Positions 1 to 64,000 of a stretch of 64,000 bases of DNA are shown here, in pieces. The notes under the pieces are model-generated. The model did not search any database. It had not been told where the DNA came from and was given only the letters and a program-made list of their open reading frames with translations. Positions within the stretch are counted from its first letter, which is position 1. The number at the start of each line of letters is the position of its first letter. The stretch is from contig OY253672.1 of NCBI GenBank assembly GCA_958009085.1, positions 1,488,001 to 1,552,000 of the forward strand, read 5' to 3'. Made by a program: the position numbers and the translations under genes. Source of the stretch: Protoeuglena noctilucae. Taxonomy: Eukaryota.

Positions 1-95
1 GCAGCGTGTGCCGTAGCGGAGTGGTCATAGAAGCAGCCAGCGTGTGCCGGGCTCCAGTGGCTGACTCTACAACACCGCCATCGCACCCCCCGCAG

Positions 96-767
96 GGCAA
101 GGCGGTGGCCAAGGCCACGCTGCAGGCTGAGTGCGGCCTGCCGGTGAACCCCTCCGCGCCGCTGTTTGCCTTCATCGGGCGCCTGGAGGAGCAGAAGGGC
201 GTGGACATCATGCTCAAGGCGATCCCGGGCATCGTGGCGGCGGGCGGGCAGGTGGTGGTGCTGGGGACGGGCAAGAAGGAGTTCGAGGTGGCGGTGAAGG
301 CCCTCGAGAAGTCGAACCCGGGCGCCAAGGGCGTGGTCAAGTTCTCGGCCGCCCTGGCCCACATCATCACGGCCGGCGCCGACTTCATGCTGGTGCCGTC
401 TCGGTTCGAGCCGTGCGGCCTCATTCAGCTGCACGCCATGCAGTACGGCACGGTCCCGGTCGTCGCCTCCACGGGCGGCCTCGTCGACACGGTCAAGGAG
501 GGCGTGACGGGCTTCCACATGGGCGCGATGGACCCCGACACAGTCACGTCGGCCGACGTGGCTGCTGTCACTGCCGCCTGCCGCAAGGCCATCTCCTCCT
601 TCTCCACGCCCGGCCACAAGGCCATGGTGCAGCGCTGCATCTTCCAGGACCTCACCTGGAGGGAGCCGGCTAAGAAGTGGGAGGGTGTGCTGGAGGAGAT
701 CGCCTACTCCGAGTCCCAGGCCGTCAAGAAGGCCCAGGTCGCCACGCCCGTCATGGCCATGGCCTAA
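96..767 (+). CDS. GBSS: Granule-bound starch synthase (GT5), last exon; gene begins upstream of the window
   Basis: Acceptor cgcag at 91-95, branch-like gctgac at 60-65. Exon reads GKAVAKATLQAECGLPV..PLFAFIGRLEEQKG..GADFMLVPSRFEPCGLIQLHAMQYGTVPVVASTGGLVDTV..QDLTWREPAKKWE, the GBSS C-terminal signature; TAA at 765-767. Confidence 0.93.
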   Translation, partial: GKAVAKATLQAECGLPVNPSAPLFAFIGRLEEQKGVDIMLKAIPGIVAAGGQVVVLGTGKKEFEVAVKALEKSNPGAKGVVKFSAALAHIITAGADFMLVPSRFEPCGLIQLHAMQYGTVPVVASTGGLVDTVKEGVTGFHMGAMDPDTVTSADVAAVTAACRKAISSFSTPGHKAMVQRCIFQDLTWREPAKKWEGVLEEIAYSESQAVKKAQVATPVMAMA

Positions 768-1279
768 GCGACTCCCTCTCCCTCGCGTTGCGGGAGGTGG
801 GCCGCGGGGCCCTCGCACGTTGGGTGGGGGTGACTGCGCACCCCACCGGCGCTCGCGTTTTGCTCCGTCAGGACCGGTCTGATGGCCCTGCAGCTGCCCT
901 GGCTCGTTCGCTCGCACCCTGAGATCTAGGTTCCCAGTTTCCCACCTCTTATCCATCCTTCTACAGCCAGCCCATGGGCGCCCCGTCCCCCGGTGTGACC
1001 GCTGGCGTGGTGTGGCTGTTGCTTAGCTCCCCCAGCCCACGGCGCTGGCGAGGGATGGACGCAGGCCTCCTTGCCGGCCGTTGTCTACTCGGTTGAAGTG
1101 AACGTCTCGGACAAACGGCTTGTGATAAGGCTAGCACGTGTCACAACACATGCGGACGTCGCTTGGTTGATGGCGTGACCAACAGGCTGTCAGCTGACAC
1201 ATTCAAGCGTTGCTCGGCCTGTCTGCTTGCTCTGACTGACCGCCTGGGACAACAACGCAGTCGTCGACAAGCGCACGCC

Positions 1280-4200
1280 CTATGCCTTGCCCCTGGGCTG
1301 ACGAGCACTCCCGCTTGCACCGCCGCCCGCCCCCGCGCCCCTCCGACCACTCATGTCGTCAACCCCCCCATCCCCGCTCCCCCGCATCATGTCCCTCGCG
1401 GCGTGCGCCAGTCTCTCCGCCTTGGCAGCCCTCACGTATTTGATGGCTGGGTTCATAGTCCATGATGGCTTGCGCAGTCGCAGCATCGACCCAAACACTA
1501 CCTGGTCTGCCGCGTCTGGGAACCCCGCCTGGTGCGCAAGGCTGCGAGTCACCAAAAGACACTCACTTGCAACAAGTCATGAAGGGTGCACAAAGTGACC
1601 CATGCAGCGACTACACATGCACGGACAGCCCACGACTCTCAGACTCGCAACACAAGGCTGCAGTGGCGATGCGATGCGCAGCACACACAACTCTGCCCAG
1701 CCCAGCGTCGCTCGCCTGACGAGTGCGTCCGCGTACGTCACCACATAATGCTCGAACATCATCTTGGGGAATGGGCGGAGCTTAGAGTAAAAGCTTCGAT
1801 CCACCTTCACCGCCTCCCACCGCCGCTTGTCCCGGCACCGCTCCACCCACCGCCAGTCGGCCTTCGCACGGCCCTCTGGTTTCGCGCCGCGCCCCTGAGG
1901 GCCCCGGCCCCGATCTCCCGGCCCGCGGCCACCCCCCGCCCCCGCCCCCGCCCCCGCACCCGCCGCTGCCGCAGCACCCCCATCGCCGCTCGCCGCCACG
2001 CCCCTCCTGCCGAACCCCAGCATCCACCGTCGCTTTGGCGGATCCTTCACTGTACTCGCTGCATCTTGCGACTGCTGCCCTGCCGCGTTAACACCCTTAG
2101 ATGCCTGGCGTGACGCCTCCCCACCCGCACTACCGCCACTAGCAGCCCCACCGGTCCCTCCCACCCCGCCCTCCTCTCTCCCCGTCTCTGCGTCCGTCCC
2201 ATCGAACCCCGCACTCATCCCTGCATCATTCAAATCCATCTCCAAACTGGATCGATCCCCTCCCAGGCTGCCCCCGCCACCCACCGCCCCTCCCATGCCG
2301 CTCAGCTGCAGCCCGGCCCACCCCTCAGGCGCCGCAGTAGACACAGAGTGCCTCGGCGAGCCACCCTCGTCCGAACCTTCCATTGGCGAGGCGTAGTCGG
2401 CGTGAGTGTCCGGATCGACGTGCATAGGGTGGATGCGCGACGCGGGGCGGCTCAAAGTGGGCTTTACGCGGCGGGCGAGGTAGCGGGAGGTGCGAGGGGC
2501 GAAGCGGGGGGGTCTGCCCTCCTTGGCGTCCTCGTAGTCCCTGCGATGAGGAGAAAGGGGGGCGTTAGTAGACAGTTATGAGCATAAGTGCGGTGGGTGT
2601 GTTGAAGCGCGAAGCATGCAGGGGTGGCAAGGCGCACGGACGAAGAAGAAAAGCGGCGTTTCGGGGCTCATGGCAGCATCTGACATAACCACAACCACAG
2701 CCTTCGCAGTCATCGCATCACCGCATTGGCACCGCATTGGCACCGCATTGGCACCTGTAAGAGTCGATGATGTGTCGGGGCACGAGGTGCCAGATGCAGC
2801 CGGCGGGGTAGTACTGGTACTTCCTGGCCAGATCGTGCTTTGACGCGTGAAGCGCATCGCCCTCTGCCCTGTGGCTGGTCCCGGGATGCGACTCCTCATC
2901 CGATGCACCCCTGGGGTGTGACCGGCTGCCGTGGGTATGGCCCATGGTACTCATGGATCGGTGGCGGTGGTGGTGGCGGTGGCGGTGCGGGGCGTGAGTG
3001 GGCGTGAAGGCGCCGACGGGGTCTGCGGGGGAGAGAGGGATGGCGGGGATGGGCGCGGGTGGCAGGGACGATGGAGCTGGGCAGAGAGCGTGAGGCGAAG
3101 GTGGAACGCAGTGGTACTCAAATGGGTACCCAGTAGTTGGCATGTAAGGCACCATTGTGCCCACTAGATAGCATGGCGTCACATCTGCCATAGCATGACG
3201 CACCCCTGAGGTCGTGGCCCGCGACGGAGAGCCTCCCGAGGCGCGGGGGAGCACGGGCTCTAAGGCCCGAGGGGCGCGCATGTGATGGTGACGGCAACGC
3301 CCCTTCTCTTGAAAGAGACGAGGCCCCTGGATCGCCTCTTGGCAATGATGCCGGCCCTGAGAGGGTGGCAAGGGCGGGGGAGCAGATCACTGCGCTGCTG
3401 CGGCACAGGCGTTGCCTAGCACAGTGCAGTGCAGTGTAGGGCATAGCTAGTCGCCGCAAATGCTCAGGCATTTGCACTGCAGGGCGGGACATGGTTTGGC
3501 CCATCACACCACGCGCGCTGCGTCACATCCCATCGCCATATCGCCACTTGCCTGCCTCGTCCTCCGCGACCCGGTCCCCCGTATCCTCCCTCACGACCCC
3601 ATTCGGCCCCGCTTGGTCACCCCACCCACTCCCTCTCTCGCGCCCTCCACCCTCGCCCTCCCTCTCCCTCTCCCTCTCCCTCTCCCTTTCACTCTCACTC
3701 CCACTCTCACTCTCACTATCGCTGGAAAACGACGACATGGATGACGAAGAAGAGGAGCTCGATCTGCCGAGGAACGCCCGCACCTCCTCGCCCCTCGCGA
3801 TCGCAGCGTCAGTGCCCGTTACTGCACCCGTACCGTAACCCCCCGTACCGTACCCCTCCTCTGCACACCCCTCCTCTGCACCCGTACCCTGCTCCCCCAC
3901 CCCAACGTCCGTCCCTGCCCCCACCTCTGCACCTGTTAAAGTCTCCTGACCCGGTGCATCGCCACCCCTGGTATCGTCAGCCACCCATCCCAGCCGCTCC
4001 CACCCCCCACTCCGCGCCTGCGCTTGCCCCGCGCCCATTGGCGAGCGCTCGCCCACCGCCGCCCCACCCTCGCCACGCCCGCGCCGCCTGCCGCCCTGCG
4101 CGATCGAGATAAGAGAAGAAACGCGTTTGATCGCTATGGAACAACGCCATGTCAACCACTGCATCGTTCACAAGAAGCGGCTTTAGAAGAAGCCCCTCAT

Positions 4201-7200
4201 AACCCCCAGTGCATACACCATGCTTCCCCACCCACACAGTGCATAGGGCATACTACACCCTCCCACAGTGCCTCCCCACCCATATATAGTGCATGGTGCA
4301 CACTACACTCCGCCCTCCCCCTCACCCACGCAATGGATGGTGCTCCCTCCGCCCCCTCCGTCTCGTCTAGCAGCTCTGCGATCATGCCCCCCTGCTCCCA
4401 CTCGCCCCACCCCTCGCTGGCGTCATCGGCCTCGTGGCTCTTGGGAGAAGCGAAACGGTCCAGGGCATCTTCCTCAGAGAGAGGGTTCGCGGTGACTGAA
4501 GGGGGGACAGAGGGGTGGTACGGTGGATGGATTTGAGTGAATGGAGCAAAGGGGTGGTACGGTGGATGGCATACGTTAACAATGCTGCGTTGTGCGAGGA
4601 GCTGTGACGAGCGCAGCCCACCCACTGCCCCTCGCCATCCTCACCCGATGCCCCCGGGGTGCGCGGTTGAGCCCAGCCCTGCAGCAGCTCCGCCAGCTCC
4701 GCCATTGCCTCATGGGCACTCTCCCGGACGAATGGACCGTCACTGGCGGCTGGGGGTGCGACGCTGGCAGCGGGGCCTGCTGGGGAGGGCGAGAAGGGGA
4801 GCGATGTCAGCGAACGAAGGGCCACGGACAGAGTCGGCAACTATCAATGATCGACAACTGACTTCACTCACAAGTACATGCAGGGATGAGGATAACAAGA
4901 CAAGGCAGTTGCGGCGCGTTCGCTCACCATGAACCCTCACCCTCGCAAAAGAGCTACCCAAGCCAACTGCCCAGCAAACAACCAGACTGGTAACAAGAAC
5001 AGGCAGCCACGTGCGTTTTCTCACCGGCACCCTCATCGACACCCTGGCCCTCCCACGATGGGACGCGCCAGGGCGCCCCGCCGTGCCCTGAAAGAGGCGT
5101 CCTGCCACCCATGCCGGGACTGCCTGCCCTGGAGGGACCGAGAGACGTGGCCAGCTCTTGTAAGCTCCTCAGCAAGTCGCCCTGGAGGTTGTGGTCGCTG
5201 GGGGCGGGCGACCCACGCTCCGCGGCACGGCCCAGGATCTCTGCAATGGCGATGGCTGAGAGGTAGTGAGGAGCATAGAGAGGACAGGGGGGGTGATGCG
5301 GTGTGAGTGGGATAGAAAAGGCGTGATGCGATGGGGCTGACTCGCTGCTTGCCCCCCTGGGGGGTTGAGCGGGGTTACGCCGCTGCTATGTGCGAGTCCC
5401 ACTGTGGTGTGCGCTACCCTAACTGCCGTCGAAGGCTCACCGAAGAATGCGCCCACGGATGAATTGGCTTTCCTCCTCCTCCAGAGTGCCGATCGCGGGG
5501 CCCTGCCAAACGGCCTCGCGCCGTCACCAACCTGACCGCCACCCACCCCCGCGTCCCCTGTCGGCTTGGCTCCCTCCGCCCCTCCCTCCCCAGCAGCCCC
5601 GGTCTCCAATGTTCCACGAACCTCCGTAACAACCAACCCCTCTGAGCCACCTGTGTAGCTGGCAGCAGAGACTGCTACCCCACCACCCGTCGTCACCCCC
5701 GCATCCCCCACAGCATCCCCCACACCGCCCTTCGCTGCCCCGGGACCCCCCGCAAACGACCGCGCACTGCGGCCAATCGCAGTCACGCCCCGCACCAGCC
5801 GCTCGCTCACAGTCCCCACCCACGCGCTCGTCGCTCCCCGCGCCGCCACCCCCGCGCTGCGCAGCGGCCCCACCGCCCGCGCCACCGTCCCTGGGCGCCC
5901 CGCGGCATTCACATCCCTCGACTCCGATGCCTCCTGTGCCCTCGTCCCACTCTCAGCGCCGCCCTGCCTTGCATCGCCTCCCTGTGACCCTGCCTGTCGC
6001 CTCATGCGCGCAAAGACAGGGTCTAGCACCCACGCTGCACCTGACAGGTACCGCCGCACCCCGACAGCAGGCGGCCTCTCTGCCTCCGTCCCCGATTTGT
6101 GCCCGCCCATTGCGCCACCCACGCTCGCACCACTACCCACACGAACACCGCCGCTCACCGCTCCTGTCGCCCCGCCACCCACGCCTCCGCGCTCCTCATC
6201 ACTCGAATCCCACTCCCCCATGTCCGGGGTTAACCTGCCCTCCGAGCCCTCGTGCGTTCGCCCAGATGCCTCCCGCCCTCGCTCCGTTTGGGTAGTGCCC
6301 AAACTCTCGCCACGATCCCCCATGCAACCCCCACCTCCCTCACTCGTCCCCAACACCTCGCCTATCCCTTGATGCACAATGCCTTGCCCAGCTAGCGCCT
6401 CAGATCGGCCCTCATCCATGGAACCGTCGACACCGACAGACACCGCATGCATGGCTGCCTGGTCACCCACTGTGGGCTCGACCATAGCTGTTGCGCCTGC
6501 CCCAGCCCCTTCCACGACCCCCGCCGCAGTCGACCCTGCCACACCAGCCCCAGCCCCAGCCACAGCAACGACGGGCTCCGTAGCCTCCCCCCCGCCACCC
6601 GCAACCGCGTCGCGCCGGGACCTCCCAAACACGCGCCCGACGTTCCTGACGGCGCGCGCTGTGCCGCCCCCCACGGCCGCCCCGACAGTGGCAGTGAAAC
6701 TTGACACGGCACCCACGGCACCGATGGTTGATGAGACGCTCCTTGACAACGCCCGCAGCCACGGCGACCCGTCTACGTCCTTCTGGAACTCCTCGTGCCA
6801 CGCGCTGGACATGACCTGCAGGGCCATTGGGGAAAGGCGCGTGCTTAATAGTGGGTTGGTGGGACTGACCACACTCGTGGTACACGTACTCAACCGGCCC
6901 CGCCATGCACTGGGCTTCTCGATACAAGCATATCTGGTTTAACAAGCACCGCAACCCTGCCAATTGTCGCCTTCCCTCGCCACACACCCTCACAGACCCT
7001 CGCAGGCCCTCACAGCGCATCCCATGCCACCACGCACCTCTTGTCGCAGCTCCACGACAGATGCGAGGCAGAAGGTGGGGATGATGTCGCTGCCCTGGAC
7101 GACGGTGGTGCAGAAGGACTCGCAGGCCTCTGCCAGTTCGTACGTCATGCAAGCGGGGCACGCGAACGCCACGCACCGGGCGTCCAGGAAGCACACGTAG

Positions 7201-8539
7201 TCCTCGTGGAGGCTCGCGAGGTCCCTGCGAGATGAAAGTCGGATGTCGAGGGCTCAGAATTGTTACATGGACATGCCCGCGAGCGTCTCACAAGAGCCAA
7301 AGGGTGCACGCATGCAGCTGCAGTGGCAGACACGGTCGGGCACACATGTACAGCAGCCAAGGCCACGCACACAGCTGCGGCAGGCAGGGCAGCCAAGGCC
7401 AGGCACACAGAGCTGCAAGCACTCGCCGTAGCATGGAGGTCAGCACCACGGCGGTGCCCGCCCCGAGGGAGTGTCCCACCACACGCAGGGCATACCCGGT
7501 CTCTGTTATTTCCTTGCGCAGCGTCTCCCTGAGTGCCTTTTTCAGGTGCCGGGCGGCCGTGTGGATGCCGTGGTGCACGTAGCCAAACACCGCGTTGCGG
7601 TCCCTGGGGTCGCCCCTGGGAGGCGAGGGCAAAGCATGGGATGAGGGCGGGGAGAGGGGTCACACGGGGGCAGCACATGGATGGCTAAGGGAAGGGAGAT
7701 GGGTTGCCAGGGCAGCGGGTGCGATGATCAGGGGACAAGAGAGGGATGGCGAGTGCAGAGTGAGACCCTCAGCAGGGAGCCATGCTCAGGTTGGCGAGAC
7801 GTGGGCCACACACCTGAGGATCCGTGCCCTGGTGGTCTCCCCCGTCATGCAAGTGAGGGCGTCCTTCATGCTGTAGGTGCCGCGGATGCACACGAGGATG
7901 AGGCGCGTGGAGTGGTCGCGCAGGACGTACAAGACGGGGCGCATAAGGCGCGGGACGGGGCTCTGAACTACCACGTCTTCCGCCGCGATGCCCATGCGTG
8001 CAAAGCTGCGCAGGGTGTCGGCCGCGCGACGCTCGCGCACCGCAATCATCAGGCTCACGAAGCGCAGCAGCAGGGGGATCTGCGGGGGCGGCGCTGGTGT
8101 CGGTCGCCGCGCGCAAGGCCGCATTGCCGAGTTTGCCGAGGTGAGGGGCGAGGGTAGGGCTGCCCGAGTCGCACCAGCTAATCGAGGCGGCCAGATATCC
8201 GCACGCACACCACACCTGCTCTCGAACTTCCTCCGCAGGGATGGGCGTCCCCACTCCGTCGAGGTCCACGGCCGGGTGGCGGTCCCCGTCGCGACGCATC
8301 AGGTATCGCAACCCAACAAGCAAATCCGCGATGCGCCACTGTCCGAAAACGTTCAGGTAGCCCCATTTGAGTGCCTGAAATGCCACGATGAAAGCGCTCC
8401 ACACGCTGTCCGGCGTATCGTTTGAGAACGCAACCCTGCGGCGAGGTGCGCACGCGCCGTGAGGGCGGCCCCGAGTTTCCCTTGTAACGCGGAGGCCTGC
8501 AGCCTCACGTCGTCGGGTTCCAGCCGCTCTCGACACCAT
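1280..8539 (-). CDS. Multi-exon class-3 lipase (DAG-lipase-like alpha/beta hydrolase) with a very long low-complexity insertion; start codon uncertain
   Basis: Exons give VLRDHSTRLILVCIRGT, GYVHHGI, VVGHSLGAGTA (GxSxG), CVAFACPAC..TTVVQGSDIIP, YYPAGCIWHL and MMFEHYVVTYADAL. A GC-AG intron at 1542-1715 joins in phase to a final exon ending at 1280. Confidence 0.8.
3655..3716. repeat. (CTCTCC/CTCTCA)n hexamer microsatellite within the lipase gene
   Basis: Visible tandem ctctcc/ctctca units, read as ER/ES repeats on the minus strand. Confidence 0.8.
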
Positions 8540-8817
8540 CTGGATGCGGGGCGTCCCGCCGCTTCGCCAGCAGACGCCACGACAGCAGCGCGGCCGAGGC
8601 CGCGATGGAACCGGAGATCATCCTGACCTAGCTACGACCCCATCGTGAAATTCACCATCTCGTCGATATTCGATGCATGCGCGGAGGTGCGTGGAGTTTC
8701 GTCTCGCTGAGAAAATTGCCGCAAGAACTGTTCGTCAGGAAGCCCTCCACTTGGCCACGCGACTGCACGCTCCCGGCCTCTGTGTCTGCGCAGCGGTCGC
8801 CAACGTCTCGACCAGCG

Positions 8818-10143
8818 ATGGCGACCAGCTTGGTTCGATTGCAACGTTGCTTTCCCGCCGCCAGGACTCGGCTCGCGTCCGTCGCACGGCATATGAGCGC
8901 GAGTGCGCCGCCTTCTGCAGGCGCAGTAGGTCCTGACAGCGTCATGGAGGCACCTCTAAAGGTAGGGGTAGCTCGGGCGATGCAGTTTCCCCTCCTGGCT
9001 TCTGCGAAAGTCGCCAAGTGGCCAGCAATGCGCTCTTGGCGGACCCCGTGATCCGCAGTGCGCCGAGGACTCCTACAACGGCGTGCTCGTCGACGAGGGG
9101 GCGCTGCCGTCCTCGCCCGGCGAGTTCCACGGCCTGCTGCGCGCGTCGATCGACGCGTGGCGTGCCCAGGGCAAGCGGGGCGTGTGGCTGCGCGTCCCCA
9201 CGAGCAAGGCCGCGCTGGCCGGCCCGGCCGCGGAACTGGGCTTCGAGTTCCACAGCGCCTCGCCTGGATGGGTTTTGATGACGCGGTGGCTGCCCTCGGG
9301 CCCCAACACGCTCCCGGCGGGGGCGAGCCACCAGGTGGGCGTGGGGGCCATTGTGGTCAACTCGAAAGGGGAGCTGCTGGTGGTGCAGGAGCGCAACGGG
9401 CCTCTCAAGGGCACGGGCGTGTGGAAGATGCCGACGGGCCTCAGCGACTACGGGGAGGACGTGATGGACACGGCCGTGAGGGAGGTCCACGAGGAGGCGG
9501 GTGAGGGGACTGGTAGGGTGGCTGTTTGCATGAGGAGGCGGGTGTTGCACGGGGGGGCGGGTGAGGGGACTGGTAGCGTGGCCTACGTGCATAGAGTGGC
9601 TGGCCATGACATGGAAGCCCGATCGCACACATCGTCCCCCTCCCCCCGCCCCTGCAGGGATCGACTGCGTGGCGGAGGGCATCATCGCCATTCGGCAGAT
9701 GCACGGCCTCGCCAACGGCAGCAGCGACCTGTTCGTCGTGGTGGGGTGCCGCCCGGTGGATGAGTCGCAGGTCGTGGTGGCACAAGAAGCCGAGCTGGTG
9801 GGGGCCAAGTGGATGCCGCTGGAGGAATACCGCAACATCGAGTTCATGCGGCGCCGGGCACTGTACGCCAAGCTCGTGGACAGGTGACGGTCCCTGTGGT
9901 GTCGGCGATTGGCAGTTTGACAGGCACATGGCCTTCCCAGCAGTGCTACGTCCCAGCAATGCTAACCCATACATCACAAGCACGGGCAGCTAGGTGCGTT
10001 GCAGAGGCGGTTTGGCTGAAGCGAGGCTGAGCTGTTGCCCCTACAGGTGCGTGGCCTGGGCCAAGGGCGAGGTGCCATCCATGAGGGGCGAGAAGCTGGA
10101 CGCCGGATTCAATCGCGGGGCCCAATGGCTCTTCACTGTCTAA
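8818..10143 (+). CDS. Nudix hydrolase (NUDT6 / plant NUDX2-8-like) with organelle-targeting-like N-terminus; 4 exons (8818-8961, 9059-9500, 9658-9883, 10047-10143)
   Basis: EDSYNGV..WRAQGKRGVWL..GFEFHSA..LPAGASHQVGVGA..LLVVQER..WKMPTG, Nudix box GLSDYGEDVMDTAVREVHEEAG; GT-AG introns keep phase. Confidence 0.88.
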
Positions 10144-10314
10144 GTCCACGCGAACACGACCCGAGCCTACCCGTGACATCTCCCGCGTATACTACCCGCC
10201 TCTCCCGGCCATCTTCCGGCCACCCGGCCATCGCTGCCGTTTTCACAAGCAAGGCCGGGCTTTTACCCTATCTGATACCCCGGGGGTCCATGACATGGAC
10301 CCCATTTTGCCGCG

Positions 10315-12269
10315 TCACTTCTTCTTCTCTGCGGACGCCACCGCGCCCAGCAGCTCCTTGAAGATCAGGGTCCCAACTGCCAGGAAGGAAAGCAGCACGG
10401 CGGCTGAGAAAGCGCCCTCCGTGTTGTACTCCTGAAAAGACGGGCAGGGGCGGTTGTCTTGAGCGCACAGAGCCCGGGGGGTGAGATGGAGGCCGCGACA
10501 GTTGGCCCAGGAGCCGTGGGGTGGCTGCCGGGATGATAAATGGTCCGATCGGCCGGATTCATCTAGCACCCATTTTGACCGAAGGCCCTGTGGGTGCCAG
10601 TGCCCCCGGCTTCGAAAGGTGCGGCGCGTAGTCCGTGACATGGCTGCCAGGCGCTCGCCTCACCCCCCTTGTATGCCCTAGGATTTTAATGACATCCAGA
10701 GTCGTCATTGTTTGGGTTAGCGCTCACCTTGTACGCGGACTCGACGTACAGGGTCAGCGTCTGCGTGCGCCCGATGATGTTGCCCGAGATGACCGACACG
10801 GCCCCGAACTCGCCCATGGCGCGGGCGTTGGTGAGGATCACGCCATACAGCAGGCCCCAGCGGATGTTGGGGAGAGTCACGTTCCAGAACACCTGCGCAA
10901 CCACGGGCCGGACGCCGGCCGGTGAGGTGCCCGGTCAAGGGTCAGTTGTCGCACGCGGCCCGAGCGATCAAAGGTTTTGTGCGCTGCGCAAGGCTCGCCT
11001 GCCACTCGTTCGCGCCCAGCGTTCGCGCGGCCTCCTCCTCCGCCTCGTCCAAAGCCTCGAGGATGGGGATGAGCTCCCTGGCGACGTAGGGCAGCGTGAC
11101 GAAGATGGTGGCCAGGGCCATCCCGGGGAACGCAAAGACGACGTTGATGTCCAGCTTCTGAAGCGACGGCGACACAGGGGCAGTCGTTGGACACAGATTG
11201 CCAGTGGGGGGGCGGCCACGGCAGCGATGCTCTCGCAACGTGTGCATGCGCCCCTCGCGGCAGTTGCATGCGCCCCTCACCTCCAGGACTGGCGCGAACC
11301 ACCCGCCCCTGCCGTATAGGAGCACGAGCATGAGGCCGGTGACGACGGGGGAGATGGAGAAGGGGAGGTCGAGGAGAGTGATGAAGAGGCTCTTGCCGGG
11401 GAACTCGTTGCGCGCTACCACAAGCGCTGTGCAGATGCCGAAGACCGTGTTGATCGGCACAGCGACGGCCGCTGCGGGCGAGCGAAGGGCGGCGTCGCAA
11501 TCGCGAGGCTGGGTGGAGGGCGGCGGGGGGCTCTCCTCCCTCTTTGGAACCCAAACCGACGAAGCAGAGAGGCAACTGGCATGCTATCATGCCCTCACCG
11601 AGCGACAGGGTCATCTTGACCGCGTGTTGGAAGTCCTCGTCCGCAAAGGACTCGAGGAAGGGTCCGGGTCCGTTCGCGAAGGCCTGGCAGAACACGTTGA
11701 TGGTGGGGATGATGAGGATGACAAACACGTACGAGAGACCGACCCCGATGAGCAGCTTGTCCGCCAGCGTCTCAGGCTTTTGACCTGCGCGCGGCAGTGG
11801 GAGCGGCGCTCAGCGGCCGTTGCAGCAAACGGCGGCGCCGGGGAGGGGGAGGCGGATGTACGGGCCCATAAAGTTACCACGCGCCACGCGGTGCCGGGAG
11901 AGCAGAAGGATCAGATGCCCTCCCGGGGCGCGCGGCCGTAGGAAGGGCGCCGCGGAGCTTTCTCGCAGAGCTGTCCAAAAGACCGCCAGCCATGGACAAA
12001 GGCTGGCGTTCCCCTTGGCCCTGCTGGATCATCCGATAAGGGCGGCGCAGCTGCCGGCGCTTACCTGAGGAACTCTCGCCTCCCAAGCCCCCGCCGCCCC
12101 CGCCGCCCCTCGCAATCAGTCTCAATTTCCTCCGCCAGGAACTCTGGCCCCGAACCGGCGAGCCCAGAGGGGCCCACGGTCCCCCGTCCAGGCCGCCCCG
12201 CAGCGCAGCCCGCGCCGAGCCGGGAGCAGGTAACGGCCGGCTCTGACGCAGCGCAAGCATGCTCCTCAT
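10315..12269 (-). CDS. cysW: Plastid sulfate ABC transporter permease, CysW-type (SULP2-like), with transit-peptide-like first exon; start approximate
   Basis: [41 protein letters not shown] loop [79 protein letters not shown]; stop at 10315-10317. Confidence 0.9.
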
Positions 12270-12724
12270 CGCTGTCGCAGCGGAGCCGGGCCCCGCCTGC
12301 GCCGCGGGGCACCGCTGCGTCGGCATCGCCCCCCCCCGGCCCATCCCCGGTGGCCGCGGATTGCTGGCCAGCAGGCCTTCGCTTCGGGCAGGGGGCGGCC
12401 GCCCAGGACAGCGTTTGTCTCTAGACGGCCGTGGCCAGGGTGGGACGCCTAGACACGGGAGGGTGGCGCGGGAAAGGCCAGAAAAGCGTGCGGGAGGCGG
12501 CCCGCCCGCCCCCGCGCTGTGCGGCTTGCCGATTGCGGAATAAAGTGACCCCTCGTCGCAACGCCGGTGGCGAAGTCGAGGGAGCGCAGAAGTTGCGTTC
12601 GCGTGTCTTACGCCCGAAACACGATTCGTCCCCGGCGCGCTCGAACCCCCCCGCGCGCCCCTGGCCCATGCCTCTCGGGGATTGAGGAAGGCAATTTCTT
12701 GCCGAGATCTCCACTGGGGGCGCC

Positions 12725-13496
<772 letters not shown>

Positions 13497-14055
13497 TTGC
13501 TGGGCCTACGGCTCGCGGTCCGAGGGACGCGGCAGAGGTTGCACATGCTTGGAGTGGGGAGGCAGGGGCCTTCAGGCGGCGCGCGCTTGGGTGTTGAAGC
13601 GCGTTTCCAACATCACTTGTTCGAAAATCGGCGATCCGTCGCCGCGAGCAGCCCTGGTACGCCTGGGTTAAGTATAGGCCCGTGTGCTGCTGGGATGGCT
13701 GTCCGAGGCCTCGCTCACGAACGGAGCAGTCGCTGGGGGGCTACAGATAGGCTCATGGCGCGCCGAAGGTGCCCAGCACGCGACGTCGGGCCCATGCGCG
13801 CCAAGCGCCAGCCTGGCAGGTTCGCCCGGCTGACGGTACCCAGCGCACTGCTTTTCAGCCGCCCCCGGCACGCCGCTGCTGAGTATTTGCATCGTAGCTT
13901 GCGCACGGATCGTTCGCAGCAAAGTAGCAAGGCGCTCCTGTCAACTCGAGCCGCAGTTGTCCCTTCGTCTTCCAAGCGCTGCCCGGTCGCTCCCGGGGTC
14001 GTCCGGCCGCTGTCGACTTGCGCTCCACGCGCTTGTTCCCAACAGCGGGTGGGGA

Positions 14056-16553
14056 ATGACGGGGGCGCCTCAGGACCCCTGGAACCTGGAAGGGAAACAA
14101 ATCGAGTTTCAGGACGAGGAGGGGAACGATGTCGAGGGAAAGGTGCCCGCGTGGGCCCGCCAGGATGTGCGGAGATGCGCAAAGAAGCGACGGACCTGGG
14201 TCTCTCCTGTCCGCGGCGATGGGCCAGGGCGGGCCAGTGCTCCAACCTCGAGCACGGGCCGAATGTGGTGATTGACTTAGTTGCCGCCCCCTGTTCCCAT
14301 CTCCGTGCGCAGGTAATCAGTTGGCACAAGCAGCGGAACACGTACACGATCAAATGCCGCGACGGGAGGGAGCTGGAGGAGGTCATCGTGGCAGCGGTGG
14401 ACGAGAGGGTGCCGGCGGCCGCCAAGCCGCGCGTGGATAAGTGGTACTTCATGAAGTTAGACGAGGAGCCGTCGAGCACGCCCAGGTGGGGCCGCAGCGA
14501 GGCTTGCGCGCTGCCCTGGACGCCCCAGCGTGCCCCGCGCTGGGCTCGACGCAGAGCCCCTCTGCGCGGCCGCCCGCAGCGGCGACATGTGCGGCAAGTG
14601 CGCTGCGTGCAAGAAGGGCAAGGACTCGAAGCAGCAGTGTTTGATGAGCTCCGTGCGGTGGCTGGCGGACCGCAAGGTCTACTCGGCGCTGGTCGCGGAG
14701 ATGGGGGCTAACGCGATCGGTGCGCGCGTGCAGGTCCTGTGGCAGCAGGGCCCGCAGCAGGTAAGCGATGCAGGCGCTTGCGGTGGGCCTCGCGCTTTTC
14801 TGTCGCTCCGGACCTGCGCGGTTTCGGGCGCAGCGCAGTGGACATAGCACGCCCTCCTAGCACCCTGGAGCGAGGTCGCTGCGGCCTCGCTTCCGCGCAG
14901 TGGTTCGTGGGTACGGTCTCTGACTACGACGAAGTCAACGTCAAGCACCAGATCATCTACGACGATGGGGATGTCTCGAACGCCATGCTCACCAACCTCA
15001 TGATCCGGCCCATCGACCCAGAAGACCTCAAGCCCCTCGAGGCTGACTGGATGGCCCGAGACGTGAGCAAGCGCGCGCGTTTGCATTTCCGCATGGGCAG
15101 GATGACAGGCACTGATCGCCCCCTGTGGCACCCTAGCAAGCTCGTGCCTGGCCCTTTGACGTGCGCCCTTTCGCCCTGCTGCAGGAGCTGCGCGTGGTCG
15201 ACATCGAGGGCGAATGCTGCTTTGGGTCCCGTGTGCTCGGGGAGGCGGCTTGCGGGGAGCAGGTCCTCATCTTTGCCGGCGACCGCATTCAGGAAGGGAC
15301 CCTGGAGCGTTGGATCCCCGAGAAGCGCACGCACGTGGCCATGATCAAGTCGAAGGCGAGGACGTGGCCGTCGATGCGCTGCTGGTCATGGCTGGACACG
15401 GGTAGGTGTGCGCGTGCATGTGGGGCCAACCGCCCTGGTTTCGTCGGCCTGCGCAGGAGGTGCCTTTGAATTACCAGCGGCACGTGGTGTTGCGGCGCCC
15501 CAAGACCCCGGACTTCCCAATCTTGAAGCACATGCTGGCCGTGAACGACACGCGCAGTAGGTCATTCGCGACGAACCAAGCGCCGGTGGAGGGATCGAGG
15601 TGAGAGGATGGACATGAGCACGTCTGGGCGAGTTTTATCGCAGACGCGACGCGGGGTGCTTCACTGAGCGCGCAGCCGTCTGGTGCTGGTCTCGTGTCAG
15701 GCGGCTGATGTTGCATAACTGCCCGTGCTGCACAGGGGCAAGCGGCCGGCCAGCGTGGACCTGCGGGGGCTGGAGGAGGAGCTGGGGCAGGAGGTGAGCA
15801 GATGACCGTGCTCGACTCGCTGCCGGCGCCCCCTAGCCTCGGAGCACGTTCCCACTGCTGCTGCCCTTGTTGCTGTTGCTGCGGTGATACGCACTGTGGT
15901 GATACGCACTCGAGTCCGCGCTCCTGCATCTACGACCGCGCCCCTGATGCGCCCCCGCGCGCGCAGAGGCTTCCGGAGCACACGCGCAAGCAGCTCAAGT
16001 TGATCCAGGCATTGCGCGACCTCCCGGACGATGCCGACGGCAGGCAATACACCAAGGTGTCGTCGCTCTTCGAGCAGTTCTGCATGACGCACCCCTGCGT
16101 GCCCAAGGACACCCAGGCGCTGTGGAAGCTGTACGTGGCGGGGCGGGACTACTCCCACGAGGCACTCGAGTCGCAGTCCATCGGGCCTGCCGTCTATTTC
16201 TTCAACCCACTGGTGCACATGGTGCGTCGGGAGCCCGGTAGAGCCCCTGGGCGGCTCTGCAATGCGCCGGGCCCACGGCTGCGCTGTTGGCGGATGCAAG
16301 GGCCGACGGTCGCGCCTGTGGGGACCGTTTCACCAATACATGCGTATCGTGCGGTGTTTTGCTTCCGCAGATGGGGTTGTCATATGAGGACCTGGGGGAC
16401 ATCAAAAAGGTGCAGAAGGTGATGGACAAGGCCAACGGCAAGATACGGGTCTTCTGGCTCGCCACCCAGGGCATCTTCAACAGCCTCATGCGGCGGGAGC
16501 AGATGACCATGCCCAGGGAGCCAATCGCCGAGCAGCGATTTAACGGCGCCTGA
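14056..16553 (+). CDS. Uncharacterised multi-exon protein with Tudor/SH3-like barrel(s) and a Cys-rich segment
   Basis: GC3-rich exons bounded by splice sites: LEGKQIEF..|VISWHKQRNTYTI, CGKCAACKKGKDSKQQC, AIGARVQVLW..|WFVGTVSDYDEVNVKHQIIYDDGD (Tudor-like), ending IAEQRFNGA*. Some internal junctions are uncertain. Confidence 0.55.
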
Positions 16554-16840
16554 GAGTAGGCAGGAACACGGTCAGCCGCTGCACATTGCCAATGGCTGAC
16601 GCCCAGTTCAGGCGCCCAGTCAGCATGTGTCGGGCCCTTTTGTAAGAGACAGAGATGCTTGAGCCCAGTACCTTTGCATACGTTGAGCATGCCTACGCTT
16701 GAATCGGTCAGAGCAGCAGCCAGCTGAGTTCGCCAATGGCTGGGTCCGCGTGCTTGCGTACGGACACGGACCGCGACTGCCTGGCCTCGCAATGACTCTT
16801 TTGTAACTCCTGCAGCGTCCTTTGCGATAAGATGGTGTGC

Positions 16841-18958
16841 ATGAGGAGAATTCGCAGGGCAGCGGCGATTGCCGCCGACGCGCGGGCGTACAGCACATCT
16901 TTTTCCACGGTTGCCGAGGCTGTGCAGCGCGTAAGCCAAGATCCGGTAAGCCAAATGGTTGAACGTGCGCCTGACGTGCCCGCGCGCCGCGAACATGTCG
17001 CGCGGTGGCGAATTTTCCGATGCCAGCCAGGCACTCCTGCACACGCAGCGAGTGCGGCCTGCCGGGCCCCCTGCTTTCGTGTTCGACATCGATGGCGTTC
17101 TTATCAGAGGCAAGACCGTCCTCGACGCTGCCCGGCGCGCCTTCTCCGCCTTGTACCGAAACGGACAGCAGCGATTTCCCGTCTGCGTTCTGACCAACGG
17201 CGGCGGCTCGACGGAGAAAAAGAAAGCCGCCCAATTGTCCGCATGGTTAGACGTCGAAATACGCGAGGTAAGCGGCCGCGCCATGAGGCCAGGGATTCGC
17301 TGGCCACCTCATGCCAGGGGCCGCCTGCCAGGGGTCGCCTTCATGCCGAGCATTTGATACCAAGACGGGTTCCCCGAACGTGCCCGTGTTTGCAGGAGCA
17401 AGTGGTCCTCGCGCACACTCCCATGGCGCGGCTGGCGAGCCACTACCAGGGCCGGCCCGTGGTGGTCGCGGGGCGGGGCGACGTTTTGCGTGTGGCGCAG
17501 AGCTACGGCTTCGGGGAGGTCCTCACTCCCGCCCAAATCGGGCTGGCGTACCCGTCCGCAACCCCCCTGTCGCGTTACAGTCACGAGTATGTCTGCGCGA
17601 GCTGCGGTCACGTGGGCGAGACGCTTGCGGAGGCCAACGCGCACGGATGGGACCAGGCCGCGGAGTACAGGTCCTTCCTGCCACTGGCAGAGGCCAAGTG
17701 AGGGGCTGGGAAGCATGCGCTGCGACGTGGGTGCCATATCAATTCCTAACCGAGACATGTCAATTCAAACGTGCTGCGTCCCTCACCGCACCCGCAGGTG
17801 CCCGGTGCGCAAGGGCGGGGCGGGGTCACCGGAGCGCCCCATCGCAGCGCTGCTGGTCTTCACGGACCCCACCGACTGGGCCCGTGACTTGCAGCTGGCA
17901 GTAGACCTCGTCTCATCGGGTGGAGTTCTGGGCGTTGGGCCCAGGGCATCGACTGACCAGATCGCTTACCCCGACGTCATCTTCAGTAACCCGGACCTTC
18001 TCTGGGCAAACGACTACCCCGCGCCTCGGTTCGGGCAGGGCGCGTTTGCGATTGCCCTGCAGGCGCTTTACAAGGAAGTCACGGGAGGGTCTCTGCCGTC
18101 CTCTGCCGTGTTTGGCAAGCCCCACGCGGTGCAGTATCGTCTTGTGGAGGACCGTCTTGTTCAGCAAGCGGTGGCACTGGGCCTCGTGGACGAATGCGAC
18201 CTCGAGACATCCACCAGCGATGCAGGTGGGACGCGTGGTTGTGAGAGCTGGTCCCTGCATGTGTGCTTGTGTTGCCTGGCCTGTGCAAATGCTGCAGCCA
18301 AGTGTCTGCAAGCGTGTTCGCCCATTCTCTGCATATACACGCTTGCCCAGTCTCTGCTAGCTGAGTGCAGAGAACGTGCTTTGCATGACTGGGGCGTGCG
18401 TTCCGTTCCCATCTGTGCAGGACCCTTGGGCGGCCACTCGGGCATCACGTCCGGCTCCCATTCAGCCGCACTGGAGCGCGCTCTGCAGGCGGCCGGGCTG
18501 GTCATGGAGCCCAAAGCACTGCCCTTCTCAAGCATCTTCATGGTCGGCGACAACCCCGCAGCAGGTGCACGTGTTCGTGCCGCACAATGCATGCGGCTGC
18601 CCGCACTATGCATGCAACTTGCGCCCGCCGCGCACTCTGCACGCTGTCTCGCTCACAGCTGCGCGGGTGTCTGGATGCTTTGACTCTCAGGCGTGGCTCT
18701 GAAAGTCATAGCGCCTCTCATCTCTGTTGAACACTGTTGAATCGCTTATCATCATCAGAGTGCCCCGCCGCCGCAGACGTGAGAGGGGCGAGAGCCGCGG
18801 GCAGTCCGTGGGTGCCCATCCTGGTGCGCACGGGCGTGCACCAGGGTGCGGGGAACTGCGAGCGTGACCCGGCGGATGTCGTGGTGGCGGACGTCCACGA
18901 GGCAGTACAGGCCGGCCTGCACCGCGCGCGGGAGTCCAAGTGGCACGCGCTGCGATGA
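16841..18958 (+). CDS. HAD-superfamily subfamily IIA hydrolase (HDHD5/CECR5-like), probably mitochondrial
   Basis: Arg-rich presequence-like MRRIRRAAA; motif I FVFDIDGVL, LTNGGG, VVLAHTPM, DPTDWARDLQL, FSNPDLLWAND..PRFGQGAF, FGKP, FMVGDNPAADVRGA..ILVRTGV. Confidence 0.85.
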
Positions 18959-19124
18959 CGACGCGACTTATCGCTGCCGCGACCGCTGCTGTTCCGCGCA
19001 TCAGCAGATCATCTCCCGCGCGAGAGCGGGCGTGCAGAATGTGATAGTGCCTTGCTTCATGCGTCATCCTCGTTTTGCCTTGTTGGATCATGCACAGAGC
19101 ACTTAGGAGATGCAGCTACACAGG

Positions 19125-22100
19125 CTAGCTAGTCCAGCTTCGCGGCGCCGTTTGCGTCGCCGGCGACCGTTGCCCCGCCGTTGCCCTGCGCGGCCCCCTG
19201 CCCGTCCTTCGCCTTTCCCGCGGGACGTGCCTTGCTCTCTCCGAGCTCCACCAGCTCCTCGACGGAGATGTTCTCCTCGATGGTCTTGACCACGCTCTGA
19301 TAGACCGACCAGGCGTTCTGAATGCGAGCGTTACGAGGGGTGGGAGGGTCGGGGGAGCTGAGAGGGTCGGGGGAGTTGAGAGAGTCGAGACAGCCACATT
19401 GGTCACTTCTCTCGTCAACGATTCTCACCGGCAGGGTTTTGTCGGTTCGCTCTCGCAGCATCCGCCATCCCCCGCGCCCCGTGTCCCAGACACACTCACA
19501 GATGGAGCCGTGCAGCCTCTCCAGGCTGTCGATGCCGTCCTCGATCAAATACTGCGGGGAAGTAGAAGAGCGAGAATCACAACACGTGTCGAATGAACAC
19601 AGATACCGTGTAACACCATCGGCGCGATGCGCGATGCCGCCGTGTGGTACTGGAGGGTTAGGAGACAGCAGCAGGGGCTGACATTGACCCTCAAACGCAC
19701 CGAACAGTGCCCGAAACATACAAGACACCCAAGCCCCGAAACATACAAGACATGCATGCGACGGCCACTCGCCTCCCCCGTCAGGCACAGGCTGCCGTGC
19801 CTGCGGTCGCGAATCGCGTCGTCGCCCGCCGCCTCCGCCGCCGCTGCCAGCTGCTGCGGGGACCGGTTCTCCAGCACCCAGAGCGTGCCCTTGCCGCGGT
19901 CGGGTCCCGTGTCTGACACGCGCACCTGCGATGGAATGAATGAGTGGGTCGAGACGCGGTGACAGGGTGGCGGTGGCACCGTGCTGCTAACCCACCCATC
20001 ATCCCAGGTCGGGTGCAGCGCCCAGCGTTGTGACCCGGTAACCCTGTTGTAACCCTATCGGCAGCCATGCGAACACTACAAAACAAGAGTCCCCTATGCA
20101 GACGACGTATAACATCAAATCACCTGGAAATCGACCGAGTTGAGGTGGGAGAACTTCCACTTCATAATGTGCGGGTGGGTGTCGGCCACGTACGCGTCCC
20201 TTGCGCCCTGGTAGATGAGCCCGTCACACTCGTGCGTGAGCTTGGGGACGAAGCTCCGGAGCACCCAGCCGGCGCGCGGCAGCTCCCAGAACTCCTTGCG
20301 CACCACCCTCACCACCTCGAGCGAATAGTCATACCGTGCCAAAGCCGGCGAGGGGTGCTTCTGGTGCATGTAGGCCAGCGTGTTTTTCTCCAAACTGCGC
20401 CACCGCAGCACCTGGGAGTCGATCATCGCCCACCGGTCCCTGCGACGCACGCAACCGACGTATTTTACTGCAAGTTTGTTTGTTATTGCAGGTAACCATG
20501 CACTCTCGGTGCGGCAGCCCATGGAGACTTTGTCATTGACAAACCACTGGGATTGTTTCCGTCAGATATACAACAACAATCGTCACTCCCAGCTCACCGG
20601 AACGGCATGTCCGCGACCTGGCTCCTTGCGCTGGGGTCGGCCCGGTTGCCATCCACACACGCCTCGATCAAATCGTAAGCCAAGTAGTTCAAACGGAACC
20701 TGCCGCGTTCCCTGTCCTCATCCGCCACCAGCTCCCCATCCAGGATGGCCAGAGGGACCTGCAGGGACATCAACTGCACGCTCATCTGCTGGTCTCACAA
20801 CCAACCCCCTGCCTTCGCCTGACCACCGCCGGCACTGCCCCTCCCACTACCAGAGCCTCGCCTGCTCGAAGTCGCTGAGCTTGCACGGCGCCGTGTCCTT
20901 CGGTGACCTCCCGGGTATCCACGGAATGCGCACTTGGATGCGACGCACTTGGTTGGCGCGGTTGAGAAGGAAGACCCCGAAGACGGTCGCCACGAGGATG
21001 TAGCGCACACCGTCCGCCTTCCACGTGACCAGGTAGTCGTCCCTCCTCAGGTCCTCTGCGCAGGCGAGGGGAGAGTGTCGCGTGTCGGTACGCATGGTAC
21101 GCATCACATCACGCATCGTATCAAGCATGAATGTACAACCATAGGGAGGGACGCATGCACGTAGAACCATAAGACAGACCTCATGGGCAGGGCAGGGCAG
21201 TCTCTGAGGACCCTGGAGCAGCACAGCGCGCGCTCATAAACCACAAGGAGGGACCTCATGGTTGCTGACCCTCACGGGCAGCCCCAGGGATATGGCCAGC
21301 CCCCGTCGCGCTCACCCAGGTGATGCCTCTCAAGAGACACGGGCTGCGATCCCCGGAAGCGGATGCGGTCGGGCACGGCTGGCGTGCGCGAAATCTTCGA
21401 GTACACCACCGTGCGCACGAACGTCTCCTCCTGCTCCGTCACCGGCTCGCCCACGCTCTCCAGCACGGGCTTGCCCTGCCGGTCATATTCCAAAATCCCT
21501 AACCGGTCGCTCAGGCCAGTTTCTGGCGCCTCGTCCCCGGACTCGTCGTCCTCCTGCGGACATGGGACAAGCGCGGCGCTGTTAGGATGACGCTGCTAGG
21601 ATGGATGGAATGGAGTCCTTTGCTGCATCTATTGCGGGTCTCTGCACCGCAGCGCCGGTAGCGGTGCCCCTGGCCGCGAGGGTGGTCGTTTGCCCAGCCA
21701 TAGTGTGCCACACAACCCCATCGCAACAACCCCATAACTGCGCGCTCACATCCTCGTCCTTCCATTGGGGCCGCGGCGGAGTCGGGACGCTCGACGGCCG
21801 CTTCTCGCTGAAATACTCGTACAGGCAGTCGATGTAGTCGTGCTTGTAGATGCCGGGGGGGCGTGCCTCCGCAAACGCCCTCACGTGGGACGTGAGTGGC
21901 ACAAGGGACCCCATCAGACCTGCGGCAGCGTAGGGGAGAGGAATGAAACACACAGAAGGGAATTTAATGAGTCGCATGGCACCCGGTGTTGCTGACGAGC
22001 GTTGGGAGCCAGCACTGAAGGGGCAGCGCCGGGGCTGTGACTGGGACACAGTGCAGTGCTGCTTGGTTTGTGCATGTCACAAGAGTGCACTCACTCATGC

Positions 22101-23320
22101 GGTGGAGGAGCTGCACGATAATGTACCCCGTTCGGTTGAAGCCGTGGGTGCAGTGGATGAGGATGCCCGAGGGGCAGTTGAGCCGAGCCACGTCCAACTG
22201 CGGGGCAGGGACAGCGCAGTGCACATGGGAAAGGCAGTGCCTTGTGAAAGGAGAGAGTGGGGCACAAGGTTCATGAACACTCCTGCAAGCGACATCCGAC
22301 AGGTGTTGGGCTTTGCATTGGGTGCATGGGCCATGAGCAGTACTGCACGTGACCGCCCAAAATTGGTTCTATCTCCCATCCCACCCAATGCCTCCTCTCA
22401 CGTCGCTGAGCTGCTGTCCCTCCTGCCACTTGCGAGTAACAGCTGCCCGCTCCTGCCCCAGCTCCCGGAGCTTGTCCGTCATGAACTTGACGAACCGATT
22501 GACCGAGTCAGGTTGTGGGACCTGCTTGCGGCCGCGGCAGGGGATCTTGGCGTGCTCCACGCCCTCCCTTTTAAACTCCTCCGGCATGTAGTACTTGGAG
22601 GACTGCGGGGGGAGGCGACTCGCATCCATGAGGCGGGTGCTAATGACAGAGTAACGTGATGTGGGGCGTATGGCGAACGATGCATGACTCACGAACGTGA
22701 GGTCGACCACGAGGCGCGGGTTGACCTTGTAGACATCCGCGCATGTGTCGAAAGCGTCCAGGGGAGTCCAGAGCAGATGGGCCGGCATCTGCGGGGCGGG
22801 AAATGCGAACTGTTCGCGACACCCGCGCTCAACACACACCCGTTTCGTGCCCACGCCTCCCCACCTTGTCGGCCCACTTCTCCCCGATTGGGACCTTCAT
22901 AGGCATCAACACCGCGAGCGGGGGCGAGGCTGCGCCGAGAGGAATGGGCTTCCCCATCGAAGGCGTGCGCTCCCATCCCGGGGGCACCACAGCCGGGAGC
23001 TCCACGCCAGCTGGGGCGACGCCGGACGCCAAATCCACCGCAGATCCTTGCTCGCGGCCTATCGCCTCGTTTCTGCGGACAACGGTGCCGGTCAGCAACC
23101 CCGCTTTGCCCGCAATGTCCCATCCTTTCTCGCTGAGCAGCGCGAGGCGTGCCCCGCGATATGCCATTGTCCCTGGACGCAACGGATTCCCACGTAATAG
23201 ATGCGCGTCACAGCCAAGCAGGCAACCTCGCCTCTTCGGCGCCCGCTGCAGCTCTTCACCCGGACTAGTGCGGGGCCGCTTCCCGCCAACCCCGGCCCCC
23301 GTTTGGCCATCCGCCCCCAT
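19125..23320 (-). CDS. RNGTT: Bifunctional mRNA capping enzyme (Cys-type RNA triphosphatase + guanylyltransferase)
   Basis: IHCTHGFNRTG, FAEARPPGIYK, FRGSQPVSL, VTWKADGVRY (KxDG), LDGELV, YLAYD, HECDGLIY, IMKWK, ECVWD..RERTDKTLP|NAWSVYQSVVKTI. Confidence 0.92.
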
Positions 23321-23844
23321 AACGGGGATCTACGGACCTTGAAACCGGACGCGACGGCCAACTACGATGTCAAAATTTCAGAGTTAAGCTTGGATTTCCT
23401 GGTTGGGTCCTGTGCGCGGCATCACAACCAGGCCGCAGCCGCAGAGCGTCAGGCGCACGGTGAGAGATGGCGCACTGGGCTGCTAGCTCTGCCTGGACAT
23501 CCCAGCGACGGTCTGGCGTCCCTGCCAGTCGTCAGTTCGCGCGTCGTGTCTTCTCCCCATCACCAATCGCGCTAGGCACGCGGTTACTTATCTGGGATCA
23601 GTAGTGGGTCCCTAAGGCGACTGGGATTTTGTAGACGCGCACTCGCGCCAGCCGCTGACGACCAGGCACGTCGCCGCGCTGGGATGGGCCCCGTCCGCGA
23701 TAGCAGCGATGCCTGCTCCGGCACATTGCCATGCACGATGTGGTTTCGCTCTCCTGTATGCGAACCATGCGGCCGCAAAGGCCAGAAGCCGAGTTTGCAC
23801 CACATACTCGAGCCGCACCCTTGCCCTCGCTCGCCGCAGGGACG

Positions 23845-25325
23845 ATGGCGACCGTGGTGCCGCATCCGTACCTTCCGAAGGACTTACACCTCCCAAATTA
23901 TGTCCCCCCTACGTTCGGTCGCCCGGAGGTGCGCCGCCCAGATGGCCGCGTTTGTGCGGCGGCCCATTCCAAGCCCCGCGGCGTGCATTTCGTCGGGCGC
24001 CTTCGCTGCATGATGGCAGCGCTTCTTTGTCCGTTGCACCTGGACACATTCACGGCTCCGGTCTGCCGCGCGCCGGCCGTGCGCGGATCTTACGCTAGTG
24101 TTGGGGCTGCCCGCCCAAACCAGGCCGCGGGCGCCGCGAGGCCACGAGACAGCCCCCCGCGGCCCGCGCGCAGGTCCTGAGCGTTTTCTTCCCGATCGTT
24201 GCCTTAATCCTGGCCTGGTGCATCAACTACACGCGCTCATCGTCCAACCACGGCCTCAGCACGACTACGGAGAAGCTCATGTTCTCCTGGTTCGTCGGTG
24301 AGCTCTCCCTCTGCGCGGGTCGCACTCCTCGATTGCGCTTGAGCATACGGACAGCAGCGCGTCCGCGGACGACCCGGCGCGCGCGCGCGTGGCCGTGATT
24401 TCGCGGCATGTGGCGCTGCTCGCAGCGTGCGGCTTCATCCACTTCTTCATTGAGGGGTCCTTCGTGCTCTACCTCGACTTCCACGCGGACAAGGGCGACA
24501 AGGGCTTCTACTGGTCCTTCATGGCCAGCCTGTGGAAGGAGTACGCGAACGCCGATTCGAGGTGCGATGGCCTGGGAGAGCAATTGAGCGAGGCGCAGTT
24601 ACTTAGTAATGCACTTGTCTCCTATGCTTTACAACCAGCATGATGATGCGGACTAATCCCTCTCTTGGCCTGTCAGGCCATTGCGTGTCCCTTGCGTGTG
24701 TCCCTCGCTCCGAGACCGGCAAGCGACCGTCGCTCGCCCCTTTCCCTTCTTGCCAGGTACGCCTGGGGCGACGCCTTCATCGTCACCATGGAGGCCTTCA
24801 CCGCCTTCGTCGAGGGCCCCGCCTGCTGGGCGATCGCGTACGGCATGGCGACGACCAAGGCCTGGCGCTATCCGCTCATGATGCTCACGTCCTTCGGTCA
24901 GTTCTACGGATGCCTCCTCTACTTCCTCACCTCCTACTACACCGAGCTCCGCGACATCCGCCCCGAGCCCCTCTTCTTCTACTTTTACTTCCTCATCATC
25001 AACCTCTTCTGGATCGTCGTACCCGTGGCAGTCTGCACGCACGCGTGGGTCAAGGTGACGCGACACGCTCACGCGCCCACACGCTCGCGCACCACAGCGA
25101 GGCACACGCGGGGGCTCTGTTACCGCATAGGACGATGTCTCTTGTACTGCACTTCGCGATGTCTCTTGCACCATGCCAACTGACCCTCCCGTACCACCGC
25201 ACCAAGTGACCCCAGTGCACCATACCAAGTGACCCTTCTCCACCCACTCTGCACCCCCGCAGATGTCGTCGGCGGTGGCCAGGGTGGAGGAGCCGATCAA
25301 GGCCCAGGAGAAGAAGCTCAAGTGA
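23845..25325 (+). CDS. EBP: 3-beta-hydroxysteroid delta8-delta7 isomerase (EBP/HYD1 family)
   Basis: PHPYLPKDLHLPNYV, CGFIHFFIEG, LWKEYANADSR|Y, VTMEAFTAFVEGP, FYFYFLIINLFWIVVP; C-terminal KKLK* is an ER-retrieval-type motif. Confidence 0.9.
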
Positions 25326-25523
25326 TCTCTGTCAGCGGTCGTTTTTCAACAGGCGTGTCGACATCCGCCATGCAGGCTTTCTGTTCCACATGAATGAGGT
25401 GTCTCGACAGCACGCACCGCACCTACAATGCGGGCTTTCTGTCTGTTCCACGTGGTGTTTCAGGCACAGTCGGCATGGTAGCACCCCTCGGTTGGCTTGG
25501 CCGCCGCGCGCCCTCTATCTCCG

Positions 25524-27161
25524 TCACCGGTCGGCCAGGCTCCGCATGCTCTTGAAGAGAGACAGCTCCGACGCCGCCGCCGCGTCCATCAGCCACGACA
25601 GCTCCGCCCCGAGAGCCTTGGGCTGCACGAGCGCCGCGGGGGCGGCACCCCTCTGCGACCGAGACGATGTGACTACACTCGCGGCACAGCTGGCGATCTG
25701 TAGGCGTACATGATAGGTGAAGCACAGTCGCATGCAAGCATCGATGCCATGCCCTGCGCGTCTGCTCACACGCATGCCAAGTACTGTACGCAAGCACAGC
25801 ACATACACATGCACACAGCACGCACGCACAGCACATTCGCACAGCACGTCCGCACCTCAAGGTTCTGCTCCTCAAGCGCCATCCGCACCGCCGCGGCCTT
25901 CTTGGACCCCGTCATGCAGATGACAGCCTTGGCGGTGCTGGACATGAGCGCGGCCGTCATGGTGATGCTGGCTGACCCGTCCGCCTTGACTTGGGGCACC
26001 ACGAGCTTGTCGCCCGTCGCGAGCGTGGCCGGCTGCCCCGGGTACAGCGATCCCACGTGGCCGTCCGCGCCCATGCCCAGGAGCACCAAGTCGAACTGCG
26101 GGAGGAGAGGAGAGGAGATGGGCAAGAGAATGATCAGTCATGGAAGGAAGTGCACCCCACTTGGCACACGCCCGTCAGCCATTGCATGCGCCCGTCAGCA
26201 TTGCACAAGACAGTCACCCATTGCTTGTGGCCATTGCATGCGGCCGTCAGCCCTCGCTGGTGCAGCACATCGCATGCATCACCCACCTGGGGGAGTCCCG
26301 TGACGGGGTCCCTGGGCATCTTGGCTCTCTTCTCCATCTCCAGGATCATCTTCGAATATCTCTCGGCCTCCTCCTCCGGCGACTGCAACCACAAGCGCAT
26401 GCCGAGGCAGTAAGGGTTAGGGTAAGGGTCCCATGCGCCATTGAGCCGTGACGAGCGCACGTGACACGCGCATCGCATAGCACAGTCATGCGACTGTGAG
26501 GACCTGGTAGCCTCTTACCAGGGTGCCGTCGACGGTGAGGAAGTGCGGCTTGGTGGGGAGGTCTTTCACAAAGGCCTGCAGGGCCTTGGCATGGGACGAC
26601 TTGGGGTGAGAGTCGAGGACACAGCGGTGGTTGACGTACGCGATGTGGACCTTCCGCCAATCGAGACGCATCGCCGGGCCCATCGGCTCCCGCACCAGGC
26701 CACTGCGGTGAGGGACGCGCGGGACAGGCTCGCGCGTGATCAGGTTTTTCACGTGTCGATCAATCGATCGAGCCGCCGCCGAACGTGTGCTGTCCACACC
26801 TGAGCGCCTCCAGGACCGACCCTCCCGGTATCGCGAGCGTGAACGTGTTCTTCCGCGCGATGCTCTCCTCCGCGGCATCCAGTACGAGGCCGCAGAGGGC
26901 GGCGTCCACCTCATGCGGGCTCGGGTACACGTCGACGGACAGCGGGTTCTCCGGCGCCTTCGAGATGTCGCGCGTCATGCCGTACTCGGTGTATTGCCGA
27001 TAAAATCGACAGCTGACCTCCCGCGCCGGACGCTCATCCCGGGGCGCCGGACCAGGCCAGATTACCCGACGCGGGACGCATGGCGACGACCCGCTGCCGC
27101 TTGGCCCGCTTCGGGGAACAGCAGCTGCCGGAGTCCGACCCAAAGAGAGCGATGATGCCAT
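25524..27161 (-). CDS. PGL: 6-phosphogluconolactonase, plastid-targeted
   Basis: Transit-peptide-like N-terminus; FTLAIPGGS, LDWRKVHIAYVNHRCV..HPKSS, EEEAERY, FDLVLLGMGADGHVGSLYPG, ITMT..GSKKAAAV, WLMDAAAAS. Confidence 0.88.
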
Positions 27162-27710
27162 CAGGACCCAAATTAAGCCCCCCGCCGTCTAGATGAAGGG
27201 TGCGACCCAGTCAATCAAGCATCCACACCCTGAGCTGAGTTGAAGGAGCTCAACAGCACGAGCTCCTACTCGCGTGCAGGAGAGTATAGCTATCGCTGAC
27301 GTCACCGGCGCACTTCGCTCAAACCCTGCCGACGGCGGCTGTCAGAGAACGCACCCTGGCCAAAAAACCACGGTGGTCTCGCAGCCTGCCCCGCACTTCA
27401 ACGCCCTGCTTGGTTGCTAGCCCATCGCGCTGAATCAATCGTGCACTAGAGTCGAGCAAAAAACTGCGTGCGTCTTTCGCTCCAGCTGCGAGCCCCGGCA
27501 GTCTCGCAAAGCTTGCGTAGCCCCTCTGCTGGGCAAGAGACAAAGAGCACTGGGTCGCACACCGGCCCTTGTCAGCGGGCACGTCCGAGCGCGCAGCCTC
27601 TGGCCTTGTGTCGGCAAGCGACCCGTGGGTCGCGAGGGCTCGCGATTCGCTCGCGGATGGTGGCGTAGCGGAGTCGGTTGGCGACATCGCGTGGGAAGGG
27701 CTCGGGAGAG

Positions 27711-30700
27711 ATGTCAGCTCGAGCCGCTGCGCCCGACGCGGGGACGGCGGGCCCCACCCCGCTCGTGTCTACCAAGGTGGGCGTCGGCGAGGGCCGTTGG
27801 CATGCCTCTGTTGCCAAAATGCAATTTGTCATGTTCATGGCGCGTTCTGTGGGCTGCGCCGACGTTGATAGCGGCCGCCGCGGACGGGAGAGCCTGCGCC
27901 GCCACGTCGGCGTTGCAGCCCATCCCCCGCCCGCTGCACAGCGTGCATGGAAAGCGCCGCAGTGTGCAGATCTAGTGTCTTGTGACTCGCGGCGCTTCTC
28001 ATTCATGTGCCCCACTCGACGGCGCGGTCGCTGCAGGCACTTGCCCCTCTTGGGTTGTTTGCAGCGCCAACCACTCGCCGTCCGCGACCCGATGCCCGCT
28101 CGCGACTGTCCGCAGGAGCCCTTTTTGGAGCCGGACCGGCCTCGCCGCATCCAGGAGATCACGTTCGACGTGCAGTCGCCGATCGAGATTGCGGCGTGCA
28201 GCGCGCTGAACGTGTACGAGCACCGGCTCATGCAGATGCCCGTGCGCGCGCCCACCCCGCACGGTCCCCTGGACGCGCACATGGGCGTGTCGAGCCGGCA
28301 GGCCGTGTGCGAGACGTGCGCGGGGAAGCTGTCCGAGTGCGCCGGCCACTTCGGCCACATCCAGCTGCACCTCCCCGTCTTCAACATCGGCTACTTCAAG
28401 CACGTCATCGCGATCCTCCAGTGCATCTGCAAGTCCTGCGCGCGCGTGCTGATCGCGGACGAGGAGCAGCGGAAGACGCTGCGCAAACTGCGGAGGCCCG
28501 GGATCGAGCGGCTGCAGCGGGCGGTACTCTTCAAGGCGAGCGGCGGCTCCGATGGGGATGGAAAATGACTGTTTATGAATGTGTTGATATAATTACTGAC
28601 TTGGTTGCGTTGATTGCGCAATGCTGGAGTGACATGCGTTCGGACATCCGTGTGCTGCAGCGAGTTGCACCCACCCATGTCGCTCCCCCTTCCGTCTATC
28701 CCATCTCCGCCACCCATCTGCTCCCCGCAGCGCCTCCTGGACAAGGCCAAGCGCGTCAAGGTGTGCCCGTGGTGCGGGGAGGGCAATGGCACCGTCAAGA
28801 AGTGCCCCGGGTCCCTGAAGATCCTCCACGACCGGTACGGGAAGGGCGAGTCGGAGGCGCTGCTGGACCGGAGGCAGCGATTCGAGGACGCGGCGCAGTG
28901 AGTGCGGGGGGAGATTGCATGTTGTGCAGTGACAGGCTTGTTAAGTAGGGCCAGCGCAGGTCAGCCGGGGCGGAGAGATGCGATGGCTGGGTACGAGCAG
29001 CGATGCGCCTGTGCATGACGCCTCTCCCCTGTCGCCCTTGCTCTTTCAGGGCCAACCCCGAGATTGCCCCGCTGATCAAGGGCATGGTGGAGCTGCTGGA
29101 CCCACTCAAGGTGATGACGAGTGCTTGAGTAGTGAATGATAGTTGATGATAGTAGTCGCAAAGCACAACTCACGCAATGTATACGTGACTCATCGACTCA
29201 CCTCCCCATCCACAACTAATACTCATGCAACGCATAGCACTGCACCACAGCAATACGCAACACCTCACTCCCCTCACTCTCCAATCCTCTCTCCCCCCTC
29301 AGGTGCTGGAGCTGTTCCGCCGCGTCCCCGATTCGGATCTGCAGATCCTGGACCTCGGGGGCCGACCCGAGAACCTCTTGATGACCAACCTGTCGGTGCC
29401 CCCCGTGTGCATCCGGCCCAGCGTGGAGATGGAGGGGGGGGGGGGGAGCAACGAGGACGACATCACGGGTGAGGGGATGTGGGATGCGATGGTTGGGATC
29501 AGTAGCGTTGGGGGGGGAGATGTATGAAGTGGTCAGTGGCATTGTTGGGGAGATGTTTGGAACTGGCAACACTGTTGGGGAGATGTTAGGAATCTCCAAA
29601 CATCGGCAACACTCGCATGCAGGTGCGCAGGAGGTCACTGCCATGCATGTACAACCCCATTCTCCCCCCCCTCCATCACCCGCAGTCAAGATGATGCAGA
29701 TCGCCATGCATCTACCATCACTCACTCTCTCTCTCTCACTTGCAGTCAAGATGATGCATTCTAATGCATCAACATTCTAATGCAAAATCAACCTCTCTCT
29801 CCCCTCACTTGCAGTCAAGATGATGCAGATCGTGGAGGTCAACCGGTGCATCGAGACCGGGCTGAGCGGCCTGCTGGCCAAGAACGTGGCGGAGTGGTGG
29901 GACGGGCTGCAGACCGAGTGCGCCCAGTACATCAACTCCGATCTCCCAGGCATGCCCAGCACGCTCCAGACGCAGGGGAAGCGGCTCAGGGGGTTCGTGC
30001 AGCGGCTCAAGGGCAAGTCGGGGAGGTTCCGGGGCAACCTGTCGGGTGAGGAGGTGGTGGTAGTGGTAGTGGATGGTGGGGTGACTGATGTGGCAGTGAC
30101 TGGGGTGGTAGTGACTGGGGTGGGTGTGCGGTGACGGGGGAACCTGTCGGGTGAGGGGGTGGTGGTAGTGGTAGTGGATGGTGGGGTGGGAGTGTGTGAA
30201 CGGGGCAACCTGTCGGGTGAGGGGGGGTGGTAACAGGATGGTAGTGGATGGTGGGGTGGGTGGGGACGGGGCAAGATGTGCGGGGAGGGGGCGGGAGCGG
30301 ATGGGGTGGGTGCGCATTACCACTGCTGGCTTCATTGTTACACACCACAGCTGCCGCCCCCATCGCCACCCAACCTCAGTTCACCACCACTCACCCCAAT
30401 CCCCCCCCCCCCCCCCCCCCACCCCCCCCTCCCCCTCTCTCCCCAGGCAAGCGCGTGGACTTCACCGGCCGCACCGTCATCTCCCCCGACCCCAACGTCC
30501 GCATCGACGAGGTGGTCGTGCCCGAACTGATGGCGACTGTCCTTACTTACCCTGAGCGTGTCACCGAGCACAATATCGAGAAGCTCCGGCGCGCGGTCAT
30601 CAACGGAACGCAACAGCACCCGGGCGCGAGGTTCGTGATCAGCAAGGACGGGCACAAGAGCTTCCTGCAGGTGCGGGTGGTAGGGGGGGTGCTGTGGTGC

Positions 30701-33700
30701 TTTGCCATATATCGTGCTGTGGCAGATGCAGTGGCGTCTGTGTCTCGCCGGCCCCGTGCGTGCTGGTACGCTTTAACAGGCTATTATAAAACTATAATAA
30801 GATTATAATATACCAGCATCACGTATTCGCATACATTTACTCCGCAGTACGGCGACCGTCGTCGCGTGGCGGCTGAGCTGAGGGTCGGGGATGTGGTGGA
30901 GAGGCACCTGTGCAATGGGGACGTGGTGCTGTTCAACCGGCAGCCGTCGCTGCACCGGTGAGCGACATGCTGATGATGGGGATGAGCATGGGTGGGTGTG
31001 CGTGCGTGTGAGTGCGGGGCGAGTGGTGCGGACGGGCAGTGGGGCTGATCGCTTTCTCATCCCATCCACGCAGTGCGACCATCTGCGATTGGCATATCCC
31101 ACCCATCTCATCCCATCCTAACCACATGCATGCATTCCATCCCACCTCATCCCACCCAACCCCACCCCTTCACACACAGAGTCTCCATCATGGCCTTCCG
31201 CGTGCGTGTGCTCCCCGGCCGCACCCTCCGATTCAACGAGTGCTGCTGCACGCCATTCAACGCGGACTTCGACGGTGAGAGTAGTAATACTATAGTATTG
31301 ATATAGTACCACTATGCACGCCATGCAACAATGCAGACTGCGACGGTGAGAGATAGCGATGCTATACGAACACTGTGCATGCATCCACTCCATCGTCACC
31401 CATCTCACCCCAACATCACTCGTCCCATTCCATTATCACTCATCTGCTTCCTCACAATCGCAGGCGACGAGATGAACATCCACGTCCCCCAGACAGAGGA
31501 GGCCAGGGCAGAGGCCATGTCGCTCATGGGGGTGCTCAGGTGAAGACTATATGTTATATATAGTATTGTTAACATATCATCGACACATGCCATGTCGCTC
31601 ATGGGGGTGCTCAGGTGACACAGACATGAGACCAGTACCATCAACACATGCCATGTCACTTACAAGGGAGGGCGGTGGCAAGCCAGCCCCACACTAACCT
31701 GAGCTCCCCTGTATCAGAAACAGTCATCACCCCCACCCCCGACTCACCCTTATCTCTCCCATCTCCCATCTCCCATTACCCCCAGCAACCTGATGGTCCC
31801 CTGTAACAGTATCACCCTCACCACCCCCACCCCCATCTCACCCTTATCTCATCTCCCCTCATCCCCAGCAACCTGATGGTCCCCAAATCGGGCGAGATCC
31901 TGGTGGCCGCTACCCAGGACTTCCTCACCTGCGCGTTCCTGCTCACACGCAAGGACTGCCTCTTCAGCAGGGCAGAGTTCGGGCAGATGTGCAGCTACAT
32001 GGGGGACGGGCTGGAGAGGTGAGGGGGTGGTGGTTGTAGTAATGGTGATAGCAAAGTGGGTGGGGGTGGTGATGGAGTAGATGAGCATGGATAGGCTGGA
32101 GAGGTGAGGGGGGGGGGTGTTCTTAGCATGGATGATGTGTGGGTGGCAAATGGTTTACCCTTTCGCACACCGCATCGCCCACGCTAGCTCATCCCAGCTT
32201 CCCGCACAGTCACGCATGCACGCACCCCCCCTCCCATCTCTCACAACAACAACAACAACAATAATGACAACACCAACAGCACCACAACACCAACAACACC
32301 CTCTCTCCCCCCAGGGTGGACATCCCCCCCCCGCCATCGTCAAGCCGCTTGAGATGTGGACGGGGAAGCAGCTTTTCTCGGTGCTGCTGCGGCCGAACGT
32401 GGATGTCCGCATATTCGTGACGATGGAGACGAAAGAGAAGATGGGGTGCAGCTGCAAGGGGGTGGCGGGTGAGTGGAGAGGGAGTGGGGGTGGGNNNNNN
32501 NNNNNNNNNNNNNNNNNNNNNNNNNNNNNNNNNNNNNNNNNNNNNNNNNNNNNNNNNNNNNNNNNNNNNNNNNNNNNNNNNNNNNNNNNNNNNNNNNNNN
32601 NNNNNNNNNNNNNNNNNNNNNNNNNNNNNNNNNNNNNNNNNNNNNNNNNNNNNNNNNNNNNNNNNNNNNNNNNNNNNNNNNNNNNNNNNNNNNNGGGGGC
32701 GACGGGCAGCCGTTGGATTTGAATCGCCTGCTGTTGCGCGTGATGGCACTCACGCCAAGACAAGCCGACGAGACGTGGCTGCTGCCCGGTGCTCTGGAGA
32801 GAGCGGCGGAGAGGGGGGCGGAGGGGGTGGGTCTGGTGGCAGATAATGCATGGGGCATTAGCACTCGGTTTGTGGAGGCGGTGAGGGGTCGGTTGGGGGA
32901 GGTTGCAAGGGAGTTGCGGGGCGTGCGGAAGCAAATGGGGCTGCCGGAGGATGCGAGGGGCGATGCGGATGTGGAGGCAGTGGCGGGGAGGGTGGCGGGC
33001 ATGACGGAGCGACAAGTCACGGTGAGGATTCGGTTGATGAGAATGGGAATTGTGAATTGTGAAATGCGTATTGTGAATTGGGTGCTGTGATGGTGGGATG
33101 ACGGAGCGGCAGGTGACGGTGAGGGGTGGGTGGGTTAGGGCATCAGATGGCCGGTCGTGATTGTTTGCGTCGAGCGAACTGTTACTGCCACCAGCGTCAC
33201 ATCCCAATTATCGAATCTCCCCATCCCTCCCCGCAGACGTTCCTGCATCTGGCCCGCCGCAAGTTCGAGTCCAAGGTGGCCGACCCGGGCGCCACGGTGG
33301 GGGCGTACGGAGCACAGAGCATCGGGGAGCCAGGCACGCAGATGACGCTCAAGGTGATTGGGATATTGTGATTGTGATGACTGTGACGGTGATGGTGATG
33401 ATTGTGGTTGTGACTGGGAATGGGATGGTGACTGCGATGATTGCGATGGAATGGAGCATTTCATGTGTGTATGGGTATGGGTATGTGCATGTATTTGTGT
33501 CGATACACTTACATGTACCTCTCCCCCACCCCCGTGTCGTCGGCGCAATGACGAAGATCCCTTCGCTTGCTGGACGGTGCCTATGGCCCCAGTGGCAGCG
33601 AAAAGCACTGCTCTAGAATTCCACTGAGCGCCGATAAAGACACGGGGGATGTGGATCGAGACGTGGTGTTTATTTATATCATGTGTTCATGTAACTTTAT

Positions 33701-35875
33701 CCTGCGCTGTTGTCCACCTTGCAATGCGCTCTTGTGCCGCATGCCGGCGTTTTTCCTCCAACCCCACCCCCGCCACACACAATGCCACCCACCCCACCCC
33801 TCACTCCCCCCCCCCCCCCAGACCTCCCACCTCGCCCCCCTCATAACAACCAATCCCCCCCCCCCCCCCCCAGACCTTCCACTTCGCGGGCGTGGCCGCC
33901 ATGAACGTCACGCTTGGCGTCCCCCGCATCAAGGAGATCATCAACGCGGCACGCAACATCTCCACGCATATTATGCGCGTCGAGCTGACCAACCCCAGGG
34001 ACGCCGAAGCTGCCAGGGAGGTTAAAGCGAGGCTGGAGGCGACGACGCTGGGCAGCGTGTGCGAATATATCAAGACAGTGGTTACTCCCTTCGATTGCTA
34101 CATCGTGGTGAAGCTCGACACGGCACGGCTGGCCAGGATCAACGTGGCGCTGCACGCGTCGCAGGTCGCGAGGGCGGGTGAGGGGTGGAGGGGGGAGGGT
34201 GTGCGGGTGGGGTGTTGGGAGTGGGGTGGGGTGGAGGTGGGGTGCGGGTGGGGGGGTTGGGTGCGGGTGCGGGTGGGATGGAGTGGGGTGTTGGGAGGGA
34301 AAGGGGTGGACTGCGGCATGTTGGGTGTTGGGTGGGGTGGGTCGGGTGCTGTGTGAAGCGTGTCGCAATGCTGTGTACCCAATGGCCGCTCTCACATACC
34401 AACCCAGTACCACCCTCACCCCTCTCGCAGTGCAATGTTCACTGTATTGGCTACCCATACAGCACCATCACCCCTCACACATTGCTATGCACCCACCTGT
34501 TTAACTCTCACATACCACCCCATACCCCCCCACATTCCCCACCTATTGCAGTGCTGGGCGCCAAGCTCAAGCTCAAGCCCCCCATGATCCGCGTGGAGAA
34601 CGCTGCCAAGCTCCTCATATTCCCCGACGACCTAACTAAAGACAAGGACCGGGAATACGAAGGGAAGTCGCTGTTGGGGCATATGGAGGAGCTGCGGAAG
34701 GGGCTGCCGGGGGTGGTCGTGTCCGGGGTGGCGACGGTGACGAGGGCGATTATCAGCCAGGAGCAGGGGCTGTTCAAGGTGTTTGCGGAGGTGAGGGTGT
34801 GTATGTGGACCCTATCTTATCCAAGTATTTCATGTTGTTATGTCTTATCTCGATACCTTATACCCACCCCACCCCGTTCTCTCCCCCAGGGCACGGACCT
34901 GCCTATCTGATATTATTATTACATATCGTTGTGTTGCATCTCAATACCTTATACCCACCCCACCCCGTCTGTTCAGGGCACGGACTTGCAGGCGGTGATG
35001 TCGACCCCCGGCGTGCAGCACAACAAGACGACCACCAACCACGTGATGGAGGTGCTGGGGACGCTGGGGATTGAAGCGGCGAGGGAGACAATCATCAAAG
35101 AGATACAGTACACGATGGGTGAGTGACGAGGGGGGTGGTGAGGTGCAGTGACATGGGGTGACTAATGAGAGAGATACAGTACACGATGGGTTTGGGGCAT
35201 TTATGGGGGGGATTGGTGAGGTACAGCGAGTGACACGATCAGCAAGCGCCACTAACACACCCCCCTTCCCTGCTCCCCTCCCTCCCAGGCTCCCACGGCA
35301 TGGTCATTGACTACCGCCACATGATGCTGCTGGCCGACTGCATGACGTCTCGGGGCGAGGTGCTGGGCATCACGCGGTTCGGCATCGCCAAGATGAAAGA
35401 TTCCGTGCTCATGCTGGCGTCTTTCGAAAAGACCACCGATCACCTGTTCGAAGCCGCTGTCAGGCGCACGACTGACACGATCAATGGAGTGTCAGAAAGC
35501 ATCATCATGGGCATACCCATACCGGTCGGGACCGGCCTGTTCCGTGTGCTGCACAATGACCCGATTGTCAGGGAGGAGGAGCGCGTGAGGGGGGTGGGGC
35601 CGGACGCGGTGAAGGGCGGCGGGCGCGAGGGAGCGGTGGCGGAGGAGCCGGCAGCAGGGAGGGGCGTGGGGGGTGGTGGGGTGGGTGGGAGCGGGGCGGG
35701 TGGGAGTGGTGTGAACACGACCGGGGCAGTGAAGGAAGAGCCGGAGGGTGCGCGTGGGGTGGTGCCGGCGCCCGTGCGGCCAGCCAAGGCGGGGCCGAAG
35801 TCAGCGAGGGATGGGGCGAGGCGGGGGTTCGAGGTCGGGTGGCCGGTGCGCCGGACGCCCCTGCTCGCCTACTGA
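27711..35875 (+). CDS. RPC1: DNA-directed RNA polymerase III largest subunit (RPC1/NRPC1); many exons, central part lost in the assembly gap
   Basis: [159 protein letters not shown] (Pol III type; no CTD heptads). Confidence 0.95.
29682..35191 (+). repeat. Series of direct repeats duplicating RPC1 exon-intron junctions inside the adjacent introns
   Basis: Examples: gcagtcaagatgatgca at 29682, 29742, 29811; aacctgtcgggtgagg at 30036, 30141, 30207; gccatgtcgctcatgggggtgctcaggtga at 31514, 31589; ccccagcaacctgatggtcccc at 31780, 31863; agagatacagtacacgatgggt at 35099, 35170. Confidence 0.95.
32495..32694. other. Assembly gap (200 N)
   Basis: Run of N inside RPC1, flanked by G-rich sequence. 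Confidence 1.
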
Positions 35876-36202
35876 GAGTGGGGGCTTAGAGAGCGGCAAG
35901 CGCGGAGTTAACATGAGAGTGGCTGTGTATGCTGGGTGTCTGGATAAAGTGCAGTGGCGTGCATGAGGTAACGTTGGGTACGGCCGTAGCAGCGCTGCGC
36001 CATTTGCTGGGCCCAAGCAAGTGCGCCTTGAAGAGCACGTAACATCACAAGTCGCATCTGCTAGGTCACAGATATCATCGGCATCAACACTGACAGAGAT
36101 GCCAATTGTTCCACTTGCTCTCAACCAACGCGTTCAACCGCAGCGCAAATATAGCGACAAGACTGGCCCACCACGCAGCCCCATCCTCAAACCATCCCCA
36201 TT

Positions 36203-39200
36203 TCAGTACGCCGCGGCGCTGAACGCGTCCTGCGTGAGCCGCAGCAGCGTCTGCCGCAGCAGCCGCGCCTCGGACGCGATCGTGCGCCTCTCCCCCGCCG
36301 ACCCGGCCCCATCGTATGTCGTGTACTTGGTCTTGCCCTCCTTCTCGATCTCTTCTAAAAATGCCATCATCTCCTGCACCGTGGCGTCCCGCACCACGAT
36401 CATGAGCTTGGCCATGTTGTCCAGCATCGCCACAAAGCATCGCTTGGCGTAAAGCCACGTGTCCGGTGACAGCCGCTTGGCGTATGGCTCCAGAGCTTTG
36501 ATGACCCTTAAGATGCCGAACTCGAAGTTCCCCTTGGCGCAGTAGAGCGTGCCGATGGTGAGATTCACGATGCAAAGGTGGTAGTAGGACTTTTCGCGGT
36601 CGTTGAAGCCGGCACGCTCCTCGTCGCGCTGGGAGCAGGGGTGGGGTGGGGTGGGGTGAGGGTGAGACATGCAACATGCAAATGCGGTCATCAGTTAGTA
36701 TTGCAACCATCACTCAGTGTTGCGGGGCCGTCGGTCAGTGCTGCGACCACTACTCAGTGCTGCAACCATCAATCAATTGCAACCATCCATCCGCGTCCTT
36801 CCTCACAGCAATCAAGTCAACCAGCCACCCATCCCCACCTCGATTCGCTTCATCAGCTCCTCGGCGTCGATGTTCTGGTTGGTCATGATGTAGGCCACGC
36901 AGAGGTTGGCCAGCACGATGGCGGGCACGCGGAGCACGTCGTCCAACTCCTTCCGCACCAGCGGCTGGTAGTAACTGCGGGGGGGGGGGGGGGGGGGCGG
37001 CGAGACAAGCAAGCGTGGCGTGGGGCAACATGGCGATTGCGGTGCGGTGGGCGCGCTCTCTGCTGTTTATGGTCAGCGTCGCTTGGTGCCGCTCCCCACC
37101 CCTTACGTCACCGCATGCCCACATCCCCGCACTCCAACCCCACGCATTCCACACCCTCATCACACAGCCACACCCTCATCACACACCCACGTCCCTCACC
37201 GAATGGCCTCCTCCCACTTCTCCTCCCGAAACAGCACGTGCGCCACGTTGAGCTGCCAGACGTCCTGGTCGGAGCAGAACTCGGCGCTCTGCTTGAAGAT
37301 CTTCTCCACCATGGGCCAGTTCTCGGCGTGCCAGTGGATCTCGCCCATGCCCATCAATACGGGGAGGTACATCTCCAGCACCTCGTCGTACTCCTGGGAT
37401 GGGGGCAAAAGGAATGAGAGGCATTATACATAGTCCTGCTATCATACATCTCCAGCACCTCGTCGTACTCCTGGGAAGGTGTACAGCGACAGATTGATTG
37501 TAAATGAGTGCTTGCTCCAGCCGACCAGCGCCGCCGTGTGTGAATGCCTAGTGGTATGCTTAGTACCGTGCTTACGAATCCAAGTAAGGCAGGGCTCTGC
37601 ATGGGCCCCGGGCAGTGCAGCCAGGAGCAGAGGTGAGCAGCAGACGTATCGGGGAGTTGCCGAGAGTGCGAGTGGTGTCTGCGCATGGCCAGCCTCGTGG
37701 CGTCCCTCGCCTGAACGGCCTTCTTGACGGCGAGGTTGTCGTTGGAGTTGCGGCTGTCCTGGATGCGCTTGGTGATCTGGCGCAGGCGCTTTACGTACTC
37801 GTCCGCCATCGCGTCCCACATCGTGTGCGCCGTCTCGGCTGCAGGGGGGAGAAGGATCAGTGGGGAACGTGCTATGACATCCAAAGAGAGACAGGACCAG
37901 TACCTGGCTAGTCTCAGCCAGATGACGCGCTCTGACGACCGAAACACAACCCCGCCCCCTGTGCTGGCTGCCAGCTCGGTTCCCAGCGCGCACCAAGTAC
38001 CACCAAGCACCACCAAGTGAGTTACCCCCACCGCTTGTCAAGGGCCCTATCTCCTGTTCCCAACACAACACAACACAACCCGCCGTGCCAGACGCCATTG
38101 CCACCACTCACGCGACTCCTGCCGCGCGATGAGCGCCTGCAGGAACTGCCGGACGTCCGCCCTCAGCGCCGACTGCGCCATGTCGGGGTTCTCGGCCATC
38201 ATGTCAGCGACTAGGTTATACCGGGCCACCGCGGGCCTGCAGCATAGGAGCAAGAGGTTCTGGAAGGCCTCGGGGGGATAGGGCGGGTTCTGTAAGAGAT
38301 GATTGAGCTTCCGGAAGGACTGGGAGGTGTCCTCGTCGAATTGCACCAGGGCCGAGTTGTGCAGCGTGATCGCGTCCACCTCCTCCTCCTGGCGGGGGGG
38401 AAGGTCCTTGAGCACCTGCGGGGTTTGTAATGAGAGGGAAGAGAGGTGAGGGGGGTGAGCAGCTTTGGTATGAGCATGCTGTGCAACTGGGGGCATCTAA
38501 GCGTTCGCAGCATTAATGCAACTGTGAAGTAAGGCTTGTGCGCTGGCCCTCGACGCATCGATATATGATCTGACATCAACAACGACCCACCTCCCGGGCC
38601 TGCTCGACGTTCTTCATATTGAACTCGATGGCGGCCTTCAGGTTGAGCGCCTCCACGATGGCCGTCTCCCGCAATACGAGAGAGTTGCCCACGCTGCGCA
38701 TCTCTGCGGGGTGGGGGGGAGGAGAGGTGTGCTGGTGAGCATGGAGGGGTCGGTGGGTAAATATGGGGCACGCAGCAAGGGGGCCAGAAGGAGCTAGAAG
38801 GAGGCGAGGCGATGGCGAGCGCGTGCAACATGCAGACACGCATCCTCGTCCCCTCCCAAACCACCACCCCCACCACCCCCTCCCACCACTCGCCCGACTC
38901 CTCCAAATAAGACCCCACGCCGAGCTCCGGGTGCTCGCGGATCCCCCTCTCGATGATGGAGGCCACGAGCTTGAGCGCGTCGCCGTACCGCTTGGTGCGG
39001 TAGCAGCACAGCGCGGCGTTGTAGACCTGCTGCGCGTCGAACGAGGGCGACGCCGTCTCGAACCGCTTCTGCGCCTCCTCGTACTTTTCCTCCCGGAACA
39101 ACAGGCAACCCTCCATGACCTGCAGGGGGCGGACGGAGCGACACGCTCGTGGTTCATCATAGTCCATCCCTCCATGTCATGCGTGTCATGGTCCTGCTAC

Positions 39201-39959
39201 GGGGCACGGACAGGCGATGGACCGGTCGTGGTGTTACCGTCTGTAACCTCGATGACTAGAGATCCGCAAACACCGTCTCCTGTCTACTCGATAGCAACAA
39301 GCATTCACTCGATAGCAATAAGCATTATCGCTGTTACTCGCCTTGGCATCCGAGTCCTCCGGGTCCATCAGCTCCAACGCCGACTTGACGGCCTTGACGT
39401 CGTCGTCCTGGAGAGCCATGTTGGCCAGGAGCATGCTCTTCTGGCGGTCCATGCCCTTCACGCCCCGGAGCACCTCCCTCGCCTTGCCTGCGCCGGGGGC
39501 ACACGATGGCTGCGTTGCATGCCGTGTCTGCCAGGTGCAATCGCACCCAGTGAGGTGCAGCACCCGCGCAAAGGGACACGTGGTGACGCGGGAGGACTGT
39601 GACATCCGCAAAGCGAGGAAGGGCGAGTGGAGCGGGCCCGGGTGCAGCAGGTCCGGTGCGAGAAGGGCGGACTCGCCTGTCTCGCCCGAGCGGAAGAGGC
39701 ACATGGCGTGATAGAAGCGATAGTTGGCCTTGTCGGGGAGGAGCTCGGTCAGCTGCTGGTAGAGGGGCGCTGCGGATTCATACTGCTCCGTGTGGTAGTA
39801 GCAGTACGCCAGGAGCGAGAGCGCGGCGCGGCTGGTGGGCGAGAGCTGGAGCTGGAACGAGAGGAGGGCGATGGCGTCCTGCCACTGCTCCTGCTGCACC
39901 CATCGGTACACCGTGGAGGTGTACTTCCCCTCAGGTATCTGCTGCTGCTGCTGCTGCAT
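36203..39959 (-). CDS. IFT70: Intraflagellar transport protein IFT70 / TTC30 (fleer/DYF-1), TPR protein
   Basis: IPEGKYTSTVY, SRAALSLLAYCYY, IIERGIREHPELGVG, RSVGNS..ETAIVEALNLKAAIE, DLPPRQEEEVDAITLHN, NPPYPPEAFQNLLLL, IFKQSAEFCS, AIVLANLCVAYIMTNQN..AEELMKRIE, YHLCIVNLTIGTLYCAKGNFEFGILRVIKALEP. Confidence 0.95.
37368..37476 (-). repeat. Perfect 32-nt duplication of an IFT70 acceptor plus exon start
   Basis: tacatctccagcacctcgtcgtactcctggga at 37368-37399 and 37445-37476. Confidence 0.95.
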
Positions 39960-40630
39960 CGCGCCGGCGGCCGGGCGGGGCCCAGGCCCTGCGGGAGCGA
40001 CGCGATGCGTTCGATTGAGTGAGCGCCGGCATCCCTCACCGCAACACCCCGGCTTCACGCCCAGAGTACTGCCGCATGTCGCTGACGTCTTGCGGCAAGC
40101 AGGATGCGGCGCGTCCAGGCCTCCGAGCGGCGGAAAAGCATAGCGCCATGTGCACCATGTGCACATCCGCTAACCTGTCTAGCCGTGCTTGAATTCCCCC
40201 GCTCTTCGCTCTTCTGGGACAGGTGTGATATATGTTGAGCCCCAGGGAAGGCTAGGAGGGCCGCAACGACCTCTGGACCGGTCGACGCAAAAGTCCCTCA
40301 GAGATGCACGCCTTCGGTCGCGGTGGTCATCCAGCGATCCGTACATCTCGCAGCGCAAGGGACTGGCGCGAGCCGTGAGGATTTCGGGACCCCGCGGCGT
40401 CTGACACCGGCAGCCGCTCGAAACCGGCCGTCGGGAAAGGGTGGCCGCTCCGCGCGCGCGTCAATTTGCGGCTCGTGAGGCAAGCAAATCCCCTGGGCTT
40501 CCTTCCGGCCCCTCCCCGTCTACCGCTTTTTTAACGCCGGGGTCGACCGCGGTGGCTCAATGCGCGCGTAGCCAATCGGAATTGCCGTATCTTCCGTTAA
40601 GGAGCGCGCGGCGCCGCGCAGGCTTCGCCA

Positions 40631-43295
40631 ATGGAGTTCCCATGGTTCCGCCAGCAGTTCGTCGACCCCCGCAGCTGGGCCGAAGCTGAGACGCTGCCCT
40701 CCTCCTCCGGCAGCACCACGGTAGCGAACGTGTCGCTCAAAGGGGATGCCCAGGCCCCCCGGAACGGTGAGCGGCCCCGCGGCTCAGCGGCAGTTCCGGC
40801 TTGCCGCGCTCAGGTGGCCCTCTCGACCCCCTCCGGAGCTGCGTAACGACTCTTGAGGGGCGGGCAGCGCCTCCGCGGTACCCAGAGCGCGCCCCGGGCG
40901 AGGCACTGGGATGCCTTGACGTGATCCCTGACCGCCCCGTCCGCGGGGTGTTTGCGCATCCGACCGTCTCCCGTTTCACTATCGTAATAGCATTGGCGCT
41001 TTCCATTGCGCGCATCGTGAGTTGTGCCCCGCCTAGCTCGGGGCGAGGTGCGGCGAGAGGCATGCCAGGCGGAGGCCGTGCGGCGCGCGGGACCGTCGTG
41101 GGCCGCGCGGAGAGCCTCGCCTCGGAGCATGGGGATTTGTAGAGCCGTTGGGGAGCGCGGGATCGCGGCGAAGGTTCCCGGGAGTTGTTCGCGCCTAGCT
41201 CGAGGACCTCGCGCTAACGGCCCATTTTCCCGCCCTGACCTCGATCCGCAGGCGGAGCGCGGATACTCAGGATGTCGCTGGGCAAGCTTGACCTCACCAA
41301 TATAGGGCAGCAGAGAGCGGAGAACCCGGACCACGGCCCCTCGACCGAAATGGGCAACAGGTGCGGCGCGGCTGCGGCAGGCCGGCCCCGGGCGCGCGCC
41401 GCCCGCGGCCTCTCGCCATCGCGGTCGTCCTTCCTCGTCCGCAGGCGGCAGAAGCTGCTGGAGTTCGAGTCGCAGTGCAACAAGGTGGACGAGGGCCTGT
41501 ACGTGTCTTCCGAGCTGGTGGCCAAGAACCGGGAGCTCCTGCGCCTTGCCGGCATCACGCACGTCGTCAACACGATCGGTTTCATCTGTCCCAACATGTT
41601 CCCGGACGAGCTCAGCTACCTCCTCATCAACATCCTCGACTCCCCGCAAGAGGACATCCTGGTGCGTGCGTGGAACATGGCGCCCATGCTCGCTCACACC
41701 CTGACAAATCCGCTGGCCGCACCCGGTTCATGCTCCCGCGCCCTGACAGATCACCTGGCCGCATTTGCTCCCTGCGCACGCGTCCCGGCGTGGCATAACC
41801 AACCCCCATCCCGCGCCCTTCACCCCGCAGCCCGTCCTCTACGACGTGTTTGACTTCATCGAGTCGGCCATCTCCGCGGGCGGCAACGTGCTCGTGCACT
41901 GCTCCCAGGGGGTGTCCCGGTCGACCGCCCTGGCCATCGCGTACATGATGTGGAAGCACGGCCACTCCTACGAGGACACCTTCAACGTCGTCAAGCAGGC
42001 GCGCGGCGTCGCCAACCCCAACATCGGCTTCACCTGCCAGCTCCTGCACTGGCACAAGCGGCGCATGCAGGCCCTGGCGCCCCTCCACGGCCCGCGCCCC
42101 GTGTCCCCGGCGACCCAGCAGCCCCTGCCCCGCGCGCGACTCTACCGCATCGCCGCCTTCTCCGTCCACAACCCCACCTACCTCGTCGCCAAGCCGGGGC
42201 CCACGTCGCCGGGGGTCTCCGCCCTCGACACCCGGGGCATCTTTGTCGTCCACACCGCCGCCAAGGTCTACATCTGGGTCGGACGACGCGCGCGCCAGGA
42301 CTACCTGGGGCCCGCGCTCCGGGCCGCCACGCAGCTCGCCAAGTATGAGGCGAGTCGCCATGCGCAGGGTGGCAGAGGGGCCGATCTCTCATTGTCGTCT
42401 CGTCTCTCATTGCCGGGTGCAGCGAGAGACCGGGCGCGGTGCGCCTCTCAATCTCTTTGACTCGGTCCTGTGATGTGATCCGCACGCAGGGCGCCTCGAC
42501 GGCCCGGGAGATGGTGGAGGAGGGCGCGGAGACGCCGGCGTTCCTACTCGCGCTGCAGCACCCGGGGCCGCTGCCGGCCGGGTGGACCGCCGAGCCCGTG
42601 GAGGCGTACACGCCCGACTACGACATGTACGCGGACGCGCGGCCCGAGGCGGGCGCGTCGCCCCGGTCGATCGGCCGCAGCGAGTCGGACAACACGGCCG
42701 GGCGGCCGCCCGCCGTGAGGACGGTCCCCCGCATGGCGGTGCCCATCGTGGGGATCGCCGTCGACCCCCTGGTGGAGTGCCGCAGGGTCTTCCTGAAGGG
42801 CCAGGCCGAGGTGCGTCTGCGATGCTGCCTACGGGCGTCGCCTGGTCAGTGTTCCCCATACATGAGCCTGCCTGCCTGGCGTCGGCCACTGACGCAATGC
42901 GCACATACCGTCTTCTTCCCGCAGATGATGCACGCGCCTCCGATGTCGGAGAGGAGCAGGAAGTCGCACGTGAGCGAGTCCGGGGACGACATGCTGGCGG
43001 GGGACGGCTTAGACCGCGGGGAGTCGAAGCCCGGCGCGTGGAACGAGGGGCACCTGCAGACCCACACGCGCAAGCTCCAGCGATCCCTGTCGGACCACAC
43101 AGGTGGGTCGGAGTGACACACAAGGGCGCGTAACGCATGCGGCGAGCGTGCGTCATGCACGCAAATGGGCGTGGGGGGCACTGTTGACGCGCGTCGGGTG
43201 CCGTTGTTCGCGCAGACGCCTCGGCGCCGTGCACACCGGGGCGGTCGCGCAGCTCTCGCCTCGTGGCGGAAGATCCGGACGTGGCGATGGCGTGA
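40631..43295 (+). CDS. Dual-specificity MAP kinase phosphatase, plant MKP1-like (DSP plus gelsolin-like domain); first exon tentative
   Basis: GITHVVN..DSPQEDIL|PVLYDVFDFIE..VLVHCSQGVSRSTALAIAYMMW..ARGVANPNIGFTCQLL, then RLYRIAAFSVHNPTYLV..LDTRGIFVV..VYIWVG..VEEGAETPAF. Confidence 0.88.
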
Positions 43296-43473
43296 CGGCG
43301 TGCAAAATCGATGCCACCGCGCCTGCATGTGACCCCCAGGCATGTCTACTGCTCTACTGGGCCCTGCATCGGCCCCTCTCACCCTGCCATAACGCGGGGC
43401 TTTTCTTGGGGCATTGAACGAGTCAGTGCCGTATCGCAACCCGCAACACGAGACACGCTCTCCCAAGCTACAG

Positions 43474-44560
43474 TCACTTGGTACGCAGCGGTGCTCTCCA
43501 CGCCTTGGCATCCGGGGCGGCGCTGAACTCTCCCTTGGGCTTGCGGCCCACCTGCGCCCGCTGCCCGCCCTCCTTTGCCCCGTCCTGCGTGATGGGCTGC
43601 CGGCGCTCGGCGTGACCGGCCATGACGGCACGGGCGGTGCTGCCGAGCGTGGCGCCTGCGGTGGTCTCGAATCGGTCCTCGAAGCCGCCGCCCACTCCCG
43701 GCAGTCGCGAGGAGGGCCTGAGGGTACCGACCGGCACGTGCACGTTGTGCATGGTCGATCCGGACCACAGCCCCGCCTGCGCTTTGGCCTTGTCCAGCGA
43801 GGGCTCCGAGAAGTGGAGCTCCTTGGTGGTGATGAAGGACGTGACCTGCAGGGGGGGCACGATGAATGGCTCAGAGGAAGCTACTGGCTGAAACCTCACG
43901 GGGACCTTCCCCATGCGAGCGCAGCGCAGGTGATGGCGAGTGAGCAACGATGCAGACTGGGCCCAGCGGTCCCCAAATGCGGCTGCGTTGCTCGCCTCCT
44001 CTGCCATGGGAGGGTGGTGGCTGAACATGGCGGCTCGGCCTGCCCCACGCCTGGCGAACTTGATATCCTCCGCCACCCCTACGCTCTCCATCACCTCCAT
44101 GCCCACCTTCCCATCCGGTCGGAATGAAGCGCGTGTCGTGGTCTGCAGGCGAGGCGTGCGGTCCACATACACCCACAGGGAAGGCCCAGCATAACGAGTT
44201 TCCCACGCATGGCACGCACTCGCCGAAAACTCAGCGAACTAGCGGGCGAGGCTCACCGCGAACTCAGCAGGCGGCTTCTGGTACCCCATCTCCAGCGGTG
44301 GCTTGTTCCCGCTGTCCTGCGCATGGCGCTCCTCCACCCAATTCTGCCCGCTCAGCACGCCGTATCGAAACGACGTTTTGTGTTCGGAGAGCCCGATTCC
44401 CGCACCACCTGAGGACAGAGAGGATGAAATCGACTGATCTAAGCCACGTCGAGGCCACGGTAGCCCGGGAAAAGGCCGGGACCGGCGGACGCGGGGCAAC
44501 GTCAGCCGACCCACATGCCGCGCCTGTGCGGCCACGGATGTACACCTCTGGTAGAAAGCT
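43474..44560 (-). CDS. Small uncharacterised protein with a GVLxxNWxEER (NWE-like) motif; candidate ciliary microtubule inner protein; 5' end uncertain
   Basis: Exon about 44255-44408 reads SFRYGVLSGQNWVEERH; downstream exons give TTTRASF, FITTKELHF and FETTAG, ending RAPLRTK* at 43474. Confidence 0.5.
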
Positions 44561-44951
44561 GCGGCGCGGTGAATTACATACGAGTAACATGTCACGATTC
44601 TGTCCTCAAACGAAGGCAGGAGCTCCCGGCCATTCCTCACATCCCCGGCTCCAGCGCTCAGAAGGAAGGAACGACTCCCACGACGCGGCCGGGAGGGCGG
44701 GCCCCATGTTGCTGAGAAACAGACGTTGCTTATTCGCTACAGCTGCTTCTCTGCAATACTTGCTCGCTATGCGCAGTTCAATGAGACAAAAGCTGCACAC
44801 ACCAGCACAACAGCGAGCTGAGAGCGACGGGCACGAGCGCAGTCGCTAAGGATTTCACAGCACTGCCCTGCATACTGGCCAGTCTGCGCCGTCCCGCCCT
44901 GGCCCCTCTGACAGAGCTCCGCCAGTGTCGGCGTCAGCGACATGGGCCGCG

Positions 44952-46480
44952 TCACTGCCACTTGGCGATGGCCGAGGCCCACGTGAGCCCCGCGCCGAAG
45001 CCAGCGAAGGCCAGCGTGTCGCCCGGCTGGATCTTGCCCCCCCGCACCGCCTCGTCGAGCGCCAGCGGGATCGACGCGGCGGACGTGTTGCCGTACTCCC
45101 CCAGGTTGCTGATGACCCGGTCTTGCGGGAAGCTGTACCGCTCCGCCGCCGAGTCGAGGATGCGCTGGTTGGCCTGGTGCAGGACCATCCAGTCCACGTC
45201 GTCCTTGGTCAGGCCCCCCATCGCCAGCGCCTCGTCGAGCACCTGAGGGACCGCACGCACCGCGAACTTGAACACCTCCTGACCATTCATCTGGATGTTC
45301 TCGAACTCGGCCCGCGCCGCCCGGCCCTCGGCAGCCAGCCCCGGCTTGTGCACCAGCGTCGCCGTCGTGCAACACAACTTGGACAGGCCGTGACCGTCGC
45401 TGTGCATGGCGTGCCCCAGGAGCCCGTCCCGTCCGGCGTCCGTTGCCTGGACCAGGACAGCGCCTGCGAGAGGGACACGGGGCTTGCATGGTCCGTGCGT
45501 GGTCGCGCGTGCACACGTCTCATGGCCCCCCCGGCCCGCCAGCTGCGGCGAGGCCCACCTGCACCGTCACCGAAGAGGATGCACGTACCCCGGTCGTTCC
45601 AGTCCACGAACCGCGTCAGGCAGTCGGCGCCGACCAGCAGCACGTTCTTCGCCATGCCGGACCGGACGTACGCCCCCGCAGTGATGAGCCCCAGAACGAA
45701 GCCACTACACGCCGCCGTGAGGTCCATGGCCACCGCCTTGTTGGCGCCCAAGCCCGCCTGCACCGTGGTAGCGCTCCCAAACACATCATCCGGCGTCGAC
45801 GTGCACAGCAAGATCATGTCCACCTCCTCCGGGGCCACCCGCGCCATCTCCAGCGCCCGCCGCGCCGCCTCCGTCGCGTGGTGACTGATCTTCTCCCTGC
45901 GGTCGCAGCGGCGGGATGCGCTGAGGACCACAGGCTCGCCCACCTCGACCATGCGGATTGGCCCCCTCTGTTTCTCACCCCTGGCTCAGCACATGCCGCG
46001 CGCGGATGCCCGTCCGCTTCGTGATCCATTCATCGGACGTCTCCACGAGCTGTTCCAGGTCCGCGTTGCTCAATCGCGTCTCGGGCACCGACGACCCCAC
46101 CCCGCTCAGCCTGCGAGCAGCCCGGGGCGGACTCGATCGCGATGCTGCAGTGATGCGGCGAAACGACTGGGTTCTGCGTCGCCGCCACAGACCGAAACGC
46201 ATGACAGCTTGCGCGGGCAGGCGGGCCCGGCGTGAGCTTCCCGCTGCGGCAACTCAATTGAGGAGCGCGCCCGCGCTCCTGGACCCTGCTCCACCGCGGG
46301 CCATGTATTCCCCCAAAAACGTCTAAGGAGAAGCGTGAGGGGTGGTCTTTCGGGCCGAAGGACCGACGAGCGCGCTGTGGTGCGCGCCCCGTGCCACGCG
46401 GCGAGGGCGCGGGTACAGCAGCGGGCCCCGGCCAGCCAAGGGTGCAGACGCATCGCCAGACGGTACCCCGCTCATGACAT
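44952..46480 (-). CDS. fabH: 3-ketoacyl-ACP synthase III (FabH/KAS III), plastid; N-terminal exon(s) uncertain
   Basis: [42 protein letters not shown] (catalytic Cys), [56 protein letters not shown]. Confidence 0.93.
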
Positions 46481-47161
46481 CACTCATCCAAAGCCCCCAG
46501 ACCCCATGCCGTCCCCGGGTGCCGTGGCGGTTTCCCCGGGCAGACCCCTCCGGTGCCCCCCCGGCACGCCCGCGCGACGGGTATAGGGCACGGCCCTTCC
46601 GACCGCGCATCTAATTGTCGCTTTTTTATCACAACTGGCGGCCCGGGCAGCGCACCTCACGCCCGCGCTGTACGCCTTGGCCCGCACACATCTGGGCGCC
46701 GATGCGGGCCCCGCAGACCTCCAAAACGCCCCATGCCCCCCACGCACGCAACCGCTTGCTATCATTGAGACATCAGTGTGACTAATGGCGGGGCGCGTCT
46801 TCTCTACGGTCGGGGGTCGGCAGCGGGGAGTCCAGTGATCGGGCAGCGGAGCTGCCGCAGGCAGAACGACACAACAATACAAGAAACTTGAATATGGCAG
46901 CCGTCGCGATCCGCCTGGGCCTCAGAAAAGGTGAATCCGGGTTGCCCTGCTGCCAGCCAGCGGGCTTCAGCGAGTAACGCGCATGAGAGTGCGCTACAGC
47001 CAGCCCGGATGAACGCAAGCTGGCGCGCGTGTGCAGGGCAAGGCCACTGAGGAGGTCGGGCGTACGTTGCACGTTAGCAGGGCCAGCATCGAGCCGGCGG
47101 GGGGCCGGCCAGGGGACGCCGCGCGGCGCGCATCCGGGATGGGGGGAGGGGCGTTGTAGCC

Positions 47162-50100
47162 ATGGCTGCGGAGACCTCGGCGGATGCCAAGCGGCTGGCC
47201 GAGGCGAGTGCGCACATGCCAGGCCCTGCGCGCCGTCCTCGACGCTCCAGCCGCGGCGCGGGATCACCAAGCGAAGGCATGTTAGTTCCTGAATGTGCTC
47301 AGCGCACCCCGCTGACTCACTTGTGCCCCGAATGCGCTGGGAGCCCGCAGGCCCTGGGCAGGATGGTGGAGGCGGGGACCCTGTCCGAGAGCGACAGCCA
47401 GCGGTACATGAACAAACTCCAAACGCTTTCTCGCCTTCGAGTCGCGTCGAAGAGGCGTCAGGAGGCGGAGCAGATCAAGGCGGTGCAGCTGCAGGTCAGG
47501 AAACAAGCGCGCTGGGCACCTTCCGGCCCGTCTCGTTCGCGGCTCGTGCGCCCCTCCAACCTGTGGTTCGGAAACAGGATCTTGACACATCGACGACGCA
47601 CCGCGGCGTGTCCGCCCTCCTCCGCAGAGGAAGCTGGAGGTGGAGCGGGGCCGTGCCGACAAGGGTCCAATAGGGGGCTCCGTGTTCATCCTCCAGCTGA
47701 AAGAGGAGCGCGACGATGCCGATTCTGAAAACGTTTTGCTCCAGGAGACCCTGTCGTCGCTGGAGATCGACGAGAAGCAGTGCAAGAGCGAGCGCGACGT
47801 GCTCCGCACCCGGCTGCAGAAAGTCATCCAAGACGCCAAGGACGCCCTGAAGGCGAGCATCCGTAGCTACATGCCGGCGCGCATGGCCGCGATGCGTGTG
47901 CGCGTCGCGCGGCCACCGCTGCACGGTCACCCCCCGTGACGCACCGCGCCCGCGCCGCGCACGCAGCCGCACATTGAGGAGCTCAAGTCGGAGATCAAGA
48001 GCTTGGGCGAGGCGCTGTCGGACCAGGTGTCGCGGCTGGAGACCGCGCGCAACGACGTGCGCCGCGCCAAGGACATCCACGCGGAGGCCCAGGCGGAGCT
48101 GGCGCGAATGGAGGAGCTGCGGACGCGGGAGCAGGTCCAGTACAACAAGGCGGCGGGTCTTCCGGAGACGGTAAAGCGTCAGATCGAGATGGTTCAGACG
48201 CAGATCAAGCAGACGCAGGCGATGCAGCAGGGCGTGCAGGCGCGCACCCGGGAGCTGCAGGTGCAGGCGCAGAAGCTCGCGTCCCGGTACGACCACCTGG
48301 TGCTCGAGGAGCGGGAGGCGGAGACGCAGCGGCAGAAGCTGATGGGCCAGCTGGCGAAGAAGGACCGGGCCGTGTCGCAGTGCACGGACGACATTGCGCA
48401 GAAGCAGATCGCCAACGAGCAGCTCCTGGAGCAGCAGGCGCGGCTGGACCTGCAGATGTCGCAGGCGGAGAAGGCGGTTAAGACGGTGCAGGAGGAACTG
48501 CAGAAGCACGTGCGGTCCAAGGAAGCCCTGCTGCGCAAGCTCAAGAGGCGAGGCGAATGCATGCGGGGCGTCTGCTTAACCACCGAGACGGCACGCGTTC
48601 CCGCGTTCCAGACGGCGCTTGCGATCGAAATTCGCTCGCTCCCCGCGTCGCAGGGCCGAAGCGGAGACGAAGGAGGTGCAGGACTCGATCCCGCCCTTGG
48701 CGTCGGTGAAGGAGGGCGTCCGGCTGGACATCCAGAAGAACCTCGCGGAGAAGGCCCGGGTGGAGGAGTTGGCGGAGATGCTGAAGAAGGAGGTGGCGCT
48801 GGTCAAGGACGAGGTTTCCAAGGTGAGCGGCTGTTGCGGTCGTTGCTGCCATGCGCAGGCGAGGGCTCTTCGCTCGTCACGTCGCGAGGCGGCCGGCTGC
48901 GGCGTGAGCTTTGCGCGCTCGGCTTCTCCCGCAGAGCGAGATGGCGTCGCGGGACATCCAGGAACTGCTGATGGACAGTAACCGGGACATGGCTGCCATG
49001 GAGGCCGAGATTGCCCAGATGAAGCGGGAGCAGGACGACAGGGAGCGGGGCATCCGGGAGCTGGCGAGCAAGCGCGACAACGCGGGGCGGCAGGTGTCGC
49101 TGAAGCTGCTCAAGTACCGGGAGGCCATGGAGCTGGTGCAGCTCAAGGCGATGGTGATCAAGGACCTCAAGAAGCAGCGGAAGGAGCTCATGGGCCGCGT
49201 CAAGGAGTTCGAGCAGCTCTTTGAGCTCGTCAAGGCGCGGCGGGGGCGGGGGCGCGCGGCCTGGCTGCACGCACGCGCTGCGTGCTGTGCATTGTGACGT
49301 TCACTCAGAGACCCCTGCACTTGTGCCCGCAGAACCAGAGAAACAAGTTCATGAACTTGATCCAGGCGTCGTCCCAGTCGATCGCCGAGATGCGGGAGAA
49401 GCTCAAGATCCTCGACAATGAGATCGACATCCTCCGTGCTGAGAGCGCCGACATGGACCACCAGCTGCAGAAGCAGCGGCACGACTACCAGGTCGAGCAG
49501 ACGAAGCGAGACCAGCTGCAGAATGAGAAGAACCGCAAGCTGCACGAGTTCCAGCTGCGGCAAGACCTGGTGGACCAGCAGATCGCCGAGATGGACAAGC
49601 TCAACTCCATCATCAACCGCGCCGAGAGGGGTGCGTGCAGGCGCTGGGGCCGCGGAAAGGTGTTCGGAGGCACAAAGCGGTGGTGTGGTGTTGACGACCG
49701 CGCGTACCATTCCCGCCCTCGCAGACATGCTGCGGCTCAAGAAGAACTACGAGATGGTGATTGAGGCGCGCAACTACACGGGCATCGTGCTGATCGACCG
49801 CAACGACGAGCTGTGCATTCTGTACGAGAAGGCCAACGTCCAGGACGACATCCTGCGGCGGGGCGAGCTGGCGCTCAAGCAAAGAGAGGACGACACGCGC
49901 ATGCTGCGCATCGAGGTGAGCGGCGGCGGCCACGAGACGCGCGCGCCGGTTCAGTGGCAGTTATACCGCGAGCTTTGCGACCCGTGGCCGGGCGACTGCG
50001 CTGGGTACCACTGCGCCACATGAACCTTTCCGCCCCTGCCCCTTGGCAGATCGCGGATTTGGAGAGGTCCATCACAGCGACGCGGCGCGTGGTGCCCGAG

Positions 50101-51059
50101 ATCCCCGAGCTGGATGTGGAGATTGCGACGCTGAAGACGAAGCTGTTGGAGGCCCAGAAGGAGTCGGAGCATCTGTCGCTGGCGTTAGAAGACCCGGACA
50201 ACGGCGACCGGTGGAAGAAGCTGGAGGGCCCGATCCCCGACAAGGAGGAGTTGGCTGCGAAGATCACGCAACTGCAGGAGCGCCTGAACGACAAGAAGGA
50301 GCAGCTGCTGGAGCGGCAGCTGGTGCTGGAGGAGGTGACGGGGCTGTCGGACCGGCTGAGGGCGCAGGCCGTGGACGGGCGCAGCAAGAGCCTGACGCTG
50401 GCGAAGGAGATCAACGACTACCAGGCCAAGATCCGGGGCGTGACGCGGCGCATGATGGCCACCGTCAGCGAGCTGTCCATGTACCAGGCGTCGTGCCTCA
50501 AGCTCGAGGCAGACCAGACGCAGCTCGGCACGCTCCTCGCCGAGGGCAGGAAGCGCGTCGAGCAGGGCCTGCCGCCGACGGGTGAGGCATTGGCGCTTGG
50601 CGAGCGCATGGCACCGGCATGCGTGCGTGCAACGGCGTCGCTCGACTGGCTCCCGCCCACGGCCCGCAGAGGAGGCGGAGAGGGAGTGGTTCCGCATGGA
50701 GCGGCAGGCGGAGATGATGATGAAGATGCGCATCGAGAAGAAGGCATTCGAGCGCCTGCAGGACGCCGAGGTGAGTGCCTTAACCCGTCGCTGGATGGAC
50801 GGCCCACCATGGGTCGGTAGGAACGGGCTCGTGAACATGGTATCGACACTGCTATTGACAGCAAGAAAACTTCTGTTCGTCCACGCAGGCCCTGGGCCTC
50901 AAGACGACGGCCACGCCCCGCCCCAACGCCTACCTTGCCGACAGCGACCCCAGCGGCATGCCCAAGCCGTATACCAACTACGCCCCCTTCAAGCCCATGG
51001 AGCCTGGCAGCACCATGCGCCACATCCGGAAGCCCCAGCTGCGGGAGATTGTTCTGTAG
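47162..51059 (+). CDS. CCDC146: Coiled-coil domain-containing protein 146 (CCDC146/MBO2-like axonemal protein)
   Basis: Long coiled coil; VK|NQRNKFMNLIQ, RNYTGIVLIDRNDELCILYEK, RMMATVSELSMYQ, and the diagnostic C-terminus TTATPRPNAYL..PKPY..APFKPMEPGSTMRHIRKP. Confidence 0.88.
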
Positions 51060-51356
51060 TGCCCTGTGTTGTTGGCGCCGCATTCACTGGCGCCCCGTTG
51101 CCCTGGCTGTGCACCCCGTCATCTGGACGGGGACCTCGTGACCCACGCCTACTGCTTCAAGATTGGCAAGAGGAAGCTGAACTGCGCATTGACACTTCCT
51201 GCAACGAACACAGGCTCGACGTTGGTGCGCTGCAGCTCCCTCTGCGCTTGGCCTGGGCTTTGGCAATACTCGTGCGCGGACAAACTAGCACTCGTGAGCC
51301 CTATCCACCCGCGGGTGGTGTCGCGGCAAGCCGCAGCGCTCTACGGGGGAGTCATC

Positions 51357-52299
51357 ATGGAGGGGAAGAGTGGGGCGCTTCTCTTGGCTATCCTGTCGAC
51401 GGGCATACTGCTCCAGGTACATCCTGTGATGGAGGGTCCTCTGCCGGGTCCAGGGCCTGGGGGATGCCCGAACGAGGCCACACGACGCCATCGTCATCTT
51501 GCCCGTCCTCGTTGCGTCGAATGGACCGCGTAACCGACGCCACGCGCCTCCCTTCCCCGCTCAGATCCTTGGTTGCGCAATATGGAACAACTGGTGGCCC
51601 AGTTTGGTGATGATGGTGAGCGCGGCACTGGTGAACGAGGCCCGGGGGTGCCCGGCGCAGCACAGGGACCTCTCGCCGCGCTCTCACCGGCGTGGTTAAA
51701 CGATTGTATATCAAGGAAGGGGATGGTGTCTGAAGAGTTGGCATATTCGAAGACTTCGCGCACAGACGTGCGGTCTTAGGGCGAGTCGGACTGTTGCCCC
51801 GCCCACCCTTTCTCGCAGATGTATGTCCTCGTTCCCATGCCCTACATGTTCTTTAGCGGGAGAACTGCGTTCAACAGCGGTGTCTCGGACGGGTAAGCCG
51901 CGGTTCAAAGCTGCGCACCTCGCCCTCGCGCGTCTGCACAGTCTGCGATCGTCCGGCGGCATCCCTTGCCGCTCAGGCAGTAGTACACATCCATGCATTC
52001 CCACGCTCTCGGCGCACTGCGCAGGTGGAAGGACACGGGGAGGTTCATTACCGGGTTTGCGGCCATCGTGTCGTTTGCCGTGCCCGGCATCCTCTACCAC
52101 GCGGGGGTCATCGTGTCCGGTGCCTTTGCCATGGAGATGGTGGCCAGGTGATGCGGCTCGCGTGACTGCATCCAAGGCCGCTACCCCTGCTGGCCCGTGC
52201 TGGGCCCGCACGCTGACTCTATCAGCACCCGTCCATCGCAGTGCCATGATCCTGGGGTCGGGGCTCATGTACGACTACTTCGCCTCCCAGGCGTGGTGA
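51357..52299 (+). CDS. VPS55: Vacuolar protein sorting 55 (Vps55/LEPROT family) membrane protein; 5 small exons
   Basis: GILLQ|ILGCAIWNNWWPSLVMM|MYVLVPMPYMFF..|GWKDTGRFITG..SFAVPGILYHAGVI..; stop at 52297-52299. Confidence 0.85.
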
Positions 52300-52441
52300 G
52301 GGAAGCACGACAAAGTAGTCGCTGCTAGATTCTTCCCACGATACAGTGTTTTGCCATCGCGGCCGATGCGGTGTTGTGTCCAGCGAAGGCGTCTCAGCGC
52401 TGCTGGGCGAAGGAAGTTGGCGTCCATGTAGCTCGCTTCAA

Positions 52442-53806
52442 TCACCCGCCTTGACCAAGCCCCGACATGGAAGCCGCCAGCCCGGCCACGACCGCCTCTT
52501 TGACAAAGTCGTGCGGCATGCCGTACACGGCCCTCGCCCCCGGCTGCACCAAGCAAGCGCCGTCCGCGTTGACTCTCAGCTCGAATGCCTCAGCCACGAA
52601 CCCCGCGCCCACGCTGCCCCGCTCGCTGGCTGCCGCGACCCCCGCGTCCCCCGCGTCCCCGTCTTTGGGCGTCGGCACCGGCACCCCCTCCAACTCCTCC
52701 CACGTGAACAGCAGCGGGTTGGTGGTGCACCTCCACGGGTTGACGTCCAGTACCCGCGCACCCCGTGCGGCCGACCCGGTCAGGTGCACGTCGTATGTGC
52801 AGTCGGCCAGCGGCAGCCGCCCCGCCACGTGCGTTGTGTGGAAGGTGCGAAGGGCGCCAGCCACCTCCTCCCGCGACGACTCCAGCTGAGGCATGGCGCT
52901 GTGCGCGTGGCGCTGGCTCGCGCCCACCAGTGCGCCCCCGCGCACGAAGCACCGAAACTCCGCATCGGGTCGCATCTCCACCCACCGCTTCAGGACGAGC
53001 GTCGGGGCGAAGGGCGGCAGCAGAGGGGACCCCGCGTCCGCAGCGGCCTCCGCCCGGCTTGCGCGGGCGCGCTGCACGGCGGGGCCTGCCTCCGAGAGGT
53101 CGTGCGCGATGCGGTCGGAGCTCTTCAGCAGCAGCGCCACCTCCTCCGCATTGGTGCACTCCATCGTGCCCGTCGCGTTCATCCACGTCGCGTCCACCGG
53201 CGCGCTCCAGTTCGTCTTGGGCATCACGCACCCTCCCAGCTCCTGCAGTGACCCGACCATCGCGCACGGTCGCCCCACGTACGGCGGTGCAGGCATCGCC
53301 GCGCGCCTGGCCTCGAGCACTCGCCTCTATTGCTCTCTGGATTTGGTCCCGCAATTGGGGGAACTTGGCGAACCAGTCGCCGTCCCTGTCCTCTGAGCCC
53401 CACCCGGAGTCACTCCCGCTGTCCCCCGCGCCTGGTTGCGAGCTCGCAGCGCTGGACGTCTGCGGTCCCCAGCCGACAGGGAGGGTGAGAGTCAGCACAT
53501 GAGCCTCGCCATACCGGCTCAGCTCTAAGCATTTATACAGTGCCCCACCTGCTCTACCTCGGCGGGCCACTGGCGCTGGTAGCCATCCTCGTCCGAATCG
53601 TGGGCGTGGGCTCGTGCGGCTGGTATAGCTTGGTTGTTTTCCCCGAGAAAGACCCCGTCAGCTAGCAGAAAGGCCACGAACTCGGCGGGAAGGGGGATGC
53701 ACACAGCCGGAACACACACAGACCTCCCGAGGGCCGCGCTCCAGACGGCGAACTGGCACTTGGAGAGGTCGGCAGCCCCTTCATCCATCACTGAAGACGC
53801 GGCCAT
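52442..53806 (-). CDS. CDC123: Cell division cycle protein 123 (D123 family, eIF2 assembly factor)
   Basis: CQFAVW..IPLPAEFVAFLLADGVFL, FPQL..IE|ELGGCVMPKTNWSAPVDATW..LLLKSSDRIAHDL, LVLKRW..EFRCFVRG..LVGASQR, DVNPW..TNPLLFTWEEL. Confidence 0.92.
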
Positions 53807-54209
53807 GTGTCGACGCTCGCGCACTCCCCAGGCCTATTTGCTAGGGCAGCCGTCTCACGGTACGTCTCACAGGCGCCGGGACGAGCAGGGCTGTGGTCTT
53901 GCGTAAGCACATGCACACTCGGGGACCACGGGGAGGCGTTTGTTTCATCACGGGAGCTGCAACCACCAGCGACTGGCGAGAATGTGTTGCCAGTGGCCCA
54001 CGTTCGTGCCGATTTTGCAATGCACACGCTCTTGGGACATGTCATGAACAACTGAATGGTAGCTGCGCATTGTGGCGCGGCCCTGGGCCCCACCCGACGC
54101 TGGCTCAGGGTCTCGCTCTAGACGTCACCCCTCCCCCGATCGCGAGCGAGGTGGCGCAAGGTTTCGACCTAACCCCTGTGTCGCTTATTGACGAGGCTGT
54201 AAGCTAGGC

Positions 54210-55317
54210 ATGGCGGTACCGATGTTCACGCGTGGAGGAGTCGCGGGGGTGGTGGATTTCGTTCCAACGCGGTGCACCTGCCTAGGAACAGCGGGGACAC
54301 TCGCGAAAACATGCCCCGCCGCGAGGACTTTGGCTCGATCAGTAGCGTTGTCGCCGAGCTTCCGGGCCCGGACGCGACTCTCGCGCTTCCAGCAGGCGCA
54401 ATGTCGAGACACGAGCATGCGCTTATCCGCGCGACGGGATGGCTCAGGGGAGGAGGCGAGGAGACTTCCGGATGATGTGGAGCGAACCGGCGCTGAGGGT
54501 GCCCCAAAGCTGCATCGGCTCCGCCTCATCGTGATGCGGCACGCCGAGTCGGTGGAGACGCCCACGATTCGGGACTACGACAAGCCTTTACTCGAGTCCG
54601 GACGGGCGCATGCCTCCAGCGTCGCTGCGCAGCTCGACAAGCTCGGCTGGCACCCGCAACTCGTCCTCTCCTCCGATGCCAAGGCGAGGCGTGTGCAGGG
54701 CTGTGCTGTCCGGCAGCGGCGGCTGCGCTTCAACCTTCGTCTAAACCTCCGTCTTTTCCATCGCCCCCAGCGCTCGAGGGAGACGATCGAGGCGATGCTC
54801 GGTGCCTGCGACTCCCTGCGCCATGCCGCCATCAAGTACTACGGGAGCCTCTACACGATGGCCGCGCTCGACGGGGAATGCCTGGGCCACCTCAAGACAC
54901 TGGTGCGGAGAGCGCTATGACCCCAGAGTGGATGTCATTACAGACTAGACGTGTGTCGGTTGGTCGCCCACTGGGAAGCGTTCTCTGCCAACGCAGTTGC
55001 TGGAGGAGGCGACGGATGCGATGAACACCGTCCTCTGCGTGGGCCACAACAAAGGGTGGGAGGAGGCCGCCAGCACGCTCTCGGGGCAGCCGGTCCGCCT
55101 CAAGAACGCGTGCGCTGCGCTGCTGGAGGTGAGTCGCTCGTGGATGGGCAGTGCGTCAAAGTGCACTGGGCGGGCAGCGAATGCGGATTCAAATCCAACT
55201 ATGGCTCCGTCACCGCCCCCGCAGACGAGAGCCACGTCTTGGGCGGACGCGCTGGGAGGGGACGAGCAGAGGACGTGGGCGCTCGTCAACGTCGTGGGTG
55301 GTGCATCTTCTGCCTGA
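54210..55317 (+). CDS. SixA-like histidine phosphatase superfamily protein with plastid-transit-like N-terminus
   Basis: LIVMRHAES..DYDKPLLESG..GWHPQLVLSSDAK|RSRET..SLYTMAALDG..VLCVGHNKGWEEAASTLSG. Confidence 0.83.
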
Positions 55318-55817
55318 GCCACTTTTGGTACTCCACTCTTTCCCACTTCACCGGACACACGCGTTTTTGTGCGGGAGCCGCCGTCTCGAGCGCCCTTCCT
55401 CGCGGCTCCGGGAGCTCCAGTTTTTGAATCCGCCAGTAGCTGTCAGAGCCAGCCTGCCGCCCGCCGGGCCCTGCTCCCTCGGAAACGCGAAGCACGTCCC
55501 ATTTTAAAGCGACGGGAGGCACGGAGTCAGACGGGGCTGAGATGTCGGCCGTCTAAAGCGCCCACCTGGGCTTGTTTGCGTGCACGAGCAGCGCGTCATG
55601 GCGGGGGTCGCGCAGTACGGGCCGGCGGCTCCGCCGGTCATCAGGTACTCCCCTTACTAGGAATTCACATTCTGCATCGCGTCGCATGGAACCCGGCGCC
55701 TGCCGAGACGTTGTTGAATGTGCCGACCCATTGCGCGTTTTTGCTCGCCCCACCTGCTCTGCACCGGCCCGTTCGGTGCCTTCTGCGTACAGGTATTTCC
55801 AAGCCCCCGGGGACACG

Positions 55818-58800
55818 ATGTCTCTTGCGGATTGGGAGCGCGTCGACGCCGTGGACCTCCGGAGCCTCTTCGGACGCGGGGGCGTCAGCGAGCGCGACCT
55901 GGTGCCGGTAGAGGAGGCCGTTTCGACGATATGCGATCGTGTCATCTACACGGAGGTCCCCGAGGGCACCCCGGCGAACCTCGAGCGCAGCATTCGCCGG
56001 CTCGAGAAGGCGCTTGCGGTGTTGTCCGTCGGGGTCGACCTGCAGAGCCAGCGCTACGACGAGCGGGTCAGGGAAGCGGAGGCGCAGGACCAGGAGAACG
56101 AGGAACTGCGCACGGAGGTCACCCGGTTGCGGCAGCAGGTGAGTTGGACGCCGCAGCAGTTGCCCCTCCGAACCGCCTGCACACGCGCCAGGGAGCGCCG
56201 AGCTGCTCTCGCCCACCCCCGCTGCAGGTCGACGACGGCTTTGAGCGTCGCGTGAATGCCCGGCTCGCGGCCGGGGCGCAGGGTTTGGACACCATGGAGC
56301 TGATGCGCGAGGTGGGGCAGCACGCACGCACTCTCAGCACTGCACCCTGCGGTGCCTCTGCTCTTCGCAGGGTCCGCATTCGACGCCACTGTCTCGTCGC
56401 GCGCTGTTCGCAGAATGAGAATCTCTCGCAAGCCCTCACGGACGCCGACCGTAACCGCGACATCTTGCAAGAGCGCATCGTGCTACTGGAGGACCAACTG
56501 AGGGACAAGACGGCCGAGTGCCAGGTGTGACCCAGGAAGCAATTGCGATTCCGTCTGGCTCATTACAGGCCGTGGGGCTGGCAGGCGCCCCGTCCACCAC
56601 CCCCAGGGTTGGGGTTGTTACCCAACCATGTTGTCGTGTTACTATGGCCCCCATCCCGCCTTTGCTCTGCAGATGATCAGGGATCGGGCGGACTTGCTCC
56701 AGAGGCAGGCGGCGGAGAAGGACGGGGAGCTGCGGGACCTGCGCCTGGAGGTGGACGAGCAGGAGCGGAGGATGCGGGGCGGTCGGGGCAGGACGGGGAC
56801 CAAGGGAGAGCTTGACATCCTGCGTGCCCAGGTGACGCTGCCGTGCTGCAGACATGCCGAGTGCCACGTGCGGGGTTCCACATCTGCCTTAACCAGTTTC
56901 GGACCACACCCACCACCGCCAGGCACGGCCCCATGTCCCCATTCTATGCCACGCTGCCATGCTATGGGGGGCGACGTGCATCAATGCTACCTGACGCACA
57001 GGTCCGCAAGCTGCTTCTGGACAACCACGACTTGGACAAGGTGAATAAGGAACTGAAGACTGCCGAGGTGCGGCTGAAGGGAGAGCTGGACGAGGCGTCG
57101 CGTGCGGTGGTGCAGCTGTCCGAGGGCGAGCGGGAGTGGCAGGCACGCGAGTCGGAGCTCCTTTCTCGTCTCGACGAGGTGAGGGGGTTGGATTGACTGG
57201 CTGGATCGAGTCCACAGTGTTGTTTGGGACCCAACAAGCACAGTTGCGACGTGCGGTGGCGACAGTCGCGACCACGGTCGACCACTGTGTTGCGACTGCC
57301 GGGTAGCAAACACCCTGGCAGAGACACCAGATTGGTGATCCCCGGTCCCTCTCTCGGCCCCACCCCGCAGCTCCAGCAGAAGGTCCAGATGGCCGAGTCG
57401 GACAATCGCGACATGAAGCTGACGGTGGCGGGGTACTTGAAACAGTTCGAGGCCATGGAGGTCACGTTCGAGCGGAATTACCGCATGTGGGAGGCGGAGA
57501 AGCACGCGTTGGAGCAGCAAGTGCAGGCTTTGCAGAACAAGACGAGGCAGCGGGCCACGCGGGACGCCCTGCAGCGGCGCGGCGTGAGCGTCGCGGATGA
57601 CGACGGGGATGAGTCCTTCGACGAGGGGGCCAGCGAGGCGTCGGGTGAGGCAGGGAGACGCAGAATGCGAAATGGCACCTACCGAGCTGTGTTAGTACCT
57701 GGTGCGAGATGGCACTGTTGCCGCATGACGCGAGCTGTCACTGCCTGCGGGAGGGTGCAGGCACGCGCTGGCGGGAGCGAGGGCGCTGGGGCGCCCTCGC
57801 ATGTCGCAAGCTCGTGCTTGCACTGCCGCTGACTGCACCGGTGTGCATATCACATACTCCGCACCACCGGTGCCCATACAACACCCTGCGCCCGCAGTGC
57901 CCGACACCTTGGAGCGCCTCAAAGCGGAGTTGCGCAAGTTCCAGGAGCGTGAGGTGCTGCTGATGGAGGCGTATGAGGAGTTGGAGCGCAACGTGGCCAA
58001 GGAGGTGGACGCGGCGCTGGCCGAGGAGCGCAGGCGCACGGGGGAGGACCAGCTGCGGGCCAAGGTGGCAAGGCGAGTGGGTGTGGGTGTTGTGAGTGTG
58101 TCTGTGTGTGTGTCTGTGCGTGTGTCTGTGTGTGTGTGGTGGGGTGGATGCAGGACCAGCTGCGGGCCAAGGTGGCAAGGCGAGTGGATGTGGGGGGTGG
58201 GGGTGGGGTGGGGTGGGGGGATGGGAGTATAGAAAACCAGCTGCGGGCCAAGGTGGCAAGGCGAGTGGGTGGGGTGGCAGGCAACGAGGGTGGCTTGCCA
58301 GTGCAAGCGGTGGCTGCAAGTGGTGGTTGTGAGCTGGGTAGGGGGAGTGTAGGTTGAGGCGGCTTGCCAGGCGACTTGTCATGAGCGCGTCGAGAACGGT
58401 AAACCAACCCCTCCCCAACCCGCGCCCGCCCTTGCAGGGAGGAGGTGGAGAAGGAGCGCCGCAAGAACCGCGAGCTGGCGGCGGAGGTGTCGAGGGTAGA
58501 GGAGCGGATCAAATATTTAGAAGAGCGCACCAAGGCGTACGAGCGTGGATATGGCATCGAAGACGCGGCCGCTGAGATCGAGAAGTGGCGGCAGGACGCC
58601 GTCGACCGAGACAAGGCATTGGGAGAGGTGACGGAGAGCGGGGGGGGGGTGGACTGGGCGTGAACTGGGCTCGCATGGTGCGACATCTAACCATGTCGAT
58701 GTCACGTGCTCACGGCATGTCATGGATGTGGCTGGGCTCACACTCACATGGTGCTACACCTCGGCACGACGGGGTTGCATGCGCATGCGTGTGCAGTGAT

Positions 58801-61800
58801 GCGCACGGCATGTCCGGGGCGTGGCTTGGCTTGCTGTGCAGGTGCTGGACCGGGCGAATCAGTACTCGGACGCGATCGACGCGCTGTCTGCGGAAAACGA
58901 GGCTCTGCGGAAGAAGGCTGGAGTGCCTGCGGACGCGAGAGTGGACGTGGCGGGCGTGAAGGGGCGTGCGAGGGAGGAGGTCCGGCAGCTGCGGGCGCTG
59001 GTGACGCATCTGGAGACGGAATTGCAGGAGAAGGAAGACGTGGAGATGCGGCTCAGGTGGGGCTGGGGGTGGGGAGTCGATGGCAGGGCGGGGGGGCTAC
59101 ATCAGAGACAGCGTGCGTTTGCTCAGGCCTTGCTCATGCTACCGATTGATTCACCTGAGATACATGTTAGGTGTGTTGCTGATTGATGATAACATACACT
59201 GCCCCTGCTCCCCCGCAGGCACGAGCTGAGGTATCGTGTCAAATGGGGTGGTCGCGAGGCCATGCGCCTGGGGCTGACGGAGATGCAGGTGGTCTACCTG
59301 GAAGAGATCATCGATCAGCTCAAGGGAGACGGGTTCGGCACGACCCCAGGCGAGTGGGCGGCACCTGGGAGGGGCCTGCTGCGTTGCGTGCAATGATGGC
59401 GACATGTGACGGGCACTGCGCTGCTGCCGCACTGCACCGCTGCCGGCGCCGAGGCCAGGCGCAGCTGCGACCCGTCCCGTGTGCCCTCATCTCCCCCGCA
59501 GAGCAGCGCACGATGCAGAAGATGGAGGGCAAGATACGGGACCTGGAGAAGGCGTGTCGGCGTCTGAAACAGATGCTGGCGATGCCAGAGGAGGAGGTGC
59601 ACCTGCTACTGAGGGCCGTGACGTCTCCCGAGTCGGAGATCATCGCTCCGATGGGCCCGGGGGGTGGCGCGGGGGTGCCTGGGGGCCTGGCCACGGCAGA
59701 GCAGCTGCGGGCCTTAGAGCAAGCGCTGTTGCGGGCGAGGGGCGAGCTGCTGGGACAGGGGCAGCAGCACGGGGAGGCCCTGGGGCACCTGGAGAGCGCG
59801 CTGGTGAGCGGGGTAGCCGACGGGCATGCGACTATGCTGCTGCATTGGGGCCCAGGTGGCAAGAGTGGGCAAGTATGTAGGGCAGGGTGCTGTGCTCGAC
59901 CCAGCGTGACGCACCAGCTGTGGCCGCGTTGTTAGATGACCGCCGCGTGCGTGTTGTGTCGCAGGGTGCGGTGTCGGCAGCGCTCGCCGGCCGCCACCCA
60001 CCAACGGAGGGGACGCCCCACGTCACACGCCTATCGTCGCAGCGACATGGGCCCCTGGCGGCAGCTGCGGCAGCTGCGGCGGGGGGAGTTGGCATCGGCG
60101 CGAGTCCCGCCCAGGCAGCTGCCATCTTCGGCAGCCCCGTGGCGCCTGCCGGCATTGTGCCGGCCATCGCGGGACCGGGGACGGGCGCCGTGGCTTTGCG
60201 GGAGATGTTCCGGGAGAAAGCCGAGGAGCTGGCGCGTCTGCAGGCGGAGCTCGCGGAGCGCACCGCGGTTATGCGCGCGATGCAGGGCGAGCGGGACGCC
60301 CTCCGCGCTCGCCTGCGCGGGGAGTTCCGGGGCGGAGAGGGCGCGGGGTTCGTGTCCATCCAGGTGTGCGGGGATGCGAAGCAACACTCGCGTTGCGACA
60401 CTCATGATTCCATTGGCAATGAGATACTCACAACTCCACGTGATGGTCTGCTATCAATGCGTCAATGCACATGGCGGCTTGCTGACCACCCCTGCCACGC
60501 CGCAACTTCGCAGGAGCTGCGGGAGGTGGAGGCGGAGGCGCAGAGCCTCAAGGCCCAGCTGGTGGAGGCTCTGGAGGAGTCGCAGGTCCGGGAGAGGGAG
60601 TTCGCGGCCGCGGAGGAGGAGCTGGAGCGGACGCACGGGGCCCTGCAGGGGATGCTGGACCAGCGAGCGCTCTTGTACCGGGAGTACGCTCGGCTGCGGG
60701 AGCAGCGGGACGCGGAGGCAGCCCGGATGCAGGAGCAGCTGCGCAAGGCAGGGGACGCGCAGGCGGAGCTCAAGGCCGAGAACCAGCAGCTGCAGCGGAC
60801 GCTGGCGGCGCTGCGTCCGGTGAACCCCGACGCGCCGACGGGGGCGGACGTGGCGCGGCTGGCCGAGGAGCTCCACGCCCGCACGCGCGCCCTGGTCAAG
60901 GCCGAGGTGGCCGTCGTGCGGCTGGGCCGGCAGCTGGGCCTCGCGGAGACGGCGGAGGTGTCCCTGAAGCGACGCATGCGCGAGTGCGAGGTGCGGGGAG
61001 CGACCTGTGCTGGGGTGCACGTGCTGGTTGCCGGCTTGCGGGGTGCACCGAATGCGCTCGGGGAACGCCTTTAGCTCAGTTCTGCCACAGGGATCGCATC
61101 GTCACCTGCTGTCCCCTTCGCTGTGGCGACACTGCACTGCCGCGCCCCTCATCCATGCACATTGTCATGCTACGCAACACACCGCGGTGCCCCATGTCGA
61201 CCGCAGGACGAGCTCCGCGAGATGTCCAGCGTCCTCCGCGCCCGCTTGGACCAAGTCACACGGTCGCGGGACGAGTTCTTCCGACGGCTCTGCCACAGCC
61301 AGTCGCAGCTGGACGCCTCCGTGCCTCGCGCCACCTTCACAACAGTGCAGGAGAGGCTGGGGCAGGCCGAGCGGCGGCTGAGGGCTCTCCTGGAGGAGCG
61401 CGCGGATGATCGGACGTCGGAGGGAGAGGCGAGGAGGCTGCTGTACACGGGGGTTTGTGCTGCATGCGCGGTGCTGCTGTTGGGTACAATGTGTGCCCAT
61501 TGTCGTTGCTTTGTGGATGGGGTAACTGCACAGCTGTGCAGCGACTGCTTGGTAGTTAGCAGATGCCTGACTCGCGCCGACCGGGCAGCGGGGCGGCCAG
61601 GGCGAGAGCGGCGTGTGGTCCGACCGCCAACATCTCTCTTTGCGTGTTGACGTGCGCAGGTGGCGCGGCTGCGTGAGGAGTTGGACGCCGCGGACCGTCG
61701 GTGGGCGGAGGCCGCGTCGCGCGCCTCTCGCCTGGAAGAGGTGGCCCGGCAGATGAAGAGCGGGGACGGGGCGACAGCTGCCGTGAATGAGGAATTGGTG

Positions 61801-64000
61801 CGGGCGAGGGTGGAGCTCGAGGCCGCGGGGGCGCGGGTGGACCGGGCCAAGAGGGAGGCGGAGAGCGCGCGCAGGCGAGTGCTTAGTGTTGCTGGGCACG
61901 TGCGCAGGGGCACTCATTCGCTCAGCTCAGCCACCCATGGGCTCAACTTGGGTCACGCTGTGGTGGGATCCTGCGATGGTTGCACTGTAGCTCATGCACA
62001 TCTCGTTCGTCCCTCGCAGGGCGAAGGAGGAGATCGAGTCCAAGATGCGTGCCGTGGAGTCGGACCTGGCTGCCAAGGCGGCGGCGCTTCACGTGGAGCA
62101 GGAGCGGGCGGTGGAGATGGCGCGGAGGCACGAGGCCATGGTCCCAAAGGAGGACGCCGCCAGGGTGGAGGCGAGGGGGGTGGTCGCTGATGTTGTCTGT
62201 TGTTGCACTGATCGCAATCACCGCTTCCTTGGTCTCTATCAACAAACGCACCTTGCTCCCCGTCACCTCTCCGCATCGGTGCCGGTCGCCGCCCACCATG
62301 CATCGACTGCAGTCACGAGTGCTTCTCTCTGTCGCGTGACTGGCCCCGTGCCTCCTTCGCCGCAGGAGCGCGCCCGTTCTGCCGAAGAGGAACTGCGCCG
62401 CGTGGAGGAGCGACTGGTGGTGGTGCAGCGGCAGGCGGACGACGCCCACGCGGCCGCGTCTCAGGCCGAGGTGCAGTCCACCGCCGCCACCGCCGAGCTC
62501 CACCAGCTGCGGGCGGCGGTGCGGGAGATGGCGCAGCGGTCGGACGCATCGATGGCCGTCGCCAGATACACGGAGGAGGTGGTGGGGCTGCGGCAGGAAC
62601 AGGCGCTGCTTCGGTCGCAGCTGACGCGCAGCGAGAGGGACCGGGAGCGCCTCGTCCACGCCAACCTGTCCCTGGAAAGGAGCATCGCGCAGGTGAGGGT
62701 TGAGGAGAGGGTGCTTGGCAGTCGAGGTGTCGACGGCAACCCACAGGGTGTCAACTGCTGACCTATGTCGCTGTCTAAGCGGGGTGTCTAAGCGGAGTAC
62801 TGTCAGTACCTTAGCGGGAGTTGTGACTGTACCCAGAAGGTGAGCCCTGTCGTCACATCATCACTCTCCTTGCCCCGCAGCACATGCACGAGACGGACGC
62901 GCTGCGTGCCAAGCTGGTGGAGACCAAGCAGCGTGCCGTGGGGGCGGAGGCGCGGCTGGCGTCGCTGCGGGCTTCGTCGGTTGAGCCGCACCGCGCGGAG
63001 CGGTGGGCGAGGGCGGCGGCAGACGCGCGCAGGCGGTGCAAGTGGATGGGCGAGGCCATGGACGCTCTGCGCGAGCAGGCGAGGGCGGGGAGCACGATGT
63101 GACATGCGGGATTTGCCTCACGCAGCATCTGCCTTATCCCAAGCAATGCTCACCTTAAGCGCGCTCACACGCTGCAAGCGAACGTGATCCCAAGCAACGC
63201 TCACCTCGCTGCAACCAAGGCTGTCCTGCGTGCTAATCCCGGCCTTACCTCTCCCGCCTGTTCGATCGCAGGTCGTGACGTGGGCGATGCGCGTGGTGGG
63301 CAAGGAAGAGGCGGCGGATGCGGTGCTGTACGCCAAGTCGTTGCAAACAGTGACGGAATCCGAGGCCAAAAAGGAGGCGGTGCGGCTGCGGGAGCAGCTT
63401 GGCCGAGAGAAACTCACCCGGACCAAGGCGGAGAGGCGAGGGGGGTAGGGGAGTGGCACAGCACGTTGCCACAGGGAGGGGCGTAGCACGATGCCGGGAT
63501 GTTTCACAGTGCATGTTGTTGCATAGGCTATAACTTGCTTAGCGCATGCCCTATGCGCGTGCGGCGTCCCTCCTCCGCACACGCTGACACCAGAGCACGT
63601 TCCTGCAGGGAGCGCATGGTGCTGAATCAGAAGGCCGACTTCTTGTCGCACGTGAACGGGGAGCTGGAGGAGCGCATCGAGGAGTTGGAGAAGGGCGCGT
63701 TGGAGGAGTCGGAGTCGCTGGAGAGGGCCCGGGAGGAGGCGCAGGGGCGAGCGGACCGCGCCGACGCCGAGGCCGAGGCACTGAGCCAGGAGGTGGGTGG
63801 GGACATGGGTGGGGACAGGAGCGGCAGCGGGAGCAAGGGATATGTTATATGTTCTATGTGTTTCTTATAAATATTGCATTTTGTCGGATTTGGGTTTTCG
63901 ACAGAAAGTCCCTCCAAGCCACGTGTTGTCTGCAGCAGTCACACGATTCGTGCTGACACCCGCGTGTGTGTGTGTTACCCTTGCAGGTGGTGAAGCTAAA
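55818..64000 (+). CDS. CEP290: Centrosomal/transition-zone protein CEP290, 5' part (continues past the window end)
   Basis: More than 20 coiled-coil exons. Segment AYERGYGIEDAAAEI..RDKALGE|VLDRAN..LSAENEALRKKAGVP..VD..LRALVTHLETELQEKED and ALLYREY resemble the conserved CEP290 core (recognised from memory, not searched). Confidence 0.75.
58045..58271 (+). repeat. Three copies of a ~33-36 nt exon end plus GC donor in CEP290
   Basis: accagctgcgggccaaggtggcaaggcgagtgg at 58048, 58155 and 58236, separated by TG- and G-rich spacers. Confidence 0.95.

Follow-up and report, generated by a model that had tools for sequence, protein, structure and literature searches.

Frequent GC-AG introns with otherwise matching donor sites in a 64-kb genomic stretch of the green alga Protoeuglena noctilucae

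Introduction

The 64,000-nucleotide stretch of Protoeuglena noctilucae DNA analysed here (the window) raises the question of whether a large share of its introns begin with GC and, if so, whether an ordinary spliceosome can account for them. An earlier note on this sequence had listed 26 GC donors and had proposed a relaxed or re-specified recognition of the 5' splice site in a green alga, possibly driven by GC-biased substitution. High shares of GC-AG introns are already known in other algae; this is a further case, in a green alga, and no long-standing question is opened by it. The placement of the host in the green lineage was upheld: in a tree of the RNA polymerase III largest subunit (RPC1) the window sequence and two relatives were sister to Chlorophyceae (support 90/81), apart from streptophytes, and the best named matches of this protein were chlorophyceans, with 54% identity.

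Results

Donor motif at the listed sites

Inspection of the 64-kb window showed the pattern (A)G|GC(G/A)AG at 26/26 listed donors. The description given in the earlier note (G always at −1, AG nearly always at −2/−1, mostly GCGAG with some GCAAG and GCGCGG) proved accurate: G precedes GC at all 26 coordinates, AG occupies −2/−1 in 24, the exceptions being 7426(-) with CG and 38893(-) with GG, and the donor letters are GCGAG in 24, GCAAG in one (12872) and GCGCGG in one (49235). Independent evidence was obtained for 11/26 donors, four by RNA contigs and seven by protein continuity, frame and coding-potential models being the sole support of the other 15, and none was refuted (0/26). All 26 claimed donors and all 11 confirmed introns start with GC and end with AG. 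The weakest of the listed donors were 58073 and 47204.

The heptamer AGGCGAG occurs 44 times, a three-fold excess over the 14.7 ± 3.7 occurrences in 100 shuffles, none of which reached 44. Validated or modelled donors account for 23 of these occurrences, whereas one lies in exons in sense and six in exons in antisense orientation. Inside genes the motif is biased toward the sense strand (28 sense vs 9 antisense, p = 0.003).

Introns confirmed by RNA

The RNA contigs came from four metatranscriptome runs (three samples, one study). Spliced RNA had been named in the earlier note as a check of its claims, and exons were found joined at GC borders at four sites, two of them (49235-49332 and 54684-54770) being listed joints, while 48548-48653 and 53324->53243 were derived from piece ends and record arithmetic:

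48548..48653, plus strand: GC-AG intron of the CCDC146-like gene; donor GCGAGG; RNA pieces end at 48545 and restart at 48652, in exact arithmetic agreement with the 958 nt of X1 record 2
49235..49332, plus strand: GC-AG intron of the CCDC146-like gene; donor GCGCGG; joint 49232/49331 in 4/4 runs, GC..AG once two ambiguous letters are shifted
53243..53324, minus strand: GC-AG intron of the D123 gene; donor GCGAGT; X1 record 3 adds up arithmetically only with an exon 53459..53325 followed by one from 53242
54684..54770, plus strand: GC-AG intron of the histidine-phosphatase-like gene; donor GCGAGG; joint 54681/54769 in 4/4 runs

Introns confirmed by protein continuity

Removal at exact borders was thus established from RNA, by contig joints or arithmetic, for four introns, and was deduced from gapless protein continuity for seven more:

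12872..12965, plus strand: GC-AG intron of the ubiquitin-S27a gene; donor GCAAGA; ubiquitin Pfam profile 1-47 in the upstream exon, 48-72 in the downstream exon
13140..13228, plus strand: GC-AG intron of the ubiquitin-S27a gene; donor GCGAGT; S27a part gapless, Ribosomal_S27 profile 8-33 from residue 2 of the next exon
10893..10998, minus strand: GC-AG intron of the nuclear CysW-type sulfate permease gene; donor GCGAGC; equivalog profile TIGR02140 split 172|173
28536..28730, plus strand: GC-AG intron of the RPC1 gene; donor GCGAGC; tblastn and spliced alignment
37394..37710, minus strand: GC-AG intron of the TTC30/IFT70 gene; donor GCGAGG; P0148 and P0149 spliced alignments gapless across the joint
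38704..38893, minus strand: GC-AG intron of the TTC30/IFT70 gene; donor GCGAGT; P0148 and P0149 spliced alignments
39120..39341, minus strand: GC-AG intron of the TTC30/IFT70 gene; donor GCGAGT; donor and acceptor picked with both homologs (P0148, P0149)

The joined ubiquitin-S27a protein is a 152-aa fusion without interruption. In the permease, the TIGR02140 match 121-172 ends at the final residue of one exon and 173-227 begins at the initial residue of the next. With RPC1, the tblastn match of P0089 broke off at 28535 (q2-138) and was taken up again from 28728 (q138-194), and the donor 28536 was chosen in the spliced alignment with four homologs. GT-only alternatives were implausible at three of these introns: at 28536 the alternative costs 7-47 units (45-47 for 3/4 homologs) and requires a micro-exon of 3-18 nt, and in TTC30/IFT70 micro-exons of 9 nt and 5 nt would be required at 37710(-) and 38893(-), respectively. 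It can therefore be stated that the introns at these 11 sites, RNA-confirmed ones included, exist and are spliced at the borders given.

Modelled introns

The remaining 15 sites are candidates of graded strength:

39488..39676, minus strand: probable GC-AG intron of the TTC30/IFT70 gene; donor GCGAGT; gene-finder only
47853..47966, plus strand: probable GC-AG intron of the CCDC146-like gene; donor GCGAGC, from frame and coding score
47204..47350, plus strand: possible GC-AG intron of the CCDC146-like gene; gene-finder only, weak, after a 42-base first exon
7225..7426, minus strand: probable GC-AG intron of the class-3 lipase gene; donor GCGAGT; Lipase_3 profile 31-84 before, 94-136 after
20759..20861, minus strand: probable GC-AG intron of the mRNA capping enzyme gene; donor GCGAGG; profile order across three exons
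42350..42489, plus strand: probable GC-AG intron of the dual-specificity phosphatase/gelsolin-like gene; donor GCGAGT; gene-finder only
15356..15456, plus strand: modelled GC-AG intron of an unnamed gene; donor GCGAGG; gene-finder only, downstream exon score 3.5
1542..1715, minus strand: modelled GC-AG intron of a weakly supported gene; donor GCGAGC; gene-finder only, gene score 18
58073..58437, plus strand: uncertain GC-AG intron of the long coiled-coil gene; donor GCGAGT; motif present, bordering a GT-rich tandem repeat
59350..59501, plus strand: modelled GC-AG intron of the coiled-coil gene; donor GCGAGT; gene-finder only, read-through stop after 15 codons
61429..61659, plus strand: modelled GC-AG intron of the coiled-coil gene; donor GCGAGG; gene-finder only
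61875..62019, plus strand: modelled GC-AG intron of the coiled-coil gene; donor GCGAGT; gene-finder only
62171..62365, plus strand: modelled GC-AG intron of the coiled-coil gene; donor GCGAGG; gene-finder only
63079..63271, plus strand: modelled GC-AG intron of the coiled-coil gene; donor GCGAGG; gene-finder only, read-through stop after 7 codons
63436..63608, plus strand: modelled GC-AG intron of the coiled-coil gene; donor GCGAGG; gene-finder only, read-through stop after 4 codons

At 39676(-) the homology is weak, and the GT four bases downstream, with another acceptor, would also be compatible. For 47853..47966, an RNA piece starts at 47965, its two ambiguous letters AG agree with AG as the end of the exon upstream, and read-through meets a stop after 28 codons. 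The exon score at 47204..47350 is low (7.5) and the intron lacks a stop. With the GC prior set to 1%, the gene-finder no longer called the lipase donor 7426(-). The capping enzyme profile runs over three exons as 13-62, 72-99 (E = 0.05) and 113-194, and read-through at 20861(-) stops after 4 codons; the acceptor of this intron is uncertain, being 20786 in one model and 20759 in another. The exons flanking 42350..42489 score 50.7 and 41.1, with a stop within the intron. At 58073 the gene model took 58068 plus a micro-exon instead, while a direct 58073->58437 intron would preserve the frame.

Frequency of GC-AG introns

Among the 46 introns of the window with RNA or homology support, 11 were GC-AG (24%, Wilson 14-38%), 35 GT-AG and none of another type, in a set that is skewed toward genes with claimed sites, TTC30 having been picked for its four claims and two of the four RNA-supported GC introns having been derived because they were claimed. 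The listing of RNA joints was made without regard to the GC-donor question; among the 15 listed of 38 joints, 14 were plausible and two of these were GC-AG (14%, Wilson 4-40%). A gene-finder with a prior of only 1% for GC donors still placed them in 29/130 introns. It must be noted that this gene-finder is crude and follows a logic like that of the earlier note, that the sets behind its self-trained donor matrix contained GC donors, and that it misses 6-7 of the 46 validated donors and makes clear errors at 51640 and in the micro-exons 37459 and 58154. When restricted to GT, the model lost 217-335 nats and recovered 30/46 validated donors, none of them GC. These estimates cover one 64-kb window, in which roughly every fifth intron is GC-AG; the claim that GC donors stand well above 1-2% is supported. 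GT-only gene prediction would break many genes of this organism.

Consensus strength and base composition

In ordinary GC-AG introns the other donor positions are closer to the consensus than in GT introns, and the confirmed donors of the window follow this U1-complementary AG|GCRAG consensus more strictly than its GT introns do. Among the 11, −1G and +5G are present in 11/11, +3R in 11/11, and −2A and +4A in 10/11 each. The remaining core (−2A, −1G, +3R, +4A, +5G) is perfect in 9/11 GC vs 7/35 GT donors (Fisher p = 0.0004), and −2A is found in 23/25 GGCGAG donors vs 13/34 GGTGAG donors (p = 3e-5). The compensation pattern, with GC only where the donor otherwise matches, holds. At perfect-core donors the GC:GT ratio is 8:7 in the validated set and 23:13 with modelled donors added, the latter count being partly circular since the model favours such motifs. 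Neither ratio departs from the C/(C+T) of the introns, which is 0.60 (binomial p = 0.73 for 23:13 and 0.61 for 8:7), and GC-biased composition, which had been suggested as the driver, is sufficient in this respect.

The donor motif of U12-type (minor) introns is rigid, /(A|G)TATCCTT, and is accompanied by a corresponding branch-point box. This class was rejected, as 0/46 validated donors carried ATCC at +3..+6 and all read G(T/C)(G/A)...

Discussion

We consider that these are probably ordinary GC-AG introns of the major (U2-type) spliceosome in a GC-rich, intron-rich marine green alga. The usual donor in the window is (A)G|GTGAG, turned into (A)G|GCGAG by a single T-to-C change at +2, and this C would be tolerated only where all other U1-pairing positions match (−2A, −1G, +3G/A, +4A, +5G). 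At such perfect sites the T/C choice at +2 roughly follows the composition of the surrounding intron, as if the position were nearly neutral, while at imperfect sites C is almost absent. Recognition may then be carried out by a conventional U1 tolerating one mismatch, with GC-biased substitution setting the frequency of GC donors. As a counterpoint to a driver based on GC content, the annotations of Gonium, Volvox and Chlorella variabilis hold less than 1% of major non-canonical sites, although such annotations may disallow GC donors. This compensation rule gives a simple and testable account, in which GC is confined to donors that match at every other position, with a frequency at these sites close to that expected from intron composition, and it makes a special spliceosome unnecessary.

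A stronger form of the argument, that +2 is effectively neutral at otherwise matching donors and that the GC-AG share is the highest recorded in Viridiplantae (about 20% genome-wide), is put forward only tentatively, and we lean against it. If true, the genome would be a natural titration of the U1 pairing required by a 5' splice site, and standard GT-only annotation would mis-model a large part of its genes.

The re-specified machinery proposed in the earlier note would consist of a changed reader of the 5' splice site, either a U1 variant able to base-pair with a +2 C or an altered U6, U1-C or Prp8, for which GC would be a second standard donor. A GC-donor share of about 20%, well above the 5.6-8.5% in other green-algal annotations, would agree with such a change, as would the annotation of some comparably GC-rich green algae at under 1% and the finding that GC equals or outnumbers GT at perfect-core sites. 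We nevertheless regard it as unlikely and not indicated by the data, because the excess of perfect cores among GC donors fits a mismatch to a conventional U1, a requirement that a compensating U1 would not impose; GT donors, moreover, are still the majority, with a relaxed consensus. An Rfam search of the 64-kb window revealed no snRNA genes, U1 included.

It is very improbable that the GC donors were brought in by a transposon-derived intron family (introner elements). RPC1 has ten introns here at places that are intronless in other organisms, and putative introners with GT and GC donors are described for P. calceolata in bioRxiv 10.1101/2021.10.25.465678. Introners form families of introns with shared sequence, often with terminal repeats. 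Against them, when 129 modelled introns were compared with one another by blastn, the only matches were 23 short ones of low complexity and no family emerged, median lengths in the modelled set are alike (GC 142.5 vs GT 153), and housekeeping genes, ubiquitin-S27a for example, carry GC introns at conserved positions. Introners are already largely refuted in the window.

Least credible of all is an artefact of wrong exon borders or T-to-C errors in the assembly consensus: 15/26 sites lack independent evidence, nine GCGAGT donors have an alternative GT four bases further on and the window contains a 200-N gap, but RNA joints settle four sites and protein continuity seven, GT-only models require implausible micro-exons of 3-18 nt, RNA contigs differ from the window by a single base in 20 kb, and 100% of sampled 31-mers of 47001-57000 were present in four runs of one sample, which is perhaps the source sample and so not independent.

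With respect to known systems, the statement that high GC-donor rates are known mainly in haptophytes and dinoflagellates omits the pelagophytes (14-17%) and some green-algal annotations (5.6-8.5%). In the haptophyte Emiliania huxleyi, PMC4028052 gives 135/241 curated junctions (56%) as GC, confirmed by cDNA, in a genome of 65% GC to which the shift is credited; a share of about 55% is also cited in the PhycoCosm article (PMC7779022). This haptophyte and the present host are both GC-rich marine algae with canonical AG acceptors, but E. huxleyi belongs to another supergroup and has GC as its majority donor, against a minority of about 20% limited to perfect-consensus sites here. The share in our window is similar to that given for predicted introns of the pelagophytes Aureococcus anophagefferens and Pelagomonas calceolata (about 14-17% and about 14%), which bioRxiv 10.1101/2024.10.30.620910 credits to high GC. 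These stramenopiles have few introns (0.19-0.92 per gene in the same source), partly introner-derived, unlike the approximately six per modelled gene and the lack of an intron family found here. The association of GC-rich DNA with many GC-AG introns, known from haptophytes and from pelagophytes, is seen in the present window for a green alga as well.

Within Chlorophyta, the supplementary table MOESM6 of PMC6310983 counts major non-canonical combinations, AT-AC included, at 7090/124435 in Chlorella sorokiniana, 8057/114347 in Micractinium conductrix, 496/8831 in Micromonas pusilla and 173/2044 in Ostreococcus tauri, from which we calculated shares of 5.7, 7.0, 5.6 and 8.5%, respectively. GC content is high in the first three of these algae, and introns are numerous in the Chlorellaceae, as they are in the present host, whose share would be about 2.5-4 times higher than these table-based values if the window is representative. 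The ordinary U2-type GC-AG class of plants, animals and fungi has in common with the introns described here the GC donor, the AG acceptor and the stronger consensus elsewhere in the donor, whereas its frequency is roughly ten- to twenty-fold lower.

GC-AG introns in the window and in RNA

The frequent use of GC-AG introns, proposed in an earlier note that listed 26 GC donors, is confirmed. When the sequence was read directly, GC with a preceding G was present at all 26 coordinates; AG occupied −2/−1 in 24 of these donors, and the donor itself read GCGAG in 24, GCAAG in one and GCGCGG in one. Eleven were confirmed independently, none was refuted and 15 are modelled only. The G+C content was 58-68% across the window (4-kb bins). 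The heptamer AGGCGAG was found 44 times on the two strands of the window, vs. 14.7 ± 3.7 expected from 100 dinucleotide-preserving shuffles, none of which reached 44. Inside genes it was sense in 28 cases and antisense in 9 (p = 0.003), and the sense copies comprised 23 donors, one exonic site and four intronic sites.

RNA was taken from four marine metatranscriptome runs (three samples, one study), which contain 38-50% of the sampled words from 47001-57000 and were used as contigs over 44001-64000. Each cut was shifted by its ambiguous letters before its dinucleotides were read. Among the 15 joints listed, of 38, 14 were canonical introns, namely nine GT-AG on the forward strand, three GT-AG on the reverse strand and two GC-AG. 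The joint 58492/60571 is implausible as an intron, with only 20 letters on one side. Further introns were derived from piece ends and record arithmetic; for 48548-48653, the 958 letters between two placed pieces of the RNA contig record X1 record 2 equalled the summed length of the four intervening exons.

GC-AG introns supported by RNA, and GT-AG introns derived by record arithmetic
49235-49332, GC-AG intron, RNA joint, also claimed in the earlier note
54684-54770, GC-AG intron, RNA joint, also claimed in the earlier note
48548-48653, GC-AG intron, piece ends and record arithmetic
53324 to 53243, reverse strand, GC-AG intron, piece ends and record arithmetic
49916-50049, GT-AG intron, piece ends and record arithmetic
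53548 to 53460, reverse strand, GT-AG intron, piece ends and record arithmetic

The comparison with spliced RNA recommended in the earlier note thus gave four introns with GC-AG borders among 18 supported by RNA. Since two of these four were worked out because they had been claimed, the unbiased figure is 2/14 among the joints listed. RNA cover over 56-64 kb was thin, with 58492/60571 as the only listed joint there, and the seven GC donors of the coiled-coil gene in that region therefore remain modelled sites. The intron beside the claimed donor at 58073 is filled with GT-rich and G-rich tandem repeats (58077-58293), and 58075-58229 was skipped as a repeat in the RNA mapping. Contigs of three or four runs matched the window up to 47659 and 61010 and then continued in other sequence, which had no match anywhere in the window; they may be chimeras, or derive from a related organism or a paralogue, and these ends are uninformative about introns.

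Gene content and protein homology across GC donors

Most genes were named by Pfam and NCBIfam searches with in-frame exons, and three more by other searches.

Genes named in the window
GT4 glycosyltransferase, Pfam/NCBIfam
Class-3 lipase, Pfam/NCBIfam
NUDIX hydrolase, Pfam/NCBIfam
10315-11869, reverse strand, CysW-type sulfate permease, TIGR02140
Ubiquitin-S27a, Pfam/NCBIfam
mRNA capping enzyme, Pfam/NCBIfam
EBP-family protein, Pfam/NCBIfam
6-phosphogluconolactonase-like protein, Pfam/NCBIfam
RNA polymerase III largest subunit (RPC1), homology search
TTC30/IFT70, JGI name on match P0152
Dual-specificity phosphatase, plus a weak, sub-threshold gelsolin-repeat match
KAS III, Pfam/NCBIfam
CCDC146 homologue, homology search
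Vps55, Pfam/NCBIfam
D123, Pfam/NCBIfam
Histidine-phosphatase-like protein, Pfam/NCBIfam
Long coiled-coil protein, possibly CEP290-like; runs off the window end

The housekeeping gene for ubiquitin-S27a has GC donors in two of its three introns, because the ubiquitin profile is split between the exons before and after 12872 (positions 1-47 and 48-72) and removal of the introns at 12872, 13140 and 13316 yields an unbroken product of 152 residues. TIGR02140, the bacterial CysW equivalog, was matched over five successive exons (3-53, 58-118, 121-172, 173-227 and 228-256), with the GC intron at 10998 (reverse strand) placed exactly between positions 172 and 173. This nuclear, intron-containing gene matched the bacterial profile in all five match-bearing exons, over positions 3-256 of 261, and presumably encodes a subunit of a sulfate transporter in the plastid envelope.

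Homologues were also aligned to the genome with our own protein-to-genome spliced aligner, which admits GT or GC plus AG and uses no splice-site matrix. The GC at 28536 was chosen with all four RPC1 homologues; restriction to GT cost 7 to 47 units (45-47 for three of the four) and introduced a micro-exon of 3-18 bases. With two TTC30 homologues the GCs at 39341, 38893 and 37710 were chosen, and the GT-only run cost 41-48 units and created micro-exons of 5 and 9 bases. Conservation is weak around the remaining one of the four claimed TTC30 sites, 39676, and the aligner did not use it; a GT four bases downstream is a possible alternative donor. A representative search with the exon 60514-60990 gave six matches, none extending to a claimed GC donor, and a capping-enzyme exon used as query against PDB sequences had no relevant match.

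Rate of GC-AG introns

The validated set consisted of 46 introns, 18 supported by RNA and 28 by homology (ubiquitin-S27a 3, CysW 4, TTC30 7, RPC1 14), with 35 GT-AG, 11 GC-AG and no other borders. The GC-AG share was 24% (Wilson interval 14-38%), a figure biased upwards because TTC30 was selected for its four claimed donors; in RPC1 alone it was 1/14. The probability of at least 11 GC donors among 46 is 1e-9 at a rate of 2% and 0.001 at 8.5%.

With its GC prior set to 0.2, a Viterbi gene-finder of our own (3-periodic Markov coding model, self-trained on RNA-supported exons) modelled 36 GC donors among 129 introns in about 20 genes. Lowering the prior to 5 and 1% left 32 and 29 GC donors among 130 introns, and 24 and 22 sites, respectively, were recovered out of the 26 in the earlier note. 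The GT-only run lost 217-335 nats and recovered 30 of the 46 validated donors. As the program follows the same reasoning as the earlier note and makes visible errors, its result is counted as consistency, not proof. It also proposed a perfect AG|GCGAGT donor absent from the earlier list:

19552-19772, reverse strand, intron of the capping-enzyme gene, gene-finder

Eleven other unlisted GC donors from the gene-finder look unreliable, such as that at 51640, which is contradicted by RNA joints.

Comparison with other organisms

GT-AG accounts for 97.9-98.7% of introns in plants, animals and fungi (PMC7072748), GC-AG for 135 of 241 curated junctions (56%) in E. huxleyi, ascribed to its 65% G+C (PMC4028052), or about 55% in that species (PMC7779022), and GC-AG for about 14-17% and about 14% in pelagophytes (bioRxiv 10.1101/2024.10.30.620910). 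Among green algae, major non-canonical combinations number 7090/124435 in Chlorella sorokiniana, 8057/114347 in Micractinium conductrix, 496/8831 in Micromonas pusilla and 173/2044 in Ostreococcus tauri, and fall below 1% in Volvox, Gonium and Chlorella variabilis (supplementary table, PMC6310983). No paper on a green alga near 20% GC-AG was found in open-access and bioRxiv full texts. The introns described here are a further case of an already known phenomenon; they matter chiefly for gene annotation and because they illustrate compensation at donor sites cleanly.

Lineage and intron density

The best named matches of RPC1 were chlorophycean algae (54% identity); the protein atlas offered no taxonomic indication. 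A maximum-likelihood tree built from 33 sequences grouped the window's RPC1 with two unnamed relatives in one clade. The sister group of this clade was Chlorophyceae (support 90/81), and streptophytes, stramenopiles and fungi fell elsewhere; the tree included no named trebouxiophyte or mamiellophyte. On this gene, the assignment of the organism to the green algae as a whole is supported. The only run of Ns in the window (200 N, 32495-32694) lies inside the RPC1 gene. Residues ~631-921 of the homologue P0091 are unmatched in the window, and the gene is therefore incomplete across this gap in the assembly.

The first 566 residues of RPC1 (27777-32018) are interrupted by ten introns, while P0089, an unnamed relative 77% identical to it, is a continuous 542-residue product, and the metagenome contigs L001:10001-11596 and L054:4526-6103 (G+C 0.60) carry the same stretch with zero introns. 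The alga is far richer in introns than the closest sequences detected. A metagenome scan with P0089 gave 80 loci, most of which were archaeal-like (37-41% identity), and no close relative. Two candidate source organisms were rejected: Prasinoderma coloniale has a similar gene density but 2.2 annotated exons per gene (supplementary table 7, PMC7455551) vs. about 7 here, and Pycnococcus, judged on gene density alone, has 11,297 genes in 22.7 Mb, or about 2 kb per gene, vs. about 3.2 kb here.

Donor consensus and origin of the GC donors

Validated GT donors were mostly GTGAG, not GTAAG, with G at +3 in 33/35, and the usual donor is thus itself GC-shifted. Their exon side was only loosely constrained (−2 A in 19/35). 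The GC donors were stricter (−1 G 11/11, −2 A 10/11, +3 G or A 11/11, +4 A 10/11, +5 G 11/11), and the perfect core (−2A, −1G, +3R, +4A, +5G) was present in 9/11 of them vs. 7/35 GT donors (Fisher p = 0.0004; Mann-Whitney p = 0.0002). In the full annotation, −2 was A in 23/25 GGCGAG donors vs. 13/34 GGTGAG donors (p = 3e-5). A stronger consensus at the remaining positions is also typical of GC donors in other organisms.

It is probable, in our view, that these donors arose by GC-biased T-to-C drift at strong sites. The strict consensus is the mark of conventional U1-type reading, where a mismatch at +2 can be tolerated only when every other position pairs, and drift at strong donors would supply the GC forms. 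Among perfect-heptamer donors the GC:GT ratio was 23:13 in validated and modelled introns together, a count partly circular through the modelled donors, and 8:7 in the validated set alone; neither ratio can be told apart from intron composition, with C/(C+T) at 0.60 in the validated introns (p = 0.73 and 0.61). The earlier note had suggested that a variant U1, U6, U1-C or Prp8 reads GC as a donor. We consider this improbable and rank it below GC-biased drift, because the compensation seen here would be unnecessary for a U1 altered so as to pair with C at +2; Rfam detected no RNA genes (U1, U6 or others) within the 64-kb window. Of that interpretation, the green alga stands with the RPC1 tree and GC bias is plausible, but a special spliceosome is not indicated. 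An origin from introner elements, of which putative examples with GT and GC donors are described in Pelagomonas (bioRxiv 10.1101/2021.10.25.465678), is unlikely, the 129 modelled introns sharing just short low-complexity matches. Assembly error is likewise unlikely, given one base difference in 20 kb between window and RNA contigs and the presence of every sampled word from 47001-57000 (100%) in the four runs of one sample labelled organism A, though this is possibly the source sample.

At the other end of the intron, the acceptor consensus is C-rich, then GCAG. In several introns a very long uninterrupted stretch of C, at least 16 bases, leads up to the AG (36975-37199 on the reverse strand, 33354-33873 on the forward strand and 30401-30435), and in these the polypyrimidine tract is essentially poly-C.

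Follow-up and report, generated by a model that had tools for sequence, protein, structure and literature searches.

How does a gene come to carry, inside its introns, further copies of its own splice sites, and how is its protein still encoded correctly? The question is raised by the RPC1 gene, coding for the largest subunit of RNA polymerase III, in a 64-kb stretch of DNA (hereafter, the window) from a marine alga of the green lineage. The gene lies as follows.

28092..35875, + strand: RPC1, of which 17 exons and 15 whole introns fall in the window, modelled by tblastn of full-length RPC1 proteins and by an open spliced frame.

Specifically, the locus is matched in 15 colinear tblastn segments by protein P0011, and the matching proteins, labelled RPC1 in their sources, contain the Rpb1-type domains PF04997, PF00623, PF04983, PF05000 and PF04998; colinear similarity and domain content together identify the gene. 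A gap of 200 N (32495-32694) conceals its mid-part. The homologues cross every junction without extra residues, and in a relative (P0243) the stretches ...AEGTDLQ... and ...QYTMGSHGMV... run unbroken across two junction positions. A search for a spliced, transcript-derived RPC1 protein from the organism itself found none, and the RNA data displayed no joints for this gene.

Ten of the 30 complete RPC1 junctions, donors as well as acceptors, are repeated within their own intron. This was assessed by aligning a probe of 25 exon and 8 intron nucleotides to the junction's own intron, with the 14 other RPC1 introns as the null. The ten junctions scored from 13.5 to 29 and the remaining 20 from 5.5 to 9.5, while the same probes never exceeded 11.5 on the other introns. 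Exon probes placed at least 25 nt from the junction gave no echo in 363 probe-intron pairs, the only matches being low-complexity G-rich ones and a single one of 15 nt. An earlier note on this DNA had reported ten such echoes, numbering each junction by the first or last intron base, and the repeat families, the self-BLAST of the window and the probe test find all ten where it had put them. Its range for the copied exon part, 10-26 nt, was close: we measured 13-26 nt in 12 cases, and 3 nt in one further case. The repeated units are 52-129 nt long, are arranged head-to-tail in two to four copies and start 13-26 nt within the exon. They are distributed in RPC1 as listed here.

29673..29832, + strand: intron 4 acceptor array (family D8, 3 copies), with decoys at 29673-29703 and 29733-29763 and the true junction 29814|29815 inside 29802-29832; the two decoys differ in exon part (18 nt versus 13 nt); own-intron score 22 versus at most 8 in other introns.
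30025..30291, + strand: intron 5 donor array (families D3/D4, 3-4 copies), true junction 30045|30046, copies 30130-30188, 30196-30254 and, decayed, 30245-30291; unit 66 nt, the first unit 105 nt after internal expansion of a 15-nt repeat; TRF 30116-30291, period 66, 2.6 copies, 82% matches; probe score 22.
31247..31366, + strand: intron 8 donor echo, true junction 31274|31275, decoy donor 31346, period 68-71 nt, AT-rich spacer; found by self-BLAST (31247-31294 versus 31315-31366, 52 nt, 81%) and not among the repeat families; probe score 18.5.
31509..31680, + strand: intron 9 donor array (family D12, 31509/31584), true junction 31539|31540, decoy 31584-31618 with 30 nt identical, decayed third copy at about 31646-31680; probe score 29.
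31719..31884, + strand: intron 9 acceptor echo (family D6, 31732/31815), decoy AG 31784-31785, true junction 31868|31869, exon part 16 nt; TRF period 83, 2.0 copies, 81%; probe score 22.
32004..32115, + strand: intron 10 donor echo (family D18, 32004/32089, 89%), true junction 32018|32019, decoy 32089-32115, period 85 nt, score 18.
32998..33138, + strand: donor echo of intron 33022-33236 (family D11, 32998/33095), decoy 33095-33138, period 97 nt, score 20.
33806..33887, + strand: acceptor echo of intron 33354-33873 (family D2, 33806/33858, 93%), decoy 33806-33835, period 52 nt, exon part 14 nt, score 17.
34389..34553, + strand: weak tandem repeat on the acceptor side of intron 34178-34551 (families D10, D20), period 116 nt (52-64 nt sub-units); 34389-34437 versus 34505-34553 copies only about 3 nt of exon, and the junction probe is not above the null.
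34811..34989, + strand: acceptor echo of intron 34791-34976 (family D7, 34811/34902), tandem, unit 91 nt, decoy AG 34888-34889, exon part 13 nt; self-BLAST 92 nt, 78%; probe score 13.5.
35094..35191, + strand: donor echo of intron 35119-35288 (family D17, 35094/35165), decoy 35165-35191 with its donor decayed to GTTTGG, period 71 nt, score 22.

The decayed third copy at about 31646-31680, the fourth at 30245-30291, the weak acceptor echo in intron 34178-34551 and the echoes in two other genes, given below, are additional to those first described.

All of this is tandem in structure, with head-to-tail units of which the outermost holds the true junction (TRF arrays 30116-30291 and 31719-31884; BLAST). 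At five arrays BLAST similarity covers the whole unit (94-201 nt, 69-78%); at the short-core echoes (31509, 35094, 37368) spacer similarity is weak. Across the arrays, spacers differ chiefly by short repeats that arose within them secondarily (TRF rows 30081-30123, 58077-58146). All 11 non-self BLAST matches in the 64 kb are local direct repeats of the echo type, and neither a dispersed repeat family nor an inverted repeat was found in this self-comparison of the window. Divergence within the exon-derived part ranges from 0 to 17%; these different ages, together with the different breakpoints of the intron 4 decoys, uphold the claim of recurrent duplication. The claim that introns grow in this way also holds, the echoes adding 1049-1165 of the 3964 nt of RPC1 intron, or about 26-29%.

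The echoes were then sought in two independent sets of DNA data. In a culture run, single contigs span nine of the ten echoes with no differing letter, the absent one being the intron 5 array; in a marine metagenome, contigs span eight of ten, again with no differences, and the intron 5 array and the 33819 echo are absent. Contig ends fall at the 54-nt and 35-nt repeats, which is unavoidable in assembly from 31-mers. No insertion or deletion was recorded at any echo in either set, a weak indication of constant copy number since contigs drop rare variants. The recovery of the echoes in both sets shows that they are no product of mis-assembly.

As to the quality of the inner sites, the 9-mer of the RPC1 donor decoys is identical to that of the true site in five of seven, and the acceptor decoys score 10.8-18.1, within the true-site range of 6.8-18.1; most of them equal the true sites, and the description of near-perfect decoys is apt. 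Their use would bring an in-frame stop for all seven donor decoys and for four of five acceptor decoys, the fifth causing a frameshift. Judged by the homologue alignments, the open spliced frame and P0243, only the outermost sites are compatible with the conserved protein, as had been proposed, and the cell apparently ignores the near-perfect decoys.

Recursive splicing had also been suggested. Recursive splice sites, or ratchet points, resemble the echoes in that a donor is regenerated in the intron beside copied exon sequence. Recursive splicing requires AG|GT at the inner site; this is mostly absent from the RPC1 echoes, ending only two of the six donor echoes (31614|31615 and 32103|32104) and otherwise occurring only in the array near 58 kb, and GT follows none of the acceptor echoes. 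As a general reading it is therefore rejected.

We consider it probable that the echoes are ordinary short tandem duplications (unit length about 50-130 nt) which straddled a junction by chance and were kept only where the outer site wins. Duplication of an exon tail, its donor and the intron start would put a copy deeper in the intron, behind the true donor, and the mirror event at an acceptor would leave the true acceptor last. With the outer site still in use the mRNA would be unchanged and the extra unit would become added intron, while an equivalent duplication within an exon would be removed by selection. Some junctions may have been struck repeatedly, or arrays may have expanded to three or four units, older copies then decaying. 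The outer sites would win because splice sites pair across the exon, the pair giving the shortest exon being chosen; an upstream donor would also be transcribed first, and the G-rich stretch 3' of donors may help the choice. Transcripts using a decoy would carry a stop or frameshift and would probably be degraded. RPC1 is usually weakly expressed, so that mis-splicing would cost little, which may be why its echoes are many.

What is seen beyond RPC1 bears directly on this reading. Two further echoes lie in the window, both in gene models drawn from coding score only.

37368..37479, - strand: acceptor echo in the neighbouring gene, decoy 37445-37479, true acceptor within 37368-37402, period 77 nt, exon part 26 nt; BLAST 35 nt, 97%.
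58045..58276, + strand: donor array in another gene, true junction 58064|58065, decoys 58152-58194 and 58236-58276, own-intron score 28; the innermost copy is the most exon-like.

By rough count these are about two echoed loci among some 90 inferred introns. In neighbouring genes, 16 junctions have RNA support and none is echoed, versus ten of 30 in RPC1 (one-sided Fisher P ~0.007, computed by hand). In a uniform repeat scan all nine RPC1 loci include the junction, versus two junction-spanning and eight intron-internal loci outside RPC1 (Fisher P ~6e-4, likewise by hand); junction-spanning units measure 52-129 nt, and internal ones mostly 25-52 nt (one of 93 nt). The same structure appears in the RPC1 loci of other, unrelated organisms (L064, L066, L067, L069, L070 and L077), where the exon part ranges from 4 nt up to about 120 nt, as expected of random placement followed by selection.

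Several observations stand against the tandem-duplication reading. No measured quantity explains the concentration of echoes in RPC1; the scanned RPC1 loci all include a junction, unlike most of those elsewhere; junction-spanning units are longer than most internal ones; random placement of units of 52-129 nt predicts many exon parts longer than 13-26 nt, and the exon probes away from junctions gave no echo; and high-identity cores beside poorly conserved spacers (31509/31584: 35 nt, 100%) are unpredicted unless spacers evolve fast.

A mutational hot spot at the junctions is unlikely. On this view replication or transcription would be held up by the G-rich DNA that follows donors and the C-rich DNA that precedes acceptors (G-quadruplexes, R-loops and uncut Okazaki flaps being possible means), and repair would copy the surrounding 50-130 nt. 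Duplication would then affect junctions more frequently than the rest of the intron, new units being born at the junction end. The nine junction-spanning loci out of nine in RPC1 and the narrow exon-part range agree with this, as do the two events with different breakpoints at one junction, both in intron 4 and in L066, the decay that increases further into introns 5 and 9, and a G-rich array (TRF) that starts exactly at donor 34178. However, internal repeats outnumber junction ones by eight to two outside RPC1, where intron ends are similarly G-rich and C-rich, and the exon parts of other organisms exceed the narrow range. In addition, the 58-kb array has no inward gradient, and no difference in copy number was seen between the culture run and the ocean metagenome.

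Rather unlikely, in our judgement, is a duplication process directed at junctions and strongest in RPC1. It would repeatedly copy the splice site, along with 13-26 nt of the exon, pushing older copies inward, so that introns would be partly built of their own decayed ends; growth would be harmless with a spliceosome that strictly takes the shortest-exon pair. If the RPC1 concentration and the 13-26-nt exon part hold genome-wide, an undescribed mutational or selective process would be indicated. The predominance of internal repeats outside RPC1 and the wide exon-part range in other organisms weigh against the junction-centred process put forward in the earlier note.

It is improbable that the decoys are useful, either as spare splicing-factor sites strengthening the true site or as poison sites whose occasional use would route RPC1 transcripts to decay and thereby set the level of RNA polymerase III. 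Cores are better preserved than spacers, all four exon-part differences of decoy 33095-33138 are silent and at third codon positions, every decoy leads to a stop or frameshift, the echoes are concentrated in one gene, and they are fixed in both DNA sources. Over all echoes, however, the pattern of differences fits neutral decay: seven of ten interior exon-echo differences are of the synonymous type, where free drift of the echo, with drift of the exon at silent sites, would give about 44% (P ~0.09, computed by hand). Older copies have decayed or lost their GT (30245-30291, ~31646, 35190), and like structures occur in two unrelated genes of the window and sporadically in other organisms.

We regard as highly improbable the explanation of each echo as a long target-site duplication of a short insert, a small mobile element or break-repair filler, with the AT-rich spacers as the inserts. 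The layout of several echoes, in which a 36-45 nt spacer separates two copies of a 24-35 nt core (31509/31584, 37368/37445, 35094/35165), is suggestive, and eight of the window's 11 AT-rich patches, some of them small hairpins, are in RPC1 introns, five within echo units. Against this, at five arrays the similarity extends over whole units, spacers included; copies 2 and 3 of intron 9 are preceded by the spacer ends ATCGACACAT and ATCAACACAT, which shows that the spacer was copied together with the core; and BLAST finds no common sequence among the spacers. We know of no element class with target duplications of 25-59 nt.

Faulty assembly, or the joining of two haplotypes end to end, has a negligible probability: although the reference is a draft, with its 200-N gap and one C absent at 32323, and a few substitutions separate several echoes from the exon, single contigs of the two data sets carry nine and eight of the ten echoes unchanged, the units are not near-identical full-length copies, and read depth is even.

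The favoured reading, duplication by chance across a junction, has single precedents in print. The minisatellite of human F7 intron 7, a VNTR with 37-bp units, has the true donor of exon 7 in its first unit; the most upstream donor is chosen, and the identical pseudo-donors that follow inside the intron stay silent (Borensztajn et al. 2006, PMC1557585). In F7 a single donor junction of a single gene is affected and the number of the 37-bp units varies, whereas RPC1 has ten of 30 junctions, donors and acceptors, units of 52-129 nt and no difference between two DNA sources; the silence of its decoys, moreover, is deduced from protein fit. Potato RdRp provides another single case of the kind (PMC4974935). 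The view that no described system has this pattern therefore stands for the density but not for the kind. What is unusual is the density of echoes and their concentration in RPC1.

Intron birth by tandem duplication (the AGGT model) likewise involves a duplication that crosses the exon-intron boundary and doubles the splice signals. In that model splicing takes place at the duplicated sites and thereby creates an intron, whereas in RPC1 existing introns lengthen and no new intron appears; the AGGT signature, with the exon tail at the far intron end and the intron start in the next exon, is absent, all ten probe matches lying on their own junction's side. Introner elements and transposon-derived introns of marine algae were reportedly described by Worden in 2009, Huff in 2016 and Gozashti in 2022. 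They share with the echoes a marine algal host, intron-associated repeats and short duplications at intron borders. The border repeats of introners, however, are of a few bases, whereas the RPC1 echoes are 17-59 nt with both copies at the same intron end and, in the self-BLAST of this one 64-kb window, belong to no dispersed family, their sequences resembling only the immediate neighbour.

RPC1 thus offers, in a single gene, more than a dozen natural near-perfect decoys, donors and acceptors, each with its true partner known: a natural test, in a short-intron organism, of how the spliceosome chooses between equal sites. The pattern observed is that predicted by choice across the exon, and shortest-intron choice predicts the opposite. 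The echoes also point to a simple route of intron growth, about a quarter of the RPC1 intron length being duplicated junction, and they call for practical caution, as gene predictors can select the decoys. In a crude comparison, at least five of the echo-bearing introns are at positions where the RPC1 locus of another organism also breaks.

Full-length RPC1 proteins (largest subunit of RNA polymerase III), found with one exon, align to the window as 14-15 colinear pieces, and an open frame results when these pieces are joined at GT/AG borders. The resulting exons are as follows:

28092-28535, 28731-28897, 29050-29110, 29303-29468, 29815-30045, 30447-30670: + strand, first six RPC1 exons before the N gap
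30848-30957, 31180-31274, 31464-31539, 31869-32018, 32315-32469: + strand, next five RPC1 exons before the N gap
32695-33021, 33237-33353, 33874-34177, 34552-34790, 34977-35118, 35289-35875: + strand, RPC1 exons after the N gap

This model contains 15 complete introns (152-520 nt each, 3964 nt in total) and 30 complete junctions. At no junction does the homologue alignment allow additional residues, and the protein of a close relative, encoded on a 578-nt contig (P0243), runs unbroken across two of the junction positions. P0243, together with P0242, shows that congeners of the organism exist. The metatranscriptome runs X9 and X10 provided clean GT..AG joints for neighbouring genes, and none of the joints listed from them belongs to RPC1. 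A spliced transcript of the organism's own RPC1 was not found; the protein P0241 is an ORF called from genomic sequence inside the last exon. At 32323 the reference lacks one C from a C run in exon 11, which breaks the frame; the extra C is present at full depth in both DNA runs. The N gap (32495-32694, 200 N) conceals the central part of RPC1, which corresponds to about residues 495-781 of the relative P0011, and one contig of the DNA set X1 and one RNA contig extend into it with coding-like sequence.

The earlier note had listed ten RPC1 junctions whose splice site and adjoining exon sequence are repeated inside their own intron (hereafter, echoes). All ten were recovered in place by repeat finding and by self-BLAST of the window, so that the observation as a whole is confirmed. 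Specifically, a probe of 25 exon nt and 8 intron nt was aligned to its own intron, the 14 other RPC1 introns serving as control. Ten of the 30 junctions scored 13.5-29 and the remaining 20 scored 5.5-9.5, while control scores were at most 11.5. The six donor echoes lie downstream of the true donor and the four acceptor echoes upstream of the true acceptor. Beyond the ten, we observed a decayed third copy in intron 9, a fourth copy in intron 5 and, in intron 34178-34551, a weak acceptor-side repeat with about 3 nt of exon only. Among 363 pairs of intron and exon probe, with probes at least 25 nt from the junction, no echo appeared; the five pairs that scored at least 12 reflect low-complexity G-rich sequence, except for one 15-nt match. 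In the last RPC1 intron, 35227-35241 agrees at 14/15 nt with 35469-35483, which lies inside the last exon at a distance of 180 nt from the junction; the match is probably due to chance.

Mis-assembly, which the earlier note had raised as a possible source of such repeats, was checked against two DNA contig sets. The X1 contigs (kind of run not on record) cover introns and spacers evenly and span 24000-30082, 30922-32206 and 32695-36997 with no differing letter, so that single contigs carry nine of the ten echoes. The marine metagenome contigs X5 carry 8/10, and an assembly artefact is excluded for nine of the ten. The intron 5 array (30046-30446) is unbridged by contigs, which end at its 54-nt repeat because they come from 31-mer assemblies. 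No indel was reported at any echo between the window and the DNA runs. Two length variants were seen: one X5 contig has 12 nt inserted at 32479, adjoining the N gap, and X1 shows an extra G in a G run at 32107 at half its depth.

The echoes are head-to-tail duplications. Tandem Repeats Finder (TRF) delineated a 66-nt unit in 2.6 copies (30116-30291), an 83-nt unit in 2.0 copies (31719-31884) and a G-rich 41-nt array beginning at donor 34178, and over the 64 kb it reported no further array with a period of at least 40 nt. In five arrays BLAST similarity extends over the whole unit (94-201 nt, 69-78%). In echoes that preserve well only a 24-59 nt core, secondary short repeats (30081-30123, 58077-58146) or AT-rich patches occur in the spacers. 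In intron 9 the same ten bases end both spacers, before copy 2 and before copy 3, which indicates that the spacer was copied along with the core. The echo units measure 52-129 nt. Twelve echoes have an exon part of 13-26 nt, and one has 3 nt. Out of 3964 nt of RPC1 intron, echo units account for 1049 nt, or for 1165 nt when the weak repeat is counted (26-29%); without them, the echo-bearing introns would measure 99-468 nt.

The window has 11 AT-rich patches, defined by an AT content of at least 75% over 24 nt. RPC1 introns contain eight of these, five of them within echo units:

28562-28602, 29758-29791, 30771-30821, 31276-31315: first four AT-rich patches in RPC1 introns
31538-31583, 33664-33700, 34813-34850, 34900-34936: last four AT-rich patches in RPC1 introns

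Hairpins of 7 bp (ACTATA/TATAGT kind) occur in several patches, and it is possible that the patches are captured filler DNA or a small element. RPC1 introns such as 30046-30446 and 34178-34551 have a 5' half rich in G and T (GGTGGGG-type) and a 3' half rich in C and A (CCCCACC-type); the ends of a given intron are therefore roughly complementary, and RNA pairing could occur. A search of both strands of 27000-37000 against Rfam returned no match up to E 0.1.

As for density, none of the 16 junctions of eight RNA-supported introns in neighbouring genes is echoed, against 10/30 in RPC1 (one-sided Fisher P ~0.007, computed by hand). A crude coding-score map puts the introns outside RPC1 at an estimated 90 or so, with two echoed loci. 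The window self-BLAST returned 11 non-self matches. Each is a local direct repeat, at a distance of 60-188 nt, and belongs to a junction array; RPC1 holds eight of them, the - strand gene at 37.4 kb one, and a + strand gene at 58.1 kb the other two. A uniform local-repeat scan found 28 clusters, 13 in RPC1 and 15 outside. The RPC1 clusters form nine loci, each including a junction. Outside, two loci span junctions, eight are internal to non-coding stretches (two inside RNA-supported introns, four inspected, the rest inferred) and three lie in coding-like sequence. The ratio of junction-spanning to internal loci is thus 9:0 in RPC1 against 2:8 elsewhere (Fisher P ~6e-4, by hand). The intron-internal duplications of the other genes, with periods of 39-93 nt, are the background for judging the junction echoes:

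63136-63206, 26178-26251, 58707-58830, 4225-4315: intron-internal duplications, other genes
4508-4568, 25167-25236, 41699-41763: intron-internal duplications, other genes

The comparison was extended to 80 metagenomic RPC1 loci (666 kb), none of them closely related, with identity over most of the query never exceeding 63%. Echoes were identified by eye in this set; the automatic caller missed cases seen by eye and its counts were set aside. Junction-spanning duplications like those of the window were found in six of the 80, which come from unrelated organisms:

L066, 820-1030 and 1934-2135: two donor arrays (AT-rich spacer in one)
L064, 2977-3159 and 8756-8931: two acceptor echoes, exon parts 48 and 56 nt
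L070, 86-297: donor echo, exon part ~66 nt
L077, 150-590: one or more echoes
L069 and L067: one or more echoes each

One donor of L066 was struck by two events with different breakpoints. Junction-crossing duplications therefore occur now and then in many eukaryotes, and their exon parts can have any length.

Comparable single cases have been described. According to PMC1557585, the first unit of the minisatellite in human F7 intron 7 spans the donor, the pseudo-sites are silent and the upstream donor is committed first-come. Intron birth from boundary-crossing duplications is likewise described for single loci in PMC4974935 and PMC3265369. For the RPC1 echoes the AGGT signature of intron birth was rejected because all ten junction-probe hits lie on the side of the probe's own junction, and introners were rejected because self-BLAST of the 64 kb showed no dispersed family. 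Our full-text literature search returned single-locus cases only; a gene with such copies at many of its junctions, both donors and acceptors, was not among the reports found. The echoes are of a type already described; their density is unusual, and their clustering in a single gene is unexplained.

The inner splice-site copies (decoys) are mostly well preserved. The 9-mer is the same as that of the true donor in five of seven RPC1 donor decoys, slightly different in one and decayed to GTTTGG in the other. Acceptor decoys score 10.8-18.1 on a small scoring matrix, against 6.8-18.1 for the true acceptors. Use of any donor decoy would retain an in-frame stop (7/7), and use of an acceptor decoy would bring in a stop (4/5) or a frameshift (1/5). 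The correct choice is always the one with the shortest exon and the longest intron. This speaks against a plain shortest-intron rule and for one of two mechanisms that may govern site choice here: pairing of splice sites across the exon, or first-come commitment to the upstream donor. Recursive splicing, an option put forward in the earlier note, needs AG|GT at the inner site, which is seen at only two of the six RPC1 donor echoes and at no acceptor echo. That note's interpretation as a whole is supported in part, and recursive splicing is rejected.

On balance we favour, with some reserve, a reading in which ordinary tandem duplication of short units gave rise to the echoes and selection then filtered them. 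A unit straddling a junction would be harmless while the outer site stays in use, and the same duplication within an exon would be lost. Of ten interior positions at which echo and exon differ, seven show a change of the synonymous type (~44% expected), which fits free decay of the echo together with silent drift of the exon. Selection on the echoes was rejected, the codon-position analysis being compatible with neutral decay; the echo at 33095-33138 is exceptional, with 4/4 differences silent. RPC1 is usually weakly expressed, and weak selection on such a gene may have allowed its echo load.

A mutational hot spot directed at junctions would explain why the repeats favour junctions, why their exon part is narrow in range and why a junction was struck repeatedly with different breakpoints, but it leaves echo-free genes with the same intron ends unaccounted for, and we regard it as rather unlikely. 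That the decoys are functional is more doubtful still, since older copies decay. Insertions with long target duplications, less credible again, are contradicted by the whole-unit similarity. Even with selective filtering of ordinary duplications as the preferred reading, density, junction bias and narrow exon part are not accounted for by any of the features measured here.

The window is intron-rich, with a GC content of ~64.5% (mean of 32 bins); figures published for Pseudoscourfieldia, Chloropicon, Mamiellophyceae and Prasinoderma do not match such a stretch, and a protein-atlas search yielded no taxonomic lead. It also carries, at 44961-45985 on the - strand, a KAS III (FabH) gene of green-lineage type. 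The best named matches of KAS III and RPC1 are green plants and green algae, at no more than 64% identity, which indicates a green-lineage affinity. Over the exon tested, KAS III is identical to a 363-aa protein of a short public contig, which indicates that transcripts of the organism exist in public data. Finally, two GC-AG introns were observed: the first RPC1 intron (28536-28730, 5' end GCGAGC) and intron 42350-42489 of a neighbouring gene (5' end GCGAGT), whose flanking exons are joined in RNA contigs.
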